Assembly: GCA_002840565.1 (NCBI GenBank)
Contig: PHBK01000015.1
Coordinates: 12,108 to 76,107 of the forward strand
Length of the DNA: 64,000 bases
Origin: Deltaproteobacteria bacterium HGW-Deltaproteobacteria-12
Lineage (GTDB): Bacteria > Desulfobacterota > Syntrophia > Syntrophales > Smithellaceae
Reading direction: 5' to 3'
In this document: piece after piece, positions 1-64,000 of the stretch
Numbering within the stretch: the stretch's first letter is position 1
How the letters are laid out: every line of letters begins with the position of its first letter
Notes under the pieces: generated by a model
The model's input: the letters and a program-made list of their open reading frames with translations, nothing else
What the model was told of the DNA's origin: nothing
The model's database searches: none
Position numbers and translations under genes: made by a program

Positions 1-469
1 GAGTGATCACGCCGGGGGGCAGGGATTTGCTGTTTGCTTCAAAGAGAATTATTTTCTCCGGCCGTCCCGTCTCCGACCGGACGGCAAGGAGCTTGTCGAG
101 CAGCGCCTCGTCTTCCACAAAGCATATCCTCAGGCCGCTGTGATTAACAACGTGGGTGAGCTCCCAGAGGCTGGCCGAAGGGTAAAGGCCGACGGTCACT
201 CCCCCCGCCGCTAAAACAGCGAGATCGGCATCGCTCCATTCTTTGCGGGTACGGCTGGCAATTCCGACGGTATCGCCTTTCCTGAAACCCAGAGCGAAAA
301 GGCCCATGACGCGGGCCGGCAGTGCTTCCCGCGATTGCCGCCAAGTGACGGGCTCCCAGCGGCCGGCTTTCTTAACCAGCGAGAGAGTTCTGTCGCCGAA
401 ACGGCCGGCCTGCTGCATAAATATACCGATTACCGTCGGGGGATTGTATAAAGGAGTGGTTTCGTTCAC
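1..469 (-). CDS. AMP-dependent synthetase/ligase (FadD-like acyl-CoA ligase), N-terminal part; the gene runs off the left edge
   Basis: Absent from the ORF track because there is no stop in the window. My minus-strand translation from GTG 469 (alternative ATG 418) reads VNETTPLYNPPTVIGIFMQQAGRFGDRTLSLVKKAGRWEPVTWRQSREALPARVMGLFALGFRKGDTVGIASRTRKEWSDADLAVLAAGGVTVGLYPSAS...VNHSGLRICFVEDEALLDKL. This is the typical N-terminal layout of adenylate-forming ligases. Confidence 0.6.
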   Translation of the reverse strand, partial: MNETTPLYNPPTVIGIFMQQAGRFGDRTLSLVKKAGRWEPVTWRQSREALPARVMGLFALGFRKGDTVGIASRTRKEWSDADLAVLAAGGVTVGLYPSASLWELTHVVNHSGLRICFVEDEALLDKLLAVRSETGRPEKIILFEANSKSLPPGVIT

Positions 470-523
470 TCGAAAATGTCCTTTCTAACTATTCAACTGC
501 AAAGAAAGGAGAAATAATCCGGT

Positions 524-907
524 TCAAGTTCTGCCGTAATCGTCTTCGAAGCGTTCTATATCATCTTCTCCGAAGAACTCTCCGGTTTGCACCTCAATGA
601 TTACCAGGTTTTCACTGAAATAATTTTCTACCCTGTGTCTGGTCAGGGCCGGAATATCAATAACGCTTCCGGCACGAAGCGGGAACTCTCTGCCGTCAAC
701 CATCGCCATGCCCTCACCGGCAACAACAAACCAGTGCTCGTTGCGCAATTTGTGACGCTGAAGGCTCAGCCGGTTTTGCGGTTCCACCACTATTCTCTTC
801 ACTTTATGATCGGAGGCAGCGGAAAGCACCTCGTAATAACCCCACGGACATCTATTGATTTTTTCCATTGCCCTCACACCCATAAAATTTTGCTCAGTTT
901 TTAGCAT
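524..907 (-). CDS. Cupin-domain protein (mannose-6-phosphate isomerase type II C-terminal-like)
   Basis: 127-aa ORF with RPWGYYEVL..., LSLQRHKLRNEHWFVVAGEG and IPALTRHRVEN, the two cupin motifs. The start is uncertain (internal ATGs at 883 and 868). Confidence 0.7.
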   Translation of the reverse strand: MLKTEQNFMGVRAMEKINRCPWGYYEVLSAASDHKVKRIVVEPQNRLSLQRHKLRNEHWFVVAGEGMAMVDGREFPLRAGSVIDIPALTRHRVENYFSENLVIIEVQTGEFFGEDDIERFEDDYGRT

Positions 908-935
908 ATTATTTATTTATTGGAAAGTTATGTTT

Positions 936-1045
936 AGGAGCCGTTACGAAATAACCACCCAAGCTGGTCTTGTGACCTCGCGTGACCTTCAGACTATCAG
1001 GTTATGGCAAGACCTGTTCTTTCCCTCTATTTCGTTACGGCTCCT
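936..1045. repeat. 110-bp element bounded by 18-bp inverted repeats (17/18 complementary), with a nested 7-bp inverted repeat
   Basis: AGGAGCCGTTACGAAATA (936-953) pairs with TATTTCGTTACGGCTCCT (1028-1045). An inner GGTCTTG (966-972) pairs with CAAGACC (1008-1014). It lies in the divergent intergenic region between the cupin and M48 genes. Confidence 0.7.
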
Positions 1046-1225
1046 TATGCCGTTTGCTTTAATTTATTGATCAGTTTACTTTTGAACAACGGCTTACCTT
1101 AAGGCACTGATTTCCTGTGGCTGTAATAAATGGTACTAACAGTTTATTTATGGTAAGGAAAAATCAGTAAAATGAAATCGATATGGTTTCACCGGTTGGC
1201 AAAAGTCTCTATCCCTGGATTATAA

Positions 1226-1915
1226 ATGATCGCGGTTCCTTACATTCTGAAAAGAAGCAGAAAAAGAAAAAGGACGATTTCCCTGCAAATAACCAGGCAA
1301 AATGATGTTGTTGTCTCAGCACCGTATTTTACACCGGCCGGCGAGATCAAGAGTTTTATCGAGCAAAAATACGATTGGATTCAGAAAAGCATTCAAAAGC
1401 AAAAAGATCAGCAGGTTCATGCCGCAGAGAAAAAATATATATCGGGCGAATACTTCTATTACTTGGGCACACCCTACCCCCTCGAAGTATTTTTTCAACA
1501 AGACCTGCCGGCAGGTCTTGTTTTCTGGAGCAATCGTTTTTATCTTAACAGCGCAAACGGCGACGCTGAGGGGGAAAAATATTTTATTGAATGGTATAAA
1601 AATAAGGCTCGGGATTTTTTTTCAAAGCAGGTTGAACATCTCAGCCTCCGGATGCAGTTGCTGCCCCGCAGTATTAGAATTACATCCGCTCAGACACGCT
1701 GGGGGTCGTGTTCGCCGGAAGACAATTTAGCTTTCAGTTTCCGGTTGATTATGGCGCCGCCGGCTGTTATTGATTACGTAATCATCCATGAGTTGATGCA
1801 TATTCAAGAAAAAAGCCATTCCGCCCGATTCTGGAAATTAATGGAAACAGCAATGCCGGAATACAAGCTACACCGGAGCTGGCTCAAAGAAAACGGACAT
1901 AAATTTATTCTGTAA
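1226..1915 (+). CDS. M48-family / DUF45 (YgjP-like) zinc metallopeptidase
   Basis: 229 aa. HExxH motif in VIIHELMHIQEKSHSARFW near the C-terminus; basic N-terminus typical of YgjP-like proteins. Confidence 0.7.
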   Translation: MIAVPYILKRSRKRKRTISLQITRQNDVVVSAPYFTPAGEIKSFIEQKYDWIQKSIQKQKDQQVHAAEKKYISGEYFYYLGTPYPLEVFFQQDLPAGLVFWSNRFYLNSANGDAEGEKYFIEWYKNKARDFFSKQVEHLSLRMQLLPRSIRITSAQTRWGSCSPEDNLAFSFRLIMAPPAVIDYVIIHELMHIQEKSHSARFWKLMETAMPEYKLHRSWLKENGHKFIL

Positions 1916-1950
1916 ATTACTTTAAGGAAGGATTATCGAACATTTATTTT

Positions 1951-2811
1951 ATGAAGAAAGCAGAAACAATTGATTTTCAGCACCGCGAACTTCTCCTGGA
2001 TAATTTTAAGCAGCTTAATCTGCCGATCTCCGATTACACGTTTGCCAATATATTTCTCTTCCGCAACATCAGCCATTATGAATTTTTAACTACCGATTGC
2101 GGATTATTTATTTCCGGTTGCAACCGGCACGGCCAGAATTACATAATGCCGCTGAACGACCTGAGAAAATGCGACGAGCAGGTATTTGTAAATCTTCTGG
2201 ATAAGCAAAACTTCTTTTTTCCGATACCGGGTGAATGGCTTTCCTTTTTCCCGGAAGAAAACTTTGTTATAACCTGCGACGACGGCGAATCGGATTACAT
2301 TTATCTGACGGAAAAGATGGCCTCTTTCAAGGGAAACAAGTATACCCGCCATAGAAATCATTTAAATCAGTTTTTTTCCGCCTATGATCCCCGGGCGGAA
2401 GCTATCTCGGAAAATAACGCAGCGCAGGCGATGACAATATTGCAGGCCTGGCAGGATGATTCCGGGTTGGCATTAAATAAAACTGATTTTGAGCAATGCC
2501 GGGAAGCTCTGGAAAAATTTTCCAGGCTTGCTTTATGGGGAACTATTTATTACATTGAGAATGACCCGGCAGGGTTTATTATCGGCGAAGCATTGAACAC
2601 GGAGACCTTTGTCCTCCATTTTGCCAAGGCTTCCAAGATATACCACGGCATTTATGAGTTTATGTTCAATGACACGGCTAAGCGGTTATTGCCTCAGTAT
2701 AAATATCTCAATCTGGAAGAGGACATGGGCAACAAAAATCTGCGCCGGACGAAAGGCTCATATGGACCGGAATTTATTTTGAAGAAATATCGCGTTTGTT
2801 TAAAGCAGTAA
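1951..2811 (+). CDS. DUF2156 domain protein (MprF C-terminal-like acyltransferase fold)
   Basis: 286 aa. The N-terminal ...ISDYTFANIFLFRN... and the overall length resemble the DUF2156 family. Family assignment is from memory only. Confidence 0.5.
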   Translation: MKKAETIDFQHRELLLDNFKQLNLPISDYTFANIFLFRNISHYEFLTTDCGLFISGCNRHGQNYIMPLNDLRKCDEQVFVNLLDKQNFFFPIPGEWLSFFPEENFVITCDDGESDYIYLTEKMASFKGNKYTRHRNHLNQFFSAYDPRAEAISENNAAQAMTILQAWQDDSGLALNKTDFEQCREALEKFSRLALWGTIYYIENDPAGFIIGEALNTETFVLHFAKASKIYHGIYEFMFNDTAKRLLPQYKYLNLEEDMGNKNLRRTKGSYGPEFILKKYRVCLKQ

Positions 2812-2822
2812 AGTGGAGAACT

Positions 2823-5060
2823 ATGACCAATTCCATCCCGATATCCCAATTGCAGGAAGGCGATCAGGGCATTATTCATTCTATCGAAGGCGGCTCTTCC
2901 CTGATCAGCCGTCTCGCCGGTATGGGCATCGTTGCTAATGCCAAATTCAAAATTGTCCAGGTCAGCGGCGGCCTCGTGATTGTTCAGGTGGCGGACACAA
3001 GAATTGCTTTAGGACACGGCGAAGCGGCAAAAATAATGGTCTATAAACTCTCCATCAAAGATGACGTTTGTGAACCCCCTGTTGAGAAAGAAATATTCGT
3101 TGCACTGGCCGGCCAGCCCAATGTCGGCAAATCCACTGTTTTCAACATCCTCACCGGATTATCCCAGCATGTCGGCAACTGGCCGGGTAAAACCGTCGAG
3201 AAGAAAGAAGGCTTTCACCGCTCAGCCAACACTATGTTGAGGATTGTCGATTTACCGGGAACTTACAGTCTGACGGCCTTCTCGGAAGAAGAAAGAGTCG
3301 CCCGGGAATTTATCATTCAAGAGAAACCTGATCTGGTAGTGCTGGTTTTGAATGCCGCAGCGCTGGAAAGGAGCCTTTATCTTCTTTCGGAAGTCCTGCT
3401 GCTGAACCGGCCGGTCATTGTCGCGCTCAATATGCTTGACGTCGCCTCCCAGCAGGGTATACAGATCGATACGCCGGCCCTGCAGAATGCCCTGGGTATT
3501 CCAGTAATTCCGATGATTGCGAAACGCAACAGCGGCATTAAAGAACTGGTAGATAAGATCAATGCTTTCGCTGCCGGCGATCTCATCCTGCATCCGCATT
3601 TACCGGAAGTATCCGACGATCATGCGCCGGTTTACCGGAAAATACTCGAACTGGTGCAGCCGAACAGCGTTGAACCCTACACAGCACAATGGCTTGCGAT
3701 TAAATTGATGGAGGGGGATCCCGACGTTTCCAAACAAATGCAAGCGCAACTTCCACCCGACTCCTGGAAAAAAATTATGGCACTCTTCGCTCAGCATGAA
3801 GATTCTTTGCATGCCGTCGTTAATGGGCGTTATGACTGGATTGAACAAATAACGAGAGCCGCTCTTTCCCGTTTCAAAATGGGGCAGGTAGTTTTGACCG
3901 ACCGGATCGACCACATTCTGACCCGGCCGGTATTCGGGATTCCGATTTTGCTGGTTGTCATGGCCGCTGTGTTCTTCCTCACTTATTCGATCGGAGTTCC
4001 CCTGCAAAACTGGCTGAATAGTTTAATTTCCCAGTTCTCCGGCTGGTGTGAGCCATTATTTATCGGCTTGCCCCCCTGGCTGAAGGGATTATTTTTCAAT
4101 GGGATCATCGGCGGTTCCGGTTCGGTAATTACATTCCTGCCGATCCTGATTATTTTCTTTGTCACAATGGCACTGCTGGAAGATATAGGCTATATGGCCC
4201 GCGCCGCCTATGTGATGGACAGGATCATGCATCTTGTCGGATTGCACGGCAAAAGTTTTATTCCGATGTGCCTGGGCTTTGGCTGCAATGTCCCTGCGGT
4301 GCTGGGTGCGCGGATTATCGAGACGCGCAAGGCCAGGATGATTACCCTGCTCTTGATTCCCTTTGTCCCCTGCACGGCAAGACTTGCCGTCCTGACCCTT
4401 GTTTCAGCAGCCATCTTTGGATCAAAAGCACCTTATGTATCCTGGAGCATTCTTGCTTTAAATATTTTAGCTATGGGCATCGCCGGCATTTTTGTTAATA
4501 AGGCTATCTGGAAGCAGGATGCTCCTTTTATCATGGAGCTGCCTATTTACCATCGGCCGGATTTAAGAACAATCATGATGGTTGTCTGGTCGAGAACGGT
4601 TTCTTTCGTGCGCAAGGCGGGAACAATCATCCTCGGTGTCGCCATCGCTATCTGGTTTTTATCTTATTATCCTTCGGGTGTTGTAGAAGAAAGCTGGCTC
4701 GCCTCTTTGGGAAAATTGCTGGAACCGATAGGAGAACCGCTGGGCTTGAACTGGAAAATGATTGCCGCTCTTTTAACCGGCCTGGTGGCGAAAGAAAATG
4801 TTATCGCTACGCTTGGTGTTCTTTATTCGGTTGGTGCGGAAGGACTGGTAAATGTGCTGCCTCAGGTTATGAGCCACGCCTCGGCGGCGGCCTTCCTCGT
4901 GGTTATGATGCTTTTCATCCCCTGCGCCGGAACCATTGCCGTATTGAGAAAAGAAATGAACAGCAATAAATGGTTTTATTCAACCATCCTTCTGACCCTG
5001 CTGGCTTCCTACCTGGGCGGGGTCCTGGCCTTCAATTTTGTTCAATGGATCGGGATTTAG
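2823..5060 (+). CDS. feoB: Ferrous iron transporter, FeoA-FeoB fusion
   Basis: The N-terminal ~75 aa is a FeoA-like SH3 domain (GDQGIIHSIEGGSSLISRLAGMGIVANAKFKIV). It is followed by the G domain ALAGQPNVGKSTVFNILTG and DLPGTYSL, then a polytopic membrane domain. ATG 2823 follows AAGTGGAGA; the track start at 2796 overlaps the upstream gene. Confidence 0.9.
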   Translation: MTNSIPISQLQEGDQGIIHSIEGGSSLISRLAGMGIVANAKFKIVQVSGGLVIVQVADTRIALGHGEAAKIMVYKLSIKDDVCEPPVEKEIFVALAGQPNVGKSTVFNILTGLSQHVGNWPGKTVEKKEGFHRSANTMLRIVDLPGTYSLTAFSEEERVAREFIIQEKPDLVVLVLNAAALERSLYLLSEVLLLNRPVIVALNMLDVASQQGIQIDTPALQNALGIPVIPMIAKRNSGIKELVDKINAFAAGDLILHPHLPEVSDDHAPVYRKILELVQPNSVEPYTAQWLAIKLMEGDPDVSKQMQAQLPPDSWKKIMALFAQHEDSLHAVVNGRYDWIEQITRAALSRFKMGQVVLTDRIDHILTRPVFGIPILLVVMAAVFFLTYSIGVPLQNWLNSLISQFSGWCEPLFIGLPPWLKGLFFNGIIGGSGSVITFLPILIIFFVTMALLEDIGYMARAAYVMDRIMHLVGLHGKSFIPMCLGFGCNVPAVLGARIIETRKARMITLLLIPFVPCTARLAVLTLVSAAIFGSKAPYVSWSILALNILAMGIAGIFVNKAIWKQDAPFIMELPIYHRPDLRTIMMVVWSRTVSFVRKAGTIILGVAIAIWFLSYYPSGVVEESWLASLGKLLEPIGEPLGLNWKMIAALLTGLVAKENVIATLGVLYSVGAEGLVNVLPQVMSHASAAAFLVVMMLFIPCAGTIAVLRKEMNSNKWFYSTILLTLLASYLGGVLAFNFVQWIGI

Positions 5061-5125
5061 AGAAAAAAATCGCTATCCCGAAGATAGGCAGTTGAACTTG
5101 CAATTATCATCAAGAGGAGGGTTAC

Positions 5126-5695
5126 ATGAATGTACTGGGCATTATGGGAAGTCCGCGAGTCGGAGGCAACAGCGATATCCTGCTGAACCAGGCTTTAGCC
5201 GGCGCCAAAGAAGCCGGTGCGGAAGTGGAAAAAATCGTTCTGGACAGGATGAAAATCTCCGGCTGCAAGGACTGCAAGAAGTGCAACGAAACCGGCCTTT
5301 GCGTGCTTAAAGACGATATGCCGGAAATACACCAGAAGATACTGGAGGCGACTGCCATCGTCCACAGCGTCCCCGTTTATTTCTTTTCGATGACGGCACA
5401 GATGAAAGCCTATCTGGACAGGTGGTGCGCCTTTTATGATGCCGAGTGGCGCTGGCAGAAAGCTTATTATCCTAAATTGCGGGGCAAACGCATCGGACTT
5501 ATCACTGTCTGCGGTGATCCGAATGTGCATATGGCCGACCCGATCGTGCATAGCTTCAAAACAACAGTGGAAATGTCCAAAATGCACTGGCTTGGCGCCA
5601 TAATGGCCTCCGCCACTGACAAGGGAGATATCGCGGCTAACAAAGAAGCGAATCAGCAGGCCTTTGATCTGGGGAAGAAGGCCGCGCTGCCGTGA
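5126..5695 (+). CDS. Iron-sulfur flavoprotein (Isf-like, NADPH-dependent FMN reductase fold)
   Basis: 189 aa. MNVLGIMGSPRVGGNS flavodoxin-like start plus the compact CX2CX2CX5C motif (CKDCKKCNETGLC). GGAGG lies upstream. Confidence 0.65.
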   Translation: MNVLGIMGSPRVGGNSDILLNQALAGAKEAGAEVEKIVLDRMKISGCKDCKKCNETGLCVLKDDMPEIHQKILEATAIVHSVPVYFFSMTAQMKAYLDRWCAFYDAEWRWQKAYYPKLRGKRIGLITVCGDPNVHMADPIVHSFKTTVEMSKMHWLGAIMASATDKGDIAANKEANQQAFDLGKKAALP

Positions 5696-5965
5696 TACAT
5701 TTCAGATCAATGCGCTATCTTTACTGGCAGCGGCGAGCATCCTCAACATATTCGGCAATTGGGTTGACGTCTCGCGCCCGGTAATGACAACGAAGAAATT
5801 TCATCCTCACCCTACCCATCACATCTCCAGTCTAGGGAGAGGAAATATTAACTTTTTCCGGGCTGTTCAAAAATGCTCAGATGCAAGGCCCGCAAGAATC
5901 CCGCTGTGAGGCTTATATTTCGCTTTCAATGTTTTTGTTCTTCACGTCGCATACAGGTGGTTGTT

Positions 5966-6000
5966 CCTTCAGCCTTCAGCCTTCAACCTTCAGTCTTCGG
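5966..6000. repeat. Five tandem heptamers (CCTTCAG-like)
   Basis: CCTTCAG CCTTCAG CCTTCAA CCTTCAG TCTTCGG, read directly, about 20 bp 3' of the polA stop. Confidence 0.8.
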
Positions 6001-6021
6001 CCTAAAAGTCAACAGACCTGC

Positions 6022-8811
6022 CTAATGTGCTTCGTCCCAGTTGCTGCCATAGGCAATCTCTACTTTCAGCGGCACTTTAAGCAAGATTACCTCTTCCATT
6101 TCTTTTCTGACCAATTGCAGTATTTCGTCTTTTTCCTGAATCGGCGCTTCCAGAACAAGTTCATCATGCACCTGCATAATCAGCCGGGCGGCAAGATTTC
6201 GCTTTTGCAGCAACCGGGCAATATTGACCATAGCTACCTTGATCAAGTCGGCGGCGGTTCCCTGAATAGGCGTATTAATAGCCATGCGTTCGGCAAACTG
6301 CCGCACGCTCGCCACCGGGCTCTTTAATTCCGGCAAATAACGGCGGCGGTTCAAAAGCGTGCAGACAAAGCCGTCGCGGCGGGCTGCTTCCAGGATGCCA
6401 TCCAGATAAGACCGCACTTTCTTATAGCGGGAGAAATATCCGTCAATATAGATCTGGGCTATTTTCTGCGAGACACCCAGCTCTTTGGCTAAGCCGAAAG
6501 CACTCATGCCATAGAGAATGCCGAAGTTGATCACTTTGGCCTGCCGGCGCATGTCGGCATTAACCATCTGCGGAAAAACACCGAAGATATCCGACGCGGT
6601 GCGGCTGTGGATATCCTCTCCCGAAGTAAAGGCTTCGATCAGGGTTTCGTCTTCCGAGAAATGGGCGAGCACGCGCAGCTCTATCTGCGAATAGTCGGCG
6701 GAAATCAGGACGCAAGCGGGGGCGGCAATAAAAGCCTGCCGGATTCTTTTGCCTTCCAGCGTCCGAATCGGAATATTCTGCAAATTGGGGTTGCTGCTGG
6801 AGAGCCGGCCTGTTGCCGTTACCGTTTGATTATAGGAGGTATGAATCCGGCCGGTTTGCGGATTGAGAAGCAAAGGCAGTGCATCAACATAAGTGGATTT
6901 AAGCTTGGCCAGACTGCGGTAAGCGAGGATTTCCGCCGGCAGTTCGTGGCTTTGCGCCAGAACAGAAAGGACATCAACATCCGTGGAGTAGCCTTCTTTT
7001 GTTTTCTTTCCCGGCGGCAGGCGAAGTTTTTCAAATAAAACACTCTGCAATTGCTTCGGAGAATTGATATTGAATTTTTCCCCGGCCAGAAGAAATATTT
7101 TTTCCTCCGAAATAGACAGCAATTGCTTGAGCTCTGTGGACATCTGCCCCAACAGATCAACATCAATGAGCACGCCTTTTTTCTCCATCTGCGAGAGCAC
7201 ATGCAAAAGCGGCATTTCCACTTTTTCAAAAAGATCGGCGGCAGCTATTTCGTACAATTTACCGGAAAGAACCGGGCCAAGCGCCAACAAGGCAGCGGCG
7301 CGCGCGCCGGCATAAGCTGCCATTTTATCTACAGGCACCATGTCCAGCGGATAAGCTTTCCCTTTCCCCCCGGCCATTTCATCTGCAGCCGGAATCCGCT
7401 CATGCAGATATTCCCAGACAATCTCCCCAAGGTCATAAGAATGTCGGGCTGGATTTAGTAGATAAGCAGCGAGCATCACATCATACCAAGTTGCATTCAT
7501 TCGCCTACCTTTGTTGGCTTCCTCATCTGCTCCTCGACGTATGATACTATACGCCTGCGTCGCCTCTTCCTCGCCGTCGCGGTATGCTTTTGACTGCGAC
7601 TTGGTATCTTCACCTAATTCTGCAGCCACTCCATAATTGGCCAGATATCCCAGGGCGGCTTTAAGATCGTGCACATATTTCTTGATTCCGGCGCTTTTAA
7701 AAACCGGAGCCAGGACGGCAAAGACTTCTTTTACCGGCAATTGCGCCCGCACGGCAGTGTGCCCTGTCGGTATGTAAAAGACTTCAACGCCGCTGCTGAA
7801 TGCAATGCCGATCAAATGCGCAGGAAAATCATTTCTGCGGATAAGCTCCATTGATATTGCCGGATATTTCTCCAATTGCGCCGCAAGATATTCCAGTCTT
7901 TCCCTATCCTGAACTATTGCACAATCCTTTACGGCGCTCGGTGCTCCCTGCTTTAATTCCTGAAGCAGTGATGAAAACTCAAATTCACTGAACAGCCGGG
8001 AAAGTATTTCCTTATCCGGTTCTTTACGCCCGGCGTCATTTAAATCAAAATCAACATCAACATCTTTTCGAATCAGAGCCAGTTGCCTGCTCATCCGGGC
8101 CTGATCCGCATGCCGCCGGAAGCTCTCCCGCAGCTTGACGTTTCTCAAATTATCCGCGTTCCGGATAACTTCTTCGACGGAACCGTACTCTTCGATCAGT
8201 CTTTGAGCCGTTTTGGGGCCGATGCCCGGAACACCCGGAATGTTATCCGATGCATCGCCCATCAGGCCGAGGATTTCCATAACTTTATCAGGGGTCACGC
8301 CGAAGCGTTCCTTCACTGCCGCCACGTCATAAGTTTTATCCTTCATGGTATCAATCATGGTGACATTTTCGTCGATGAGCTGCATCAGGTCCTTGTCACC
8401 GGAAACGAGAATAGTTTTCCAGCCAAGCCGGCTGGCCCTGCCGGCCAGTGTGCCGATAATATCATCGGCTTCGACACCCTGCTTTTCCAATATTTTAACG
8501 GATAGGCCCCGAACAATATCTTTGATAAAAGGAATCTGCGGAATCAGATCGTCGGGCATTGGTTTGCGGGTTGCCTTGTAATCAACATACTCCTCATGGC
8601 GTAAAGTTGCCCCTTTAAGATCAAACGTCACCACAATATAATCCGGCTGAATGTCCCGCAGGAGTTTCAGGAGCATATTGGTAAAGCCGTAAATGGCATT
8701 GGTGGGAAAACCCTTGGAATTTGTGAGCTGCGGAATGCCGTAAAAGGCGCGATAGACATAATTGCTGCCATCAACCAGAGCAACAATGGGTACTTTATTT
8801 TCCGTAGACAT
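6022..8811 (-). CDS. polA: DNA polymerase I
   Basis: 929 aa. 5' nuclease N-terminus (LVDGSNYVYRAFY, GDASDNIPGVPGIGPKTA). Polymerase motifs DYSQIELRVLA, RRQAKVINFGILYGMS and QVHDELVLE. Confidence 0.97.
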   Translation of the reverse strand: MSTENKVPIVALVDGSNYVYRAFYGIPQLTNSKGFPTNAIYGFTNMLLKLLRDIQPDYIVVTFDLKGATLRHEEYVDYKATRKPMPDDLIPQIPFIKDIVRGLSVKILEKQGVEADDIIGTLAGRASRLGWKTILVSGDKDLMQLIDENVTMIDTMKDKTYDVAAVKERFGVTPDKVMEILGLMGDASDNIPGVPGIGPKTAQRLIEEYGSVEEVIRNADNLRNVKLRESFRRHADQARMSRQLALIRKDVDVDFDLNDAGRKEPDKEILSRLFSEFEFSSLLQELKQGAPSAVKDCAIVQDRERLEYLAAQLEKYPAISMELIRRNDFPAHLIGIAFSSGVEVFYIPTGHTAVRAQLPVKEVFAVLAPVFKSAGIKKYVHDLKAALGYLANYGVAAELGEDTKSQSKAYRDGEEEATQAYSIIRRGADEEANKGRRMNATWYDVMLAAYLLNPARHSYDLGEIVWEYLHERIPAADEMAGGKGKAYPLDMVPVDKMAAYAGARAAALLALGPVLSGKLYEIAAADLFEKVEMPLLHVLSQMEKKGVLIDVDLLGQMSTELKQLLSISEEKIFLLAGEKFNINSPKQLQSVLFEKLRLPPGKKTKEGYSTDVDVLSVLAQSHELPAEILAYRSLAKLKSTYVDALPLLLNPQTGRIHTSYNQTVTATGRLSSSNPNLQNIPIRTLEGKRIRQAFIAAPACVLISADYSQIELRVLAHFSEDETLIEAFTSGEDIHSRTASDIFGVFPQMVNADMRRQAKVINFGILYGMSAFGLAKELGVSQKIAQIYIDGYFSRYKKVRSYLDGILEAARRDGFVCTLLNRRRYLPELKSPVASVRQFAERMAINTPIQGTAADLIKVAMVNIARLLQKRNLAARLIMQVHDELVLEAPIQEKDEILQLVRKEMEEVILLKVPLKVEIAYGSNWDEAH

Positions 8812-8860
8812 AATCCAAAGCTCCGATCGGCGCCAGGCGCTTTACTTAATTAATCAGGAA

Positions 8861-9307
8861 TTACATTTCAAAGGAAGCATCTATTTTGAAAGTCTGCACC
8901 GCCCGCATTTCCAGAACATCTGTCACACCAGTATCCTCTTTTAAACGTTTCAGAAACCGGGCAATTTCCTCACTATTGGCTGCATTAACTGTAAACCATA
9001 CATTATATTCATTGGTCCGGAGGTAATTATGCGTCACACCGGGGTGAGCATTGACAACACGGACAAAATTATCCAGTTTTTCTTCCGGCACCCGAGCCGA
9101 GCATAGAGCACTGACTCGACCCAGACTGGAACCATTGAAAATCGCTCCGATCCGGCGAAGAATTCTCCTGTCCTTCAATGCTTGCGCACGCCGGATAACT
9201 TCTTCCTCGCTGATGCCGCATTTTTCGGCAACAGCCAAAAAAGGGCGCTCCGTGAGCGGAAATTCTTTTTGCAGAATGTTGAGTAATTTTTTGTCGATGC
9301 CGTCCAT
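8861..9307 (-). CDS. Siroheme decarboxylase subunit (AhbA/AhbB, NirDLGH-like, Lrp/AsnC fold)
   Basis: MDGIDKKLLNILQKEFPLTERPF...AHPGVTHNYLR is typical of the AhbA/B-NirD family, and the gene sits in an ahb/hem operon. The track start at 9322 lies inside the GIY-YIG cassette repeat, so ATG 9307 is preferred. Confidence 0.7.
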   Translation of the reverse strand: MDGIDKKLLNILQKEFPLTERPFLAVAEKCGISEEEVIRRAQALKDRRILRRIGAIFNGSSLGRVSALCSARVPEEKLDNFVRVVNAHPGVTHNYLRTNEYNVWFTVNAANSEEIARFLKRLKEDTGVTDVLEMRAVQTFKIDASFEM

Positions 9308-9317
9308 ATGCCACTTC

Positions 9318-9670
9318 GTCATTCCGGCGCAGGCCGGAATCCAGTTAAACTATAGTCTCATATAAATCCTGCCAGACAGGATTAAACCTTCTATCAACTT
9401 CAGTTTCCAGGCTCTTTTCCATTCTTTCAGTCTTTTTTCCCGTTCAATAGCAGAGTTCATGTTCTCATGTAGTTCATACCAAACCAGACGATGAACTTTA
9501 TATCGTTTCGTGAATCCTTCTACTAAGTAATTCTTATGTTCCCATACTCTTTTGAAAAGATCCGAAGTCACACCAATATAGATGGTTCCATTTTTCCCAT
9601 TTGCCAGAATATAGACAGCTTGTTGATTGCTCATTGCATATATCTGGTTCCCGGCCTTCGCCGGAATGAC
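9318..9670 (-). mobile_element. Compact GIY-YIG cassette bounded by 27-bp terminal inverted repeats
   Basis: The left end is GTCATTCCGGCGCAGGCCGGAATCCAG (9318-9344). The reverse complement of the right end (9644-9670) is GTCATTCCGGCGAAGGCCGGGAACCAG, 24/27 identical. Each end is itself a hairpin (ATTCCGGC-GCAG-GCCGGAAT). The element encloses only the 94-aa GIY-YIG ORF. Confidence 0.65.
9350..9634 (-). CDS. GIY-YIG nuclease family protein (UPF0213-like)
   Basis: 94 aa. AVYILANGKNGTIYIGVTSDLFKRVWEHK ... REKRLKEWKRAWKLKLIE, the canonical small GIY-YIG layout. Confidence 0.85.
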   Translation of the reverse strand: MSNQQAVYILANGKNGTIYIGVTSDLFKRVWEHKNYLVEGFTKRYKVHRLVWYELHENMNSAIEREKRLKEWKRAWKLKLIEGLILSGRIYMRL

Positions 9671-9740
9671 TCACAAGAAATAATTTCTTCGTTGCTAACG
9701 ACTCGATTCATAAAGACACAACGATATTAATCAGCGTTTT

Positions 9741-10784
9741 TCAACAGCCTGGTTGATACAAACACAACGGTTCCTCCGCCAGATAATCGCCGGTCGCCTC
9801 GTAAGCCCGGGCGCGGCAGCCGCCGCAGACTTTGATAAATTCACAACGGCCGCATTTGCCGCCGTACCGGCTGTAGTCGCGCAGATTTCCGAACACCCCG
9901 GATTTTTCCCATATCCCGGCAAAACTCTGCTCCTGCACATTGCCGCAGTCCAACTCCAGATAACCGCAGGGTTGGACCCGGCCCAAATGAGAAATGAAGC
10001 AAAAGGAAATGCCGCCCAGACAGCCCCGGGTGGATTCGGTAAAGCGGCCGCCTGTTTTTTTCACAGGGCCGGCGCCCTTGATTTTATTTTGATGCATGAT
10101 GCGGAAATAATGCGGCGCACAGGTGGCCTTGAGCTGTATTTCGCAAGTCAGGCTTTCCTGATGAAACCACAGCAGCGTTTCTTCGTAATCGGCGGCGGTA
10201 ATGGCCTGCGCGGCCAGGTCCCTGCCCCTTCCGGTCGGCACAAGCAGAAAGATATGATGTGCTGCGGCCCCCGATTTTAAAACCAGATCATGGATGGCTT
10301 TGATCTGATGAAGATTGGCGGTGGTAATCGTTGTGTTGATTTGGAATTCAATCCCCGCCGCCTTCAGCGTTTTAATGCCCCGCATTGCGCCGTCAAAAGC
10401 ACCGGGTTCACCGCGGAAAGCATCGTGGCTTTGCGCATCTTTGCCGTCAATACTTATGCTGACGCGCTGGATGCCGCTGGCGATCATTTTTTTTGCGGTC
10501 GGTTCATCCAACAGCGTCCCGTTCGTCGCCATGACCATGCGCAGGCCTTTTTGTGTTCCGTAGGCGGCAATATCAAAAATGTCCGGCCGCAACAGAGGCT
10601 CGCCGCCGGTCAGAATGATGACCGGTGACGCAAGAGCGGCGATTTCATCGATCAGTTTCAGGCACTTTTCGGAAGTCAGTTCTCCCGCGTAAGGACCGCA
10701 ACTGGCGGCAGCCCGGCAATGCAGGCAGTTCAGATTGCAGCTCCGCGTAACTTCCCAGGCGATCATGCGTAATGTGTTTTCCAT
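9741..10784 (-). CDS. ahbD: Radical SAM/SPASM heme synthase (AhbD/NirJ1-like; Fe-coproporphyrin III to heme b)
   Basis: 347 aa. CNLNCLHC radical-SAM cluster motif and a C-terminal Cys-rich SPASM region (CGRCEFIKVCGGCRARA). Located in the ahb operon. The AhbC versus AhbD assignment is from remembered N-terminal patterns. Confidence 0.65.
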   Translation of the reverse strand: MENTLRMIAWEVTRSCNLNCLHCRAAASCGPYAGELTSEKCLKLIDEIAALASPVIILTGGEPLLRPDIFDIAAYGTQKGLRMVMATNGTLLDEPTAKKMIASGIQRVSISIDGKDAQSHDAFRGEPGAFDGAMRGIKTLKAAGIEFQINTTITTANLHQIKAIHDLVLKSGAAAHHIFLLVPTGRGRDLAAQAITAADYEETLLWFHQESLTCEIQLKATCAPHYFRIMHQNKIKGAGPVKKTGGRFTESTRGCLGGISFCFISHLGRVQPCGYLELDCGNVQEQSFAGIWEKSGVFGNLRDYSRYGGKCGRCEFIKVCGGCRARAYEATGDYLAEEPLCLYQPGC

Positions 10785-11758
10785 TATTTATTCAACAGTT
10801 TCGCTGCCTGCAGTGCCCAATAGGTAATAATCATATCGGCGCCGGCGCGCTTAATTGCCGTCAGTGATTCGAGCATGGCCTTTTCTTCATTCAGCCAGCC
10901 CAGCTGCGCCGCTGCTTTGATCATCGAATACTCGCCGCTGACGTTGTATGCCGCCAGGGGCAAATCAAACTCCTGCTTGGCCCGAAATATTATATCCAGA
11001 TAAGCCAAAGCCGGTTTAACCATGATAATGTCGGCGCCCTCGGCAACATCAAGCGATATTTCCCGGATAGCTTCATCGCCGTTGGCCGGATCCATCTGGT
11101 AATCTTTCCGGTCTCCAAACTGCGGCGTGCTTTGCGCCGCCTCCCGGAACGGTCCGTAGAAACAGGAAGCATATTTAGCCCCATAGGCCATTATGGGAAT
11201 ATTCTCAAAATTTTCCTCATCGAGACCTTCCCGGATTGCCGCTATCTGCCCGTCCATCATGGCTGAAGGCGCAACCATATCGGCGCCGGCCCGCGCATGG
11301 GAAACGGCAGTCTCCGCCAGTACTTCCAGTGTCAGGTCATTGTCCACAGCTCCTTTTTCAATCATTCCGCAATGGCCATGACTGGTGTATTCACACAGAC
11401 AGACATCTGTTACCACCAAAATGTCCGGCACCTCATTTTTTACCCGGCGGACGGTCTGTTGAATGATGCCGTCTTTGGCAAAAGCTCCGGTGGCCTGATC
11501 GTCTTTAACCGCAGGAATACCAAACAGCAGGATGCCGGGGATACCCAGTTCCCTCGCCTTCTGAGCTTCTCCGACTATGTTGTCGATGGACATTTGAAAA
11601 ATGCCCGGCATTGATGAAATAGGTTTTTTAACTTTTTTACCGGGAACGGCAAAAAGCGGATAAATAAAATCATTGAAACTCAATTGTGTTTCACGGATCA
11701 AACGACGGAAACTCTCATTTTTTCTTAATCTCCGGGGACGGTATTCCGGATACTGCAT
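10784..11758 (-). CDS. hemB: Porphobilinogen synthase (delta-aminolevulinate dehydratase)
   Basis: 324 aa. RPRRLR start, DVCLCEYTSHGHCG zinc site, and the active-site Lys regions VAPSAMMDG and IMVKPA. Confidence 0.95.
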   Translation of the reverse strand: MQYPEYRPRRLRKNESFRRLIRETQLSFNDFIYPLFAVPGKKVKKPISSMPGIFQMSIDNIVGEAQKARELGIPGILLFGIPAVKDDQATGAFAKDGIIQQTVRRVKNEVPDILVVTDVCLCEYTSHGHCGMIEKGAVDNDLTLEVLAETAVSHARAGADMVAPSAMMDGQIAAIREGLDEENFENIPIMAYGAKYASCFYGPFREAAQSTPQFGDRKDYQMDPANGDEAIREISLDVAEGADIIMVKPALAYLDIIFRAKQEFDLPLAAYNVSGEYSMIKAAAQLGWLNEEKAMLESLTAIKRAGADMIITYWALQAAKLLNK

Positions 11759-11761
11759 TTG

Positions 11762-12949
11762 CTAATCCTCCCTTCTGCTTATTTCTTCATCATTTAGATA
11801 ACAGGCGGGATCCGGCCCCCAGACATCGCCTGCCGATTCGGCTCTGGCGCGGAAGTTGCCGCCGCAAACCGTAAGCCAGCAGCAGCTGGCGCAACGCCCA
11901 TGGACATGCTTCTTTTTATCCTTCAATTTGCTCAGCAGCTCATTTTTTTCATCCAGCCAGATTTCACTAAACGGCTTGAGCCGGACGTTGCCCAGCGGCT
12001 GGTTGCGCCAGAACTGGTCAGGATAGACCTCGCCGTCCCAGCTGACGCAGCCGATCCCTTGTCCTGAGCTGTTGCCCTCATTCATTTCCAGAAGTTCCAG
12101 CACTTCGGCGGCGCGCTCTCGATTTTCCTGCCTGATTTTCAGATACAGATACGGACCGTCGGCGTGATTATCCACGGTCAGTATCTCCGGAGACAGGCCG
12201 GAGTCGAACATTTGCCTGGTCTCGCCGGCAATTAAATCCAGCAGCCTGCGGGTTTCTTCATGGGTCAAATCCTCGTCGCGCAGCCTGGAGCCGCGACCGC
12301 TGTAAACCAGATGATAGAAACACATTCTTTCAATTTTTTCTTTCCGCAGCAGATCAAACATGGCCGGCACGTCGGACAGATTGTACTTATTGACGGTAAA
12401 GCGGATGCCCACCTTGACGCCTGCTTCCCGGCAATTGCGCAAGCCGTCAAGGGCGGCGGCAAAGGCACCCTTTTTACCCCGGAAGCGGTCGTGTGTTTTT
12501 TCCAGGCCGTCCAGACTCACTCCAACGTAGGAAAGGCCTATTTTTTTAAGTCTGGCCGCAATCTCTTTCGTGATGAGAGTCCCGTTAGTGGAGATGACCG
12601 CGCGCATACCCCGATCTGTCGCATACTGCGCCAGTTCAATTAAATCGGGCCTCAGCAGCGGTTCGCCGCCGGAAAATAAAATCACCGGCGAGCCGAACTG
12701 CGCCAGATCGTCTATGAGCTTTTTCCCTTCTTCCGTAGTCAACTCGTCGGGATAATTCATATCAGCGGAATTGGAATAGCAGTGAATGCACTTCAGGTTG
12801 CAACGACGGGTCATATTCCAGACAACCACCGGTTTTTTGTCGGCCGAAAATTGCAGCAGATGCGCAGGCAGTTTCCCGGACTGCCGGCCATAACGCAATA
12901 CATCCGACGGTTCCACCGCCCCGCAATATAGTTTGGAAATACCAATCAT
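11762..12949 (-). CDS. ahbC: Radical SAM/SPASM enzyme (AhbC/NirJ2-like; didecarboxysiroheme to Fe-coproporphyrin III)
   Basis: 395 aa. MIGISKLYCG... start, CNLKCIHC motif, and C-terminal CASCCWLTVCGGNFRARA. Confidence 0.65.
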   Translation of the reverse strand: MIGISKLYCGAVEPSDVLRYGRQSGKLPAHLLQFSADKKPVVVWNMTRRCNLKCIHCYSNSADMNYPDELTTEEGKKLIDDLAQFGSPVILFSGGEPLLRPDLIELAQYATDRGMRAVISTNGTLITKEIAARLKKIGLSYVGVSLDGLEKTHDRFRGKKGAFAAALDGLRNCREAGVKVGIRFTVNKYNLSDVPAMFDLLRKEKIERMCFYHLVYSGRGSRLRDEDLTHEETRRLLDLIAGETRQMFDSGLSPEILTVDNHADGPYLYLKIRQENRERAAEVLELLEMNEGNSSGQGIGCVSWDGEVYPDQFWRNQPLGNVRLKPFSEIWLDEKNELLSKLKDKKKHVHGRCASCCWLTVCGGNFRARAESAGDVWGPDPACYLNDEEISRRED

Positions 12950-13004
12950 TACTTCGCCCTCATGAAAATATTCTAAGCATTAATCAAAACATCTGTGTTC
13001 TGCG

Positions 13005-14507
13005 TCATTTTAGCTTTCGCACAGCCTTCAATTCCTGGCAACCGTCATTATTTCCCAGCGAGCAGGCCTGAGAAAAATCTTTCCCGGCGGCAGCCATTTT
13101 ACCGAGCTTAACATAAGCCCTCCCCCTGTTAACATAAGCATTGGCATACCCCGGATCAAGCGCTACCGCTTTTGTGGCGTCGGCGATTGCTTTGTTAAAA
13201 TCGCCCCTGACAATGTAGGCATATGCCCGGTTGTTGTAGGAATCAACATAACGGGAATCAATGTTTATCGCACTGCTATAATCAGCAATAGCAGCATCTA
13301 CATTGCCTTTCCAGCGGTTGAGCACACCGCGTCTGTTATAGGCCTCGGCCAGCCTGGGGTTCAGCAGAAGCGCCGAATTAATATCACTTAAAGCTTTGTC
13401 CACTTCGTTTTTTCGCTTGTAAACCTCAGCGCGCCCGTTGTAGGGGGAAGCATCACGGGGATCGAGTTCAATGGCTTGATTATAGTCATTTTGCGCCTGA
13501 TCCAGCATGTTTTTATGCAGGTAAACAGTAGCGCGGTTGCTGTAGGCAATCGCATATCGAGCATTGAGTGCAATCGCCCGGTTATAATCGGCCAGAGCGC
13601 TTTCATAATTACGCATGTCAAAATATACATTGCCGCGGTTATTATAATAAAAATCAACCTCCGGGTTGATCATAACGGCCTTGTTAAAATCAGCAATTGC
13701 CTTTTCATAAAGACGCATCCGGCGGTGCGCCACACCCCGGTTGCTGTAGGCTCCGTGGTTTTGAGCCTCCAGTTCAATCGCACGACCGGCATCCCGCACT
13801 GCCTCTGTATATAAGCCTTTTTCCAGTCGGGCCCAGGAGCGGTTTTTATAAGCCCAGGCGGAAGAGGGATCGATTTCAATAGCCTTAGTGTATGCGCTGA
13901 TCGCCACCTCATAGTCGCCTTTGGCAACCAGAGAATTGCCCTTTTCTATCCACTGACTGGCCTGAAATTTCTTTTCTTCCGAAGCTATTTTTTTCTCCAG
14001 ATCCGGCTTCTTTATATCTTTCGCCGCAATCAACTGCTTTTTCAATTCATCAATCTGTCTCTGGCTTTGATCATAAGCTTCTTTAACTTTATTATATTCA
14101 TCAACGACTTCCCTTGATTTGACTTTCCGGGCCATAGACGAAATGCTGTCGGGATTGATTCTGGCTTTTATCTTCACCCGGAAATTAAAACCATCCCCGG
14201 CAATTGTTCTCTTCTTCTCCAGCACGGAGACTTCCATAATCCCCGCGGCAAGCACCTGAACTTCATCCTGCGTCAGAACAAAATTATTGACCTTGCTGTA
14301 GGACTCCACATAAGTTCCGGCCTCTTCCAGTGCGGTTCGCTTGGCCGCAAGCAGCGCCTTTTCTTCTGCCGTCACCGGAGTCTCACCGTCACCCATGTTG
14401 TATGTTCCTTCGGCGATAATTTCCTTCACTTCAGCGCAGACGGCAAAAGGCCCCCCGATGATTACTGCTGAAATCAGAAGCAAGACAAGTAAATAGTTTT
14501 TTATCAT
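13005..14507 (-). CDS. Secreted TPR-repeat protein with a distinct N-terminal domain
   Basis: 500 aa. Signal peptide MIKNYLLVLLLISAVIIGGPFAVCA, a coiled-coil linker, then about 9 TPR units (repeated A..Y..A..I.P....AY.NRG pattern). Its ATG overlaps the cobA-hemD stop as ATGA. Confidence 0.8.
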   Translation of the reverse strand: MIKNYLLVLLLISAVIIGGPFAVCAEVKEIIAEGTYNMGDGETPVTAEEKALLAAKRTALEEAGTYVESYSKVNNFVLTQDEVQVLAAGIMEVSVLEKKRTIAGDGFNFRVKIKARINPDSISSMARKVKSREVVDEYNKVKEAYDQSQRQIDELKKQLIAAKDIKKPDLEKKIASEEKKFQASQWIEKGNSLVAKGDYEVAISAYTKAIEIDPSSAWAYKNRSWARLEKGLYTEAVRDAGRAIELEAQNHGAYSNRGVAHRRMRLYEKAIADFNKAVMINPEVDFYYNNRGNVYFDMRNYESALADYNRAIALNARYAIAYSNRATVYLHKNMLDQAQNDYNQAIELDPRDASPYNGRAEVYKRKNEVDKALSDINSALLLNPRLAEAYNRRGVLNRWKGNVDAAIADYSSAINIDSRYVDSYNNRAYAYIVRGDFNKAIADATKAVALDPGYANAYVNRGRAYVKLGKMAAAGKDFSQACSLGNNDGCQELKAVRKLK

Positions 14508-16051
14508 TCGCCCTCCTGCCGCCGGTAGTAATCAACAAGCGACTGCGCGAGACCTTCCATTGTGTATTGATCCTGCTGAATATCAACGGAAAATCCTGCT
14601 TTTCGCGCCGTGGCCGCAGTGACCGGACCGATGCAGGCAATACGGATTTGCGGCGGCAGGGAAAAGTCCTTTCCGGCAATTTCCAAAAAGTTGGTTACTG
14701 TCGAAGAACTGGTGAATGTAATTACATTTATTTTATTTTCCCGAATAAGTTCTTCGAGCTCTTCTTTTTTCCGGCCGGAATTAACGGTCTGGTATGCTGT
14801 CGCTACATCAACAGCAGCGCCCAATTTTCTCAACCCCTCGGGAAGAATATTCCGGGCTTTAGACGCCCGGGGAATAAGTATTTTCTTCCCCTGCAAATCC
14901 CTGCCGGCAAAAGACCGCAGAATGCCTTCGGCTATATACTCGTCCGGCACAAGATCAACGCGAATTCCCATTTTAGTCATCTGGCCGGCAGTCGCCGGGC
15001 CGATGCAGCAGATCTGCACCCCTTTCAGTTCCCGAACATCTTTATTTATTTCCCGTAGCCGCTCAAAGAAATATTGCACGCCGTTGGCGCTGGTAAATAT
15101 TATCCAGCTATAGGTATCCAGCTGCTGCAGCGCCGCATCAAGACTGCCCCAATCACCGGGCGGTATAATTTTTATTGTGGGAAAAGAAATGGCCTGCGCA
15201 CCTTCTTTTTCCAGCAGGATCGCCAGATCGTCGGCCTGCTTTTCCGGACGCGTAATGACAACACCCTTGCCGGATAGAGGCTTTTTTTCAAACCATTGCA
15301 GAGTTTCGCGCAGGTCGACAACTTTTCCCACAACGAGAATGGCCGGCGCGGCGAAAGCGGCAGCCTGCGCAAGCGCGGCGATATCCGCCAAAGGCGCGGC
15401 GATGATTTCCTGCTGCGGTGTTGTCCCCCGGCGAATTAAAGCTGCAGGCGTCTGAGGTGATTTGCCATGCGCCATCAGAGATTCTGTGATTTGGGCGATA
15501 TTTTTTACACCCATCAGAAAAACAAGCGTTCCGATACCCGCAAGCGCCTGCCAGTCGATCTCGCTTTTTTCCTTGGCCGGATCTTCATGGCCGGTAATAA
15601 ACGCCACGGTGGACGTCAGCCCCCGGTGCGTGAGTGGAATTCCCGCGTATGCCGGGACCGCAATAGCCGATGTCACGCCGGGGATCACCTCAAACGGCAC
15701 GCCATAAGCAGCTAATACCTCCGCCTCTTCGCCGCCGCGTCCGAAGATAAAAGGATCGCCGCCCTTGAGACGCGCCACCGTGTTGCCGGCCAGCGCTTCT
15801 TTAGCCAGCAGCTCATTGATCTTATCCTGCGACAGCGTGTGATCGCCGCCCTTCTTTCCGGCATAAATGAAGCGGGCTCGCCCCGGTGCGTACTTCAACA
15901 GCTCTTCGTTGACGAGATTATCATAGATGACGACATCGGCCAACCGCAGGCTCTCCACAGCTTTGAGAGTTATCAGCCCGGCATCGCCGGGTCCCGCACC
16001 GATAATATAGACTTTGCCCGATTTAGTTTTTTTATTCATATTTTTCAACAC
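14504..16051 (-). CDS. cobA-hemD: Uroporphyrinogen-III C-methyltransferase / uroporphyrinogen-III synthase fusion
   Basis: 515 aa. The N-terminal half is SUMT-like (VYIIGAGPGDAGLITLKA, GGDPFIFGRGGEE). The C-terminal half is HemD-like. The start may be ATG 16039. Confidence 0.85.
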   Translation of the reverse strand: MLKNMNKKTKSGKVYIIGAGPGDAGLITLKAVESLRLADVVIYDNLVNEELLKYAPGRARFIYAGKKGGDHTLSQDKINELLAKEALAGNTVARLKGGDPFIFGRGGEEAEVLAAYGVPFEVIPGVTSAIAVPAYAGIPLTHRGLTSTVAFITGHEDPAKEKSEIDWQALAGIGTLVFLMGVKNIAQITESLMAHGKSPQTPAALIRRGTTPQQEIIAAPLADIAALAQAAAFAAPAILVVGKVVDLRETLQWFEKKPLSGKGVVITRPEKQADDLAILLEKEGAQAISFPTIKIIPPGDWGSLDAALQQLDTYSWIIFTSANGVQYFFERLREINKDVRELKGVQICCIGPATAGQMTKMGIRVDLVPDEYIAEGILRSFAGRDLQGKKILIPRASKARNILPEGLRKLGAAVDVATAYQTVNSGRKKEELEELIRENKINVITFTSSSTVTNFLEIAGKDFSLPPQIRIACIGPVTAATARKAGFSVDIQQDQYTMEGLAQSLVDYYRRQEGE

Positions 16052-16959
16052 GACAGATTCAAGAATCGTTTACCGCCTTTTTCCATAATCGTTTCCGCCA
16101 GCTTTTTGCCCATAACTTCCGCTTCTTCGAGAGTGCCCCATACTTTATCCCGAACCGCACCGGAACCATCGGGAGTAGCCACCAGACCCTCGAGAGACAG
16201 CCGCTGTCCTTCCAGCCGGCTCAGCGCTGCTATGGGAAGTCGACAACCCCCTCCCAGCGTCCGCAGATAAGAGCGCTCAGCCGTAATTTCTGCGGTGGTC
16301 GGCGCATGGTCCAGTTTAGCCAAAGAAGCGGCCAGATCGGAATCCGTCTTGCGTATCTGCAAGCCCAGGGCACCCTGTCCAACAGCCGGCAGCATCAATT
16401 CGACAGGCAAATACTGCGTTATTTTTTGAACATATCCCAGCCGCTTCATGCCGGCAGCCGCCAGGATGACCCCGGCAAGATTTTCCGTTTCAATTTTTTT
16501 CAGGCGTGTGTCGATATTTCCGCGCAGCGGGACTATCATAACATCAGGAAGCATCATCTGAATCTGGGCGCCGCGACGCAGCGAGCCCGTGCCGATTTTA
16601 GCTCCTCTGGGCATAAATTCGAGCTTAACGTTCCCCCTGGATACGAGAATATCGCGGACGTCTTCCCGCTGCAGGATAGCTGCAAACCTCAGTTCTTCCG
16701 GCGTTTCACCGGGCACATCCTTCATGCTGTGCACGGCCAGATCGATGCTTCCCGCAATAAGCGCGTCTTCAATTTCTTTGACAAATACACCCTGACCGCC
16801 AATATTAAGCAAAGATACATCCTGCATGATGTCCCCGCTCGTTTTGATGACGCAAATCTCCGTCGTTATTTCCGGGGCAACTGTTTTCAGTCTCTCGACA
16901 ACTGACTTCGTCTGGGCCAGAGCCAGCTTGCTGCCGCGTGTTCCAATTTTTATATTCAT
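16045..16959 (-). CDS. hemC: Hydroxymethylbilane synthase (porphobilinogen deaminase)
   Basis: 304 aa. IKIGTRGSKLALAQT, HSMKDVP, GNIDTRL and the GGCRLPIAA cofactor cysteine. Confidence 0.95.
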   Translation of the reverse strand: MNIKIGTRGSKLALAQTKSVVERLKTVAPEITTEICVIKTSGDIMQDVSLLNIGGQGVFVKEIEDALIAGSIDLAVHSMKDVPGETPEELRFAAILQREDVRDILVSRGNVKLEFMPRGAKIGTGSLRRGAQIQMMLPDVMIVPLRGNIDTRLKKIETENLAGVILAAAGMKRLGYVQKITQYLPVELMLPAVGQGALGLQIRKTDSDLAASLAKLDHAPTTAEITAERSYLRTLGGGCRLPIAALSRLEGQRLSLEGLVATPDGSGAVRDKVWGTLEEAEVMGKKLAETIMEKGGKRFLNLSC

Positions 16960-17044
16960 ATTTTACCTTTCATCCTCATAACCGGCAGATGAATCGGGGC
17001 ATTGTCTGACCGATAAAATGCCCTTCCTATTGCCGCGTCACCTC

Positions 17045-18307
17045 TTAATCATCAAGCCGAAAAAGCTGCCGGGCAACGGCGACAATATCCTGAGAACTGA
17101 ATTCGGCGCTCTCTTCTTTCATTGTGGTCACCGGCGCGTGCAGGATCTTGTTGACAATGCCGTTCACCAGAGATGCCACCTTTTCACGGTCGCCGTTTTC
17201 GAACTTAGACATCCAGCTTTGAGCTTTGATCATCTCCGCCTGCACAATGCCCTCGGCTTTGGTCCGCAGCGATATGATAGTCGGCACAGCCTGCAGCTCC
17301 TTGAGCCATCTGCTGTACTGCGTCACTTCCTCCGCAATTATCTGTTCGGCTTTCAGTGCTTCGCGGCGGCGGTTCTTTACGTTTTCATCGACTATGTCCT
17401 GCAAATTATCAATATTGTATAGATAGACATTCTCGATGCCATCCACCGCGGGGTCGATGTCGCGCGGCACCGCGATATCAATTAAAAACAGCAGGCGGTT
17501 TTTGCGCTTGCGCAAACACCGACGGACCATCTCCTGTGTGATTATATGAGACGGCGCACCGGTGGAACTGATGACTATATCGACATCGCAAAGCACTTCG
17601 GGAAGAGCGGCAAGATCAACTGCCTGGCCGCGAAACTTTTCCGCAAGCAATGCGGCTTGAGAAAGCGACCGGTTGGCAACGGTTATTTCCTCCGCGCCGT
17701 TGCTGATCAGATGAGTACCGGTCAGTTCCGCCATTTCCCCGGCGCCGACAATCAGAATTTTTTTGCCGGAAAGAGAACCGAATATTTTCTTCGCCAGTTC
17801 CACTGCAGAAAAGCTCACCGAAACCGGATTCGCAGCAATGCCTGTTTCCGTCCGGACACGCTTTGCCGTGCGAAACGCCCGGTGCAGCAGGCGGTTGAGG
17901 GCGATTCCTGTTGCGTTTTGCGCCAGCGCCTGCCGGTAAGCATCTTTGACCTGACCGAGAATCTGCGCCTCGCCCATCACCTGTGAGTCAAGACTGGAGG
18001 TGACCCGGAACAAATGCCGGATCGCTTCTTCATCCTGATATCCATACAGGCAGGATGCGGCTTCATCATTCGTCAAACCGCCATACCCGGCCAGGAAAGA
18101 TTGGAATGCTTTTATTGCCTGCGGCGCATCCTCAACAGCGGCAACCAGTTCCACACGATTACAGGTGGAAAGATACATAACTTCCAGCACGCTTTCCATT
18201 GCCCGTAGATCGTCCAGCAGATTAACCTGATCCTGGCATCCCGCAAAGATTTTTTCACGCACGCTCAGCGGCGCCGTTTTATGATTTAATCCGACTAATG
18301 CAATCAT
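17045..18307 (-). CDS. hemA: Glutamyl-tRNA reductase
   Basis: 420 aa. GLNHKTAP, STCNRVE catalytic Cys, and the GAGEMAEL NADPH site. Confidence 0.95.
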   Translation of the reverse strand: MIALVGLNHKTAPLSVREKIFAGCQDQVNLLDDLRAMESVLEVMYLSTCNRVELVAAVEDAPQAIKAFQSFLAGYGGLTNDEAASCLYGYQDEEAIRHLFRVTSSLDSQVMGEAQILGQVKDAYRQALAQNATGIALNRLLHRAFRTAKRVRTETGIAANPVSVSFSAVELAKKIFGSLSGKKILIVGAGEMAELTGTHLISNGAEEITVANRSLSQAALLAEKFRGQAVDLAALPEVLCDVDIVISSTGAPSHIITQEMVRRCLRKRKNRLLFLIDIAVPRDIDPAVDGIENVYLYNIDNLQDIVDENVKNRRREALKAEQIIAEEVTQYSRWLKELQAVPTIISLRTKAEGIVQAEMIKAQSWMSKFENGDREKVASLVNGIVNKILHAPVTTMKEESAEFSSQDIVAVARQLFRLDD

Positions 18308-18310
18308 ATT

Positions 18311-19135
18311 TCAAATAAAGTTATGGACGGTTGAAAAACAAAATCTGGTCACCAGAGCCGACAATAAGAAAAGAGCGAATACGGCGCAAGACCATGCCGC
18401 CATGCGAAATCCTTTCCAGCCGATCGCCAGACGCTGATGCAGCAAAAATCCGTAAATCACCCAGACGGCAAAAGACCAGACTACTTTGGGATCGGAAACC
18501 CACATGTCTCCCCAGACAAAGGCTGCATAAACCGCTCCGCCGATCATGCCGAGCGTCAACAGGGGAAACCCCCACAACAAACCCAGGTGATTGATCCTGT
18601 CCAGGTCGCCCAGCGACGGCAATACCCGCCCCATCTTGCCGGGTTTTTTGTGTTTAAGAAGACTGTTCTGGATCATGAACATCGCCCCGGCTGAAGAGGC
18701 CAGAACAAACAGGGCCTCGCCGGCAATTGCCAGCACCAGGTGAAACGCGGTAAGCCATCCCTGCCACTGGGGCGGCACAAGATTTTTATCCGCTTCGTGA
18801 CCGACCGCTGCGATTACAAACAATAAAATAAACGGCGCAATGAAAGCGCCCAGCAATCTTGTTTTGGTGGAAAATTGCAATCCCAGGTATATACAGGCAA
18901 TCACCCAGGCGTAAATGGACAGGAAATGGCGCGAGCCGAAATTGTCCCAACCGGAAGAATTGATGGCAGCCGCAACCAGGTTCAGAGTGAGAAACAGAAA
19001 TCCGGCTGCCAGAATCCAGGTGGATACTTTTGCCAGCACGACTCTTTTCACCAGCAGAGACAACAGATAACCCGCAACGGCGAGCGCGCAGCAAAACAAG
19101 GACAGCGCTAACATGGTCATTTCCAGGCTAAGCAA
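18311..19135 (-). CDS. Cytochrome c assembly family membrane protein (CcsA/HemX-like)
   Basis: 274 aa, about 8 TM segments, with a Trp-rich C-terminal part (WGFPLLTLGMIGG...W..W). It sits next to hemA, as hemX does in Bacillus-type hem operons. Confidence 0.7.
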   Translation of the reverse strand: MLSLEMTMLALSLFCCALAVAGYLLSLLVKRVVLAKVSTWILAAGFLFLTLNLVAAAINSSGWDNFGSRHFLSIYAWVIACIYLGLQFSTKTRLLGAFIAPFILLFVIAAVGHEADKNLVPPQWQGWLTAFHLVLAIAGEALFVLASSAGAMFMIQNSLLKHKKPGKMGRVLPSLGDLDRINHLGLLWGFPLLTLGMIGGAVYAAFVWGDMWVSDPKVVWSFAVWVIYGFLLHQRLAIGWKGFRMAAWSCAVFALFLLSALVTRFCFSTVHNFI

Positions 19136-19823
19136 TGTGCACCTCCTCGCCGGTGATGTCGCGGATGATTTTCTTCATTGCGCTCGTATCCTGGATCCGG
19201 ATTGCATCCAGCAATCCGGCTGTCAGAAGCTTTTCAAACCAGATAGCGCCAATACCTGCATTTTTCTCCATTTTCCCCCGCAATTGACCTAAAAGTTCAA
19301 GCAGTACTGCATATTCCTCACCATATCGCTCCTCGAGTTCCTCGCGCAGGCGACGGGCCAGCGCCGGGGAATTGCCACCCGTACTGACAGCAAAGGTCAG
19401 ATCACCTCTTTCCACAATAGATGGCAGAATGAAAGTGCATTTCTGCGGATCGTCAACAATATTGACCGGAATTCCCAGTCTTCCGGCATCGGAAGAAATC
19501 GCGGCATTGGTATTTTCGTCATCTGTCGCCCCGATAATTAAAACCGCACCTTCCAAATATTCAATATTGTACATTGCAGCGAAATATTCTATTGCGCCTT
19601 CAGTTTTCAGGCGAGCAAGCTCCGGTGTAAGCTTCGGACTTACAACAACAACTTTAGCTCTGCATTCGAGCAGCCTGGTGACCTTTCTTGCGGCCACTTC
19701 ACCGCCGCCGACCACCACGCATTTTTTGCCCAAAATGTCTAAAAACAAAGGATAATAGCGCAAATTTCTTTCTCCATCTTTATCCCCGAGTCGTCCGATT
19801 ACGTTAAAGATGAAGGCTATCAT
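19128..19823 (-). CDS. Precorrin-2 dehydrogenase / sirohydrochlorin ferrochelatase (SirC / CysG N-terminal-like)
   Basis: 231 aa. YYPLFLDILGKKCVVVGGGEVAARK Rossmann motif typical of siroheme synthase N-terminal domains. Confidence 0.8.
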   Translation of the reverse strand: MIAFIFNVIGRLGDKDGERNLRYYPLFLDILGKKCVVVGGGEVAARKVTRLLECRAKVVVVSPKLTPELARLKTEGAIEYFAAMYNIEYLEGAVLIIGATDDENTNAAISSDAGRLGIPVNIVDDPQKCTFILPSIVERGDLTFAVSTGGNSPALARRLREELEERYGEEYAVLLELLGQLRGKMEKNAGIGAIWFEKLLTAGLLDAIRIQDTSAMKKIIRDITGEEVHIA

Positions 19824-19885
19824 GACGGGGGGTAAATTTCAAGCAGCCGGATGGCCGGCGGCTTACTGACTGCTCGACCACTATT

Positions 19886-19917
19886 TGATTGACATGTCAA
19901 TCATTATTTCCTATAAT
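19886..19917 (+). promoter_or_regulatory. Consensus sigma70-type promoter overlapped by a perfect 18-bp palindrome
   Basis: TTGACA (19889-19894), a 17-nt spacer, then TATAAT (19912-19917). TGATTGACATGTCAATCA (19886-19903) is a perfect palindrome. The site lies between divergent sirC and the crotonase gene. Confidence 0.6.
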
Positions 19918-20099
19918 CCCGCTCCACACAGGAGAATGGGAGAGTTCGAATCGATATAAAGGTAATTATTGACTCTGACAATCAGCTGCACCATGTGTTA
20001 CGGCTTTTTTGTTCAACCGCCAATACAGATTATAGATATAAATCCAGGAATGAATTGGCCTTATGGTCATTAAAAAATTTTAATTAACGGAGGAAAAGC

Positions 20100-20888
20100 A
20101 TGAGTGAAATTACGGTAGAAAAGAAAAACCACATCACCACAATAACCATTAACCGTCCGGACGTAATGAATTGCTTAAGCCCGGTGACCAGTAAAGAGAT
20201 GTCCCTGGCAATCGATGACTTCGACCGTGATACGGACGCCTGGGTATGCATTCTCACCGGAGCCGGCGAGAAATCATTTTGCGCGGGTAACGATTTGAAA
20301 TATCAGGCCATCAACGGCGGTGAGGCAGTTGCTAAAGGATATGCCGGAGTCAAGGGCCTGTTTGGAGGCATTACCAATCGCTATGACTGCTTTAAGCCTT
20401 TTATTGCAGCTGTCAACGGTTTGGCCCTGGGCGGCGGTTTAGAACTTGCCCTGGCCTGCGACATCATTATTGCCTCTGAAAAAGCGACCTTCGGTCTTCC
20501 CGAACCGAGAGTAGGCCTCATGGCCGGCGCCGGCGGAGTTCATCGTCTTCCCCGCCATATTCCCTATCACCTGGCCATGGGAATGATCCTGACTTCCAAA
20601 CGAATTACGGCCGCGGAAGCTCTTCAATACGGCCTGGTAAACGAAGTCGTTGCCCCCGCGGACCTTATACCAACAGCCGAAAAATGGGCTGCTGAAATTC
20701 TAAAAGCATCACCGCTGGCCCTCCGCGCAAGCAAGGAAGCGGCGGTCTGCGGAATGCGCATGCCTGTTCTGGAAGATGCTATAGCGCATACGTTCCCCGG
20801 CGGGCACGCCATGACAAATTCCGAGGATTTCATAGAAGGTCCACGGGCATTTGCCGAAAAGCGCGCACCGCAGTGGAAGGGACGCTAA
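20100..20888 (+). CDS. Enoyl-CoA hydratase/isomerase (crotonase) family protein
   Basis: 262 aa. ITINRPDVMNCL, GAGEKSFCAGNDLK and AAVNGLALGGGLELALACDIIIA. GGAGG lies upstream. Confidence 0.9.
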   Translation: MSEITVEKKNHITTITINRPDVMNCLSPVTSKEMSLAIDDFDRDTDAWVCILTGAGEKSFCAGNDLKYQAINGGEAVAKGYAGVKGLFGGITNRYDCFKPFIAAVNGLALGGGLELALACDIIIASEKATFGLPEPRVGLMAGAGGVHRLPRHIPYHLAMGMILTSKRITAAEALQYGLVNEVVAPADLIPTAEKWAAEILKASPLALRASKEAAVCGMRMPVLEDAIAHTFPGGHAMTNSEDFIEGPRAFAEKRAPQWKGR

Positions 20889-21270
20889 AAGTATCCATAA
20901 CCAGCATCATTAGTAATAAAGGCAGACAACAGGTAAGATCCTGAAGGATTCTTCATTAATTTTTCAGGATCTGCCTGCTGGATAAATCAGATACAAAGGC
21001 TGGGAATACTTGAAGACCCGATGAAGTCTCAAAAGACCAGGGCCAGGCTGTTTCCGGGCAGGATGAAGTTTGTTGTGTTATTCAGGAGGCGCCTTATTCA
21101 AATGGCTTTAGCATACCCAAAAAACACATTGACTTACTGCCGGAAATTCCCTATATCTCAGACATCAAACAGCTATCATTGTCTAAAGAATACGCCGAAA
21201 AAGGGGGTTCGGAAACAATATACCCTTTCTTAAACATTCATGTTCCATTAAATTAAAATTAACAGGAGGG

Positions 21271-21819
21271 ATGAAGATGAAAAAAGTATTTTGGATCGTA
21301 TTGTTGGCAGTTTTATTTACGGCTTCTTTTGCCATGGCCGCCAGTCTGAAAGTTGGAGACAAGGCGGCGGACTTTAAACTCAAAGATGCCCTTGACGACA
21401 AGGAATACTCGTTGAACTCACCGGAGTTAGCAGGCAGAGTTCTTTACATTGTTTATGCAAGCACGAGTGCGGCTGATGACAATGATCATGTCTCCGATGC
21501 ACTGAAGGCCAACAAGGATCTGGAACGCTTATCGAATGAAAAGAAATATCGAGGAATAGGAATCGGCAACCAGAAGGACAGTGGAGTCCCCAATTTTGTC
21601 ATCAAGCAGGTAGCAAAGAGCAAGCAGAAGAAAACAGGCGCCATCGTCCTGCTCGATCCTGATTTTACGATCGGCAAAGCCTGGGGCGTACCGCCCAAGA
21701 TCGCCACATGTGTCCTCCTCGATAAGAATCGCGTCGTTCGCTACATCTATTCAGGCAAAACCCCTGCGGAAAATATCCCCAAGCTCATCGAGCTGATCAA
21801 AGAATACGCAGCAAAGTAA
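21271..21819 (+). CDS. Secreted YtfJ-like / thioredoxin-fold protein
   Basis: 182 aa. Signal peptide ending FAMAA. C-terminal VLLDKNRVVRYIYSGKTPAENIPKLIELI resembles YtfJ. No CxxC motif. Confidence 0.5.
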   Translation: MKMKKVFWIVLLAVLFTASFAMAASLKVGDKAADFKLKDALDDKEYSLNSPELAGRVLYIVYASTSAADDNDHVSDALKANKDLERLSNEKKYRGIGIGNQKDSGVPNFVIKQVAKSKQKKTGAIVLLDPDFTIGKAWGVPPKIATCVLLDKNRVVRYIYSGKTPAENIPKLIELIKEYAAK

Positions 21820-21843
21820 ATTCCATAAAAAATGGCCAGTTAA

Positions 21844-21886
21844 TTTTCCCCCCTCGATCCCCTAAACAGGTGATCGAGGGGGAAAA
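21844..21886 (+). terminator. Long GC-rich hairpin 3' of the YtfJ-like gene (putative terminator)
   Basis: TTTTCCCCC(C)TCGATC, a 12-nt loop, then GATCGAGGGGGAAAA. There is no separate T-tract after the stem. Confidence 0.4.
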
Positions 21887-22055
21887 TGAAAACAACCCGC
21901 TGCCGGCAAAGCTCGGGCGGGAAGTGTTATTAGGAGACAATTTGCTTTCCGGTTTCCGTGTAGTCTACTTTTCGGCTCCTTGAAATAATACTTAAAAAAA
22001 GATATATTCAGCGGCAACAGATTAAATTTGAACAATAAAGATTACAGGTTTATTC

Positions 22056-22997
22056 ATGGCGGAAAAAGAACCGGAAAAATGGCTGAAAATAGAAATTACA
22101 GCCAGGGCGGAATTAATGGACGCTCTGGGAAACTTTCTTACGGAAACAGGAGCTTCAGGAGTCTTTCAGGAAACATCAGGCCCCCAGTCCCAGGATGATT
22201 TTCCGGAATCCCCGACGGCGGAAACGATCAAGGCATATTTTCCCTGGGATGCGCGCAGTGAGAAAAGAATTGCCGCTGTCCAAAAATATCTGGAAAGCCT
22301 GGGTGAAATTTTTGCTGATTTCCCGGCGCCCGCTTTAAGAACAGAAGCGATCAGCGACCCGGATTGGGGAGAACAGTGGAAAAAATATTTCAAGCCGATC
22401 CGCGTCTGCAACAATATTATCGTTAAACCGACATGGGAAAGATATGCGCCGTCAAGCCGCGATATTGTCATAGAAATTGATCCCGGCATGGCCTTTGGCA
22501 CCGGCCAGCATGAATCCACCAGAATGTGCATTGAAGCACTCGAAGCTGTAATTATGAAAGATCGCTCAGTGCAAGACTGGAAAGTGCTGGATGTTGGATG
22601 CGGCACCGGAATCCTGGGAATTACTGCCGCCAGACTCGGCGCACAGGACGTTATCTGCATTGATATCGATAAAAAGGCTACGGAAATAGCCGGAGAAAAT
22701 GCCTCCATTAACCTGGTTTCCGACCGGCTGCATGTTTTCAGTAAAGATGCGACGTCAGTCAGTGAGCCGCGGAATTTAATCATCGCCAACTTAACAGCCA
22801 AACTGCTTCTCAAACTGCGTCATCATTTAACTAAATTGCTGCTGCCGGAAGGTTATTTGATCATTTCCGGCATTGTCGAACAGGATGCCAAAGAGATTGA
22901 AGATAATTTTTCCGTTGCACCGCTCATTCTCAGCAGAGTGATCAAAGAGAAGGAATGGGTCTGCTACGTCCTGAAGAAAAAATCATCCTCCGTCTAG
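22056..22997 (+). CDS. prmA: Ribosomal protein L11 methyltransferase
   Basis: 313 aa. SAM motif VLDVGCGTGILGI, and GMAFGTGQHESTRMC typical of PrmA. Confidence 0.9.
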   Translation: MAEKEPEKWLKIEITARAELMDALGNFLTETGASGVFQETSGPQSQDDFPESPTAETIKAYFPWDARSEKRIAAVQKYLESLGEIFADFPAPALRTEAISDPDWGEQWKKYFKPIRVCNNIIVKPTWERYAPSSRDIVIEIDPGMAFGTGQHESTRMCIEALEAVIMKDRSVQDWKVLDVGCGTGILGITAARLGAQDVICIDIDKKATEIAGENASINLVSDRLHVFSKDATSVSEPRNLIIANLTAKLLLKLRHHLTKLLLPEGYLIISGIVEQDAKEIEDNFSVAPLILSRVIKEKEWVCYVLKKKSSSV

Positions 22998-23068
22998 CCG
23001 CCGGAATATTTTTCTTTCTCTTACAAGTAACTGTATTATGTATATTTTCCGAAGAGGTAAGCCAACCC

Positions 23069-23845
23069 TTGACCATCCCCCGAATCTATAGCCCGGTTGC
23101 GCTGGAACAGGGAAAACTTTGCGAACTGGGAAAAGACAACAACAAATATTTAAATCAGGTTTTGCGACTGGAACAGGGTGCCCGCGTCAATGTTTTTGAT
23201 GGCTTTGGTCATGAGTTTGAGGCTGTTATTAAATATTTCACCCCGAATAAAGTCGTTCTGGAGTTGGGAGCAAGCATAGAGAACCTTGACCGCAAGATAA
23301 AAATTACTTTAGCCCAGGCCCTGCCCAAAGCGGGGAAAATGGATCTGATTGTCCGCGGTGCAGCGGAACTGGGTGCAGATTTGATCATTCCCTTTGCCGC
23401 GGTGCGTTCGGTCAGCCGCATTGCCGGTGAAAAAATTTCTGCAAAAGCCGCCCGCTGGCAGAAGATCGCCCTTGATGCCGCCCGCTGCTCCCGGAGTTCT
23501 CAAATAACGGAAGTATTGCCGGTGGCCGATTGGGAAACAATGCTGGCCTGCGCCGATAAACAGGCTCTCAAAATGATTTTCTGGGAAGAGGAGGATCAAA
23601 GAAGCATCAAAGACATCCTCTCCGATCAATCCCGGGCGCAGACTAAGAATATTTTTATCATTGTCGGGCCCGAAGGCGGATTATCCAAAGATGAAATTTC
23701 CCAGGCAAGAAAGGTCGGCTTTACTTCCGTGAGCCTCGGCAAACAGATTCTCAAGGTGGAAACAGCTGCGCTGGCAATTATCTCCATAATCCAGTATGAA
23801 AAGGGAATCTTCAGCAGCAAAGGAGGGGAGAATGGCTGTCTATAA
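23069..23845 (+). CDS. rsmE: 16S rRNA (uracil1498-N3)-methyltransferase
   Basis: Contains IIVGPEGGLSKDEI and VSLGKQILKVETA. The track ORF starts at 22955, inside prmA. TTG 23069 (MTIPRIY...) follows GAGG and gives an RsmE-like length. Confidence 0.8.
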   Translation: MTIPRIYSPVALEQGKLCELGKDNNKYLNQVLRLEQGARVNVFDGFGHEFEAVIKYFTPNKVVLELGASIENLDRKIKITLAQALPKAGKMDLIVRGAAELGADLIIPFAAVRSVSRIAGEKISAKAARWQKIALDAARCSRSSQITEVLPVADWETMLACADKQALKMIFWEEEDQRSIKDILSDQSRAQTKNIFIIVGPEGGLSKDEISQARKVGFTSVSLGKQILKVETAALAIISIIQYEKGIFSSKGGENGCL

Positions 23846-24461
23846 ATATGCCGGTTTCGGGCGACGTCTGGTTGCCTTCTCCATTGATAATATCATTATT
23901 AATATTGTTTTTTTATTTTTAATTATAATCATCTCCGCCGCATTCATTTTGGGATCATTGTCCGGTGACACTGACACCTTGATCACGCATTTAACCAATC
24001 CGGCACAATTTACTTTCATCGCTCTCTTAGTAACAACGTTCTATATAGTCTTATCGATTGCCTATTTCACTTATTTCCACGGCATTAAGGGCCGCACACC
24101 CGGGAAAATGCTGCTGGGCTTGCAGGTTTTATCGGCACAAGGCACTCCCATTGGTTTCGGCATAGCTTTTTTAAGAGCAGTAGGCTATCTTGTTTCCAGT
24201 CTTTTATTTACAATTCCCCTTGGTTTTATCTGGGCTGCCTTTGACCAACGAAAGCAGGGCTGGCATGACAAGATTGCCGGCACGGTCGTTATTATCCGGC
24301 ATGATGAAAGTGAAGCTGACGGCCTGACTATTCCGGAACCGCACCCCGTTTTCGCTTCCCCGCAAGCATTTGAAAAGCAAAGCCACATCAGCACTCAGGT
24401 AACGGTTCAGCCGGATGCGCCAGTGACAGGCGAAAAACAGGCAAAGGCTGATCAACCCTAA
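23832..24461 (+). CDS. RDD family membrane protein
   Basis: MAVYKYAGFGRRLVAFSIDNIII... and GWHDKIAGTVVI. GGAGGGGAG lies before ATG 23832. Confidence 0.8.
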   Translation: MAVYKYAGFGRRLVAFSIDNIIINIVFLFLIIIISAAFILGSLSGDTDTLITHLTNPAQFTFIALLVTTFYIVLSIAYFTYFHGIKGRTPGKMLLGLQVLSAQGTPIGFGIAFLRAVGYLVSSLLFTIPLGFIWAAFDQRKQGWHDKIAGTVVIIRHDESEADGLTIPEPHPVFASPQAFEKQSHISTQVTVQPDAPVTGEKQAKADQP

Positions 24462-24481
24462 GCTCCGTATCAAAAAATACC

Positions 24482-24508
24482 TTGACAAAAGATTTCATAT
24501 TTTATAGA
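24482..24508 (+). promoter_or_regulatory. Possible tRNA-Phe promoter
   Basis: TTGACA (24482-24487), a 15-nt spacer, then TATAGA (24503-24508), about 40 nt before the tRNA. The spacing is short. Confidence 0.3.
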
Positions 24509-24546
24509 CGAATGCCTCATTTGCGCAGGTAATGTATTAATTTGGC

Positions 24547-24622
24547 GGGCCGGTAGCTCAGTCGGTAGAGCATCGGACTGAAAATCCGAGTGTCGACAGT
24601 TCAATTCTGTCCTGGCCCACCA
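24547..24622 (+). tRNA. tRNA-Phe (anticodon GAA) with encoded CCA
   Basis: Folded by hand to 76 nt. Acceptor stem GGGCCGG/CTGGCCC, D arm GCTC-AGTCGGTA-GAGC, anticodon arm TCGGA-CTGAAAA-TCCGA, T arm GACAG-TTCAATT-CTGTC, discriminator A, then CCA. Confidence 0.95.
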
Positions 24623-24628
24623 TTAAAA

Positions 24629-25723
24629 TCAAGGGGTTACGAGTCGTAAAAACGGTTTGTAACCTCTCTTTTTTTGGTCGTGTGCTAAATTTGTGCTAAT
24701 TATTTTCTCGACCTTACCCATGACCTCTATACTGGATCGCAGACTGTCCGTGTCATAGTGTCCGTACCTTGTTACCATGGACAATGTTTTCCACCTTCCC
24801 AATTTCTGGACTGCGTAAATATCCACTCCACCCCTAACAAGTCTTGTGGCAAAAGTATGTCTTAAGTCATGAAAGCGAAAGTTTTTAATCCCGGCGCTTT
24901 TTTTAGCACTTTCAAATGCTCTAAAAAGATTACGATTACTGATTCTTGTATTACTCTGTGAGGGAAAAACATACTCCGCATCTTTCTGCTGGTCATTCCA
25001 TTTTTCCTTTAGAACCTTCATTGTTGCATCATTCAAGGGAAGTGTATCTGTCTGGTCATTTTTCTGCTCACTGATGGTTATTTCTCTTCTGGAAAAATCA
25101 ATCTGTGTCCACTGTAAACCTAAAATCTCGCTTTCCCTAAAACCAGTGTTGATGGCAAATGTAATAATCGGACGTAACCAATCGGGAGAGACTTGCATTA
25201 GTCTTTCTTCTTCATCATCCGTCAACCATCGTTCAATCTGGTTTCTTACCTTTTCTTTTGCAACTTTTCGGACAGGGTTATCTTTGATGATTTCCCATTC
25301 TTTGGTTGCAAGGTTAAAGGCGTGAGACATAACCGTCAGTTCATAATTAATTGTCCTGGGTGATGCGCCTTCATTTCTCCGTTTAATTTTATACTCTGAA
25401 ATCATCTTTGGCGTTATATCCGGTAGATAAAATTTCCCAAAGCTTTTTTGAAGGTGTTCATTCAGGCTCTTGTCCCTAATATATGATGTAGGAGCTTTAT
25501 TGACTGCGGAATATTCAGTCATGTACTTCTTCATTAAATCTTCGAATGTACAATCTTCACCGGGCAAACGTTCAAACCATGTACCTTCCGCTACTTCTCC
25601 TTTCAATTTGTCAAAGATCCGCTGTGCCAGTTTCCGGTCATCGGTTTCCGTTGACTTCCGAATCTGTTTTCCCTGATAGGAAAATCGCATCCACCAGACA
25701 GGACCCCTTTTATAAATTCCCAT
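24629..25723 (-). CDS. Tyrosine-type site-specific integrase
   Basis: C-terminal HDLRHTFATRLV...LGRW......RYGHY catalytic signature. GGAGG lies before ATG 25723 (MGIYKRGPVWWMRF); the track start is 25804. Confidence 0.9.
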   Translation of the reverse strand: MGIYKRGPVWWMRFSYQGKQIRKSTETDDRKLAQRIFDKLKGEVAEGTWFERLPGEDCTFEDLMKKYMTEYSAVNKAPTSYIRDKSLNEHLQKSFGKFYLPDITPKMISEYKIKRRNEGASPRTINYELTVMSHAFNLATKEWEIIKDNPVRKVAKEKVRNQIERWLTDDEEERLMQVSPDWLRPIITFAINTGFRESEILGLQWTQIDFSRREITISEQKNDQTDTLPLNDATMKVLKEKWNDQQKDAEYVFPSQSNTRISNRNLFRAFESAKKSAGIKNFRFHDLRHTFATRLVRGGVDIYAVQKLGRWKTLSMVTRYGHYDTDSLRSSIEVMGKVEKIISTNLAHDQKKRGYKPFLRLVTP

Positions 25724-26072
25724 TGTTGACCTCCTCTCTCTTGGAGCCCTTGAGGTCTGGTTTCCCGTGATCAAGATTATAATCTTCCTGTTTGGTCTGG
25801 TCAATGGTTTTCCTAATTAGCCTGTCAATATGGCTGTTCGCTGATTCTGACCTCTCTCTTTTCTTCCTTGGCTGTTTTTTAACATCCTCCTTTGCCTTTT
25901 TGTTTTCCATCCATGCTTCTATTTCTTCTTTTTTGAAGCGTATCAGTTTGCCAACTCGATAATGAGGGATGTCGTAAATCATCGCATAGAGTGTCTTCAC
26001 TTTTACCTTGAGATAATGGGACAAATCTAAAATGTCCCAATAGCTGCTATCGAATATCTGATTCACTGACAT
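25710..26072 (-). CDS. Excisionase-family (MerR/AlpA-like HTH) DNA-binding protein
   Basis: DILDLSHYLKVKVKTLYAMIYDIPHYRVGKLIRFKKEEIEAWM matches the excisionase HTH pattern, followed by a basic tail. It overlaps the integrase start. The start could be 26099 or 26072. Confidence 0.65.
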   Translation of the reverse strand: MSVNQIFDSSYWDILDLSHYLKVKVKTLYAMIYDIPHYRVGKLIRFKKEEIEAWMENKKAKEDVKKQPRKKRERSESANSHIDRLIRKTIDQTKQEDYNLDHGKPDLKGSKREEVNNGNL

Positions 26073-26109
26073 AACCTTACCGTCTTTTTCGCCATCCAAA
26101 TTAATTATT

Positions 26110-26754
26110 TTAATTTTTTAAACAAACTGTCAACCTGTGCAGTAATAAAAAGTAGACTGGTATGATAAATGGAATTGACCAAAGAAAAAACCAGGCGAAC
26201 ATATAAATTGCTTCAACGAAACCATTTATTGGTTTGGCAAAAGCAGAAATGAAGGGAAGAAAAAAAGCGACTGCTGACAATATTACAAACATATTACAAA
26301 AATGTGCTCCGGGACTTTCAATAAAGTTTTTCCAGATAACTTCGCTTTGGCGTGATAAATTCGTCTGAACAAAATTTAATTTATTTTTCAGGCCGGAAAT
26401 ATCTTCACTTACTTTTTTAAGATCGTTGCCATCATTTCTTCTTGCTTGATTAACTGAATCCATCGTTGTCTTCAGTACGGAAAAAGTTGATTCGATGAGC
26501 GTAATCTTATCGAGTAATTTCCCATCTATTTTTTGAGATCCATTTTTTAAATATTGTTCTTGAATCAGCAGATTCAAATTTTCAATTTGACGGGAAATAA
26601 CATCGACCTTAGGCGGAATTTTATATTGGTCATCGAATAAATATTGAGTCAAAATATTCTTGCCAATCTCTGATGCCGTGGTCTTTTCTCTGGCAGCAAT
26701 TGCATTAATTTTCGTGCTCAATTGCTCCCCTAACTTGATATGAACTATTTCCAT
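26110..26754 (-). CDS. Hypothetical protein: RHH-like N-terminus, coiled coil, two C-terminal TM helices
   Basis: 214 aa. MEIVHIKLGEQLSTKINAIAAREKTTASEIGKNILTQYL looks CopG/RHH-like. The C-terminal part FCNMFVILSAVAFFLPFISAF...FAWFFLWSIPFIIPVYFLLL is hydrophobic. Confidence 0.5.
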   Translation of the reverse strand: MEIVHIKLGEQLSTKINAIAAREKTTASEIGKNILTQYLFDDQYKIPPKVDVISRQIENLNLLIQEQYLKNGSQKIDGKLLDKITLIESTFSVLKTTMDSVNQARRNDGNDLKKVSEDISGLKNKLNFVQTNLSRQSEVIWKNFIESPGAHFCNMFVILSAVAFFLPFISAFAKPINGFVEAIYMFAWFFLWSIPFIIPVYFLLLHRLTVCLKN

Positions 26755-26971
26755 ATATTCGCTTCTTTTAGTTTAAATATTTAAACGTAATAAATACATA
26801 TTGTTATGCATCATTTTGTTGTGATTCTTTAAAACATATGCGCCAAATAAATACATAATAATATCATCTCTTTATGAATTGCCGGTTCTTAATTTGTTTA
26901 CATTTGGCAAGCGACGTTTGCGTAACGTGTCCTATAAACACGAGTCCTCCCATAAATTGAATCCACATCCC

Positions 26972-29851
26972 TTAAATCTCCATTTCCATTGACGCAGACT
27001 GCGCAGGCAATTTCTCTTTCATCTCAATAATCAATTCGTTCTTTTGATTTATTTCCCAACCAGATTCGCGAGCAGCTTTAGATAAAGAACGCTCAATATT
27101 GATAGTATCTTTTTCAATTATACTTTCAGTATTGAGCGCTATATTTTTTTCATTGTGATCGAAAGTTGAACTTTTTTCCTGTTCAATTTTTGATCTTTCG
27201 ATGTATTGATTTTTGTCATCGACATAGAGTTGAAGATCATCTGTTGATCTGGAACCAGCCACATAAAATTCATTTCGATTTGTTCGTTCATACGATCCAT
27301 TGATGATAACATTGTGCCGACTCTCGCCCTGACTTTTATAAACTGTGACGGCCCAGCCGCGATCAAAATATTTGTTATTTTCCGGATCGAGAATTACTTT
27401 TTTATTGCCTTCGAGAGTTGCCTGTATTCTACCGTGATCATCAAAAGAATTTATTGTACCGGCATAGCCGTTTTTTACTTCGGTAAAACTTTTTCCATCA
27501 GCGCTTAAAACTTTATCTCTTTTGTTCAAAATAATTTGTTCACCTTCGGCAAAGGATAAAGTTTTTTCCTGATAAACAGAAATTCTGTCTCCGTATAATC
27601 TTGGGTCAACCGGAATTATTTTTTCTGTATTTGCCGGAGAGGGATTTCTTTTATTTTCAATCTGGCAGTAAAGAATATTTTTACTGGAATCAATCTGAAT
27701 AATTTTTGCTTCGGTTCCAGAATTCATTTGCGGTAAAGGCTTCGATGCAAAGATATAATCGTTCACTTTGTAATTATAGGCAAAACGCTTATGGGAATCG
27801 GTCATATTTATTGGTTCGCGGACTGTCATTGTTTGTTCATTTTTTAAAATCCCCTGGGTGACCTTTTCCTGATGAATCATTTCATTTAATTCATTACGGT
27901 CAGCGTTAATACTTGTCAGAATAATTGTATTATCTTTTGTGCAGGCGGAGTTTTTTATTGCTTCGAGGCGTTCTGTTCGATCTTTTATTTCGTAAAGTTT
28001 TCCTGCCTGTTCGATTATTTCCACTGCTTTGGGTATATCCTGATTAGCGGCATGCTGAAATATCTCCCTGGCGTAAACTGTTTTTGCCCGGATATTTTCA
28101 TCCAGGTGGACAATTTTTATTCCGCTTCTGTCCTGAAGTTCATTAAAAGGTTTACCTGCAGAAAGACTCATCAACTGGAAACGATCTCCGACCAGGTCAA
28201 TTTGCAGATTATCTCTTTTTGCAATTTTTAGAATACTGAGAGTTTCTCGGCTTCCGATCATTGAACTTTCATCAATAATCAATTTCATCCGTGCTGTTTT
28301 GGGGTTTGTTGATTTGTCACTATATTGGAGCAGGAATTTATCTATGGTCATTGCCGTATCAACACACTCTGCGAGTTTGGCAGTTGCTTTTCCTGTTTTG
28401 GCTATTCCGATAATGTTTACATTTTTTTCTTTGCATGCTTCATTTATAGCTTTGATTGCGGTTGTCTTGCCTGTTCCGGCATCACCCTGCACAATAAGAT
28501 TGCTGTTGCCGCCAATGGAAGCATAAAAATACTCTTTTTGACCGGCAGTAAGATCAATCTTATTTTTTCGTTCATAACACTCCAGATACTTTTCCGCTTC
28601 CGGCAGAGACATTACTTTTTTAAATTTTTGGTCTGATGTTTGGAAAATATCCTGGATGTTGTTCTCGATAGCGATCATTTCTTTACTGCTATAAATTTGC
28701 TTTTGAAAATCTAGGCATTGAATCGTCCCGACTTTAAGCAGCTCATTAAAAGCCTGCTTTGCATTTCTATCCCGCATTGTTCCCATACCGAGGTAAAGAC
28801 CTTCACGCAGGGCATCCGTTCTTGTAAAACAGCTTTCCTTTACCGTGAGATCAGCAACAGCCATGGAGACACAATCTATTGCTGATAATCTATTAGTGGA
28901 TAAAATATCATGGCCAGTTCGTTCAATATTTTGTTTGATGGTTTCCAGCGATATGCCAATTTCTACGTGCTGGGCATGCCAGGAATCTTTTAATTCTTCC
29001 TGGGAAATGGAACTATCTTTCGCCGGTCGGCTCTCTAGTGTGGCGATGTTGTTTATTTGATGATCATTGGCATAGGGTAGAGTTCCGGCATCTTTCAGTG
29101 CTTGCTCTGTTTCTTTGATATGCTGATGTCGTTTGGAAAACTGATCTAAAATCTCTTGAGTATAACCGGCAATTTCAAATTTACCGTTGCCATGGTTGAC
29201 AATGCCATAACCAAGTTGCTTCAAACCATAAGCTTCTTCGCTTTTATAGATGGCATCAAGATAACGTTGATCAGCAATTATCCTGGAATTGTCCAGTGCA
29301 CGATAACCATTGCCGTCATTGCGTTCCACAATGTTCAGGATAATATTATGGTCGTGCGATTGTGGATCATTCTCCCGGCTGGTGGAGTGCTGGAATCTGG
29401 CAATTAATCCGCCGTTGATGGCTTTAACGGATTTTGTGATGCCGTCAGTTGTTTCCCGGTAATATATCCGATCCTGTAATTCGTTTATAAAACCTTCGTA
29501 TGCTTTATCCCGGATATCATCAATTCTGCGATCATCGAGTACAAGCCTTGCATGGCTGACGCTTTTTGGATCAGACAAGACAAGATCAAGGCCAGCTCTG
29601 TGTTCAGTTCGCTTTGTTTCCTGATCGGCATATGTAGTTTTTATTATTTGCTCGTCAGCTAAATTTTTACCTGCGCAAAGAGATTGAAAATCCTTGGATA
29701 TTATCTTATCGCCTTCCTTCAGACCTAGCGATTCACAAAGGCATCCATGCCAGGAAGTATTTTGCTGTTGACCATCAGCATTCAGGATGGGATCGCGTTC
29801 GTAATAGTATTTGCTTGCGCCTTTTGCTGTAATGTTTTTTGCCCCGGCCAT
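26972..29851 (-). CDS. MobF-family conjugative relaxase (TrwC-like) fused to a RecD-like helicase
   Basis: 959 aa. N-terminal AKGASKYYYERD, the histidine triad region SRENDPQSHDHNIILN, the P-loop GDAGTGKTTAIKAI, and C-terminal VTVYKSQGES. Confidence 0.85.
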   Translation of the reverse strand: MAGAKNITAKGASKYYYERDPILNADGQQQNTSWHGCLCESLGLKEGDKIISKDFQSLCAGKNLADEQIIKTTYADQETKRTEHRAGLDLVLSDPKSVSHARLVLDDRRIDDIRDKAYEGFINELQDRIYYRETTDGITKSVKAINGGLIARFQHSTSRENDPQSHDHNIILNIVERNDGNGYRALDNSRIIADQRYLDAIYKSEEAYGLKQLGYGIVNHGNGKFEIAGYTQEILDQFSKRHQHIKETEQALKDAGTLPYANDHQINNIATLESRPAKDSSISQEELKDSWHAQHVEIGISLETIKQNIERTGHDILSTNRLSAIDCVSMAVADLTVKESCFTRTDALREGLYLGMGTMRDRNAKQAFNELLKVGTIQCLDFQKQIYSSKEMIAIENNIQDIFQTSDQKFKKVMSLPEAEKYLECYERKNKIDLTAGQKEYFYASIGGNSNLIVQGDAGTGKTTAIKAINEACKEKNVNIIGIAKTGKATAKLAECVDTAMTIDKFLLQYSDKSTNPKTARMKLIIDESSMIGSRETLSILKIAKRDNLQIDLVGDRFQLMSLSAGKPFNELQDRSGIKIVHLDENIRAKTVYAREIFQHAANQDIPKAVEIIEQAGKLYEIKDRTERLEAIKNSACTKDNTIILTSINADRNELNEMIHQEKVTQGILKNEQTMTVREPINMTDSHKRFAYNYKVNDYIFASKPLPQMNSGTEAKIIQIDSSKNILYCQIENKRNPSPANTEKIIPVDPRLYGDRISVYQEKTLSFAEGEQIILNKRDKVLSADGKSFTEVKNGYAGTINSFDDHGRIQATLEGNKKVILDPENNKYFDRGWAVTVYKSQGESRHNVIINGSYERTNRNEFYVAGSRSTDDLQLYVDDKNQYIERSKIEQEKSSTFDHNEKNIALNTESIIEKDTINIERSLSKAARESGWEINQKNELIIEMKEKLPAQSASMEMEI

Positions 29852-29865
29852 GATTTATCCTTAAA

Positions 29866-30645
29866 TTAGTCCTGATAGCATTTGATGCAAACCAAACCAT
29901 TGTTTTTATGCATCATATTTTCTTTTGGGAACGGTTTCCCGCAACTTGAGCAGATAGCTTCATCCTTCAATGATTCAGCAACGGCAAAACCATCAGGAAT
30001 TTCCAACTCTCCATGGAGAGCTTTTTTTGCAAGATGGTGTTTCAGGCCATGAGAATTTTTTATGGTAACCCCACTGCCGGTGTAATATTTAATTACCCGT
30101 CCGGCAATTTTATCGGCTTCTTCTTTGTTTTCTGATTTCGGGAAATACAAAACACCACAACTACAGTTGTTTGTTGTAGTCTCTGTTGTATTCTCTGTAA
30201 TAGAAGAAGAGGTCAAGTTGGCCTCTTGCATGAGGTCAAATTGACCTCTTGCATTTTTCGATTTGGGAAAATCGAGAGCTTGCAGCTTTTCATAATTAAT
30301 CGTGTACCACTTGATACGATTCAGGGCAGAGTTATTATAATTTTCAGAGATTAAAATCTCATCCTTTTCCATATTTACAAAAATGCGTTGGACTGTCTTT
30401 TTAGAAAAAAACGGGAATATTTGTTGCCATTTTTCGTATGAGTTATATGTCCAAACCCGTTCATCGCGAATATTACGCCCGGCATGGTAATTTAACCCCA
30501 AGAAATAATGAATCTGCTGCAAGACAATTGCCGGTTCAAGCCCAACTTTAATTGCCAGAGATGGCAGAACAATTAACGGTGGCTCGTCCAGTAGCAACGG
30601 CGATGAAGTAGAGAAAATATTTTTAATGTCATTGTTGTTTTGCAT
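29866..30645 (-). CDS. Winged-helix (HTH_36/DnaD-like) putative replication or primosome-loading protein with a C-terminal zinc ribbon
   Basis: 259 aa. VWTYNSYEKWQQIFPFFSKKTVQRIFVNMEKDEILIS...IKWYTINYEKL, with C-terminal CSSCGKPF...CIKC. Confidence 0.4.
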   Translation of the reverse strand: MQNNNDIKNIFSTSSPLLLDEPPLIVLPSLAIKVGLEPAIVLQQIHYFLGLNYHAGRNIRDERVWTYNSYEKWQQIFPFFSKKTVQRIFVNMEKDEILISENYNNSALNRIKWYTINYEKLQALDFPKSKNARGQFDLMQEANLTSSSITENTTETTTNNCSCGVLYFPKSENKEEADKIAGRVIKYYTGSGVTIKNSHGLKHHLAKKALHGELEIPDGFAVAESLKDEAICSSCGKPFPKENMMHKNNGLVCIKCYQD

Positions 30646-30653
30646 ACAAATGC

Positions 30654-30857
30654 CTATTCGCCCGCAATCACATTTTTTTGTTTACTATGCAGCCACAGCC
30701 TGACGTCACTCTCCGAAAATCTAATATATTTTCCGATTTTCAGATAAGGGATCGAATTGTCTTCTTTTTTTCTTGTATGTGAATATATCCAAGAGACGGT
30801 TATGTTTAATTTTCTGGCTAATTGATCTGCTGTAAGTAAATCTGTAATTTCATTCAT
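30654..30857 (-). CDS. AlpA/excisionase-family HTH regulator
   Basis: 67 aa. LLTADQLARKLNITVSWIYSHTRK...PYLKIGKYIRFSESDVRLWL. Confidence 0.75.
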   Translation of the reverse strand: MNEITDLLTADQLARKLNITVSWIYSHTRKKEDNSIPYLKIGKYIRFSESDVRLWLHSKQKNVIAGE

Positions 30858-30947
30858 GGAAGCTCCTTTATATTTTTTAATGTTAAATAAATCCTATATA
30901 TTTTGTTAATTTTATGGTACGTTACCGTCTAACAATGGCACCTATTA

Positions 30948-30963
30948 TAGACATATTAGTCTA
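30948..30963. promoter_or_regulatory. Candidate operator in the divergent alpA / XRE intergenic region
   Basis: TAGAC-N6-GTCTA inverted repeat, read directly, 35 nt upstream of the XRE start. Confidence 0.25.
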
Positions 30964-30998
30964 TTTGTCAAGCTATTTTATTCTACGGAGATTACTTT

Positions 30999-31421
30999 AT
31001 GGAAACGCCGGGCCAAAGATTAAGAATGATTAGAACTTCCTTGGGCCTTACCCAGAAAGCACTGGGAGTGAGGCTAGGACTGTCTTGGTACCAAGTTAAA
31101 AACATGGAGCTGGGGACAGTTAAGGTTTCATCACCAATGGCTAAATTAGTCTATTACGAGACTGGTTATAATGCCGATTGGTTATTGACTGGCGAGGGCG
31201 AAATGAAATGTCCCTCCGGGCGTAAGGACAATGTTGTTAATCTCGATATAATCGAAAAAACGTTAGATAAAGTTATGGATAGGACAGGCATCTACGTTGA
31301 TGGAGATGAGAAACAATTAATCTTAAATATTATAAAAAAAGAGTTGCAAAAAGATTTGTCCAAAGCCGAGGAAAAAGCAGAAGCCAAAATATTAGATTTT
31401 CTTAAAATTGTCAGGAAATAG
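30999..31421 (+). CDS. XRE-family (Cro/CI-like) transcriptional regulator
   Basis: 140 aa. GQRLRMIRTSLGLTQKALGVRLGLSWYQVKNMELG HTH, followed by NADWLLTGEG. Confidence 0.85.
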   Translation: METPGQRLRMIRTSLGLTQKALGVRLGLSWYQVKNMELGTVKVSSPMAKLVYYETGYNADWLLTGEGEMKCPSGRKDNVVNLDIIEKTLDKVMDRTGIYVDGDEKQLILNIIKKELQKDLSKAEEKAEAKILDFLKIVRK

Positions 31422-31422
31422 T

Positions 31423-31734
31423 ATGGACACGAACCAGCTTGAAAAGAAAATAGAAGAAGTGGCCAAACCTATACTATTGCAAGATAGACGAGATAGAATA
31501 ATAAAAAATTTTCATCTAATAATTTTCAAATTTATTATCATCTGCGCGACTGTTGCCGTAGTGATGTCGTTCGCCTATGCCAGAATCACACATAAAATCT
31601 CAACAGAGTTAGCCGATATTGTTTTGATGTTTTTATTTTCTATGTGTTTTTTATATGCTCTGGTGCTAAAAGTACCAAAAGTGAAAAAATGGTTTTCTAA
31701 GGAGATTTTCAAGGGAAGCGATGACTTGAAATAG
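31423..31734 (+). CDS. Small membrane protein, unknown function
   Basis: About 103 aa from ATG 31423 (the track uses TTG 31408), with two hydrophobic segments. It starts immediately after the XRE stop. Confidence 0.4.
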   Translation: MDTNQLEKKIEEVAKPILLQDRRDRIIKNFHLIIFKFIIICATVAVVMSFAYARITHKISTELADIVLMFLFSMCFLYALVLKVPKVKKWFSKEIFKGSDDLK

Positions 31735-31912
31735 ACTTTTTTCAAATCGTTTCGGGCAATGATAACGGGTTGAAAAGTGCACATTATTTATCTTGATTTC
31801 TTCAGGTTAGCATAGCATGGACAACTTCCTGTACTAGTGTTTTGGGAATTTTCCGTCAGAATATACAATTTCAAACGTAAAGCATCAATTCGTATAGACC
31901 CTCAACATTTAA

Positions 31913-32695
31913 TCAAGGTATCAACCAGGAAAAGCCCACGTTAATTTGTGTGTTCGTGTTTCCTCCTTTGGTGCTAATGCCGCCATATACATCCAGCTGT
32001 ATCTTCTTGGTAAGCAGATATGCTAAGCCACCATCCACATAAAAATCATTACTAGTCGGATTAAAGTAACCGTAGTTTTCAACAAAACAGCTTAGTTTGT
32101 CGGTCAGTCGCAAGCCCAGGTTTACAGCATAGAAGGTGGTGGGTTGGTTGGAGTCACCATCCCATTCCAGACCCATATTATAGCCCAAAGACAACGCATC
32201 TGATAAGGAATTCTGGAAGAGCAGGTATACAGAGGGTGCTACATTATTCACACGGTAATCGGCCAATCCGGTTTTTGGCAGCGTGAAATTTGCCATCAGA
32301 GATGTTTGGGGAATAAATCCTTTCTCTTGTAACAGAGCAATTTTGGTACCCAGAGTGATCGGGCTGAAACCGGTAACAGAAGTAGTTCCGTCAGAATTTT
32401 CTACTTCTGTCTTTTTATAATCGGTTGACACGCGGATTTCGGCAAAAGACAGCAAACCAAAGCGAAACAGGCTCTGGTTATAGGAATAAACCTTGGTCGT
32501 TGTTCCGTCAGAATGCGAACGGTCATAAAGAAAACCGGTTTCAAGCTGAAAATGATTCTTAGTAACAAGCGATGGCGGGGTTCCAACACCGGGCCGATCG
32601 GGCGAAATAGGATGTTCCACGGTCGTCTGCGAAAAGGAGTTGTAAGTAATTGAACTTAAAAATATTATGACGAATAATCCGAATATTTTCTTCAT
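31913..32695 (-). CDS. Outer-membrane beta-barrel protein (MetA-pathway/phenol-degradation-like transporter family)
   Basis: Signal peptide MKKIFGLFVIIFLSSITYNSFSQ, DRPGVGT..., alternating beta-strand pattern, and a C-terminal aromatic residue (GFSWLIP). Confidence 0.6.
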   Translation of the reverse strand: MKKIFGLFVIIFLSSITYNSFSQTTVEHPISPDRPGVGTPPSLVTKNHFQLETGFLYDRSHSDGTTTKVYSYNQSLFRFGLLSFAEIRVSTDYKKTEVENSDGTTSVTGFSPITLGTKIALLQEKGFIPQTSLMANFTLPKTGLADYRVNNVAPSVYLLFQNSLSDALSLGYNMGLEWDGDSNQPTTFYAVNLGLRLTDKLSCFVENYGYFNPTSNDFYVDGGLAYLLTKKIQLDVYGGISTKGGNTNTQINVGFSWLIP

Positions 32696-33000
32696 GTATT
32701 TTCTCTTGGTTGGAAATAATAAAGTGGGCAATTTGTTTGTCTTAATTGAATTTCTCTACGAAGCCCTGATAAAACTGCAGTGAAATACATGTAAGCATAA
32801 GAATACATTTTTCGGGTTAAGGTAGTGTTTTCCAATTGACCAGCCCCTAATATGTGCCACGGGTTCAATTACAGTTTTGCAATTATTTAGACATTACCGA
32901 TTGCCGTGTAGCATAGAATAATTGATGTGACAAAGAGTAATTATCGCAAGATATAAACGCCATAGCTTCCCGAAAAATCGGACCACGGAATATGCAACTT

Positions 33001-33160
33001 TCAACCCATAATTCTTAGAATATCATCTTACTAAAGTTACTTAGTTGTAGGTGCAAACGGCAGGCACTCCTTTCTGTTATCCACAAAATGTCAATCTCTG
33101 TGAGTATACTTTCTTGCAATCCGAAATAAACACCGTTTATATACAGCAAACATCAACCCC
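33001..33160 (+). repeat. Dispersed repeat R1 (short 'A' form)
   Basis: The core AGGTGCAAACGGCAGGCACTCCTTTCTGTTATCCACAAAATGTCA (33049-33095) is about 41/46 identical to R4. The flanks also match R4 (TCAACCC.AAATT upstream; GAAATAAACAC and AAACATCA downstream). Confidence 0.7.
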
Positions 33161-33289
33161 ACATTAACATCTTACAATATCGTCGTTACAGTGGCGGCAA
33201 TCAGGTATTTTTCGGCGTGAACGGCGATTGACTGGATGGCCGATTTTGGACGACTTGACTTAGAATGGGCGATAGTGTATTTGAAAATC

Positions 33290-33661
33290 ATGTTTTCCAG
33301 ATTACTCAGAAATTACGTGACATTTTTAATTCTTCTTCTCTACCTTTGCATCCCTATGCTCGACAGGATGGTATGTGCCGACTGCGTAAGTGAAGCATCT
33401 CAGGGGCAAAAAACTATAAGCCATCTGATGATTTCAAGCGTTGATGCTAGTTATTTTCCAAAAAAGACGCAATCAAATTCAAACGGCGAGCAGAGTCATA
33501 AATCCTTTTGTTCGATTTGTGCAAATGTTCTCATGAGCACCGAAGTCTTTTCTTCAAACATCCAGATTATCGTAGCCAACTACAATAAACTTCAAGAAGC
33601 ATCCGCCGTCTCCGAACTTCATTATTCCATCGATAAACCACCTCAGAATTTCCTCGTATAA
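33290..33661 (+). CDS. Small membrane-anchored Cys-containing protein upstream of the RND operon (unknown function)
   Basis: MFSRLLRNYVTFLILLLYLCIPMLDRMVCADC ... FCSICANV. One TM segment plus CxxC-type pairs. Both the start and the coding status are uncertain. Confidence 0.35.
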   Translation: MFSRLLRNYVTFLILLLYLCIPMLDRMVCADCVSEASQGQKTISHLMISSVDASYFPKKTQSNSNGEQSHKSFCSICANVLMSTEVFSSNIQIIVANYNKLQEASAVSELHYSIDKPPQNFLV

Positions 33662-33755
33662 GCCATTTCTTTGCAGAGCTATTTCAACGGATTTCTAACA
33701 AAATCAAGCTGATATACCTGCACCTGATTTCATAATTTTTATACGAGGTGAATTA

Positions 33756-34985
33756 ATGCGACGTTTTATTGTTACGCTTTTTTTAATGATTTTTCTTGTT
33801 GCCCCAGCTCATTCAATGACGGTTGAAGAGGCAGTGCAGCAAGCTCTTAAGCATAACCCCGACTTCCAAACACTGAGACTTGAAGAAGGTTCTGCCAGCG
33901 GCCAGCTGGAAAAAGCAAGGCTCCTGTTTATCAGCAATCCGACAGTCGAGGGTAATATCTCAAAAAAGGAAAGATCTCAGGGGGAAGTTGGTGATGCCTT
34001 CACAAACTATGGATTCAAGCTCTCCCAGGAATTCGAGGTTGCCGGTCAGAGAGGCTCAAGAATTGCTGTGGCAGAAAATGAGCTTGCCCGCGTGCAGGCC
34101 GGTATCAAGGACAAAGAACGGGTTTTGATTGCGGAGGTGAAAGATGCATTTACCAAAGTGCTTGCTTTTAAAAAGAAAAGCGGGCTGGCACGGGAGATCG
34201 TTCACCTGAAAGAAGAGCTGCTCGGCTATACAAAGATAAAGTTTCAGGCGGGCGATATTTCCGGCCTTGATGTGAACCTCGCCGAAGTTGAGTTGAGCAA
34301 GGCAAAGAGAGAACTTCTCCTGACGGAGAGAGAATATCGGGAATCGCTTTTTACCTTGCAGGGATTCCTTGGACTATCACCGGACAGGTCTTTCGCCCTT
34401 CAGGGCGATTTGCCTTCAGAAGCACCAGCTTTGCCTGATAGAGCGGCCCTTCAGGAAGCAGCCTTTTCCATGAGGCCGGACGCCAAGGCAACCGTATTTG
34501 AGGTGGAGAAAACCAAGGCCGCGCTAAAATTGGCAAGAAAGGAAGTTATTCCAAACATAACGATCTCCGGATTTTATGACCGCGACGAGCTGAGAAATGC
34601 CGTGGGGCTGGAGATATCCATCCCCTTTCCCTTCTTTGACAGGAAGCAGGCAGAAAAAAAAGAAGCTCATACAAAAGCTGAAGGGGCAAAGATAAAGTAC
34701 GACGGGCAGAAAAAAACGATAGAGCGCGAAGTCGAGCAAGCATACAGCGATTTAGCAACCGCCATTGAAGAACTAACTCTTTTCAAAAAAGAGATCATTG
34801 TAAAAGCCGCAGAGAATTTGAATCTCCTGAATCTGGCCTTCAAAGAAGGAAAGGTCGGTTTCTTCGAAGTACGGCTAGCTCAGAAGGATACGATTGAGGC
34901 TCAGTTTGCCTATATCGAAGCACAGACTCGAACACAGCTTGCGCTCAACGCACTGGAAAAGACCATAGGGGGAACATTGAAATGA
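33756..34985 (+). CDS. TolC-family outer membrane efflux protein (CzcC-like)
   Basis: 409 aa with a signal peptide and the two-repeat OEP architecture. First gene of a CBA operon; GAGG lies upstream. Confidence 0.85.
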   Translation: MRRFIVTLFLMIFLVAPAHSMTVEEAVQQALKHNPDFQTLRLEEGSASGQLEKARLLFISNPTVEGNISKKERSQGEVGDAFTNYGFKLSQEFEVAGQRGSRIAVAENELARVQAGIKDKERVLIAEVKDAFTKVLAFKKKSGLAREIVHLKEELLGYTKIKFQAGDISGLDVNLAEVELSKAKRELLLTEREYRESLFTLQGFLGLSPDRSFALQGDLPSEAPALPDRAALQEAAFSMRPDAKATVFEVEKTKAALKLARKEVIPNITISGFYDRDELRNAVGLEISIPFPFFDRKQAEKKEAHTKAEGAKIKYDGQKKTIEREVEQAYSDLATAIEELTLFKKEIIVKAAENLNLLNLAFKEGKVGFFEVRLAQKDTIEAQFAYIEAQTRTQLALNALEKTIGGTLK

Positions 34986-36226
34986 TAAAGCAAAATAAAA
35001 ATATAGCAAAGCAGGGGTTGCTTGTTGCAATCTTCCTTCTTCTGGGAATGGCTATTCTGACCGTGGGATGTGGAAAAAAGGAAGCGCCGGAAGAAGGTAA
35101 AGCGGCTGTGGTGGCGGAAAAAAAGGAATCAGGCCATGAAGGAAAAGATCACAAAGAAGAACAGGGCATTGTAACGTTGTCCCAGGAAATGCAGAAGTCT
35201 TCAGGAATAGAAATAAAACCGGTAGCCATGGAAGAAGCGGCGGTTCCCCTCACAGCTACGGCTGTCATCGAAATGAACATGGACAGAACCGCCAAGATCA
35301 GTCCGCGGGTAACAGGAAAGGCTGTAAAAATTCTCGTGTCTCAGGGTGACAGGGTGAAAGCCGGAGAGGCTCTTACCTATATCGACAGTGTAGAACTCGA
35401 TCAAATATGGAGCGATTATCGCAAGGCGCAGGGGAAAGTAGCGCTGGCACGAAGGAACCTTCAGCGCGAGGAGACTCTGTTTCAGAAGAAGATATCCCCC
35501 GAAAAAGATGTGTTGAAGTCCAGGCAGGAGTTGGAAGAGGCCGAGGCGGACATAAACTTTGCAAAGGAGCGTTTCCGGCTTGTTGGCGTCGATGTTGAGC
35601 AGTTTGCCGCAACCAAAGGCGACGGCAACCGTCCCCTTGTGCCGGTTGCATCTCCGGTTGGCGGGATCGTGATAGAAAAGACGGTTACCCAGGGTGAGGT
35701 TGTCAGTCCTGAAAAAACGCTCTTTATGGTGGCAGATCTCTCGACGCTCTGGGTTGTTATCGATGTCTATGAAAAAGACATGTCCCGCCTCAAGGTCGGT
35801 ACAGGCGTGAAGGTATCGGTCACAGCATTCCCTGACAAGGCATTCAAGGGAAAGATATCTTATATTGCCGATGTTGTGGATGTAAAGACAAGAACAGAAA
35901 AAACGCGGGTAACCATCGACAATACAAGCGGACTGCTTAAGCCCGGCATGTTTGCATCCGTCCTTATCGAAGCAAGAAACATTGGGGCCGAGCGGCTCAT
36001 CGCTGTTCCGGAAGAAGCCGTGCAGATCGAAGGCGCGGCGCGCTATGTCTTCGTTCGGGTCTCTCCCGACCAGTTTAAGAGAAGAGATATCGAAACAGGA
36101 AGGTCACTCGGGAAAAGCCTGGAGGTTACAGCAGGGCTCAAGGAGGGCGAGGCGGTCGCAGTCAAGGGCGCCTTCATCCTGAAATCCGAACTTAAAAAAG
36201 GTGAACTTGAGGGGGATGCACACTAA
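34982..36226 (+). CDS. RND efflux periplasmic adaptor (CzcB/HlyD family)
   Basis: 414 aa. Lipobox-like LTVGCG, barrel-sandwich and coiled-coil regions, and overlapping start/stop codons with both neighbours. Confidence 0.85.
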   Translation: MIKQNKNIAKQGLLVAIFLLLGMAILTVGCGKKEAPEEGKAAVVAEKKESGHEGKDHKEEQGIVTLSQEMQKSSGIEIKPVAMEEAAVPLTATAVIEMNMDRTAKISPRVTGKAVKILVSQGDRVKAGEALTYIDSVELDQIWSDYRKAQGKVALARRNLQREETLFQKKISPEKDVLKSRQELEEAEADINFAKERFRLVGVDVEQFAATKGDGNRPLVPVASPVGGIVIEKTVTQGEVVSPEKTLFMVADLSTLWVVIDVYEKDMSRLKVGTGVKVSVTAFPDKAFKGKISYIADVVDVKTRTEKTRVTIDNTSGLLKPGMFASVLIEARNIGAERLIAVPEEAVQIEGAARYVFVRVSPDQFKRRDIETGRSLGKSLEVTAGLKEGEAVAVKGAFILKSELKKGELEGDAH

Positions 36227-39200
36227 TGCTGGAAAAAATAATTGCCTATACGTTAAAGCAAAAAGGAATGATTATTTTCCTTTCACTCTTAATCATTGCG
36301 GCAGGGATGTATTCCTATTTAACATTACCGATCGATGCATTTCCGGACGTCACCAACATTCAAGTTGAAGTCGTCAGCCACGCCGACGGACTATCGGCAA
36401 TAGAGATTGAGAGAAATGTCACATACCCGATTGAGATGGCGATGCGCGGTTTACCTGATATTGAACAAATGCGTTCGGTTACCAAGTTCGGGCTGTCCAT
36501 TGTGACCATAGTTTTCAAAGATAATGTTGATATTTATTTTGCGAGGCAGCTGGTCTTTGAACGATTAGCGGAAGCACGAGAAAAAGTGCCCAAAGGTGTT
36601 GAAGTTGCCATGGGACCTATCGGCACGGCCATGGGGGAAATTTACCAATACACCTTGGAAGGAAAAATGCCGAAAGATCCCCTGCAAAAAATTTCTTACC
36701 TGACCAACCTGAGAACAATTCAAGAGTGGATTATCACCCCACAGTTAAAAAGTGTTGCCGGTGTGAATGAAATAAATTCTTACGGCGGATACTTCAAGCA
36801 ATACCAGGTTATCGTATTACCGGAAAAATTGGTGAAGTATGCCATAACGGTAGATGAAGTCTATTCCGCGATAGGCAACAATAATCAAAACGTTGGCGGA
36901 AATATTCTCGAACGAAATACGGATCAATATATCGTTCGCGGAGTCGGGCTGATAAAGAATGTCAGTGACATCGAGAACATTGTCTTGAAAGCTGAACATG
37001 GCACACCGACTTATATAAGAGATGTTGCCCAAGTAAAGATTGGCGAAGCGGTGCGGATGGGTGCGGCCATGAAGGACGGTAAAGATGAAGCCGTTGGTGG
37101 AATCGTCATGATGCTGCGCGGTGAAAACAGCCGTGACGTTGTTCACCGGGTGGCCCAAAAAGTTAAGGAAATTAATGAGAACAACATGCTTCCGGACGAC
37201 GTCAAGATCGTTCCTTATTACGACAGAAGTGATATTGTGAATGCGAGCGTTACGACGGTAACGAAAGCTCTTATCGAAGGTGCACTCCTCGTTCTCATTA
37301 TATTGTATTTATTATTGAGAAGTTTCAGGGGCAGTTTGGTCGTGTTGCTTGCTTTGCCGCTTTCCCTGTTCGTTACTTTTATTGTGATGAAGCTTGTCGG
37401 ATTGAGCGCGAACTTGATGTCCCTCGGTGGAATAGCTATTTCCATTGGAATGATTTTAGACTCAACAATAATACAGGTGGAAAATGTTCAGCGCAATTAT
37501 GCTGAGATGAAAAAAGATCAACATCCGATTCTTACGGTCCTTAAGGCTGTGATTGAGGTTCAAAAGCCCAGCATTTTTGGTGTTTTAATCATTGCCATTA
37601 CTTTTCTTCCGATTATCTCCATGGAGGGAATTGAAGGGAAGATGTTCGGGCCACTCGCCATAACTGTTGCCATAGCGCTCCTTGCATCACTGTTTCTTTC
37701 TGTTTTCATTATTCCGGTTCTCTGCCTCTTGTTTCTAAAACCCCAGTTACATAAAGAGAGCATCATCATGAAGTATGCAAGGAAATATTATTTGCCGCTT
37801 CTGGAATATGCCATGAATAAGAAAAAAGTAATCTTAAGTATTGCCGGTGTTTTCCTGGTGATTTCTCTTTTTCTATTCACCAGATTAGGCACGGAGTTTA
37901 TACCGACAATGGACGAAGGTTCGTTTGATATGGACATTGCCATGCTTCCCGGTGTTTCGCTGGCAACAGCAATGGAAGTCAATCAACGTGCTGCTCAAAA
38001 GCTGAAGCAGTTTGAGGAACTGGATATTATAGTCTCGCGCACAGGACAAACTGGTGTCGCATTGGATACCAGAGGCACGGACAAAACAGGGTACGTTGGA
38101 ATATTCAAACCGAAGAGTGAGTGGAAGCGGGATATTTCGAAGGAAGAACTAACCAATGAAATGAGAAAGTCATTGGAATCTATCGCCGGAATCACTTTCG
38201 GTTTCAGTCAGCCAATACAGTGCAGGATTGATGAACTCGTTGCCGGGACACGCGCGCAATTGATTGTCAAGTTGTTTGGTGAAGATATTAACGTGTTGAA
38301 TAGTAAATCGGCTGAAATTGCGAAAGTCCTTTCTTCCATTAAGGGCGGGACCGATTTGGCTACAGAAAAGGTGTCGGGGCAGCCCTACCTGACAGTTAAC
38401 ATCGACAGATCAAAAATAGCACGGTATGGCGTGAATATCAGTGATGTTCAGAATGTCATTGAAATAGCTATTGCCGGGAAATCTGCTTCTCAATTTTATG
38501 AAGAGAGCCGGAGCTTTGATATCACCGTTCGCCTGCCGGAAGAAAAAAGAAATTCTCTCGAAGCAATCAAAAACATATTAGTCACTACAAAATCGGGAAT
38601 GAATATTCCACTCGAACAGTTAGCCGATGTGAAGATGATTGAAGGGCCGGTTCAAATAAGCCGCCAGGATGGTATCCGGAGGATCGGGATCGAGATGAAT
38701 ATTAGTGGCAGAGATATCGGCAGTTTTGTTACGGAGGCAAAACAAAAGATAAAAGAGAATGTTAAGTTACCTTCCGGTTATTATCTCACCTGGGGTGGGC
38801 AATTTGAGAATCAGCAGCGGGCGATGAACAAACTCATGATCATCGGACCTGTTGCAGTAGGACTTATCCTGCTTCTCTTATATGTCACTTTCAGGTCGAT
38901 TCGCTTGTCACTCCTGGTTATTTCTAATCTGCCCTTTGCGTTAATCGGTGGTATCTTTGCTCTGTTTATTTCCGGACAATATTTGTCTGTTCCGGCGTCA
39001 GTAGGATTTATTGTCTTGTTCGGCGTTGCCGTTTTAAACGGTCTTGTACTGGTATCACGTATCTCGCAGTTGCGCGATGAAGGCCTGGAATTACCGGAAG
39101 CAATCCGGAAGGGGAGTTTGGATCGATTACGCCCGGTATTAATGACTGCGTCCATCGCCGTTTTCAGTTTGATTCCGATGCTGCTTGCCGGCGGGACAGG

Positions 39201-39330
39201 TTCCGAAATCCAAAGACCGTTGGCAACGGTTGTTGTGGGGGGATTGATTACTTCAACATTGCTTACTCTGCTGATTATTCCATCGGTTTACAGTTGGTTT
39301 GAAAAGCGAAAAGTTGAAGGAGAAATGTAA
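36226..39330 (+). CDS. Heavy-metal efflux RND pump (CusA/CzcA family)
   Basis: 1034 aa, 12-TM RND layout. N-terminal PIDAFPDVTNIQVEV... is typical of HME-RND pumps. Confidence 0.9.
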   Translation: MLEKIIAYTLKQKGMIIFLSLLIIAAGMYSYLTLPIDAFPDVTNIQVEVVSHADGLSAIEIERNVTYPIEMAMRGLPDIEQMRSVTKFGLSIVTIVFKDNVDIYFARQLVFERLAEAREKVPKGVEVAMGPIGTAMGEIYQYTLEGKMPKDPLQKISYLTNLRTIQEWIITPQLKSVAGVNEINSYGGYFKQYQVIVLPEKLVKYAITVDEVYSAIGNNNQNVGGNILERNTDQYIVRGVGLIKNVSDIENIVLKAEHGTPTYIRDVAQVKIGEAVRMGAAMKDGKDEAVGGIVMMLRGENSRDVVHRVAQKVKEINENNMLPDDVKIVPYYDRSDIVNASVTTVTKALIEGALLVLIILYLLLRSFRGSLVVLLALPLSLFVTFIVMKLVGLSANLMSLGGIAISIGMILDSTIIQVENVQRNYAEMKKDQHPILTVLKAVIEVQKPSIFGVLIIAITFLPIISMEGIEGKMFGPLAITVAIALLASLFLSVFIIPVLCLLFLKPQLHKESIIMKYARKYYLPLLEYAMNKKKVILSIAGVFLVISLFLFTRLGTEFIPTMDEGSFDMDIAMLPGVSLATAMEVNQRAAQKLKQFEELDIIVSRTGQTGVALDTRGTDKTGYVGIFKPKSEWKRDISKEELTNEMRKSLESIAGITFGFSQPIQCRIDELVAGTRAQLIVKLFGEDINVLNSKSAEIAKVLSSIKGGTDLATEKVSGQPYLTVNIDRSKIARYGVNISDVQNVIEIAIAGKSASQFYEESRSFDITVRLPEEKRNSLEAIKNILVTTKSGMNIPLEQLADVKMIEGPVQISRQDGIRRIGIEMNISGRDIGSFVTEAKQKIKENVKLPSGYYLTWGGQFENQQRAMNKLMIIGPVAVGLILLLLYVTFRSIRLSLLVISNLPFALIGGIFALFISGQYLSVPASVGFIVLFGVAVLNGLVLVSRISQLRDEGLELPEAIRKGSLDRLRPVLMTASIAVFSLIPMLLAGGTGSEIQRPLATVVVGGLITSTLLTLLIIPSVYSWFEKRKVEGEM

Positions 39331-39378
39331 ATGGGCATGTGAATATTTCACATGACACTCATCCATAAGGAGAATTAT

Positions 39379-39719
39379 ATGAAAGAGATAAAGGCAATCA
39401 TCAGACCATTCAAATTGTTGGACGTAGCCGAAGCACTAAAAGAAATTGAAGGAATGCCGGGCGTGACTGTGTCCGAAATTCGAGGATTTGGCAAAGGAAG
39501 AGCTGTGGGCGCAAAAGACAAAGTTGTTTACGAAATGGTGGAATTTGTTCCACGCATCCAATTAGAAGTTGTTGTAAATAATGAGATGGTGAATGACGTC
39601 ATCAACACAATTCAGAAATATGCTCATACAGGCATACGGGTGATGGGAAAATCTTTGTGGTTAATGTCGAAGAAATAGTGAAGATCAGAACAAATGAAAG
39701 AGGGAGAGATGCGATTTAG
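39379..39719 (+). pseudogene. PII-like signal protein gene interrupted by a 1-nt frameshift
   Basis: Frame 1 gives MKEIKAIIRPFKLLDVAEALKEI...YAHTGIR, then nonsense (VMGKSLWLMSKK*). Stepping back one base at the G-run 39638-39640 gives GDGKIFVVNVEEIVKIRTNERGRDAI*, the canonical PII C-terminus, with a stop at 39717-39719. Confidence 0.75.
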
Positions 39720-39838
39720 CCGCAAGATCCAAAGGGCAAAAGAGATGAATATAGAATATTTATTTATGATGTCGGCGATACCGGCAGGATTTGGATAAAA
39801 AACCGTGGTAATGTGACTGCATAAAAGAAGGAGAGGAA

Positions 39839-40474
39839 ATGCGAAAAGTAATAACAGGTGTGTTTACAGGTGTCATGATTCTTGCTTTGATAGGATGTGG
39901 CGCCACGGCAAAGACGATTAAGCAAAAAACACAAAATGAACGTGTTGGCGTTTTTACAGAGGTGAAAAATGCCGACGCGCCCGCACAGGGTTTTGCTGTT
40001 TTAAATATCAAAGCGACCATCAAGACGCATCTTGAAGGGTATTATTGCCTTGAGTCCAAAGACTCTGCTCACGGAAAGCCGGGCTATCCCTTCCTGATCA
40101 ATATTGACGGACAGGCAGCAACCTGGGCAGTTAACGGACTGAAAGAAAGTGTGCCCCTCTATGATAAGGACGGAAAGACAAGCCTTGACCCGGAGGCAGG
40201 GGATGGCATCAAGTACATTCTGGGGAAAAAGATACAACTGCGCCCCGGAACGCACAAAGTTTTCCTCGTGTTGCCTGCCGATGATTATTTCAGGGAAGTG
40301 GAAATAACACTGAAAGAAGGGGACTCCATTACGCTTGAATTCAGACCCGTTTATAAATTCAAAACCCAGCCTACCAGAATTCCCAACTTTAAAAAGGGTA
40401 TAAAAGAATATGAGGTATATCTGAACAATACATGTATTAATGCGGGTGATACCCCCAATACTTGTACTAAATAG
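39839..40474 (+). CDS. Lipoprotein, unknown function
   Basis: 211 aa with lipobox ILALIGC. GGAGAGGAAATG RBS context. Confidence 0.6.
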   Translation: MRKVITGVFTGVMILALIGCGATAKTIKQKTQNERVGVFTEVKNADAPAQGFAVLNIKATIKTHLEGYYCLESKDSAHGKPGYPFLINIDGQAATWAVNGLKESVPLYDKDGKTSLDPEAGDGIKYILGKKIQLRPGTHKVFLVLPADDYFREVEITLKEGDSITLEFRPVYKFKTQPTRIPNFKKGIKEYEVYLNNTCINAGDTPNTCTK

Positions 40475-40593
40475 AGTTCAGATATTTTTTAAGGTGTGCC
40501 TCTGGCGCCGGAGAAATGGAATTCAATGAACTGATTGGCATCACTACGCGGATAACAATATTTTATTCCATAATCATCAATATCTGGGCTTTT

Positions 40594-40699
40594 CAAAGTT
40601 ATTTAGTTGTAGGTGCAAGATTTGTCAGCGGCTGCAAATAAAAATATCGATGATGGCTTTTCCAGGGATGTGCTTCCTCTGTAAATCCGTAAAAGTCAT
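40594..40699 (+). repeat. Dispersed repeat R2 (long 'B' form)
   Basis: CAAAGTTATTTAGTTGTAGGTGCAAGATTTGTCAGCGGCTGC...ATATCGATGATGGCTTTTCC...GTGCTTCCTCTGTAAATCCGTAAAAGTCA. It shares the 5' end with R1 and the core with R3 and R5. Confidence 0.7.
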
Positions 40700-40861
40700 T
40701 TTGCTATAATCCGCCTGATTTAAAGTTACAATCATTAAAGAGATAAATAACTTATAGTAAAATCTATTGACATATAAGGCAACTGTTCGTATCCTCATTC
40801 ACCGATAAGGGCACGTATTTATGGTTGTGCCATAAATACAAAATCCTGGGAGGAAAATGCT

Positions 40862-41779
40862 ATGGACTCGATAAAAGCCGATTGGATGAGCCGTATTGGG
40901 AATGCAGCGCGCTTACTTTTCTGGATGTTTTTGTTGTTAATCTTATTGATTTTTGTGCTGTTACAATTTTTCGGATCCCGAGGAATTCAAAAAGCTCGTG
41001 AAGACCTACTCAAGAGCTTTGAAGAGGACAGAAAGACTCGCGTAATCGCGATGATACACCGTGAGGAAAATGTCAGCATCCTTGGTGTGCCAGTATCAAG
41101 CTATATTAGTATTGAAGACTCAGAGGCAGTGTTACGTGCTATCCGATTAACGCCACCCGATCAACCCATCGATTTAATTTTACACACACCTGGAGGGTTA
41201 GTGCTTGCAGCGGAGCAAATCACCAAAGCCTTGGTGGAGCATAAAGGCAAGATTACCGTATTTGTTCCCCACTATGCAATGAGCGGTGGCACGTTGATCG
41301 CTTTAGCTGCCGATGAGATTGTGATGGATGCCAATGCTGTGCTTGGTCCTGTTGATCCTCAAATCGGCGGTATGCCGGCTGCTTCAATTGTTAAAATACT
41401 GGAATACAAAAAACCTGCTCAGATTAGCGACGAAATGTTGATCCTCGCGGACATGGCTCAAAAATCACGGGTGCAAGTAGCTAGCTTTGTTGCCCAGGTA
41501 TTGTTCAAACACATGCCAGAAAAACAAGCCCTACAACTGGCAACTATCTTGAGTGAAGGACGCTGGACACACGACTTTCCTTTACCTGTGCAAGCATTGA
41601 AACAGTTCGGAATTAAGGTCTCGACAGATATGCCGCGCAAGGTGTACGAACTAATGGATCTTTATCCGCAGAGTGGAAGTGGTAGGCCATCAGTGATTTA
41701 CATCCCCATACATCGAAGTTCCGACCAGAAAGGCCATGAGTCCGATACTTCAAGGCCGCAACGCGCTGCGGAGAAATAG
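40862..41779 (+). CDS. SDH-family Clp-fold serine protease (SppA/ClpP-like, membrane anchored)
   Basis: 305 aa. N-terminal TM segment, then IDLILHTPGGLVLAAEQI and VFVPHYAMSGGTLIALAADEIVMD. Confidence 0.7.
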   Translation: MDSIKADWMSRIGNAARLLFWMFLLLILLIFVLLQFFGSRGIQKAREDLLKSFEEDRKTRVIAMIHREENVSILGVPVSSYISIEDSEAVLRAIRLTPPDQPIDLILHTPGGLVLAAEQITKALVEHKGKITVFVPHYAMSGGTLIALAADEIVMDANAVLGPVDPQIGGMPAASIVKILEYKKPAQISDEMLILADMAQKSRVQVASFVAQVLFKHMPEKQALQLATILSEGRWTHDFPLPVQALKQFGIKVSTDMPRKVYELMDLYPQSGSGRPSVIYIPIHRSSDQKGHESDTSRPQRAAEK

Positions 41780-41930
41780 GTTCCACTTAGGTTATATGAT
41801 CATATCTTAAATTATTATGAATAATATTTTTCATCTCAAAATCTTACTTTTTATTAACAAAGTGGTTGTGTAGATACTACAAATCAATATTCTTTCAGTA
41901 ATAGCATTTGACTAAGATTAAAGACAATCC

Positions 41931-42536
41931 ATGCATCCACTATTGTTCAGTATCACACAATATTCTTACTTCGGAATTTTCATTGCTCTGGGGCTAGGCA
42001 TCGTTGGATTGCCTATACCTGATGAAACGCTGATGGCCTATGCAGGTTTTTTGGTTTTTAACGGCAAATTGAATTATCTTTATACCATTATGGTTGCCTT
42101 CATCGGAACTTCATGCGGTATTACGCTGGGATATTTTTTGGGCAGGACATTTGGCAACCCGTTCCTAAGAAGATATGCATCTAAACTGCATGTGAATCTG
42201 GATGATATTCAAGATGCGGAAAATTTTTATAATAGATACGGGAAATTTGCTTTATTCATCGGTTACTTTATCCCTGGAATTAGGCATTTGACGGCAATTT
42301 TCGCAGGCATTTCTCTTATGCCCTACCGAACATTTGCACTATTTGCCTATACGGGCGGTTTTTTATGGACAATTACTCTGGTGAGCTTTGGTTATTTCCT
42401 AGGCGAAAAATGGCACTATGTTTATATGTACTCACACCGCTTCATAATTCCTCTGGTTTTATTATCAATTGTCGTTTTAATTATCGGTATTTACTGGAAA
42501 ACGGTGAAAGCAAAAAGAAGCACAGACAATAAATAA
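41931..42536 (+). CDS. DedA-family membrane protein
   Basis: 201 aa. GLPIPDETLMAYAGFL... and GYFIPGIRHLTAIFAG, typical of DedA/SNARE-associated proteins. Confidence 0.8.
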   Translation: MHPLLFSITQYSYFGIFIALGLGIVGLPIPDETLMAYAGFLVFNGKLNYLYTIMVAFIGTSCGITLGYFLGRTFGNPFLRRYASKLHVNLDDIQDAENFYNRYGKFALFIGYFIPGIRHLTAIFAGISLMPYRTFALFAYTGGFLWTITLVSFGYFLGEKWHYVYMYSHRFIIPLVLLSIVVLIIGIYWKTVKAKRSTDNK

Positions 42537-42593
42537 CTTTAGTAACGGCATGTGCATAAAAAAATAAAAAATGATTAAAAAGGAAGACGCATC

Positions 42594-43289
42594 ATGGCAT
42601 ATTCGCTCAAGCCACCTTATTTGCAAAAGGACGAAACACGGGGGGACTATCAGGTTTGGATAGTTGATGGCGCATATATCCGCGGGCATATTGATGAGGA
42701 ATTCACTAATTTCGGCCAACACTACAGATATCATTATATCCCTGAGAAGGAGTTCTGGCTGGACAAGGAAGCCGAACACGATGAGCGCGTATTCTTCATA
42801 GATCACTTACTTATTGAGCATGACCTCATGGCGAAAGGTGCATCATATGGCGATGCGCTTACACAGGCCGACAGGATTGAACGCAGAGAAAGGAGGCGGG
42901 CCGGAGACGTCCGCAAAGTAACACATCAGGGTAAAGAGCTGCCTGATGCCGGTGCTGTGAAAGAGCGTCTATGGAAGAAGTTGGAGAATGGTGTAAATGT
43001 ATGGATTGTCAATGGCCGATTAGTGCGAAGCGCCTTCGACATTGATTTTACGGCCGGTGGTCATGATCACGTCTATGAATTTGTTCCTGAGGGTGAGGTC
43101 TGGATCGACGATTCTATTGAGGAAAAAGAAAGAGGATTCGTGCTGCTGCATGAGTTGCATGAACGAAATCGCATGGCAATTGGGTTGACTTACAGTAAAG
43201 CACACGCCGAGTCCAGCCACCTGGAATTCCGTTGCCGCCATCATCCTGATGAACTGCATGAGGCACTTACAACCGAAGGCTGGGCATGA
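42594..43289 (+). CDS. Hypothetical protein built from two tandem copies of a ~90-aa domain
   Basis: Half 1 is YQVWIVDGAYIRGHIDEEFTNFGQHYRYHYIPEKEFWLD...ERVFFIDHLLIEHDLMAKGASY. Half 2 is VNVWIVNGRLVRSAFDIDFTAGGHDHVYEFVPEGEVWID...ERGFVLLHELHERNRMAIGLTY. Confidence 0.6.
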   Translation: MAYSLKPPYLQKDETRGDYQVWIVDGAYIRGHIDEEFTNFGQHYRYHYIPEKEFWLDKEAEHDERVFFIDHLLIEHDLMAKGASYGDALTQADRIERRERRRAGDVRKVTHQGKELPDAGAVKERLWKKLENGVNVWIVNGRLVRSAFDIDFTAGGHDHVYEFVPEGEVWIDDSIEEKERGFVLLHELHERNRMAIGLTYSKAHAESSHLEFRCRHHPDELHEALTTEGWA

Positions 43290-43462
43290 CTTCAATCCGG
43301 AATTAAGAACAAGATTCACAATCTGGGAGAACAATCAATCCATTTTATCAAGTAGAGAAAGAGACATTTATAGTTGGGACACCGGGTAGCGACCTTATGC
43401 CGACCAGAAGGATCCTTCCATGATATATTTCTTAATCATTATTTTTAAATCAAAATGAAGCT

Positions 43463-43846
43463 TTACCGGGAAGCTTGGTTCATAATTTTAATTAATATCT
43501 CTTCCACTTCTGTTGCAACCGACTGAAGTTCAGGAGTGTTAAACTGGGCAATCATGGCCGTGGGCTTAAAGGTGGCCAGTTTAACACTCTCACCCTCGAT
43601 GAATACTGATATCCGACAAGGCAAAGCGACGGAAAAATCCATATTCTTTTCGAGGACTCTCTTGGCCTGATGGGGGTTACATACCTCAAAGATTCGACAC
43701 TCATTATCAAACTCAACCCCTTTTTTCTTCATTGTTTCTTTGAGATTGTGGACCGTCAAAACGCCAAACTTGTGTTCGACCACAGCTTTTTCAAGATCCT
43801 GACAAACCTGATCGATAGTCTTTTTACTTTTAATTTCGTATAACAT
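43463..43846 (-). CDS. DUF302 domain protein
   Basis: 127 aa. FGVLTVHNLKETMKKKGVEFDNECRIFEVCNP...ALPCRISV fits the DUF302 pattern. Confidence 0.7.
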   Translation of the reverse strand: MLYEIKSKKTIDQVCQDLEKAVVEHKFGVLTVHNLKETMKKKGVEFDNECRIFEVCNPHQAKRVLEKNMDFSVALPCRISVFIEGESVKLATFKPTAMIAQFNTPELQSVATEVEEILIKIMNQASR

Positions 43847-44194
43847 AGCCTTCCCTCCATTCAGATGTTCAGTAGCCCAAAATTGGGTTACATCAAATCA
43901 CTGATATGCTCAGAATCTTGTACCACATTAAAGTTATAATCATTAACTATCTTTTCAAAATATTTATGACAATAATAATTTGGTGCTTCTGGAAGTCCAC
44001 TGGCAGTTGGACAAATTTACAATACGTTACATGCAAAACACTGTAGGCGGTTATTTGCTGAAAATTAAATGATTATTTCTTTATTTAAAAAATAAGTCAT
44101 GCTAAATTGAAATTCAAATTATTGGGAAAAGCGAAGTTTGTATATTAATTGTGAACACCCTATAAGAAATATTCACAACATGAAATGAGATGTC

Positions 44195-44524
44195 ATGCAA
44201 GGATTTATTGATTACCTAACCTTCAGGTCTGTTATCAGCCCTCATGTGTTATTGGCCTGCTACTATATTGGTGCCCTTGGTGTTCCAGTTGGAAGCTGGT
44301 TCTTTGCTCGGAGGATAAAGAATAAATACTTGGTTGTTTCTGATATTTACGAATCCAGTAAAACAATAATCTTTAGCATTACAAAAACAAAAGATCGAAT
44401 GCTATTCTATGTTTTATTTGCAATGTTATTTTTCTGCATGGAAATTATATGGCGCATGGTATTTGAGTTCTTGATTGCCTATTTTCAGATGAGGGATGTT
44501 CTTCTGGAATTGGCAACGCATTGA
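44195..44524 (+). CDS. Small membrane protein, unknown function
   Basis: 109 aa with two or three hydrophobic segments and no recognised motif. Confidence 0.35.
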   Translation: MQGFIDYLTFRSVISPHVLLACYYIGALGVPVGSWFFARRIKNKYLVVSDIYESSKTIIFSITKTKDRMLFYVLFAMLFFCMEIIWRMVFEFLIAYFQMRDVLLELATH

Positions 44525-44652
44525 GCAGAGATTTAACAATGTGCTCCAAGTGACGCCCTAAAAGCGGTGCTCCCCTGAGTTTGGACATTGTATATCAATC
44601 ATTTTAAGCGCAAATCATCAAAATATTTTATTCACAAGAGTTGCTGACTTGA

Positions 44653-44727
44653 GGATGGGGACATTGATTCCGTTGATTCAGTACTTTATTTTCTACTTTT
44701 ATTGTCCTGGAATGTTTGCTTGATGAC
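44653..44727 (+). repeat. Dispersed repeat X1 (variant 'C' form)
   Basis: GGATGGGGACATTGATTCCGTTGATTCAGTACTTTATTTTCTACTTTTATTGTCCTGGAATGTTTGCTTGATGAC. It aligns with X2 (63148-63211), and its 3' part aligns with 47764-47785. Confidence 0.6.
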
Positions 44728-44825
44728 TTTCATCAATTATGCAAGATTACAAATGGATATAAGCTATTCGTGATGATTGATCATAGCTAACGGATGGGAA
44801 AGTATGGTTATCGAAGGAGCGATGT

Positions 44826-45635
44826 GTGACTAAAAATGTAGGGATTATGTGTTTCTCTCCAACAAATACAACGAGAAAAATATGTAATGCTGTAGCTTTG
44901 GGTATGGGATCAGAAGATCCGGTAGTGTTGGACATGACTTTTCTCAACACACGGAGTAGTATTATTGCTAATTCGCGTACCGCTATGAAAGATATAGATC
45001 ACTTAATTGTCGGTGCCCCAGTTTATGCCGGAAAGCTTCCACTTCAAGCTATAGACTATCTCAGAGCTTTTGGCGGAACCGGAAAAGCATGCACGGCGAT
45101 TGTTGTATACGGTAATCGGGATTACGGAATTGCTCTTTACAATATGGTAGAAATGCTTCTACAAAATGGGTTCACTGTCGTCGCAGCCGGAGCGTTTATT
45201 GGCGAGCATTCATATTCAGACATAGTGCCTGTCGCAGTGGGGCGACCGGATAAATCAGATATAGATAAAGCACGAAACTTTGGAGCCAGGATATTGAGCG
45301 CATCCAGGCATTTAAGCCTTAAAGATATTCCAGTTCAGCTTGACAAAGCCTCCAAGTCTGACAAATATCCATCGCTCAAACCATCTTACAATGAAAAACA
45401 ATGCGTTCAATGTGGAAAATGTGCAAAGGCCTGTCCTCTTGGTTTACTACTGTCTGAGTCAGGAAGGTATATAAGTCAGGCGGCAAAGAAGCAGTGCATA
45501 GGATGCATGGCATGTGTTAGATGTTGTAAACAAAAAGCAAGGGTTGCCAAAACTAATCCAATAGTAAAAATGGTTATGAACAGTATTCTCAGGCAAGCAT
45601 CTAAAGAACGAAAAGAACCAATTATCATTATCTGA
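44826..45635 (+). CDS. Flavodoxin-like domain fused to a 2x[4Fe-4S] ferredoxin domain (EFR1-like)
   Basis: 269 aa. GTG start after GGAG. The N-terminal half is flavodoxin-like. The C-terminal half has CVQCGKCAKACP and CIGCMACVRCC. Confidence 0.65.
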   Translation: MTKNVGIMCFSPTNTTRKICNAVALGMGSEDPVVLDMTFLNTRSSIIANSRTAMKDIDHLIVGAPVYAGKLPLQAIDYLRAFGGTGKACTAIVVYGNRDYGIALYNMVEMLLQNGFTVVAAGAFIGEHSYSDIVPVAVGRPDKSDIDKARNFGARILSASRHLSLKDIPVQLDKASKSDKYPSLKPSYNEKQCVQCGKCAKACPLGLLLSESGRYISQAAKKQCIGCMACVRCCKQKARVAKTNPIVKMVMNSILRQASKERKEPIIII

Positions 45636-45952
45636 AGTGTTTTTAAGAAAGCATTGGTATTCGCATAACGAGTGTTTACAAGTGTTTTGTACGCTATTAT
45701 AATCTTCCTGTACTGCACAAAAATCTAACCTTAATGAAGATGCATGATTTCAATTAGTTATCAATAATTTTGTTTTCACGATTATTATGATATGATGACC
45801 TAAACGTGAAGGGACTGTGACCAGCGGATATGGCTGGAGAGGCTTTGGCACTTCCGGGAAGTAAGGTGGTAAAGGGAGAGGCTAAACGTAAACTCTAATA
45901 TCTAGAGAAACTGGGCTACTCGACTCAAAGGGAGACAAAAGGGGGAAAGAAA

Positions 45953-46273
45953 ATGAGCGATCACTTTTATACAAAAGATGGACTCAAAAGCATAGGTAAA
46001 CTTATGGAATTGAAGCCGGACCTTTTTGGCGCCTTCTTCGCCTTTGATCAGAAGGTCTTTGCCGCTGGTGCACTTTCAGTGAAGGTCAAGGAGCTGATTG
46101 CCGTCGGTGCGGCCCATATAACACGGTGTCCTTATTGTATCGACGGTCACGTGAAGCGTGCGAAAAAGGCGGGTGCCACTGACGAGGAACTGGCCGAAGC
46201 AATCTTCGTCGGGATTGCCATGAGTGCCGGGGCTGCCGCCGCCCATTCATGCATCGCCACAGATGCCATGTAA
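45953..46273 (+). CDS. Carboxymuconolactone decarboxylase / AhpD-like family protein
   Basis: 106 aa. AAHITRCPYCIDGHVKRAKKAGATDEEL with the CxxC motif. Confidence 0.8.
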   Translation: MSDHFYTKDGLKSIGKLMELKPDLFGAFFAFDQKVFAAGALSVKVKELIAVGAAHITRCPYCIDGHVKRAKKAGATDEELAEAIFVGIAMSAGAAAAHSCIATDAM

Positions 46274-46292
46274 AAAAAGGAATGAAGGAGTC

Positions 46293-47624
46293 ATGCAAGC
46301 AAAGATTGGACGCAGAATCTTTTCTTCAATATCTAACCGGGGCGTTTTAATTATCCTCTCCTCGTTTTTGTTCGTAGCACTCATATCGATTATTATAGCC
46401 AATCATTTTAAGCCTCCCGACAATTTAGTTATGACCACCGGATTTGAAGGTGGGGCTTATGCAATTTTTGGTGAGCGCTATCAGCAGATCCTAGCACGTG
46501 AAAATATACATCTTAATTTGATTCCCTCGTCAGGCTCTGTAGAAAATTTCAAGCGCCTTAAAGATGAATCATACCGAGTCGACGTCGGTTTTGTCCAAGA
46601 TGGAACGAGTTCACTCTCAGAAACAAATAATCTAGTGTCCCTCGGAGCAATAGGCTATTCACCTCTTTGGGTGTTTTATCGGAGCCAAGATACTTTCAAC
46701 TACCTATCCGAGCTTAAAGGAAAGAGAATCGCAATCGGACCAGAGGGAAGTGGTGTGCGCAAATTTGCCATCGAGTTGTTAAAATTAAATAATATTGTTG
46801 CTCCACCAACAATCCTCCTTGATCTTTCTGGTACTGCTGCTAATAAAGGTTTATTGGCAGGAAAGATAGATGCGGTAATGATTTTCGGTACAGAGGATAA
46901 TGCCCTCGTTAAGGAACTACTGAATTCACCCAAAGTCAAATTGATGAATTTCAGGCAAGCTGAGGCTTATACCCGGCGGATTCCTGCTTTATCGCACGTC
47001 TTATTACCCCAAGGCATACTTGATGTTTCCCAAAAAATACCCTCCCAAGACATCCATCTTTTGGCAGTGACAACAAATCTTATTGTGCGTAAAGATTTGC
47101 ACCCTGCTTTAATATATTTGCTTCTGGATGCGGCAGTTGAAATTCACGGCAATGCAGGTTGGATGAATAAGAGAGGTGAGTTCCCCGCATTAAAAGAGTT
47201 AAGTTTTCCTTCATCAAATTATGCGGAAAGATTCTATAAATCCGGGCGGCCTTTTTTATTGGACTACCTTCCGTTTGGCATTGCTGCGCTTATTGACCGC
47301 ACGATCTTAATTATGCTCCCATTGGTTATAATCTTGATCCCTTTAATCCGAAGTATACCCTGGCTGTATTCTTGGCGGCACCGTCGAAAATTCCATCAAT
47401 GGTATAGAGAACTTAAGAATTTGGAATTAGAAATTATAAAAAGTCCCGGGCGGGAAGATATATCGGGTTATCATGAAAAGATTAACCAAATTGAGGCATC
47501 AATCAATAAAATTTCTGTTCCTTTGGCTTTTTTTGACGAGATCTACAAGCTTCAAGAGCATGTCGATTTGGTCCGGGGGAAACTTACTAGATTAAGCAAT
47601 CAGTTTAAGGAAGGGAATCTTTAG
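46293..47624 (+). CDS. TAXI-family (TRAP-associated) solute-binding-like protein with N- and C-terminal TM segments and a C-terminal coiled coil
   Basis: AGGAG before ATG 46293. TTGFEGGAYAIFGERY...LIPSSGSVENFKRLKD...VDVGFVQDG is TAXI/NMT1-like. A C-terminal hydrophobic stretch is followed by charged helices. Confidence 0.55.
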   Translation: MQAKIGRRIFSSISNRGVLIILSSFLFVALISIIIANHFKPPDNLVMTTGFEGGAYAIFGERYQQILARENIHLNLIPSSGSVENFKRLKDESYRVDVGFVQDGTSSLSETNNLVSLGAIGYSPLWVFYRSQDTFNYLSELKGKRIAIGPEGSGVRKFAIELLKLNNIVAPPTILLDLSGTAANKGLLAGKIDAVMIFGTEDNALVKELLNSPKVKLMNFRQAEAYTRRIPALSHVLLPQGILDVSQKIPSQDIHLLAVTTNLIVRKDLHPALIYLLLDAAVEIHGNAGWMNKRGEFPALKELSFPSSNYAERFYKSGRPFLLDYLPFGIAALIDRTILIMLPLVIILIPLIRSIPWLYSWRHRRKFHQWYRELKNLELEIIKSPGREDISGYHEKINQIEASINKISVPLAFFDEIYKLQEHVDLVRGKLTRLSNQFKEGNL

Positions 47625-47763
47625 GATTAATTGTGTGAGATAACATTTGATTTGCGTCAATTCGCCTAGCAGAAAATATATTCAAGAAAGCTCAGGATTC
47701 CATGTGTGAATAGGTGGTCAAACCTTCCGACAGAAAAGGTGAGGCAAAGCGGAGCATGGATAG

Positions 47764-47785
47764 CTGAAATGTTTGCTTTATGCCA
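47764..47785 (+). repeat. Partial copy of the C-form repeat 3' end (X3)
   Basis: CTGAAATGTTTGCTTTATGCC compared with X1 CTGGAATGTTTGCTTGATGAC. It is preceded at 47711-47735 by TAGGTGGTCAAACCTTCCGACAG, which resembles a collapsed A-form core. Confidence 0.35.
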
Positions 47786-48037
47786 GACAACAAATATTGA
47801 CAGTACCTATATTTTGCAGTCAAGATTTTTTTGTACGATAGATTTTTGTCTTGATTCAACCAGGAACAAGCAGTATCTCGTCAAATATATGAAACTAGCT
47901 GTCTGTTCACTATGAATTAAATTAAAGGAAATGATCAGCGAAGATGTTTATCCTTTCTGACGGTGTCGCACTTTTAGGTCTTTTTTTGTTTTTATTTTAA
48001 TTGACAAGGTTCATCTGTCTCCTTAACATGAGGCTAT

Positions 48038-50560
48038 ATGATCCAGCAGCCACCTAAATATTGGGGTATTCCACAACCCGATCTATTAGTTCAGCTTAAT
48101 GCAAAGAAGGAAGGATTAAGCAATACAGAAGCAAGAGAGCGGCTGATAGAGTACGGTCCAAACCTGCTGAAACCTCCGAAACGATCCGACACCCTTGCCC
48201 TGCTGTTTGCCCAATTCAAAAGTCCCATTATCCTGACCTTGATTTTTGCGGCCGGTCTCTCTGCTTATCTTCATGACCCGGTAGATGCTATCATTATTAT
48301 TGCCATTGTTTTAATCAGCAGTCTGCTGGGGTTCTGGCAGGAAAGAGGCGCTGTTAATGCTCTGGAAAAGATGCTGGCGATAGTCAAGATCAAGACCACT
48401 GTCCTGCGAGACGGCACGGAGCAGGATATCGCGCTGGAAGAAGTTGTTCCTGGTGACATAGTTTTGTTGAATGCCGGAGATGCGATTCCCGCCGACAGCT
48501 TGATTCTGGAATCCACAGACCTTTTTGTGGATGAGGCTACCCTGACTGGCGAAACTTTCCCCGTCGAGAAAAATGTCGGCCTTCTGCCTCCGGAAACACC
48601 GCTTGCCAAGCGCACCAACAGTCTTTTTATGGGAACGCACGTGATCAGCGGCACAGCCACGGCTCTGGCAATTTTCACGGGAAAGCAGGCCGAATTTGGC
48701 AAAATCTCCGAAAAGTTGAAACTGAGGCCCCAGGAGACCGAATTTGAGCATGGCATTAGGCGATTTGGTTATTTACTGCTCGAAGTAACCCTGTTGCTGG
48801 TCATTGCTGTTTTTGCCATCAATGTATTTTTCCATCGACCCGTTCTTGAATCCTTCCTGTTTTCTCTGGCCCTCGCTGTCGGACTGACGCCGCAGCTGCT
48901 GCCGGCCATTATTAGTATCAATCTGGCTCACGGCGCCAGAAAAATGGCAGCGCAAAAGGTCATTGTAAAGCGGCTCGCCTCCATAGAAAACTTCGGCAGT
49001 ATGGACGTACTATGTTCGGACAAGACGGGTACGTTGACTGAAGGAACCGTACGCCTGCATTCAGCGATAGACATCAACGGCACTCCAAGTGATCGGGTTT
49101 TCTTGCATGCCTATCTGAATTCTTTCTATGAAAAAGGCTTTTCCAATCCCATCGACGAAGCGATCCGGTCTTATAAAAAGCAGGATGTTATGGGATATGA
49201 GAAAGTTGACGAGGTCCCCTATGATTTTCTCCGCAAGCGTTTGAGTATCCTGATCAAAAAGGATGGCCGACACTTAATGGTGACGAAAGGGGCACTCTCG
49301 AATGTACTCGCCGTTTGTCCTTTTGCGGAGAACAATTTAGGGGATAAGATAGACACAAGCACAGTGACGCAAATGGTTCAGCAAAAGTTCGGTGATCTCA
49401 GTAGCCAGGGATTCCGTGTGCTTGGGGTGGCCATGCGGGATATGGGTACGGAGTCTGTCATCAACAAAGATTCCGAGCGAGACATGACCTTTCTCGGGTT
49501 TCTGCTTTTCTTCGATCCTCCCAAAAAAGGAGTTTTGGAAACGATAGAACACCTCAAACAACTTGGTGTTACGCTGAAAGTCATCACCGGAGATAACCGC
49601 CTCGTTGCCACTAAGATAAGTCAGGACGTGGGAATGCTTGGTGCCAGGATCATTACAGGCCCCGAACTGCATGAAATAAATGATTCCGCTCTATTGCAGA
49701 AAGTAAACCAAACGGACATCTTCGCAGAAGTGGAGCCCAATCAAAAAGAACGCATTATTCTTGCGCTTAGAAAAGCAGGACATGTTGTGGGATATATCGG
49801 AGACGGTATCAATGATGTTTCTGCCCTGCATGCCTCGGATGTAAGTATTTCTGTTGATACGGCGGTGGATGTGGCCAAAGAATCGGCTGATATAGTGCTT
49901 CTGGAAAAGAATCTGGAGGTGCTTGTGCAAGGGGTCCATCTGGGCAGGACGACACTTGCCAATACCATGAAATATGTCTTTATGGCGACCAGCGCTAATT
50001 TCGGAAACATGTTCAGCATGGCCGGTGCTTCTCTTTTTCTGTCTTTTCTTCCTTTATTGCCCAAGCAAATTCTGCTGACGAATCTGATGACTGATTTTCC
50101 GGAAATGACCATTGCCACGGATCGGACAGATGCCGAGATGGTCAATCAACCAAAACGGTGGAATATATCTTTTATTAAAAAATTCATGCTCACTTTCGGT
50201 TTGATCAGCTCGGTTTTTGATTATTTAACTTTTGGCGTTCTGTTGTTTATCCTTCGCGCTTCACCCGATCAATTCCGCACAGGCTGGTTTGTGGAATCTG
50301 TCATTTCCGCATCGATTATTGTACTGGTCATTCGCAGCAGAAGGCCCTTCTTCAGGAGCCGGCCGGGAAAGTATCTCCTTATCGCCACAATGGCTATTGT
50401 TTTTGCTGCACTGATCTTTCCTTTTACGCCACTCGCGAAAATATTTGGTTTTGTACCTCTGCCCGTGTCGTTTCTCATGATACTGGGGATCATTATTGTC
50501 CTTTATATTTTAACTGCGGAGTTGGCAAAAAAAATATTCTATCAGAAGATAAATTATTAA
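48038..50560 (+). CDS. P-type cation-transporting ATPase, MgtA-like (type IIIB-like)
   Basis: 840 aa. DKTGTLT phosphorylation site, TGDN, GDGINDVSAL, and TM4 GLTPQLLPAII resembling the MgtA TPEMLP motif. Confidence 0.8.
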   Translation: MIQQPPKYWGIPQPDLLVQLNAKKEGLSNTEARERLIEYGPNLLKPPKRSDTLALLFAQFKSPIILTLIFAAGLSAYLHDPVDAIIIIAIVLISSLLGFWQERGAVNALEKMLAIVKIKTTVLRDGTEQDIALEEVVPGDIVLLNAGDAIPADSLILESTDLFVDEATLTGETFPVEKNVGLLPPETPLAKRTNSLFMGTHVISGTATALAIFTGKQAEFGKISEKLKLRPQETEFEHGIRRFGYLLLEVTLLLVIAVFAINVFFHRPVLESFLFSLALAVGLTPQLLPAIISINLAHGARKMAAQKVIVKRLASIENFGSMDVLCSDKTGTLTEGTVRLHSAIDINGTPSDRVFLHAYLNSFYEKGFSNPIDEAIRSYKKQDVMGYEKVDEVPYDFLRKRLSILIKKDGRHLMVTKGALSNVLAVCPFAENNLGDKIDTSTVTQMVQQKFGDLSSQGFRVLGVAMRDMGTESVINKDSERDMTFLGFLLFFDPPKKGVLETIEHLKQLGVTLKVITGDNRLVATKISQDVGMLGARIITGPELHEINDSALLQKVNQTDIFAEVEPNQKERIILALRKAGHVVGYIGDGINDVSALHASDVSISVDTAVDVAKESADIVLLEKNLEVLVQGVHLGRTTLANTMKYVFMATSANFGNMFSMAGASLFLSFLPLLPKQILLTNLMTDFPEMTIATDRTDAEMVNQPKRWNISFIKKFMLTFGLISSVFDYLTFGVLLFILRASPDQFRTGWFVESVISASIIVLVIRSRRPFFRSRPGKYLLIATMAIVFAALIFPFTPLAKIFGFVPLPVSFLMILGIIIVLYILTAELAKKIFYQKINY

Positions 50561-50612
50561 GAGATTCATACCACTTTGCTGTCTCATATTATATTTATTA
50601 TCAGTCCTCTTA

Positions 50613-50690
50613 TTAGTAGATGAATGGTGCAAGATTTGCCAGTGACAAAAAATATCAATGATGGCTTTTCCGTTGAAAGCTTCCTGAACT
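50613..50690 (+). repeat. Dispersed repeat R3 (long 'B' form)
   Basis: TAGTAGATGAATGGTGCAAGATTTGCCAGTGACAAAAAATATCAATGATGGCTTTTCCGTTGAAAGCTTCCTGAAC, 53 nt after the ATPase stop. Confidence 0.7.
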
Positions 50691-50893
50691 ATGGAACCAT
50701 ACAGAGATAGGGAAAGTCGATGCTTTCGAATGATACTAATTAATATATTTCCCAAACGCATCGCCAGTTCCTACTTTTAGACTTATCATATCCCTTGACA
50801 AGAAAAAACAGCGTCAGTATATATTCAATATATCGAATATCTCGAAAGCAAGCAATACATTATCAAAACAGAATATCTAGGAGAGGCAGCATC

Positions 50894-52075
50894 ATGGACA
50901 CCAATCAACTTGCTATGACAAAAGATGACCATGCAACTTATACCAAATTCATCGAATGGCTCAAACAGAGCTGGTATGGTGTGCCGGATTCCGATGTCCT
51001 TCTGCCATATGTAGCCGCGCGTTACACGCTCGAAGAAGCAGTGCTCCTCACAGGCATGCCCTTTGCGCCGAAGACACTGGAGGAACTTTCGGATTTAACC
51101 GGAACCAATGCTGATGTGCTTCGCCCCAAACTCGACGCGCTGGCCGCCAAGGGGCTTGTCTATAAGCAGGTTAAAGAGAACCGCGAACGCTACTGTGTAA
51201 ACGACAGTTTCTTCATCGCCCGCACCTTTGGTTGGCCCGGTCGCCGCGATGAGTATGACCTGCGCGTAGGGCATCTTCAACACAAATATCTGACCGACGG
51301 GGCATTGTCACCCTGGCAGAACGTTAAAGAAAAAGGCTTGCGGGTACTGCCCATAGAGGCAACGATCGAGGATAACACCGGCGTATTGCCCTATGAAGAA
51401 GTGCGCAAGATACTGGATAAAGTCGAGTATTTCACCGTGAGCCACTGTCCCTGCCGGCATTCCAACAACCTTGATCCGGACTCACCGGCTAGCCAGTACC
51501 CAACCGAGGTCTGCCTGCATTTTGATAAGCTGGGGCACTATATCGTGGAAAACGGCATGGGCCGGGAGATTACGCGGCAGGAGACAGAAGAGATACTCAA
51601 GCGCTCTGCTGAATTGGGGCTTATCCATGGCATCTCCAACCAGCAGGAGAAACCCGATACCATCTGTAACTGCGACCGTGACTGCTGCATGTGGTTTTTG
51701 GCCATGAAGAAGTATGGGCATAATGGCAGCTTGACTCCCTCGAACTATCGCGTCACGGTCAATCAATCCACCTGTGTAGGCTGTGGTTTATGCATTAAGC
51801 GCTGCCCGATGGCAGCTCTGAATTTGCTGGATGAGCCGTCTGTTAAGGGACGTAAGACCGCGGTTATAGGCAAGGAAGGTGGGCAGCGTGAGCTGACGAA
51901 TAAGAACGGCAAGGTTGCGAAGCTGAATTCTGAACGCTGTATAGGATGCGGTGTATGCGCCTATAAATGTCAGTCGCAATCACTTACGCTTGAGCGAAAT
52001 CAGATTGAACATCATCCGCCTCAAACCGCGCGTGATTTTTTAATGCAGTTCATGACTGACGCCAGACCCAGATGA
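50894..52075 (+). CDS. 4Fe-4S dicluster domain protein with a winged-helix-like N-terminal region (unknown function)
   Basis: GGAGAGG before ATG 50894. Contains CVGCGLCIKRCP and CIGCGVCAYKCQ, plus additional Cys clusters (HCPCRH, CNCDRDCC). Confidence 0.6.
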   Translation: MDTNQLAMTKDDHATYTKFIEWLKQSWYGVPDSDVLLPYVAARYTLEEAVLLTGMPFAPKTLEELSDLTGTNADVLRPKLDALAAKGLVYKQVKENRERYCVNDSFFIARTFGWPGRRDEYDLRVGHLQHKYLTDGALSPWQNVKEKGLRVLPIEATIEDNTGVLPYEEVRKILDKVEYFTVSHCPCRHSNNLDPDSPASQYPTEVCLHFDKLGHYIVENGMGREITRQETEEILKRSAELGLIHGISNQQEKPDTICNCDRDCCMWFLAMKKYGHNGSLTPSNYRVTVNQSTCVGCGLCIKRCPMAALNLLDEPSVKGRKTAVIGKEGGQRELTNKNGKVAKLNSERCIGCGVCAYKCQSQSLTLERNQIEHHPPQTARDFLMQFMTDARPR

Positions 52076-52180
52076 TTTAATTGCTGTCTCGAGTAATTTC
52101 CCCAGTAAAGGTATGGGGTCTTTGGCTCATTCATCGAAGATGTCGGATACTGCAATTCGAGTGGTAACCTTCATATAAAG

Positions 52181-52320
52181 TCTCAACCCCAAAATTATTG
52201 ACATGTAGGTGCAGACGGCAAGCACTCCTTCCTGAAATCCACAAAAAGTCATACTTAACAGAAATGCTGGACTACAAATTGAAATAAACACAATTCACGC
52301 AAGAAGGTAAACATCATCAC
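52181..52320 (+). repeat. Dispersed repeat R4 (short 'A' form)
   Basis: Core AGGTGCAGACGGCAAGCACTCCTTCCTGAAATCCACAAAAAGTCA (52207-52251). The 17-mer AAATCCACAAAAAGTCA is identical to the one in R6. The flanks match R1. Confidence 0.7.
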
Positions 52321-52375
52321 TGCGCATATTGTAGTCTGTTTTCATTGAACACACAGCGCATGACTGACTTCACTG

Positions 52376-53248
52376 TTATTTATTGTCTGGTTCTATATGT
52401 ACAAAGATTGTACTTCTGGGAATTTCCTCTTGAATAGTCTTTTCAATATTATCAGCTATCTGATGCCCTTTCTCGATTGTAAATAGAGGATCAATATGAA
52501 TACATAAATCTACAAATATATCCGCGCCTGAATTCCTTACTTTTACATCATGAAAAGATATTATATCCGGAATTTTTTGCAGGATTTCATTTATTTGTTT
52601 AAACTTGTCTATCGGGGCCTTGTCCAGTAAAACATCTATCGACCGTTTACCAAGCCGATAACATACATGAATTACAATTAAGGCAACAATAAGTGCTGCA
52701 ACAATATCTGCATAGTACCAACCAAAACTGGCGAAAATCAGCCCGAGCAAAACAACCGATGAACTCCAAATGTCGGTTGAAAAATGAAGTGCGTCTGCCT
52801 CCAGCGCCTGACTGTTGTGCTTGCGAGCCGCCCTCATAAGTGCGCGAGATCGCCAATAATCAATTATAATAGAAGATGTTATAACAATGTAACTCCAACG
52901 ATTTACCTCAATATGAACATTCCCAGTCAATATTCGATGGATTGCTTCATAGATTATCCATATGCAAGTAATAAGGAGAAGAATGGTTTCGATAAGAGCA
53001 GATAGATTTTCTGTTTTGCCGTGCCCGTAAGGATGATCTATATCTGCCGGAGCATCAGAAACCCGGACAGATAAAAAAGTAATGAAGGCGGCAATAAGAT
53101 CTAAGCCTGAGTGTAAAGCCTCAGAGAGTAAGCCGAGGCTACCGGTTAGAAGTCCTATTGTGGCTTTAGAGCCAGTGAGAAATACTGCGGCAAATACCGA
53201 AATTATCGCTACGTTTTTCTTTTCATTTACAGATTCAGCGCGATTCAT
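52376..53248 (-). CDS. Cation diffusion facilitator (CDF) family metal transporter
   Basis: 290 aa, 6 TM. HSGLDLIA, HPYGHGKTE and DALHFSTD metal-site motifs, plus a C-terminal cytoplasmic domain. Confidence 0.85.
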   Translation of the reverse strand: MNRAESVNEKKNVAIISVFAAVFLTGSKATIGLLTGSLGLLSEALHSGLDLIAAFITFLSVRVSDAPADIDHPYGHGKTENLSALIETILLLITCIWIIYEAIHRILTGNVHIEVNRWSYIVITSSIIIDYWRSRALMRAARKHNSQALEADALHFSTDIWSSSVVLLGLIFASFGWYYADIVAALIVALIVIHVCYRLGKRSIDVLLDKAPIDKFKQINEILQKIPDIISFHDVKVRNSGADIFVDLCIHIDPLFTIEKGHQIADNIEKTIQEEIPRSTIFVHIEPDNK

Positions 53249-53269
53249 AGTGTTTGCTCCATGCCATTT

Positions 53270-54073
53270 TTATATTGATCGCGCTATTTTACTAATTTTA
53301 TTTTTTAGCCTGTATTTAACTTCATGCATAGGCTGTAAGGCAATCTCACCGGGAGTTTCCCCATGCTCAGAATACTCAAATGGATTATCTAAATCTCTTA
53401 TCAAAAACATCATATACAATACAAGAAATACGACAAATCCCAGGAAAAAGAGTGATTCATAAAATGGTTCGATTTCTACCAGCAGAAGCCCGATGCTAAT
53501 TAAAACAGCCAGAGATTCCACGATGGCGTAGGCGGAAGGAACAAAGCTGGTATCTCTGATAACCTGAATTCGTATCAGCATTTTTCTTAAGCAGCTTTGT
53601 TCCTGTTTGAGTCTGACAATGTAGTTTGCCGGAATTAAATCCTCCAGTTGGGAAAAATGCTCAGAGTAATTTTCAACATGTTCGAGAAGCATGGAAAATG
53701 GAACTCTTGAATAGAGCCAATCCATAATCAAATTTTGTGTTTGCAGGACATGCTCCAGCCATTGATTGACTCGCTCGTCCTTTTTTTTATAATGAACGGA
53801 AAGGGCGTCATCGGACAAGGTATCCAGACAGGCTGCTATTTCTCCCGGTATTTTTTCGCTTTCTTTATAGTCAGAAAGAACACCCGAAATAAGAAATCCT
53901 ATTAAAAATACTGTGCCAGCGATAAGGCTTGAGAAAAGAGCGTTCATCGTCAGAAATTCCAGATCATAAAAATGAATGACCCATTTCAAGAACATAAAAC
54001 CAAGTAGGATCGGCAACAATTTTATAACCAACCACCATTTTGGCTTTATAATCTTATAAATTGGATTTGTCAT
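53270..54073 (-). CDS. Membrane protein, paralog 1 of a tandem pair (bestrophin/UPF0187-like topology, tentative)
   Basis: 267 aa. 2 TM, a helical cytoplasmic region, 2 TM, then DLDNPF. It is very similar along its full length to the 54126-54923 product. Confidence 0.5.
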   Translation of the reverse strand: MTNPIYKIIKPKWWLVIKLLPILLGFMFLKWVIHFYDLEFLTMNALFSSLIAGTVFLIGFLISGVLSDYKESEKIPGEIAACLDTLSDDALSVHYKKKDERVNQWLEHVLQTQNLIMDWLYSRVPFSMLLEHVENYSEHFSQLEDLIPANYIVRLKQEQSCLRKMLIRIQVIRDTSFVPSAYAIVESLAVLISIGLLLVEIEPFYESLFFLGFVVFLVLYMMFLIRDLDNPFEYSEHGETPGEIALQPMHEVKYRLKNKISKIARSI

Positions 54074-54125
54074 TTTAATGTCTCTATAATTTTATTTCCA
54101 ATCATGCTTTGTATAACAGAACAAC

Positions 54126-54923
54126 TCATTCACCCATTTTTCGTAATTTATTATCGAGGCGTTCTTTAACCTCATGTATAGGGAACAAAGCTACTTCTCC
54201 GGGAGATTCTCCTTTTTCCGAATAGTCAAAGGGGTCGTCCAGATCCTTAATCAGCATGATCATATATAAAATAAGAAAAACAACAAATCCGAGAAAAAAT
54301 AGTGATTCGTAAAACGGTTCGATTTTAATCATTAGAAGACCAATGATGATCAGGAGAGCCAAAGTTTCCAGGATGGCATAGGCGGAAGAAACAAAGTCGG
54401 TATCTTTGATAACCTGAATACGTATAAGCAGTTTTCTCAAGGAACTTTGTTCCTGCTTTAGTTTTACGATATAGTTCACAGCAGTTAAATCTTCCAGTTT
54501 GGAAAAATGTTCAGTGTAGTTTTCAATGTGTTCCAGAAGCATATGAAATGGAATCCTCTTATAGAGCCAATCAATAACTAATTTTTGTGTTTGAATTATA
54601 TGTTCATGTAATTGATTGACGCGATCATCCTTTTTTTTATAATGAATGGAAAGGGCGTCATCGGATAAGGTATCAAGACAAGAGGCTATTTCTCCGGGAA
54701 TTTTTTCGCTTTCCTTGTAATCAGAAAGTACGCCCGAGATAAGAAAGCCGATCAGGAATACCGTGGCAGCGATAAGGCTGGTAAAAAGGGCGTTCATTTC
54801 CAGATATTCCAATTGGTAAAAGTGAAATATCCATTTAATGGCTACAAAAACAGCCAGAATGGGCAATATCTTTAAAACCAACCACCACTTCGGATTTACT
54901 AATTTTAAAACTAAATTTGGCAT
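54126..54923 (-). CDS. Membrane protein, paralog 2 of the tandem pair
   Basis: 265 aa. Shares FLIGFLISGVLSDYKESEKIPGEIA, LKQEQS.LRK.LIRIQVI.DT and IEPFYESLFFLGFVVFL with paralog 1. Confidence 0.5.
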   Translation of the reverse strand: MPNLVLKLVNPKWWLVLKILPILAVFVAIKWIFHFYQLEYLEMNALFTSLIAATVFLIGFLISGVLSDYKESEKIPGEIASCLDTLSDDALSIHYKKKDDRVNQLHEHIIQTQKLVIDWLYKRIPFHMLLEHIENYTEHFSKLEDLTAVNYIVKLKQEQSSLRKLLIRIQVIKDTDFVSSAYAILETLALLIIIGLLMIKIEPFYESLFFLGFVVFLILYMIMLIKDLDDPFDYSEKGESPGEVALFPIHEVKERLDNKLRKMGE

Positions 54924-54941
54924 GCTAAAATCCTTATAATT

Positions 54942-55307
54942 TTATTTACCTGTTCCCGACAATAACTTATTAAGAATTGGAAGAGCCGAGTCAATAGCAC
55001 CCTTTAATCCATTCTTGCTGATGTTTTCAAGAATGGATGAAATCATCGGCAATAGCGATATCAAAATAAATATTGCTACACCCAAAAGCACAATACCGCC
55101 TATAATTGCAGCAACTAGCAGCTTTTTGTTGGCCATAAGCATCGACATTATTTGCTGACCAATGTCTTCATGTTTGCGGTATTGATTGTCGTGTCTACCC
55201 GAGATATCAAAGGTTTTATTATATTCATCGTCCCGATCATGTTTATCTTTTTGATAATAACCATGATGTTTTTTGTTATGTTTCTCTCCGAAATAATCGT
55301 TACTCAT
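54942..55307 (-). CDS. Small His/Asp/Lys-rich protein with one TM helix
   Basis: GGAGGGG before ATG 55307. MSNDYFGEKHNKKHHGYYQKDKHDRDDEYNKTFDISGRHDNQYRKHED, followed by the hydrophobic LLVAAIIGGIVLLGVAIFILISLL. Confidence 0.55.
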   Translation of the reverse strand: MSNDYFGEKHNKKHHGYYQKDKHDRDDEYNKTFDISGRHDNQYRKHEDIGQQIMSMLMANKKLLVAAIIGGIVLLGVAIFILISLLPMISSILENISKNGLKGAIDSALPILNKLLSGTGK

Positions 55308-55428
55308 TTTACCCCTCCATAAAATAGTGTTTAGTACAATTTCGCAATTCACCTACCATGCTTTAATGTTTCGTAATATTAGATAATATAATATTGATAT
55401 TTCTAAAAATACGAACTATACAATAATT

Positions 55429-56334
55429 ATGGAATATCCCAACTATCAGCATCTCACATACTTTTATTGGGTCGCTAAAGAAGGCAGTATCTCTAAAGCA
55501 TCTCGTGTGTTATGCTTATCTCAATCTACAATATCCGCGCAACTGCGAACTCTGGAAAATCAGCTGGGTATAAAACTGTTCGATAAAAAAGGTCGCGGCC
55601 TGGCAATGACTGAAGAAGCCAAGGTGGTTTTTAGTTATGCCGAAGAACTTTTCAAACTGGGACAAGAACTTTTATCCACAACTAAATCCAAGAAGCAAAA
55701 AGGTCTGATGAACTTTAAGGTTGGTTTTGACCATTCTCTGCATAAAATGACTGGGTACCGGCTTCTTGCGCCTTTATTTCATCACGATAATATCAAAGTT
55801 ATTTGCTATGAAGATTCTTGTGAGAAACTGGTATTAAAATTACTCTCTCATGATTTAGAAATTATCATTACGAATTCACCTGTGCAGCCCCAAATGCAAA
55901 TAAAAGTATTTAATTACCTGTTGGGTGAATCACCACTCGCCATATTCGGCCATTTGACTTTATTGAAAAATAAAAAAATGAAATATCCTGAGAATCTTAA
56001 TGGTGCGCCTTTTTTGCTTCCAACCAACAATACTTATCTGCGCCGGGCTTTGGAAGAATGGTTTTTGTCCCGGAAAATATTTCCTGTAGTTCGTGCTGAA
56101 ATCGAAGACAGTTCCTTGATTAAGACATTTGCCAGAGAGGGGATAGGTTTTATGGCGGCACCGCTTTGGGCAAAGAAAGAGCTTAAAAAAAGTTATGGAC
56201 TTGCTCATGTTGGCAATTTAACAGGATTGAAGGAGCAATATTACCTTATTTCAGTACAAAGAAAGATCAATAATCCTATTGTGGCACATCTTGTGGAAGA
56301 GCATAGAAATCAATCTGATAATAAAAATTTATAA
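55429..56334 (+). CDS. LysR-family transcriptional regulator (NhaR-like)
   Basis: 301 aa. NYQHLTYFYWVAKEGSISKASRVLCLSQSTISAQLRTLENQLGIKLFDKKGRG. It is divergent from the 55307-52376 operon. Confidence 0.9.
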   Translation: MEYPNYQHLTYFYWVAKEGSISKASRVLCLSQSTISAQLRTLENQLGIKLFDKKGRGLAMTEEAKVVFSYAEELFKLGQELLSTTKSKKQKGLMNFKVGFDHSLHKMTGYRLLAPLFHHDNIKVICYEDSCEKLVLKLLSHDLEIIITNSPVQPQMQIKVFNYLLGESPLAIFGHLTLLKNKKMKYPENLNGAPFLLPTNNTYLRRALEEWFLSRKIFPVVRAEIEDSSLIKTFAREGIGFMAAPLWAKKELKKSYGLAHVGNLTGLKEQYYLISVQRKINNPIVAHLVEEHRNQSDNKNL

Positions 56335-56674
56335 GGAGGGGTTTTGTGTCATCCGAAAGTGGTTCCAATGCCGCCAGTTTCCTTTACCATCTTTCCCATT
56401 TTAATTGGAGAACCATGTTCGGCTTGAGCTTCAAACGTGCGCTCCCGGTGCGTCCCGCCGAGTAGACCATTTGTGGTCATTGGGTGCTGAAACAAACGGA
56501 ACGTCATGTTTTTTGAAAAGGCTGTATTTCAATCGGAAATAATCAAAAATTGGCTGAACTCAAAGTTAACATATGGTACAAGTATCAGGGGGCAGGTTAC
56601 ACATTTTCTTGCCGAAGCCATTAAAAATGTGTGAATATGAGAACCGCTATTCACACTCAGTACAAAGAAAGGTT

Positions 56675-57421
56675 ATGAAGATGAATAAAACCATCGAAGT
56701 CATGAAAAACCATCGCTCTATTCGCAGCTATCTTGATAAAGAAGTGCCTGATGCAATTATCGACGAACTGGTGGCAGTTGCCCAGGCTGCCCCGAACTCC
56801 ATCAATGGACAGCAGACTAGTCTCGTAATTGTTCGAGACAAACAAAAAAAGAAACAGATTGCGGAAATCGCTGGAGGGCAGCATTGGATTGCTCAAGCCC
56901 CGCTCTTTATCCTAGTTGTTGCCGATTTTTATAAGTCCAAGCTGGCTGCAGAAAAAGTCGGTAAACCCCTCGTCATTCCCGAGAGTGTTGAAGCGACAAT
57001 TGCGGTTTCTATTGATGCAGGAATTTGCCTGCAAAGTATAATTACAGCGGCAGAATCGCTCGATCTGGGAATCGTGCCTATCGGTGGTATTCGTAACAAT
57101 CCGGCCGCTATTATCTCGCTGTTGAATCTTCCTGAATATACTTTCCCTCTGAATGGCTTGACTGTTGGTTATCCGGCAGACCGATCCCACAAGAAGCCCC
57201 GAATGCCTGTAGCAGCTTTTAGGCATGATGAAATCTATGAAACAACAAAACTACCCAAGTTGATAGATGAGTATGATGTGTTGATGCAGCCTTATCTGAA
57301 AAGTGTGGGTCGTGAAAACGAGGTTAACTGGAGCAATCAAACAATGAATTTTTATTCGTTTGTTTATTTCCCGACTGTTTACCCGACAATGAAGCTTCAA
57401 GGCTTTAAAAACGACAAATAA
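56675..57421 (+). CDS. Oxygen-insensitive NADPH nitroreductase (NfsA-like)
   Basis: MKMNKTIEVMKNHRSIRSYLDKEVPDAIIDELVAVAQAAPNSINGQQTSLVIV. The length and motifs are NfsA-like. Confidence 0.8.
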   Translation: MKMNKTIEVMKNHRSIRSYLDKEVPDAIIDELVAVAQAAPNSINGQQTSLVIVRDKQKKKQIAEIAGGQHWIAQAPLFILVVADFYKSKLAAEKVGKPLVIPESVEATIAVSIDAGICLQSIITAAESLDLGIVPIGGIRNNPAAIISLLNLPEYTFPLNGLTVGYPADRSHKKPRMPVAAFRHDEIYETTKLPKLIDEYDVLMQPYLKSVGRENEVNWSNQTMNFYSFVYFPTVYPTMKLQGFKNDK

Positions 57422-57658
57422 AAAAATGCTGAGTATGACGGTGTTTTTAAAATAATGTATTTTTAAATATTTTATTATTAACATTTAAGACAGTTGTTCC
57501 TGTAAGTGCTATGCAGAATAGTTTTATTACTGTTGTAGATTTCAAATACACATCGTGATAAATAAAAAAAGTGACCTGTTGATGTTTTAGTGGCAAATTT
57601 GTGGCGTTGAGGTTGTTTGTCAGATGCACTTAGGCGGTTGAAGTCAACGGAGGCAGTC

Positions 57659-58663
57659 ATGTCCGAATCAAAATTTTATCATATTTCCCAAAAAGGAAAG
57701 CTCACAAGCGTAATAAATGTTGATGCCGCTGTGGCTGCGGCAAAGAGCGGCGGCTTTTTTTGGCTGAATTACTGTCAGCCGAAGAAAGAGGAACTCTTGA
57801 TCCTCATCAGTCTCCTTGATCTCCATCTTCTTTCCATTGAGGATTGTTTAGACAAAAACCAGATTCCCAAGATAGAAGACTTTCCCCGGAATACTTTTAT
57901 TATCTTCAACACTTTTGAATATTCAAACAAAAAACTTTCGATCGGCGAGATTGATCTGTTTATCGGAGACAACTTTCTGGTGACAGTCAGCCAACGCAAA
58001 TCCGACAATCGCCGAGTTTTGGATGGCATTGAGCACATCATGGAGACAGACATGGAGAGTGCCAGGCACGGACCGGCGTTCCTGATGCACGTCATTCTGG
58101 ATAATGTTGTGGACCAAAAGTTTCTGGCAATTGAAGCGCTGGAAGATGAACTGGACATCCAGGAAGAAACAATGCTGGCCAGCGTTTCAAATTTCAACCC
58201 TGCCGAGATGATCCGATTGCGTCGTGACCTGCTGAACCTCCGCAAGAGTCTCTTTCATGAACGGGAGATCCTCGTTAAGATTTGTCGCAAAGATTGTCAC
58301 TTCATACCGGACAAGGCAATCTATCACTATCGGGACATCTACGACCATCTTACAAAATTCTTTGAGCTGACTGAATCTTATCGTGAAATAGTCACCAGTC
58401 TCATGGAGATGTACCTGTCGATGCTAAACAACCAGATGACTAAAGTTGCCAACGAAACAAATCTTACAGTCAGACGGCTGACACTCATAACCACTATCTT
58501 TATGCCGCTTACACTCCTTGCTGGAATCGGTGGGATGTCAGAGTGGTCTATGATGACCGGATCTGCTAACTGGAAGATCGCCTATCCAGCTTTTCTGTTA
58601 GCTATGGTGGTAATCGGTTTTACTAACTACTGTCTAATCAAGTGGTATGAAAAGAAAAAATAA
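57659..58663 (+). CDS. CorA-family divalent cation transporter with a non-canonical GMS signature
   Basis: GGAGG before ATG 57659. CorA cytoplasmic domain, then TTIFMPLTLLAGIGGMSEW (canonical is YGMNF) and a second TM segment. Confidence 0.75.
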   Translation: MSESKFYHISQKGKLTSVINVDAAVAAAKSGGFFWLNYCQPKKEELLILISLLDLHLLSIEDCLDKNQIPKIEDFPRNTFIIFNTFEYSNKKLSIGEIDLFIGDNFLVTVSQRKSDNRRVLDGIEHIMETDMESARHGPAFLMHVILDNVVDQKFLAIEALEDELDIQEETMLASVSNFNPAEMIRLRRDLLNLRKSLFHEREILVKICRKDCHFIPDKAIYHYRDIYDHLTKFFELTESYREIVTSLMEMYLSMLNNQMTKVANETNLTVRRLTLITTIFMPLTLLAGIGGMSEWSMMTGSANWKIAYPAFLLAMVVIGFTNYCLIKWYEKKK

Positions 58664-59036
58664 TGGTGGGTCGGGCGTACGCTGGAATAAACAGCAATGG
58701 CAAGAGACTTCATCTGTCTGCAAAAAATATGGTCTGCCTGTCCGTTCATCCATATCTCGATGGCAAATGCGAAATTCATTAAGCAATTCATTTATTACAT
58801 TCAATCCGTAATATTATTTTTACCATATTTTAGATTTAAATGCTTGTAAGTGAGCTTAGCTGCGTTTCCTTCTTGCCGAAATTATTTTTCCCATTATGTC
58901 TTTTTATGCTACATTAATAATAGTAAGGTTAAAAAACATTCTGTAAGTGTATTACGTTCTTGAGGATAAATCAGTTGTTGGTGTCTAAATAATAGATATT
59001 TTTTGTACACTTGAGAAACAAGGGAGGTAAAGAATT

Positions 59037-59249
59037 ATGAGGTATCGTAAGTTACTGATAAAGCATGTTGGGGAATCTATGACTTGTACGAGGAGTTCCT
59101 ATGACACTTGCCGTATTGTCTTTGATAACTCCGGGCCATTTGTTCTCAAAGAGGTTGGGGAAGATTATGTGATTGTAGAGGATAAAAGTTGTACGCCACC
59201 TAGCTATGATGTTTTCCTTTTAGAGAATACATCATTTGGGGTTTTGTAA
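59037..59249 (+). CDS. Small hypothetical protein
   Basis: 70 aa. Strong GGGAGG RBS 8 nt upstream. No recognised motif. Confidence 0.4.
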   Translation: MRYRKLLIKHVGESMTCTRSSYDTCRIVFDNSGPFVLKEVGEDYVIVEDKSCTPPSYDVFLLENTSFGVL

Positions 59250-60000
59250 CAGGGCAAGTGGGACCATACGGAACGTTTTCAGCAACTAGTACTACACCGC
59301 TAGATAAGACCACGGTCAAAGTGCGTTTTGACAAAAGAGGAGTAATGATCTCATCCGCAATAGATGGGCCAGCAAGGAATCAATTCCATTTTTGCGTCAT
59401 CCACCGCGGCAATGAGAGTTTCATACATAAGTTGAAGATTCCGTACTGATAATAAATGAAATCAGGAATAGAAAGTACAGCTGCAATGTATTCCGCTATA
59501 TTGAGATAGCGCGTTCAAAGCTCTTCAACCGGCTCTTCAGAGCGATCATAATTGCAAGGATAGTGAAAAGCCTCAGACAATCTCCAGACCATCGGCAAGA
59601 ATGTCCTCTAAATTTCAGAGATAAACGGCAGGAGGGAATTAATCCAGAAGCCGACTGTGCGATGATCCAATATGCCATACTGAATCACTTGCCTCTGTCA
59701 GTTGACTTATTCATCATATATACTCATTGATCAACCCAGTATAATCCCAATAATTTTATTTATAATAGAATTCGTATCCGGGATCTTACCCAGCGAAACA
59801 ACGCCAAAAGGTTGTGTCGTTTCAGAAATTGATAAAACTTTCCCATCTTTTAAAATTTCAACTTTTAATGCTCCTTCAGCTGTCGTTTTACGAAATAAAC
59901 AAACAGCGGCAACCCCCTTCCCTTGATATTCCACCGGAACAACGGCATTAACCTCCACCGGCTGCGGAATTTCTCCGCTTAACGGGGTGTCCGTTTTTAC

Positions 60001-60156
60001 TTGACCAGATCACTTGCAGTTGTGGGTTGTAAAAAATCAGAAGATGCTGCGACTAAGGTAAAGGACGCTACCAAAGAAGCTGTAACCGAAGTAAAAGACG
60101 CAACTAAAGATGCTGTAACTAAAGTAAAGGACGCTACCAAAGAAGCTGCAAAATAA
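60001..60156 (+). CDS. Small lipoprotein-like repeat protein (possibly 5'-truncated)
   Basis: Not in the ORF track (51 aa). From TTG 60001: MTRSLAVVGCKKSEDAATK(VKDATKEAVTE)x3-like. The lipobox LAVVGC follows a very short signal region. A strong terminator follows the gene. Confidence 0.45.
   Translation: MTRSLAVVGCKKSEDAATKVKDATKEAVTEVKDATKDAVTKVKDATKEAAK
60058..60153 (+). repeat. Three tandem 33-bp repeats (11-aa periodicity) inside the small lipoprotein ORF
   Basis: GTAAAGGACGCTACCAAAGAAGCTGTAACCGAA / GTAAAAGACGCAACTAAAGATGCTGTAACTAAA / GTAAAGGACGCTACCAAAGAAGCTGCAAAA. Confidence 0.85.
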
Positions 60157-60187
60157 TTGATTTAAATAAAGTAATAGAACAAATTTA

Positions 60188-60220
60188 TCGGACATTACTT
60201 TTGTGAATGTCCGATTTTTT
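60188..60220 (+). terminator. Rho-independent terminator
   Basis: TCGGACATT, a 9-nt loop, AATGTCCGA, followed by TTTTTT. Confidence 0.8.
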
Positions 60221-60271
60221 ATGCATGAACTACCCCGAATTTTGTGCCCTATGTTTTCTACTCGTAGTAGG

Positions 60272-60390
60272 CAAAGTTTTATTAATTTTCACATGATTGA
60301 TAAGTGGATGGATGGTGCAAGATTAACCAGCGGCTGAAAGGGGGAAAAACGATGATGAGTTTGCCCGTGACAGCTTCCTCCTGAAAGAGA
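60272..60390 (+). repeat. Dispersed repeat R5 (long 'B' form)
   Basis: CAAAGTTTT...GATGGATGGTGCAAGATTAACCAGCGGCTGAAAGGGGGAAAAACGATGATGAGTTTGCCCGTGACAGCTTCCTCCTGAAAG. Weaker similarity to R3 may continue to about 60480. Confidence 0.65.
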
Positions 60391-60587
60391 GCATCCAGCA
60401 ATTCTGGTGGAGACCCACCCTTTCGGACGGTAATCCATGATAAAACTGAAGCAATTTCCCCCTTGACTTTCCATTCGCATAAGAACATTCTTTAATCATT
60501 GTTGCTCTTATAGCTCAATAAACCCATCAACTTCAGATAACAGAACCATCCAAATTATTCATTTATAACAGGAGATGGAGGTGTAGA

Positions 60588-61778
60588 ATGTCCATGCTAT
60601 TTACTCCCAAGAAGATCGGCAATGTTGAGATAAAGAATCGCTTTGTAAGGGCAGCCACCTATGAGGGTATGGCTGATCAATCCGGAAGGGTGACGGATGA
60701 ACTTGTGTCCGTCTATCGCCGCCTGGCGCAGGGAGATACTGGTCTTATCCTCAGTAGCTTCATGTTTGTTCATCCTCTTGGGCGGGCTCTGCACAATCAG
60801 CTTGGAATACATAATGACGAAGCTATTTCAGGGTTATCCCGTTTAGCCGATGTTGTTCATAAAGGTGGAGGGAAGATAGCCTTCGAGATCAGTCATAGTG
60901 GGAGACAGACCAGACCAGAGCTTATCGGCCAGAGACCGCTTGGGCCATCGGCGATAAGGCGAGACCCAACATTTTTCATCAAACCCGCAGCAATGACCAT
61001 TCATGACATCCGTGAGGTGATCGCTGCCTTTATAGCTGCTGCAGGACGCTCTGTGACTGCCGGCGGTGATATAGTTTATGTCCATGCAGGCGGGGGCGAC
61101 CTACTTAACCAGTTTCTGAGTCCTTACTTCAATGATCGAACGGACGAATGGGGCGGATCTGCAGTAAACAGGTTCCGTATCGTGCGTGAAATCATTGAAG
61201 GGATTAAGGCCTCGCTCGGCAATATTCCTGTTTTAGTAAAGATGAATGCCCAGGACTTTACGCCCAAGCCCGGAGTCACTCCGGAACTGGCAAGGGAATA
61301 TGCCGCCATGCTGGCGGAAATCGGGATCGATGCCTTGGAGCTAACTTCAGGGATCAAGTTTTACAGCCTCATGAACTGTTGGAGGGGCGAGGTTCCGATA
61401 CAGGAGCTACTACGGTCGCTGCCCGCATGGATGCGGCCCATCGGGCGCATGAAGTTGAAGAGATGGAGCGGAAAATATAACCTGATCGAAGGCTGGAATT
61501 TGGATTATCTGAAAATGGTGAAACCGGTAACCGGTAACATGGCCCTTTTCCTCGTGGGCGGCATGCGCCGTTTTAAGCATATGGAGCAAGTTCTCATAAG
61601 GGGGGAGGCTGACTTTATCTGTCTCTGCCGCCCCTTCATCAGGCAGCCTGATCTGGTGAAGAAATTCAGAGAAGGAGTTAAAGAGAGCACCTGCAAATCT
61701 TGTAACAGGTGCATTGGAGCAGTGTCCAATAATATTCCCACACGCTGCTACTTCGGCGGGCTTCCTGACAAACAATAG
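60588..61778 (+). CDS. Old Yellow Enzyme-family NADH:flavin oxidoreductase
   Basis: 396 aa. KNRFVRAATYEGMAD, EISHSGRQT and ELTSG. TIM-barrel OYE pattern with a C-terminal CKSCNRC. Confidence 0.8.
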   Translation: MSMLFTPKKIGNVEIKNRFVRAATYEGMADQSGRVTDELVSVYRRLAQGDTGLILSSFMFVHPLGRALHNQLGIHNDEAISGLSRLADVVHKGGGKIAFEISHSGRQTRPELIGQRPLGPSAIRRDPTFFIKPAAMTIHDIREVIAAFIAAAGRSVTAGGDIVYVHAGGGDLLNQFLSPYFNDRTDEWGGSAVNRFRIVREIIEGIKASLGNIPVLVKMNAQDFTPKPGVTPELAREYAAMLAEIGIDALELTSGIKFYSLMNCWRGEVPIQELLRSLPAWMRPIGRMKLKRWSGKYNLIEGWNLDYLKMVKPVTGNMALFLVGGMRRFKHMEQVLIRGEADFICLCRPFIRQPDLVKKFREGVKESTCKSCNRCIGAVSNNIPTRCYFGGLPDKQ

Positions 61779-61835
61779 CAAGGAATATGATAAGTATATT
61801 AATAAGGACAAGGGAATATAGTTTTGAGGTGACCT

Positions 61836-61925
61836 GCCCCCCCCCCGAAAATTGATCAAGCTTCGAGGGGAAGGCCAACTCAAAATGAAGACCTAGCTTC
61901 CTCCAAATCCACAAAAAGTCAAACT
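61836..61925 (+). repeat. Dispersed repeat R6 (A-like, diverged 5' half, contains a C10 tract)
   Basis: GCCCCCCCCCCGAAAATTGATC...CTAGCTTCCTCCAAATCCACAAAAAGTCAAAC. The 17-mer at 61905-61921 is identical to R4 52235-52251. Confidence 0.65.
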
Positions 61926-62200
61926 CGGCAAATATGCTTGCTTTTGATCCATTATCATTAGATGTTGTTTCATTTAAAACATGATATACACACAGTGTTT
62001 CCATATTATGGCACTGGTGGAAAACCCGACGACAAAAGGAAAACAAACCTTAGCTGTAACCTCGGGAGAAACCAGTCTACTCAACTCAAATGCCGTCATA
62101 ACAAGGAATAAGTTAGCAGCGCTGTCCCGTCTAAGCAGTATATGGATTAAAGAAGATCAAATTAGAAAAAATAATTAGGTGCATTTCACAAAACTAATAA

Positions 62201-63022
62201 ATGAAACAAAAACAACAAAAAAGCGGATGGGGATTTATTCTTATCATCGTTGCAAGCACAATCCTTGCGATTCTTCTCCATCAACTGCATGATGATCCAC
62301 TGATGCATTTGAAGAGCAAGCCTCAAAGCATCCTGATAACATCTGGGTGGTTTCCACCAGTTGCCTTCATCGCTCTTGCTTTCACATTTGGTGTCATGGG
62401 GCGCATATTTCTTGGGATTCAAAAGACGTTCCGGGGAACGAAGCTTTGGAAAGGAGGGGTATTTGGATTCGCATTGAGTGGCTTGTGGATCATTGGAATG
62501 ACCGAAGTCTATGTTCTATACCCGGTCTCTTTATTCGGGGAGATATATACTGGAATAGCAGATAGTTGCGGTATACTGCTCATGAGCCTTTTAATTGGGA
62601 AGTATCGGGCTGACGATACGCTTAATGGGGAGACACATATGAGCACAACGTTCCCAGCGATCATAATCATCACCGTCATATATATCATGGTGAGATATTT
62701 TTCCTATGCAGTCCTGCAGATTGAGTCATCGTATGTCACACGACCGCTTGCTACATTCTTATGGACAGCAGGAATGGGCGGATGGATCGGGGTCATGTAT
62801 ATATTAATCAGCGGGGGCATGTTGCGCATGCATCCTCTTAAACGCGCGGTATTGTTTGGTGGGCTTGTCTTTGGAATTAACTGGATATTGTTTAATCTAT
62901 TTGCCTTACTATTTATTGTCACCCCAGTGTTGGATTTAGTATATCGCTCGGTGTTTGATGCACTTGCCGTTATTCTGGGAGCTTATATTTCCTCAATTTT
63001 CCAGCGCCGTTATGCGGAGTGA
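62201..63022 (+). CDS. Polytopic membrane protein, unknown function
   Basis: 273 aa, about 7-8 hydrophobic segments, no recognised motif. Confidence 0.5.
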   Translation: MKQKQQKSGWGFILIIVASTILAILLHQLHDDPLMHLKSKPQSILITSGWFPPVAFIALAFTFGVMGRIFLGIQKTFRGTKLWKGGVFGFALSGLWIIGMTEVYVLYPVSLFGEIYTGIADSCGILLMSLLIGKYRADDTLNGETHMSTTFPAIIIITVIYIMVRYFSYAVLQIESSYVTRPLATFLWTAGMGGWIGVMYILISGGMLRMHPLKRAVLFGGLVFGINWILFNLFALLFIVTPVLDLVYRSVFDALAVILGAYISSIFQRRYAE

Positions 63023-63147
63023 CATTTTAGGAGTTACTCTTTTACCCGGCGTTCGTGGTTTCAACCTTGAAAATTACCCGTATTCAAGGGGACGCATGAA
63101 AGGATGCTCAAACATTTTTATAGGGTTAAGTATTAAAGAGGGATAGC

Positions 63148-63211
63148 AAGGTGCTGCGATGGACAGTGATTCCATTGATTCAACTCTACTTTTATCTTCC
63201 TGAAATGTAGC
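63148..63211 (+). repeat. Dispersed repeat X2 (variant 'C' form)
   Basis: AAGGTGCTGCGATGGACAGTGATTCCATTGATTCAACTCTACTTTTATCTTCCTGAAATGTAGC. It starts with AGGTGC and ends with CTTCCTGAAAT like the A form, and its interior matches X1. Confidence 0.6.
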
Positions 63212-63406
63212 ATAGGCCGATTTTCTCAGATATGATCTGTTTCAATCGCAAGTCAATAACTTTGATCATGTTGAGAGCTTACATTTAGTTTATTGAAAGC
63301 AATGATAGAGGCCGGTGATTTTGTGTAGCAGCTTTCAATCCGAACTGCTGAATAATCATCAAAAGCCTCAAATTAATCTCCCTCTTTAGGTTCTTAAGGC
63401 TATTAA

Positions 63407-63437
63407 CGTTACACACCCCCCCGGGAAGTGTGTAACG
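63407..63437 (-). terminator. Perfect 10-bp-stem hairpin 3' of the MFS gene (putative terminator)
   Basis: CGTTACACAC, an 11-nt loop, then GTGTGTAACG, 27 nt after the minus-strand stop. The T-tract is weak. Confidence 0.4.
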
Positions 63438-63463
63438 CGGAGAACACTTCGACTTTTGATTAA

Positions 63464-64000
63464 CTAACTTATTGCCTTCTCGCCAGGCGTCTCTTCTTGT
63501 GCATACTTAGCCATATCTGCTACTACAGTTCGCGAGACGAGAATAAAGAGTATCGCCGGTACGAATGTAATAAACGGGATCAGGGTAAGAGCTGCTTTCA
63601 AACCGATTATGTCCGATATAAAGCCGACCAGGACGGGGCCCACAGACTGGCCGATCAGGGCGCTGGCAGTGATACATGTCGCCCCCACGGTCGTCCGCAC
63701 GGCGGGATTAGTGGTGCTAAGCAAGATAGCTGAAGCCGCACCCGAATGGGCGGCGGCGAACAACGCACCGCCGAAAATTAGCACCAAAACAAGTGAGCTG
63801 GGCGGGAGGGCACAGGCCACAATCAACAAAACACCAGTGAGAGCTGTATACGCTGCAGCAGACCATCCCCGATAGCGCATATCTTTGCGGGACAGCCGAT
63901 CGGAAAAGGTGCCTCCCAAAATCATACCCACTGCAGTTAACACTACAAGTGCTGCTCCCATCAGGCCGGCTTTTTTAATGTCCATGCCGAAATATCGATT
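63464..64000 (-). CDS. MFS transporter, C-terminal half; the gene continues beyond the right edge
   Basis: The reading frame stays open to position 64000. Six hydrophobic segments, with GTFSDRLSRK resembling the MFS loop motif. Confidence 0.7.
   Translation of the reverse strand, partial: NRYFGMDIKKAGLMGAALVVLTAVGMILGGTFSDRLSRKDMRYRGWSAAAYTALTGVLLIVACALPPSSLVLVLIFGGALFAAAHSGAASAILLSTTNPAVRTTVGATCITASALIGQSVGPVLVGFISDIIGLKAALTLIPFITFVPAILFILVSRTVVADMAKYAQEETPGEKAIS

Follow-up and report, generated by a model that had tools for sequence, protein, structure and literature searches.

What is the nature of the short repeats that punctuate the second half of the 64,000-nt window (the whole stretch of DNA analyzed here), and why do they all point in the same direction? 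The question was addressed by delimiting the repeat family, locating it relative to a neighboring genomic island backbone and comparing its copies on both sides of a common core.

Composition and distribution of the repeat family

Six repeats, R1 to R6, had been listed in the original prediction. All of them are real, at the positions proposed, on the plus strand and between ORFs, and their similarity exceeds chance in blastn-short comparisons: R1 and R4 are 87.5% identical over 48 nt (E = 4e-8), R1 and R2 96% over 24 nt, R2 and R3 96% over 24 nt with an additional 13-mer, and R3 and R5 94% over 18 nt. The exact 17-mer common to R4 and R6 and the 11-mer GGTGCAAGATT common to R2, R3 and R5 (family D3) were also recovered. 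The count of six was too low, as at least 14 co-oriented intergenic copies are present between 31.8 and 63.3 kb, and one further copy is located just outside the window (70.7 kb).

The elements are organized around a 7-nt core, CTTCCTG, with AAA usually coming directly after it. The left arm carries a GGTGC-containing block, 11-60 nt upstream of the core, that is complementary in part to the region of the core. The right arm, present in many copies, has its blocks in a fixed phase, with N13-GTCAA, ATGC and TTTCAAyCCG-AAT 37 nt after the core. Core and 37-nt phase have been preserved in spite of the divergence of the intervening sequence, which implies selection on position. With up to 1 mismatch allowed, the bipartite motif CTTCCTG-N37-TTTCAA was found 6 times for 0.16 expected, and its intergenic matches are all on the plus strand. 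The proposal that a short form derives from a long form by loss of about 45 bp is too simple, since the stretch from GGTGC to CTTCCTG varies in sequence as well as in length, from 11 to 52 nt.

All copies described below are on the plus strand; R0, R1' and those with a w prefix are additional to the six. R0 (31819-31888) displays GGACAA, the core CTTCCTG (31825-31831), N37 and TTTCAAACGTAAAG; it matches CTTCCTG-N37-TTTCAA exactly. The partial copy R1' (32965-33012), just upstream of R1, has the core variant GCTTCCCGAAAA, together with ATATGCAAC and TTTCAACCCATAAT. Full copies are found at R1, R4 and R6. R1 (33033-33156) comprises a left flank and GGTGC block (33033-33056), the core CTTTCTG (33070-33076), TTATCCACA leading to a GTCAA box that ends at 33094, TATACT / TTGCAATCCGAAATAAACACC (33105-33134) and CAAACATCAA (33147-33156). 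R4 (52181-52318) has its core at 52228-52234 and convergent genes on either side. R6 (61830-61956) comprises a TGACCTG-C10-GAAAATTG block, a degenerate GGTGC block (61864-61874), the core CTTCCTC (61897-61903), the box and TATGCT / TTTTGATCC. The middle is long in R2 (40595-40715), with a GGTGC block within 40595-40620, the core CTTCCTC at 40673-40679, a box ending at 40699 and TATAATCCGCC at 40705-40715, as it is in R3 (50624-50736), with the core CTTCCTG at 50680-50686 and TTTCGA 37 nt on, and in R5 (60312-60387), with the core CTTCCTC at 60374-60380. Right halves are present at w45 (45704-45768; CTTCCTG, N37, TTTCAATTAG) and w57 (57496-57554; GTTCCTG, N37, TTTCAAATAC). Two copies are degenerate: w44 (44666-44727; core variant GTCCTGG, families D16 and D20) shares its left arm with w63 and its right arm (AATGTTTGCTT) with w47 (47736-47784; AAGGTGAGGCAAAGCGGAG, ..AGCTG and AAATGTTTGCTTTATGCC, family D16). 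Finally, w56 (56446-56544) contains CGGTGCGTCCCGCCGAG, the core variant GGTGCTG (56483-56489), N13-GTCAT and TTTCAATCGGAAAT from 56527, and w63 (63148-63260), flanked by convergent genes, contains AAGGTGCTGCGATGG from 63148, a core at 63196-63202 and TTTCAATCGC at 63240. An additional TTTCAATCCGAACT occurs at 63333, past w63.

The distribution of the family is sharply bounded. A copy is present in 13 of the 17 gaps of at least 150 nt located beyond 31.7 kb, versus none of the 10 located in 1-31.7 kb. No copy was found in about 23 kb of chromosomal flank of the relatives L022, L023 and L026, nor in plasmids or in 0.9 Mb of viral contigs.

The island backbone and its distal junction

The boundary at 31.7 kb coincides with the end of a mobilizable island backbone (24.6-31.7 kb) encoding an integrase, an excisionase-like protein, a TrwC-type relaxase, Rep and an XRE protein. 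The integration site is a tRNA-Phe gene (24547-24619, plus strand; anticodon GAA read from the sequence), and the homologous gene in L023 is also called tRNA-Phe. The tyrosine integrase (24629-25804, minus strand; Phage_integrase, E = 1e-40) scores below the cutoffs of all Xer and integron-integrase models. It is followed by a TrwC-type (MOBF) relaxase-helicase (26972-29851, minus strand; PF08751, E = 2e-57) that matches the R388 TrwC structure 1OMH (E = 7e-37), and by a DnaD-like / O-like replication initiator (29866-30645, minus strand; phrog_6493, E = 7e-35), whose gene contains iteron-like palindromes at 30207-30253 (inverted repeats I1 and I9). An XRE-family regulator (30999-31421, plus strand) and a 103/108-aa protein (31408-31734, plus strand) are the last conserved backbone genes before R0, and homology to related backbones stops at 31741. 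The earlier observation that no recombinase gene lies at 33-64 kb holds for the ORFs tested, but the integrase, relaxase and Rep genes adjoin this region upstream, at 24.6-30.6 kb. The right end of the island was not found, and the cargo status of the whole 32-71 kb region is therefore presumed.

MAGs of Smithella and of other delta-proteobacteria contain related backbones, inserted at four distinct tRNA genes. Those at tRNA-Phe, Leu(cag) and Arg(cct) are 84-87% identical to the backbone of the window, and a more distant one (L035-L038) is inserted at tRNA-Leu(gag), its last backbone protein being 68% identical. In each of the four island lineages one family copy is located at the distal backbone end, where unrelated cargo starts, and this copy is kept though other non-coding DNA differs. 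R0 is the copy at this backbone/cargo junction, and its GGACAACTTCCTG is also present in the junction copies of L022 and L035. Between these two relatives, 93% identity extends over 910 nt up to a point 3 nt past the core, beyond which they are unrelated. A second array, in L003, is associated with other genes and contains three full and two partial copies. In three distinct contexts, a family copy comes after the gene of an old yellow enzyme (OYE) family flavin oxidoreductase (60588-61778 in the window).

The repeats might be inert, deriving from a decaying small non-autonomous mobile element or from duplicated spacer DNA spread within islands; their short blocks would then simply supply microhomology for illegitimate or homology-facilitated recombination, with no dedicated site or enzyme. 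In favor of this possibility, copies are only 65-88% identical and many are partial, no recombinase adjoins the array among the ORFs tested, gene-level breakpoints fall outside the repeats, and the family is rare, with copies outside this island family in just two contigs. It is nevertheless considered unlikely: neither terminal inverted repeats nor a parent element were detected, all copies occupy one strand, the 7-nt core and the 37-nt phase persist although the sequence between has diverged, and the same backbone end retains a copy in the four lineages.

Reassortment of the arms and orientation of the copies

The comparison was extended to a small sample of about 22 copies from roughly six independent contigs, several of the copies having been found with models trained on others. 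When the 22 copies are anchored on the core, similarity to the left and to the right of it reassorts independently. Similarity is restricted to the left arm (z left / right) in L22j/L35j (21 / -0.5), L22j/L27j (14 / 0.5), R2/R3 (9.5 / -1.5), w44/w63 (8.3 / -0.4) and L3c/L13x (7.3 / 0.1), and to the right arm in L13x/L35j (-0.3 / 16.8), L3a/L35j (0.6 / 10.2), R1/L3a (0 / 9.7) and R4/R6 (1.1 / 6.3). In local alignments, with boundaries counted relative to core position 0, similarity mostly changes within about 12 nt of the core. Left-only similarity mostly stops at +5 to +12 (at -10 for R2/R3), and right-only similarity begins at -1 to +4 (six pairs) or later, at +15 to +35 (four pairs).

Breakpoints had been expected at the repeats. 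Those between islands are indeed positioned exactly at the core, but for the OYE and 273-aa genes they do not coincide with repeat edges: homology to other contigs is lost about 20-40 nt upstream of the start codons and about 30-120 nt beyond the stop codons, which a simple cassette model does not predict.

The repeats are best read as composite elements at the junctions of a mobilizable genomic island. They may be recombination joints, left by the stepwise joining and exchange of cargo modules and analogous to attI/attC, a reading that we hold tentatively. With R0 at the distal end of the backbone and at least 13 further co-oriented copies in the spacers of cargo modules up to 63.3 kb, the core would be the crossover point; recombination at this core would attach modules, one after another, to the backbone and to other modules, and every joining event would leave a hybrid element between modules. 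The elements would thus be functionally analogous to integron attI/attC, and the phased blocks of the right arm could be accessory protein-binding sites. The candidate enzymes are two proteins of the island, its TrwC-type relaxase and its tyrosine integrase; TrwC-like relaxases carry out recombination between oriT copies and insert DNA into targets resembling oriT (PMC3264647). The core is not flanked by inverted binding sites, as a classical tyrosine-recombinase site would be, and neither an empty-site/filled-site pair nor a circular intermediate was observed. Crossovers at the conserved blocks might even need no enzyme, as these blocks offer microhomology. The original idea of recombination scars is thus favored by the junction copies of four lineages and by the reassorting arms, except in its strict form: accretion of tandem islands leaving att scars is not supported, as no copy of the tRNA 3' end is present beside any repeat.

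Convergent genes face R0, R4, w63 and the L035 junction copy, and R1 and the 70.7-kb copy come after divergent genes. The orientation of the copies is therefore independent of their neighbors, which fits a polarity set by the island and not by transcription. This bears on a cis-regulatory role, in which the conserved blocks would bind an island regulator (such as the XRE protein encoded before R0) or act as upstream activating sequences; many cargo operons would be under island control, and selection on the sites alone would leave the flanks free to vary. About ten copies are located 46-280 nt upstream of a co-oriented gene, and the fixed 37-nt spacing, with its helical-turn variants (25-26 nt, in R1' and R2), suggests protein binding on one face of the DNA. 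Sigma-70-like promoters occur just downstream of several copies (33164, 40767 and 48001) and, from visual reading instead of a scan, about 120 nt past the L3b core in L003; terminator-like hairpins precede R5 (at about 60190-60222), L3b and the L013 copy. Against such a role, only opposite-strand genes follow R0, R4, w63 and the L035 junction copy, the elements have no internal promoter consensus, promoter-like sites are not enriched (50 for 46.9 expected) and the T needed for a -10 hexamer is not kept in the ATGC block. In addition, the operator of the XRE operon itself, the palindrome TAGACATATATGTCTA at 30948-30963, is unlike the family, and regulation alone does not explain the combinatorial sharing of long left or right arms. 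A regulatory function is thus regarded as improbable.

An origin as 3'-UTR RNA elements had also been suggested; more broadly, the copies might be transcribed RNA elements (3'-UTR stabilizers, small RNAs, terminators or nut-like antiterminator sites). Copies are co-oriented with most genes, 48-160 nt past stop codons, a stem could form where the blocks AGGTGC and GC(TT)CCT, complementary in part, flank the variable stretch, and one compensatory change was noted, AGGTGA / TCAC..CT in the 70.7-kb copy versus AGGTGC / GCAC..CT in R1 and R4. The dedicated searches did not bear this out: Rfam returned no match for the repeats even at E = 5, MFE z-scores of the A-to-B segments range from +1.4 to -1.2 (plus strand), no fold being better than shuffles, and RNAalifold predicted zero pairs on ten right arms. 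The putative stems have no T-run after them, and terminator-like sites are not enriched (19 for 18.8 expected). An RNA element is accordingly very hard to credit.

Comparison with known recombination and repeat systems

The failure of the original prediction to place the repeats in a known class proved justified: tests for attC, MITE/IS ends and terminators were all negative, REP found no support and Rfam has no match. Integrons share several traits with the array, namely one site bordering a conserved platform, another in the same orientation after each gene module, a central part of variable length between conserved end blocks (as in attC) and halves that reassort at a short core (as in hybrid sites). 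Unlike attC, the family has no RYYYAAC / GTTRRRY core pair (0 found) and no stable folded hairpin. No integron integrase is present, the island integrase scoring 49.9 bits for a cutoff of 265 and adjoining the tRNA gene. Unlike integron cassettes, the island modules measure 1-7.5 kb, can include several genes as well as reversed ones, and seem to carry promoters of their own.

The MOBF (TrwC/TraI) oriT systems are comparable in that the same island encodes a TrwC-type relaxase, an enzyme type capable of recombination and integration at oriT copies. The sequence GGTGC, an inverted-repeat arm, is also that of the proximal arm in R388 IR2; the loop varies, which TrwC tolerates (PMC4176350), the polarity is strict and the exchange point has an unconstrained 3' side. 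However, the 9 nt expected after the arm are not conserved, the switch point is CTTCCTG and not a GTCT|A-type nic, and the second tyrosine pair found in TrwC is missing from the island relaxase. The functional oriT is probably not to be sought in the family: a better candidate, at 30916-30938 in the backbone, matches the R388 nic region much more closely.

Compared by eye, Xer modules (pdif; cer/psi) are likewise of kilobase size and bounded by short recombination sites, and cer/psi carry accessory sequences on one side of the core at a fixed distance. A host or distant enzyme could act here, which would explain the absence of a nearby recombinase. The same comparison shows no 11-6-11 dif-like palindrome around the core and, whereas pdif orientation alternates, all family copies are direct.

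REP/BIME sequences are also intergenic and oriented, and four family copies start with GTAG followed by a partly palindromic stretch. The family differs from them by its much greater length (100-190 nt) without a strong palindrome, by the absence of a Y1-transposase domain, as in RAYT systems, among the ORFs tested, and by its confinement to the island region instead of a chromosome-wide distribution.

Extent and architecture of the repeat family

A sensitive blastn search of each of the six copies listed in the original prediction (R1 to R6) against the window connects all of them: R1 and R4 align over 48 nt with 87.5% identity (E = 4e-8), R1 and R2 over 24 nt with 96%, R2 and R3 over 24 nt with 96% in addition to a 13-mer, R3 and R5 over 18 nt with 94%, and R4 and R6 share an exact 17-mer. 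All six are located on the plus strand between ORFs, as had been described, and their similarity is beyond chance, but the list was incomplete. Profile and bipartite motif searches retrieved right-half or degenerate copies at 45704-45768, 56446-56544, 57496-57554 and 63148-63260 (the latter designated w63), and repeat families D16 and D20 yielded two degenerate copies at 44666-44727 (w44) and 47736-47784. A partial copy, R1', is found at 32965-33012, another copy, R0, at 31819-31888, and one more just outside the window at the window-equivalent position 70.63-70.79 kb. The pattern CTTCCTG-N37-TTTCAA, with at most one mismatch, is observed 6 times for 0.16 expected, five of the six matches being intergenic and on the plus strand. 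Family copies occupy 13 of the 17 gaps of 150 nt or more beyond 31.7 kb, and none of the 10 such gaps in 1-31.7 kb. The polarity of the elements is independent of the adjacent genes: R0, R4, w63 and the copy at the backbone end of the related contig L035 face convergent genes, and divergent genes lie before both R1 and the copy at 70.7 kb. This agrees better with an island-determined polarity than with one imposed by transcription.

The architecture was read from all copies put in register. The left arm carries a block (T/A)AGGTGC(A/G), often followed by ..CGGC.G, and is separated from the core CTTCCTG by 11-52 nt that vary in sequence and length. The short form of the repeat had been regarded as the long form devoid of its middle segment; the forms differ in this variable stretch, and a simple deletion does not describe the difference. 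The core is usually directly followed by AAA. The commonest right arm opens with an A-rich 13 nt (TTATCCACAAAAT in R1), continues with GTCA(A/T), then (T)ATGC(T), displays TTTCAAyCCG.AAT.AACAC exactly 37 nt past the core and ends with CAAACATCA. There is partial complementarity between the GGTGC block and the core region (AGG[T]GC to GC[TT]CCT; AGGTGC to GCAC[TC]CT in R1 and R4), with one compensatory change in the 70.7-kb copy (AGGTGA to TCAC[TC]CT). The tetramer GTAG is present in R1, R2, R4 and the related copy L3b only. R6 also includes a homopolymer of 10 C (61838-61847), shortened to 6 C in the related L013 copy (9505-9510), possibly a slippage-prone tract or an assembly uncertainty.

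The island and its relatives

The window belongs to an 87-kb metagenome contig, and the names carried by homologues indicate Desulfobacterota/Syntrophales. A tRNA gene (24547-24619), assigned to Phe from its GAA anticodon and its homologue in the related locus L023, is followed by a tyrosine integrase (24629-25804), an excisionase-like protein, a CopG-like protein and a TrwC-type relaxase-helicase. Next come a DnaD-like/O-like replication initiator (Rep) with intragenic iteron-like palindromes, a second excisionase-family HTH protein and, in divergent arrangement at the end, an XRE regulator and a 103/108-aa protein. Together these genes form the backbone of an integrative mobilizable element. 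From 31.9 kb on, the GC content is lower and the genes serve transport, including that of metals and cations, and redox reactions, among them those of a Czc-type RND pump, a P-type ATPase, a CDF transporter, CorA, ferredoxin-domain proteins, a nitroreductase and an old yellow enzyme family flavin oxidoreductase (OYE).

A relaxase scan of species-representative genomes revealed backbones with 84-87% DNA identity in Smithella and 'uncultured delta proteobacterium' MAGs, and look-ups of the last backbone protein located the same island in six more assemblies and in a more distant lineage (L035-L038). The islands are integrated at tRNA-Phe, tRNA-Leu(cag), tRNA-Leu(gag) and tRNA-Arg(cct). The DNA homology of the relatives to the window stops at 31741. 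A family copy is found just past the last backbone gene in every lineage, and the DNA beyond that copy differs between lineages. The array of same-strand junctions begins exactly at the end of the conserved mobilization backbone.

Several other features of the backbone were recorded. Two adjoining imperfect palindromes, GAGGTCAA(G/A)TTG(G/A)CCTC, lie inside the Rep gene (30207-30253) and resemble an internal origin of replication of the lambda-O type. A palindrome at 30948-30963, TAGACATATTAGTCTA, which is a perfect 16-mer in the relatives (TAGACATATATGTCTA), directly adjoins a -35-like hexamer, TTGTCA, in front of the XRE gene and probably acts as the operator of XRE. The 103-aa backbone protein P0182 (31423-31734) is identical in a MAG labelled 'Chloroflexi bacterium HGW-Chloroflexi-5', the other relatives being all delta-proteobacterial or Smithella; either a binning error or a cross-phylum transfer of the island would account for this.

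Reassortment of arms at the core

The original prediction expected breakpoints between related genomes to fall at the repeats. This is the case between the related loci L022 and L035, where a 910-nt stretch of 93% identity stops 3 nt past the core and nothing is shared beyond, but not for two cargo genes. When OYE and the gene of a 273-aa protein are compared with other contigs, homology is lost about 20-40 nt upstream of the starts and about 30-120 nt past the stops, not at the core, so that gene-level shuffling also proceeds by other routes.

In order to compare the arms, 22 copies originating from about six independent contigs were anchored on the core, and their flanks of 45 nt (left) and 60 nt (right) were scored separately against shuffles. 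The two sides are largely uncoupled. Similarity restricted to the left (z left / right) is displayed by the junction copies, located at the backbone end, of L022 and L035 (21 / -0.5) and of L022 and L027 (14 / 0.5), by R2/R3 (9.5 / -1.5) and w44/w63 (8.3 / -0.4), as well as by R2/R5, R3/R5 and the related copies L3c/L13x. Similarity restricted to the right is found between L13x and the L035 junction copy (-0.3 / 16.8) and in R4/R6 (1.1 / 6.3), and also in R1/L3a, R1/L13x, R3/L3b and, with the L035 junction copy, L3a and R4. Only a few pairs are similar on both sides (R1/R4, L1x/L27b and the junction copies of L027 and L035). The boundaries were determined from unanchored local alignments, relative to core position 0: most left-only similarities end at +5 to +12, that of R2/R3 at -10, and right-only similarities begin at -1 to +4 in six pairs, in four others at +15 to +35. 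The arms fall into at least seven left and at least four right types, which are variously combined. Combinations of this kind are what recombination at a short shared core leaves behind, in attL/attR hybrids as in attI/attC hybrids.

The homologues of OYE (60588-61778) with 89% protein identity are encoded on L003 and L013, both of which carry family copies, three full and two partial ones in L003 among quite different genes. Contigs whose OYE homologues are more distant, and those encoding homologues of the 273-aa protein, yielded no family copy. At the DNA level, OYE is present in at least three unrelated contexts with about 89% identity (window 60567-61807; L003 832-2068; L013 7870-9110), and the homology is unusually tight, extending from about 20 nt before the start codon to about 30 nt past the stop codon.

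Known classes, candidate enzymes and the nature of the repeats

The family fails the tests for attC, MITE or IS end, MOBF oriT, terminator, promoter and Rfam family, and its assignment to REP is unsupported. A regular expression search of 13 elements and their flanks on both strands returned no RYYYAAC/GTTRRRY pair 40-150 nt apart (shuffle mean 0.22), and attC-like hairpins of the window copies are no stabler than shuffled sequences on either strand (MFE z -1.2 to +1.4), only two L003 copies reaching z of about -3, on the minus strand. No IntI is encoded next to the first site; the sole tyrosine recombinase (24629-25804) abuts the tRNA gene and scores 49.9 bits on TIGR02249 versus a cutoff of 265. 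Terminal inverted repeats are absent, the first 45 nt scoring 5-9 against the reverse-complemented last 45 nt for shuffle means of about 6, and no inverted-repeat pairs occur at the element ends. A full-length parent element with a transposase was looked for in the window, 40 related loci and plasmids and not found. With regard to REP/BIME, the elements contain no strong palindrome, and the large gaps of 1-31.7 kb are free of copies. Family members were likewise missing from plasmids searched by blastn; pattern scans of JGI metagenomes gave chance matches only, those of viral contigs chance matches or nothing, with no family member in 0.9 Mb, and literature searches for such repeats in ICEs or Smithella gave nothing relevant. 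In function, the family most resembles integron attachment sites, or relaxase or Xer target sites.

Other candidates were tried and rejected. Small ORFs (MMAFP.. on the plus strand, MTFCGF.. on the minus strand) are broken between copies by indels and stops. A tRNA-derived origin, proposed from the likeness of CTGAAATCC and TTCAATCC to anticodon and T loops, gave no cmscan or ARAGORN signal, and the same blocks are kept in relatives integrated at other tRNAs. An oriV was considered from a DnaA box (TTATCCACA in R1) and IHF-like sites; the Rep gene has iteron-like palindromes of its own. By eye, a dif/Xer-like 28-mer in R2 matches at 12 of 28 positions. A repeat of the tRNA region of at least 9-11 nt is found near no copy in the window, L022, L026 or L035, and tandem accretion of islands therefore did not leave these copies as att scars.

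An RNA element, which the partial complementarity of the GGTGC block and the core region might evoke, is very improbable. The check for a conserved RNA structure was negative: tRNA alone exceeded the Rfam gathering thresholds, with nothing relevant at E up to 5, RNAalifold formed 0 pairs from ten right arms and the predicted hairpins of the window copies are no stabler than those of shuffles. No terminator-like site lies inside any copy, counts being equal to those of shuffles; terminator-like hairpins do occur upstream of R5, L3b and the L013 copy. Regulatory sites are an unlikely explanation. Good sigma-70-like promoters, where present, are located downstream of the element (33164, 40767, 48001); promoter-like sites are not enriched, no consistent sigma-70 match falls inside the copies, and the T at the end of the ATGC block is not conserved. 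A sigma-54 (-24/-12) promoter suggested by TGGTGCAAGATTTGCC in R3 was discarded by eye, the GC at -12 being kept in R3 only.

The single orientation of the family, its distal restriction, its conserved junction copy and its reassortment at the core are direct observations. That the repeats are recombination joints is our tentative reading, somewhat short of an even chance: the core would be the crossover point joining cargo modules to the backbone and to one another, and the phased right-arm blocks would serve as accessory binding sites. Neither an empty/filled site pair nor a circle was seen, and the right end of the island was not found. Inert repeats, at which crossovers may cluster simply through the microhomology offered by the core, are as doubtful an explanation as regulatory sites.

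If the repeats are recombination joints, the island relaxase is a candidate enzyme, since R388 TrwC recombines oriT copies, integrates DNA at oriT-like targets (PMC3264647) and recognises a GGTGC arm beside a variable loop (PMC4176350). The relaxase is of the TrwC/TraI type (PF08751, E = 2e-57; R388 TrwC structure 1OMH, E = 7e-37), with the HUH-type motif HDH. Its N-terminus (29372-29851, minus strand) displays a YYY triplet at TrwC Y18/Y19 and I-L at the second tyrosine pair Y26/Y27, and the protein is possibly a MOBF-fold variant with a single tyrosine site. The R388 nic region reads GGTGC GTATTGTCT|A (PMC4176350); the family shares GGTGC with MOBF oriT, but the next 9 nt vary between copies and the switch point is unlike a GTCT|A-type nic, and there is no match to the R388 18-mer at up to three mismatches. 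A candidate oriT nic that fits the R388 region much better than the family does is found at 30916-30938 (plus strand), in the spacer between divergent genes, upstream of the mobilization operon: GGTACGTTACCGTCT|AACAATGG, to be compared with GGTACGGTATCGTCTAACAG in L027 and L035 and GGTGCGTATTGTCT|ATAG in R388. This candidate is on the expected strand, which would send the mobilization genes in last, its segment is conserved in L022, L023, L027 and L035, and the right-arm box CGTCAAC resembles it only weakly. The variable 9 nt, the switch point unlike nic and this better backbone candidate count against the relaxase.

In its strongest form, which we consider rather unlikely, the reading as recombination joints describes a mobilizable island of syntrophic delta-proteobacteria with its own gene-capture platform. 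Cargo modules 1-7.5 kb long would enter, leave and replace one another at a CTTCCTG core with a GGTGC arm and phased accessory sites, through the TrwC-type relaxase acting on pseudo-oriT sites or through a not-yet-recognised recombinase. Such a platform would be an integron-like cassette system of different chemistry on a conjugatively mobilizable element. The gain and shuffling of cargo in integrative elements are mostly ascribed to transposons, integrons and illegitimate recombination, and an enzyme acting on the core would define a second kind of modular gene-capture platform. We tentatively take the family as recombination joints by which cargo modules are organised. That arms reassort at a 7-nt core, beside the conserved backbone for mobilization, is a specific and testable feature of which the material searched contains no description; to our knowledge, the biology of mobile elements in anaerobic syntrophs such as Smithella-like hosts is almost unexplored. 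Even without a dedicated enzyme, the family is a practical marker that delimits cargo modules and traces their exchange among islands in metagenomes.

Some minor features of the window were also noted. About 1.9 kb devoid of long ORFs (58664-60587) probably correspond to decayed genes; within this segment, three 33-nt tandem coding-like repeats (...KDATKEAV..., 60041-60151) end in a terminator-like hairpin at about 60190-60222. Two adjoining paralogous genes of about 265 aa (53270-54073 and 54126-54923, minus strand) have 300 nt in common at 75% identity; one gives a weak bestrophin-like match, and a CDF transporter and a divergent LysR gene are adjacent. In the core chromosome, a 418-nt gap is flanked by a 30-nt inverted repeat (9318-9347 and 9641-9670; GTCATTCCGGCGCAGGCCGGAATCCAGTTA), whose arms are 87% complementary and 293 nt apart.

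Follow-up and report, generated by a model that had tools for sequence, protein, structure and literature searches.

The metal-resistance island in the window (the whole 64,000-nucleotide stretch of DNA analysed) contains a recurring intergenic sequence, and the question is whether these repeats divide it into exchangeable gene units, as the first-pass annotation proposed in likening single-gene units between repeats to cassettes. For the most part this cassette-like reading is supported: the repeats prove to be genuine junction elements, and they cut the island into about ten swappable gene units.

Junction elements of the island

At least 11 junction elements are present in the window, nine listed previously and two added here (45704 and 56483), all on the plus strand and confined to 33.0-63.3 kb, within an island integrated at tRNA-Phe. 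In a profile search at E<0.01, no core copies were found in positions 1-33000 or in 63.3-71.8 kb. Each junction is a composite of the 3′ part of the left unit, a linker, and the 5′ part of the right unit. The left unit ends in a tail, TTTCAAnnnGTAATC, and then approximately 35 nt. The linker comprises TTGTAGGTGCA, a spacer of 5-115 nt, and CTTCCTG; its commonest form is 31 bp with an inner dyad, GGTGC..GCAC, which covaries between copies (GGTGC..GCAC, GGTAC..GTAC, and GGTGG..CCGC). The TTGTAGGTG part is missing from many junctions. The right unit begins with a conserved core of approximately 75 nt, ATCCACAAAAnGTCAAC..AAAATGC..GAyTTCAA..TAATCA, after which there is usually a sigma-70-like promoter (TTGACA-17-TAnnnT 3′ of the core in many copies) and, about 220 nt further on, a gene. 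The next ORF is co-oriented in 77 out of 102 cases, at a median distance of 219 nt, and for about a quarter of cores (25 %) the next gene is on the opposite strand.

The features of the window, in order, are:

24547..24622, plus strand: tRNA-Phe, left boundary of the island (ARAGORN, Rfam; GC about 0.50, then 0.33-0.42 past it)
24629..25804, minus strand: island tyrosine integrase, 391 aa, N-terminal arm-type/SAM-like domains (Pfam Phage_integrase 1.3e-40 and Arm-DNA-bind_2)
26972..29851, minus strand: TrwC-type relaxase/helicase (Pfam TrwC 2e-57, AAA_30)
32999..33145, plus strand: junction R1, short linker; TTTCAACCCATAATTC 32999-33015, TTGTAGGTGCA 33045-33055, spacer 33056-33069, CTTTCTG 33070-33076, core 33077-33145 (nhmmer E=5e-13; 82 % identity to R4 over 61 nt)
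Up to 40560: unit 1, opened by R1; 141-aa ORF, CzcCBA-type RND operon, two small ORFs
40561..40745, plus strand: junction R2, long 55-nt spacer; linker start 40607-40617, CTTCCTC 40673-40679, core up to 40745 (profile search E=1.6e-8, blastn, gapped pattern)
40767-40795: promoter-like TTGACA-17-TATCCT of R2
Unit 2, opened by R2: SDH protease, VTT, 231-aa ORF, DUF302 (minus strand), DUF4282
44640..44764, plus strand: junction X1, diverged subfamily; TGTCCTG 44703-44709, distal half of core 44739-44764 (X1-X2 blastn E=1.5e-5; half-profile match at the expected offset, weak alone because E=0.5)
44826-45635: unit 3, opened by X1; Fer4 protein
45703..45781, plus strand: junction N1, added here; CTTCCTG 45704-45710 and core (nhmmer E=7.8e-8, then 1.3e-12)
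45953-46273, then up to 47624: unit 4, opened by N1; CMD, then NMT1-like
47700..47810, plus strand: partial X-type junction (..GCTGAAATGTTTGCTT..), low confidence (by-eye likeness to X1, 19-nt blastn match; no match in the profile search)
48038-50560: unit 5, opened by the 47.7-kb partial copy; P-type ATPase
50624..50756, plus strand: junction R3; ATGGTGCA 50624-50631, long spacer with homologs in R2 and R5, CTTCCTG 50680-50686, diverged core to 50756 (blastn, gapped pattern, half-profile)
About 50795: R3 promoter, TTGACA-17-TATATA
50894..52075, plus strand: unit 6 cargo, opened by R3; 4Fe-4S dicluster protein, 393 aa (Pfam Fer4 families)
52156..52300, plus strand: junction R4, short linker; TTCGAGTGGTAACC 52156-52169, ATGTAGGTGCA 52203-52213, CTTCCTG 52228-52234, core up to 52300 (nhmmer E=9e-14)
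Unit 7, opened by R4: CDF exporter and three ORFs (minus strand), LysR (plus strand)
56483..56557, plus strand: junction N2, added here, diverged core (nhmmer E=4.5e-5, then 3.3e-5 for 56500-56557; half-profile E=2e-4)
Unit 8, opened by N2: nitroreductase, CorA, small ORFs
60312..60448, plus strand: junction R5; ATGGTGCA 60312-60319, long spacer, CTTCCTC 60374-60380, diverged core (blastn, gapped pattern, half-profile)
60588..61778, plus strand: unit 9 cargo, opened by R5; Old Yellow Enzyme (OYE)-type flavin oxidoreductase (Pfam Oxidored_FMN 1e-56)
61897..61973, plus strand: junction R6; CTTCCTC 61897-61903 and core, lacking the TTGTAGGTG part (nhmmer E=2e-12)
62201..63022, plus strand: unit 10 cargo, opened by R6; 273-aa protein with no Pfam or NCBIfam match
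63150..63265, plus strand: junction X2, diverged, the last in the window; CTTCCTG 63197-63203 (X1-X2 blastn, half-profile)
Past X2: MFS and glycyl-radical enzyme genes, with no core copies at E<0.01

The repeats are real and share the plus strand, far beyond what chance would give. The gapped long form of the linker, GGTGCAAGATT..RATGATG..GCTTCCT, matches three times (R2 40612, R3 50626, and R5 60314) vs none in 100 shuffles, and pairs are aligned by blastn (R1-R4 E=5e-12; R2-R3 1e-7; R4-R6 5e-5; X1-X2 1.5e-5). R3, R5, X1, X2, and the partial copy at 47.7 kb have diverged, and taken singly each scores only weakly. The 4Fe-4S unit runs as first described from the R3 heptamer (50680) through 214 nt to its ORF, with 128 nt from the end of the ORF to the R4 linker (52203); likewise, the OYE ORF lies 214 nt from the R5 heptamer (60374) and 119 nt from that of R6 (61897). 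The unit of the presumed membrane protein stands between R6 (304 nt to the ORF) and the X2 heptamer (63197), although its 3′ gap is 175 nt rather than 60-130. The region 44826-47624, previously taken as one block, is divided by N1 (E=1e-12) into a Fer4 unit and a CMD plus NMT1 unit. Divergent genes flank R1, convergent genes flank R4 and X2, and two units include genes on the minus strand (43463-43846 and 52376-55352).

As structured RNA, the junctions were rejected, with hairpin z-scores of -1.8 to +1.6 in eight copies and no consensus pairs in 20. They were also rejected as terminators: the terminator-like sites overlap none of the repeats, so that the terminator-associated explanation named in advance as a refutation fails.

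Motif-bounded exchange of units in relatives

The pattern CTTYCTNNNATCCACAAAANGTCA has 15 matches in GTDB genomes vs about 2 expected from base counts, 13 of which share a further 50-150 nt or so and lie on MAG contigs of Syntrophaceae, Smithella, Desulfobacteraceae, or Zixibacteria. With a related pattern, the core was found in 65 metagenome contigs. Together the 13 MAG and 65 metagenome contigs hold 122 core copies (profile matches, E<0.01), and the approximately 24 multi-copy contigs all carry their copies on the strand of the seed, with none opposite. Cores in other genomes precede kinases, toxin-antitoxin pairs, PilZ, HlyD, Hcp, ChrA, and a recombinase, and one unit (L022 4908-6957) has minus-strand genes only. 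Homologs of the unit 6 4Fe-4S protein (79-87 % identity) have entirely different neighbours in other contigs, and both core and promoter are missing altogether from the 87 % homolog of the Fer4 gene in the window.

Homology between contigs repeatedly begins or ends at CTTCCTG or TTGTAGGTG. In at least eight contig pairs it starts from base 1 of CTTCCTG, the DNA upstream being unrelated, for example in L016/L023 (95.8 % over 833 nt). Conversely, L022/L092, L034, and L073/L090 have one upstream unit in common through CTTCCTG, then three different continuations; L023/L068 show the same pattern, and L095, L096, and L097 have one linker in common before a three-way divergence. Contigs L131 and L132 match at 99.7-99.8 % identity over flanks of 7.9 kb (left) and 4.7 kb (right), their sole difference being a 4.3-kb vs a 1.5-kb segment swapped exactly between two motifs, although any strain-to-strain replacement will break where homology ends, however it arose. 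Both segments have CTTCCTG at the left edge and ATTTGTAGGTG at the right, each with its own terminal TTTCAA..GTAATC tail. Instead of a single position, breakpoints occupy three: one precedes TTGTAGGTG, another precedes CTTCCTG, and the third is at the TTTCAA..GTAATC motif.

The proposal of repeat-bounded modular units is thus borne out, with blocks exchangeable in relatives and the same unit found beside different neighbours. The layout is not, however, the ORF plus 3′ site first suggested: the conserved core and promoter travel with the downstream gene, homology starting exactly at CTTCCTG, and the 3′ end of the upstream unit holds only the short TTTCAA..GTAATC segment and about 35 nt past it. 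Unit-level variation, as clean replacement at the motifs between near-identical contigs, was found in relatives and not in the population of the window, where gene order was invariant in every contig fetched (several samples). An invariant order in all related strains, together with repeats at unrelated loci, had been named as grounds against cassettes. Repeats are indeed present at unrelated loci in other genomes; those loci, however, are co-oriented arrays with unit swapping and therefore favour the cassette idea.

A small recombinase family and known systems

A gene for a 279-aa Xer-like recombinase lies 0.9 kb upstream of the variable segment of L131 and L132. The protein has two domains, core-binding and catalytic, and at E<=1e-20 its family numbers 2,292 homologs; among solved structures it is nearest to XerA (5hxy, E=5e-14) and XerD (1a0p). 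In four subfamilies TTGTAGGTGC is found 110-135 nt upstream of the ATG, a position kept across about 40 % protein divergence, and a single protein sequence (P0079) recurs in six or more upstream contexts, all converging at ..TTGTAGGTGC. In L137 the gene is within an array, with cores on either side. Among core-selected contigs a family member is present in only 1 of 78 (L020); contigs were picked by motif or by recombinase, therefore the association is not an unbiased statistic. The annotation had proposed a search for a recombinase beside the array: this family is physically tied to the motifs in relatives, but no member is present in the window or the next 22 kb of the 87-kb source contig. 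The 391-aa island integrase, only 23 % identical to the family, probably integrates the island as a whole, as distinct from a recombinase of the cassettes; the TrwC-type relaxase identifies the island as an integrative element that is mobilizable or conjugative. The 391-aa integrase is not an IntI (TIGR02249: 50 bits, cutoff 265), and the 279-aa recombinase scores 49 bits against the same model.

Like integrons, these are co-oriented arrays of one- to few-gene units with a recurring site between them, varying in content between close strains and associated with a simple Xer/IntI-related tyrosine recombinase. Toxin-antitoxin units (here in relatives) and arrays with no nearby recombinase (integrase-less attC clusters; the array of the window) occur in both. 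In contrast to integrons, the recombinase lacks the IntI signature and is a unit inside arrays rather than at one end, most of the conserved site belongs to the 5′ side of the unit downstream, a promoter of its own serves most units in place of Pc, and the sites neither fold as attC hairpins nor contain RYYYAAC/GTTRRRY.

Xer modules and resolution sites (pdif of Acinetobacter plasmids; cer/psi) are similar in the small two-domain Xer-like recombinase, in the linker of about 30 bp with an inner dyad, and in discrete gene modules bounded by the sites; the approximately 75-150 bp conserved here on one side only resemble the accessory sequences of cer/psi. The linker, however, does not match dif/pdif (GGTGC alone is in common with the XerC arm). 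Sites here are direct repeats, whereas those of pdif modules alternate, and the length of the spacer varies greatly. The recombinase is multi-copy and mobile, unlike the housekeeping XerC/D pair. As in tandem accretion of ICEs or IMEs with cis-mobilizable elements, units stand head to tail in an integrative mobilizable element, and internal junctions resemble complete composite sites (3′ tail, core, and 5′ head). These are unrelated, however, to the island's own attachment site (a repeat of the tRNA-Phe 3′ end was looked for and not found), the units are far smaller (1-8 kb), and the island's integrase is from a different family. Putative mobile promoters likewise place one promoter-bearing upstream block of about 150 nt before unrelated genes, within and between genomes; the block here differs in its sharp motif-defined edge, the partner motif at the other end of the unit, the array organisation, and the linked recombinase.

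Alternatives and a proposed mechanism

A mobile or re-used promoter module, copied before unrelated genes, could act together with general recombination (homologous or illegitimate) and selection, the recombinase gene being just another carrier. The co-oriented ORFs at 219 nt, the promoters after many cores, the functionally unrelated genes downstream, and a Fur-box-like distal part of the core (AATGATAATCATTA) fit such a module, as does a Fer4 homolog in L107 that is without it, so that gene and module are separable. This is nevertheless unlikely, as it leaves unexplained the TTGTAGGTG at the right edge of swapped segments, the 3′ tails of units, and the absence of opposite-strand copies in about 24 arrays. 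Some units have minus-strand genes only (L022 4908-6957, unit 7 of the window), homologous recombination between cores predicts breakpoints inside or right of the core and not at its left edge, the L131/L132 cores are too different for recombination, and the motif keeps its position upstream of the recombinase family despite the divergence of the proteins. Decay of a small non-autonomous repeat family (MITE- or REP-like), marking merely old intergenic insertion sites, would account for 20-35 % divergence among copies, for truncated ones (R6, N2, and partial matches), and for CCACAAAAT and ATTTTGTGG about 85 nt apart in one subtype. It is improbable given that this inverted pair is internal, not terminal, and missing from the other subtype, that terminal inverted repeats and target-site duplications are absent, and that strand uniformity is strict, distance to downstream genes fixed, units exactly abutting with a 7-bp motif in common, and clean replacements recent, between 99.7 % identical contigs.

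Operators of one regulon, with the core bound by, for example, a Fur-family or metal/redox-stress regulator co-regulating the island genes, would suit the coherent cargo (RND, P-type ATPase, CDF, CorA, OYE, nitroreductase, and Fe-S proteins), the Fur-box-like stretch, and a CCACAAAA motif recurring in both orientations. This is very improbable, however: about 75 contiguous nucleotides at fixed spacing are far beyond operator needs, cores elsewhere precede the unrelated genes listed above, from kinases to a recombinase, the genes that R4 and X2 face are convergent, with their 3′ ends towards the junction, and the breakpoints are unaccounted for. A true integron array (an attC cluster without integrase), or simple terminator-associated repeats, would suit the co-oriented units, some single-gene, and the toxin-antitoxin pairs in relatives. 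Either is barely credible, with R′′/R′ core sites, hairpin, and IntI all absent, as first noted for the attC features and intI, and no terminator-like site overlapping a repeat.

It is reasonably probable that the repeats are junctions of an integron-like array whose units are exchanged via the small Xer-like recombinase. We infer that the 279-aa protein catalyses this exchange, that crossover falls within the linker, and that circular intermediates exist; among recombination products, no circle or empty site was observed. The linker would be the crossover site of this two-domain enzyme, although a spacer that ranges from 5 nt up to about 115 nt is unusual in a simple tyrosine-recombinase core site of 28-34 bp. 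The one-sided core may be an accessory sequence, as in cer/psi, doubling as the stretch upstream of the promoter that each unit carries. Recombination between two junctions in direct repeat would release a unit as a circle, and the reverse reaction would insert or replace units. The ten units, of metal efflux/uptake and redox genes, have accumulated in the tRNA-Phe integrative mobilizable element. The array is fixed in the sampled population and there is no cognate recombinase in the examined parts of the contig, therefore it is probably quiescent here, and the recombinase would be needed in trans. In relatives the junctions mark points of exchange beside a small Xer-like recombinase, and this therefore looks like an undescribed integron-like system.

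Junctions of the array and the island that carries them

The repeats listed in the first-pass annotation were all present on the plus strand, where it had placed them. By blastn, R1 and R4 are 82% identical over 61 nt (E=5e-12) and the copies group as R2-R3-R5, R4-R6-R1, and X1-X2; a long-form gapped pattern (GGTGCAAGATT..RATGATG..GCTTCCT) matches R2, R3, and R5, with no match in 100 shuffles. A profile built from outside sequences located two extra copies (45703-45781 and 56500-56557) and, combined with the listed repeats, the array therefore contains at least 11 junctions and approximately 10 units, the gene blocks of 1.0-7.6 kb between junctions. Over 33 kb left of the array and 8.5 kb right of it, the profile found no copy at E<0.01. 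In the diverged members (R3, R5, X1, X2, and the copy at 47.7 kb), the heptamer of the junction is kept and the distal half of the conserved core is weakly matched at the expected offset. Weak plus-strand matches to the distal core half also occur at 43284-43318, right after the ORF for a 231-aa protein, and outside the island at approximately 20080-20120 of L001, the overlapping sequence of the source contig (70667-70707 in window numbering; E=0.011 and 0.014, respectively). The latter is approximately 300 nt 5′ of a Gp49/HTH toxin-antitoxin pair, and the same gene pair comes after a strong core in L137, which holds more of contig L020.

Comparison of the window copies with copies from other genomes gave one composite junction in five parts.

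Parts of the composite junction, 5′ to 3′
Part a: TTTCAAnnnGTAATC(a)
Part b: ~35 variable nt, often ending ..CTT
Part c: TTGTAGGTG(CA)
Part d: spacer, 5-115 nt long; the commonest class has 16 nt and hence a c-d-heptamer linker of 31 bp, for example TTGTAGGTGCAAACGGCAGGCACTCCTTTCTG in R1
Heptamer and core: CTTCCTG, then nnATCCACAAAAnGTCAACCTCGnCGAAAATGCnnGAyTTCAAnnnnTAATCA

Short linkers contain a covarying dyad, of which one arm is the end of part c and the other comes directly past the loop (GGTGC..GCAC, GGTAC..GTAC, GGTGG..CCGC). R2, R3, and R5 have a homologous long spacer in common. On the 3′ side of the core there are two subtypes, both leading, at about +130 to +165, to a candidate sigma-70-like promoter recognized by consensus matches (TTGACA-17-TAnnnT or an extended -10). 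A homologous upstream region and candidate promoter precede non-homologous genes, as in a putative mobile promoter. Promoter consensus counts are at the level of shuffled sequence, as are those of terminator-like sites, so these scans served no purpose beyond excluding terminators and pinpointing single promoter-like sites. Neither a sigma-54 nor an ECF promoter was accepted in the linker or core, the spacing being judged by eye to be unsuitable. Neither a small ORF in the R2/R3/R5 spacer (ATGATGGCTTTTCC.., MMAFP..) nor a longer ORF through the core (..FLLSTKSQTRRK..) was retained, because the frames differ among copies and the indels are not multiples of three.

The window sequence is also contained in ENA ERZ27239241 k141_2991 (86,954 bp), which is JGI Ga0246094_000456. 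GC content falls after tRNA-Phe, at which there is a mobilizable element that also includes an HTH protein gene.

Features of the mobilizable element
24547-24622: tRNA-Phe
24629-25804, minus strand: tyrosine integrase
26110-26754: protein without family match
26972-29851, minus strand: TrwC relaxase
29866-30645: protein without family match

The cargo at 33-63 kb includes a CzcCBA-type RND operon, a P-type ATPase, a CDF exporter, CorA, two Fe-S proteins, OYE, a nitroreductase, a LysR regulator, and several unknown proteins. Based on the tRNA, integrase, relaxase, GC drop, and cargo, 24547-32731 and the array region are therefore an integrative mobilizable island at tRNA-Phe, carrying metal and redox functions. 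One backbone gene has 76% nucleotide identity to a Smithella MAG, which hints at a relative of the Syntrophales as host.

Within the cargo, the CDF exporter is separated from a 136-aa ORF by two tandem paralogous genes on the minus strand (53270-54073, 267 aa; 54126-54923, 265 aa), which are 75% identical over 300 nt at the nucleotide level and divergent from the LysR gene; one has a weak Bestrophin-like match. A small ORF ends in a 33-nt tandem repeat of 3 copies (60041-60220; ..KDATKEAV..-type repeats), followed by a clear hairpin and T-tract (~60190-60220) just 5′ of R5. Between the OYE stop codon and R6 there is a run of nine to ten C (61836-61846), possibly a slippage-prone tract or an assembly-sensitive site. 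In the chromosomal backbone, a 30-nt inverted repeat (9318-9347/9641-9670, 87% complementary, GTCATTCCGGCGCAGGCCGGAATCC..) surrounds 293 nt; this is possibly a small element, mobile or regulatory, with no relation to the junctions.

Distribution and exchange of units in related genomes

The first 24 nt of the core were compared with one genome per GTDB species, matching 15 contigs. Thirteen have extended similarity, from Syntrophaceae, Smithella, 'delta proteobacterium', Desulfobacteraceae, and Zixibacteria MAGs; matches in Leptospira and Mariniplasma look like chance. The JGI metagenome scan gave 65 contigs. For the long-form pattern there were no matches in either the genome contig or the metagenome collection, the latter null being unreliable because JGI Ga0246094_000456 (L004) holds the pattern yet the scan missed it, so that absence is not readable from nulls in the JGI collection. 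No match to R2 or R4 was found by blastn against plasmids. With the profile, 122 core copies at E<0.01 were identified in 78 contigs and the window. In approximately 24 contigs there is more than one copy, always on the same strand. The next ORF is co-oriented in 77 out of 102 cases, the median distance from the heptamer being 219 nt, and the genes 3′ of cores are functionally unrelated (histidine kinase, Hcp, HlyD, PilZ, HicAB, ChrA, CheW/MCP).

All-against-all blastn revealed at least eight contig pairs for which the shared sequence starts at base 1 (±2) of CTTCCTG and the DNA on its left is unrelated.

Examples of contig pairs with homology from the heptamer
L016/L023: 95.8% over 833 nt
L023/L068: 97% over 1745 nt
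L022/L034: 88% over 2064 nt
L055/L069

The reverse arrangement is also present. One upstream unit is common to L022/L092, L034, and L073/L090 through CTTCCTG, after which there are three different continuations; likewise, L023 and L068 have an upstream unit in common through the heptamer and differ after it, and L095, L096, and L097 have in common a PEP-CTERM unit with its linker before a three-way divergence. The clearest case of exchange is that of contigs L131 and L132, which have an identical recombinase and flanks 99.7-99.8% identical over 7.9 kb and 4.7 kb. At the same place, L131 has a segment of 4.3 kb (269-aa protein, DUF7255, GmrSD) and L132 one of 1.5 kb (226-aa protein, DUF4156). 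The edges of the swap are directly after CTTCCTG on the left and directly before ATTTGTAGGTG on the right, and each alternative segment terminates in its own a-b tail. By these edges and tails, the exchangeable unit is the core, promoter, gene(s), and parts a and b, and the c-d-heptamer linker remains behind. Since both half-sites are conserved in all units, the true crossover could be anywhere inside this linker.

The first-pass annotation had looked to variation at the level of units in relatives of the window. None is seen in the window's own population, the array being identical in contigs fetched from several samples; related contigs do show clean unit replacement and swapping of neighbours. 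No circular form was observed. Homologues of the 4Fe-4S protein of unit 6 (79-87% identity) have wholly different neighbours, and in the window, L107, and L121 a 3′ untranslated stretch and an a motif move with the gene. As a caveat for a strict cassette model, the 87% homologue is joined to the a-b tail of the preceding unit without core or promoter and the 86% homologue is within an operon; modules can therefore be gained or lost independently of genes. The other window unit proteins have no close relatives in the fetched loci, and the window's 231-aa protein is not related to those of equal length in L114/L115.

A family of small tyrosine recombinases at the junctions

A 278-aa tyrosine recombinase adjoins the array of contig L020. 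It has 2,292 homologues at E<=1e-20, nearly all of 279 aa, with hosts that include Syntrophaceae, Smithellaceae, and Syntrophorhabdaceae MAGs. The family has two domains only, PF02899 and PF00589, the simple layout of the Xer clade with no arm-binding domain, and its closest solved structures are XerA and XerD. It scores below every NCBIfam Xer and IntI cutoff and is not, based on the Xer cutoffs, an orthologue of XerC, XerD, or XerA.

One member of this family, P0079, is recorded as an identical protein in 53 blocks of the assembly collection. At least six different contexts are found upstream of its gene and two downstream; each of those upstream closes with an a-b tail of its own, after which comes the same TTGTAGGTGC-spacer-GTTCCTG-diverged core-ATG. 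By this convergence of varied contexts on one junction, the recombinase gene is itself a unit of the system. The c motif is 110-135 nt 5′ of the ATG in four subfamilies, which are ~59-61% identical to the query. In L137 there are cores on both sides of the recombinase gene, placing it inside an array, and strong cores within 6 kb of the gene are also present in L106, L094, L104, and L123.

Inverted repeats of 11-13 bp enclose the recombinase ORF in L094-L103, L104-L106, and L137, with CCCCAAAGACCTC preceding the ATG and GAGGTCTTTGGGG following the stop codon. Four subfamilies have the TTGTAGGTGC motif and a TATAAT directed at the 5′ end of the gene; in the L020/L104/L137 subfamily they are directed at its 3′ end, as if the ORF segment were inverted; the recombinase gene may be an invertible on/off gene. 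Two contigs (L050, 3081-5106; L051, 216-2200) contain two overlapping tandem tyrosine recombinase genes of 378 and 323 aa, which end ~150 nt before a core copy, and homology between these contigs runs 49 nt into the core. We take this pair to be reminiscent of a recombinase-in-trio element.

A recombinase beside the array, for which the first-pass annotation had pointed outside the window, is absent from the window's own locus as regards this family, with no member in the window or the next 22 kb of the contig; it is in relatives that the family is tied to the junctions. The window integrase was rejected as the cassette recombinase, being only 23% identical to the array-linked family.

Comparison with known systems and alternative explanations

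To our knowledge, integrons are the only well-established system assembling arrays of small gene units by site-specific recombination. Their hallmarks are an IntI with an IntI-specific extra domain and attC sites, imperfect palindromes (R''/L''..L'/R', RYYYAAC..GTTRRRY) that fold into hairpins; cassettes are excised and inserted as units and array content differs between strains. The array system would work alike, but the tests that define an integron fail. Against the TIGR02249 cutoff of 265 bits, the window integrase scores 49.9 and the 279-aa family 49.4, and there is no other tyrosine recombinase in 1-71778, in agreement with the first-pass annotation that intI is absent from the window. 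Its statement that the sites lack attC features is likewise borne out: single-sequence folds of eight copies have z-scores of -1.8 to +1.6, none significant, RNAalifold on 20 aligned cores gives no consensus pairs, and no attC core-site consensus was seen on reading the junctions. Therefore attC-type hairpins are excluded, as are riboswitches, sRNAs, and other structured RNAs, which have a conserved secondary structure with covariation or an Rfam match; at the gathering threshold, only tRNA-Phe was found by Rfam in the whole window.

A Xer/dif site is ~28 bp, with an 11-bp XerC arm, a 6-8-bp centre, and an 11-bp XerD arm of dif consensus. In its recombinase and in its site layout, a ~30-bp core with conserved sequence on one side, the array system resembles Xer systems (cer/psi, pdif modules) more than integrons. 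Its sites differ, however, from those of Xer/dif and pdif in being direct repeats without a dif match; the 31-bp linker TTGTAGGTGCAnnCGGCAAGCACTCCTTCCTG has only GGTGC in common with the XerC arm. A classification of tyrosine recombinases describes no such system (PMC8138268), and no description was found in the searchable literature by motif sequence or by topic.

Other classes of repeat do not account for the junctions. Intrinsic terminators have a GC-rich stem-loop and then a T tract; none of 35 terminator-like sites in 32.5-64 kb overlaps a junction, contrary to the alternative, considered in the first-pass annotation, of terminator-associated repeats. MITE/REP-like repeats have terminal inverted repeats, target-site duplication, and both orientations in one genome, whereas terminal inverted repeats are absent at the element edges here and all 122 copies are co-oriented within their own contigs. 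Tandem accretion of ICEs or IMEs would leave internal repeats that copy the att site of the element itself; this is ruled out for the tRNA-Phe 3′ end, which has no right-hand copy within 72 kb, and no match of >=13 nt to the tRNA-Phe region was found anywhere in those 72 kb.

The junctions delimit a modular, motif-bounded system of co-oriented units, physically tied to a mobile Xer-like recombinase family. From the sequence comparisons, these are probably site-specific cassette junctions. The strongest competing explanation is that a promoter block has been re-used and that general recombination has shuffled it. This accounts for the promoter, the distance to the gene, and the functional diversity, but not for the second motif on the distal border of swapped segments, the tails of the units, the strand uniformity without exception, the units of minus-strand genes only, or the conserved position of the motif by the recombinase gene, and we regard it as unlikely. 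The remaining readings are given small weights.

Under the site-specific cassette reading, a mobile, cassette-borne 279-aa Xer-like recombinase would recombine the ~31-bp TTGTAGGTGCA..CTTCCTG linkers, flanked on one side by accessory sequence. Self-expressed units, each with its own promoter, would thereby be brought together in co-oriented arrays, both chromosomal ones and those of integrative mobilizable elements like that of the window, and the recombinase gene itself may be invertible between 13-bp inverted repeats. That integrons have an independent counterpart here, a second gene-cassette system of Syntrophales, Desulfobacterota, and neighbouring lineages in which a Xer-like recombinase acts on the linkers, is a serious but tentative proposal, to which we give slightly less than an even chance. 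If true, it would differ from integrons in the recombinase clade, the double-strand-type sites, the units' own promoters, and the recombinase being a unit, and would offer a compact recombinase/site pair for genetic tools. The recombinase family and core motif would be a new marker of mobile DNA in MAGs. The cassette reading, if true, would also account for the unit-by-unit building of the metal and redox resistance island in the window, and accessory-gene flux in anaerobic syntrophic and sulfate-reducing lineages of sediments, peat, and digesters would be read differently.
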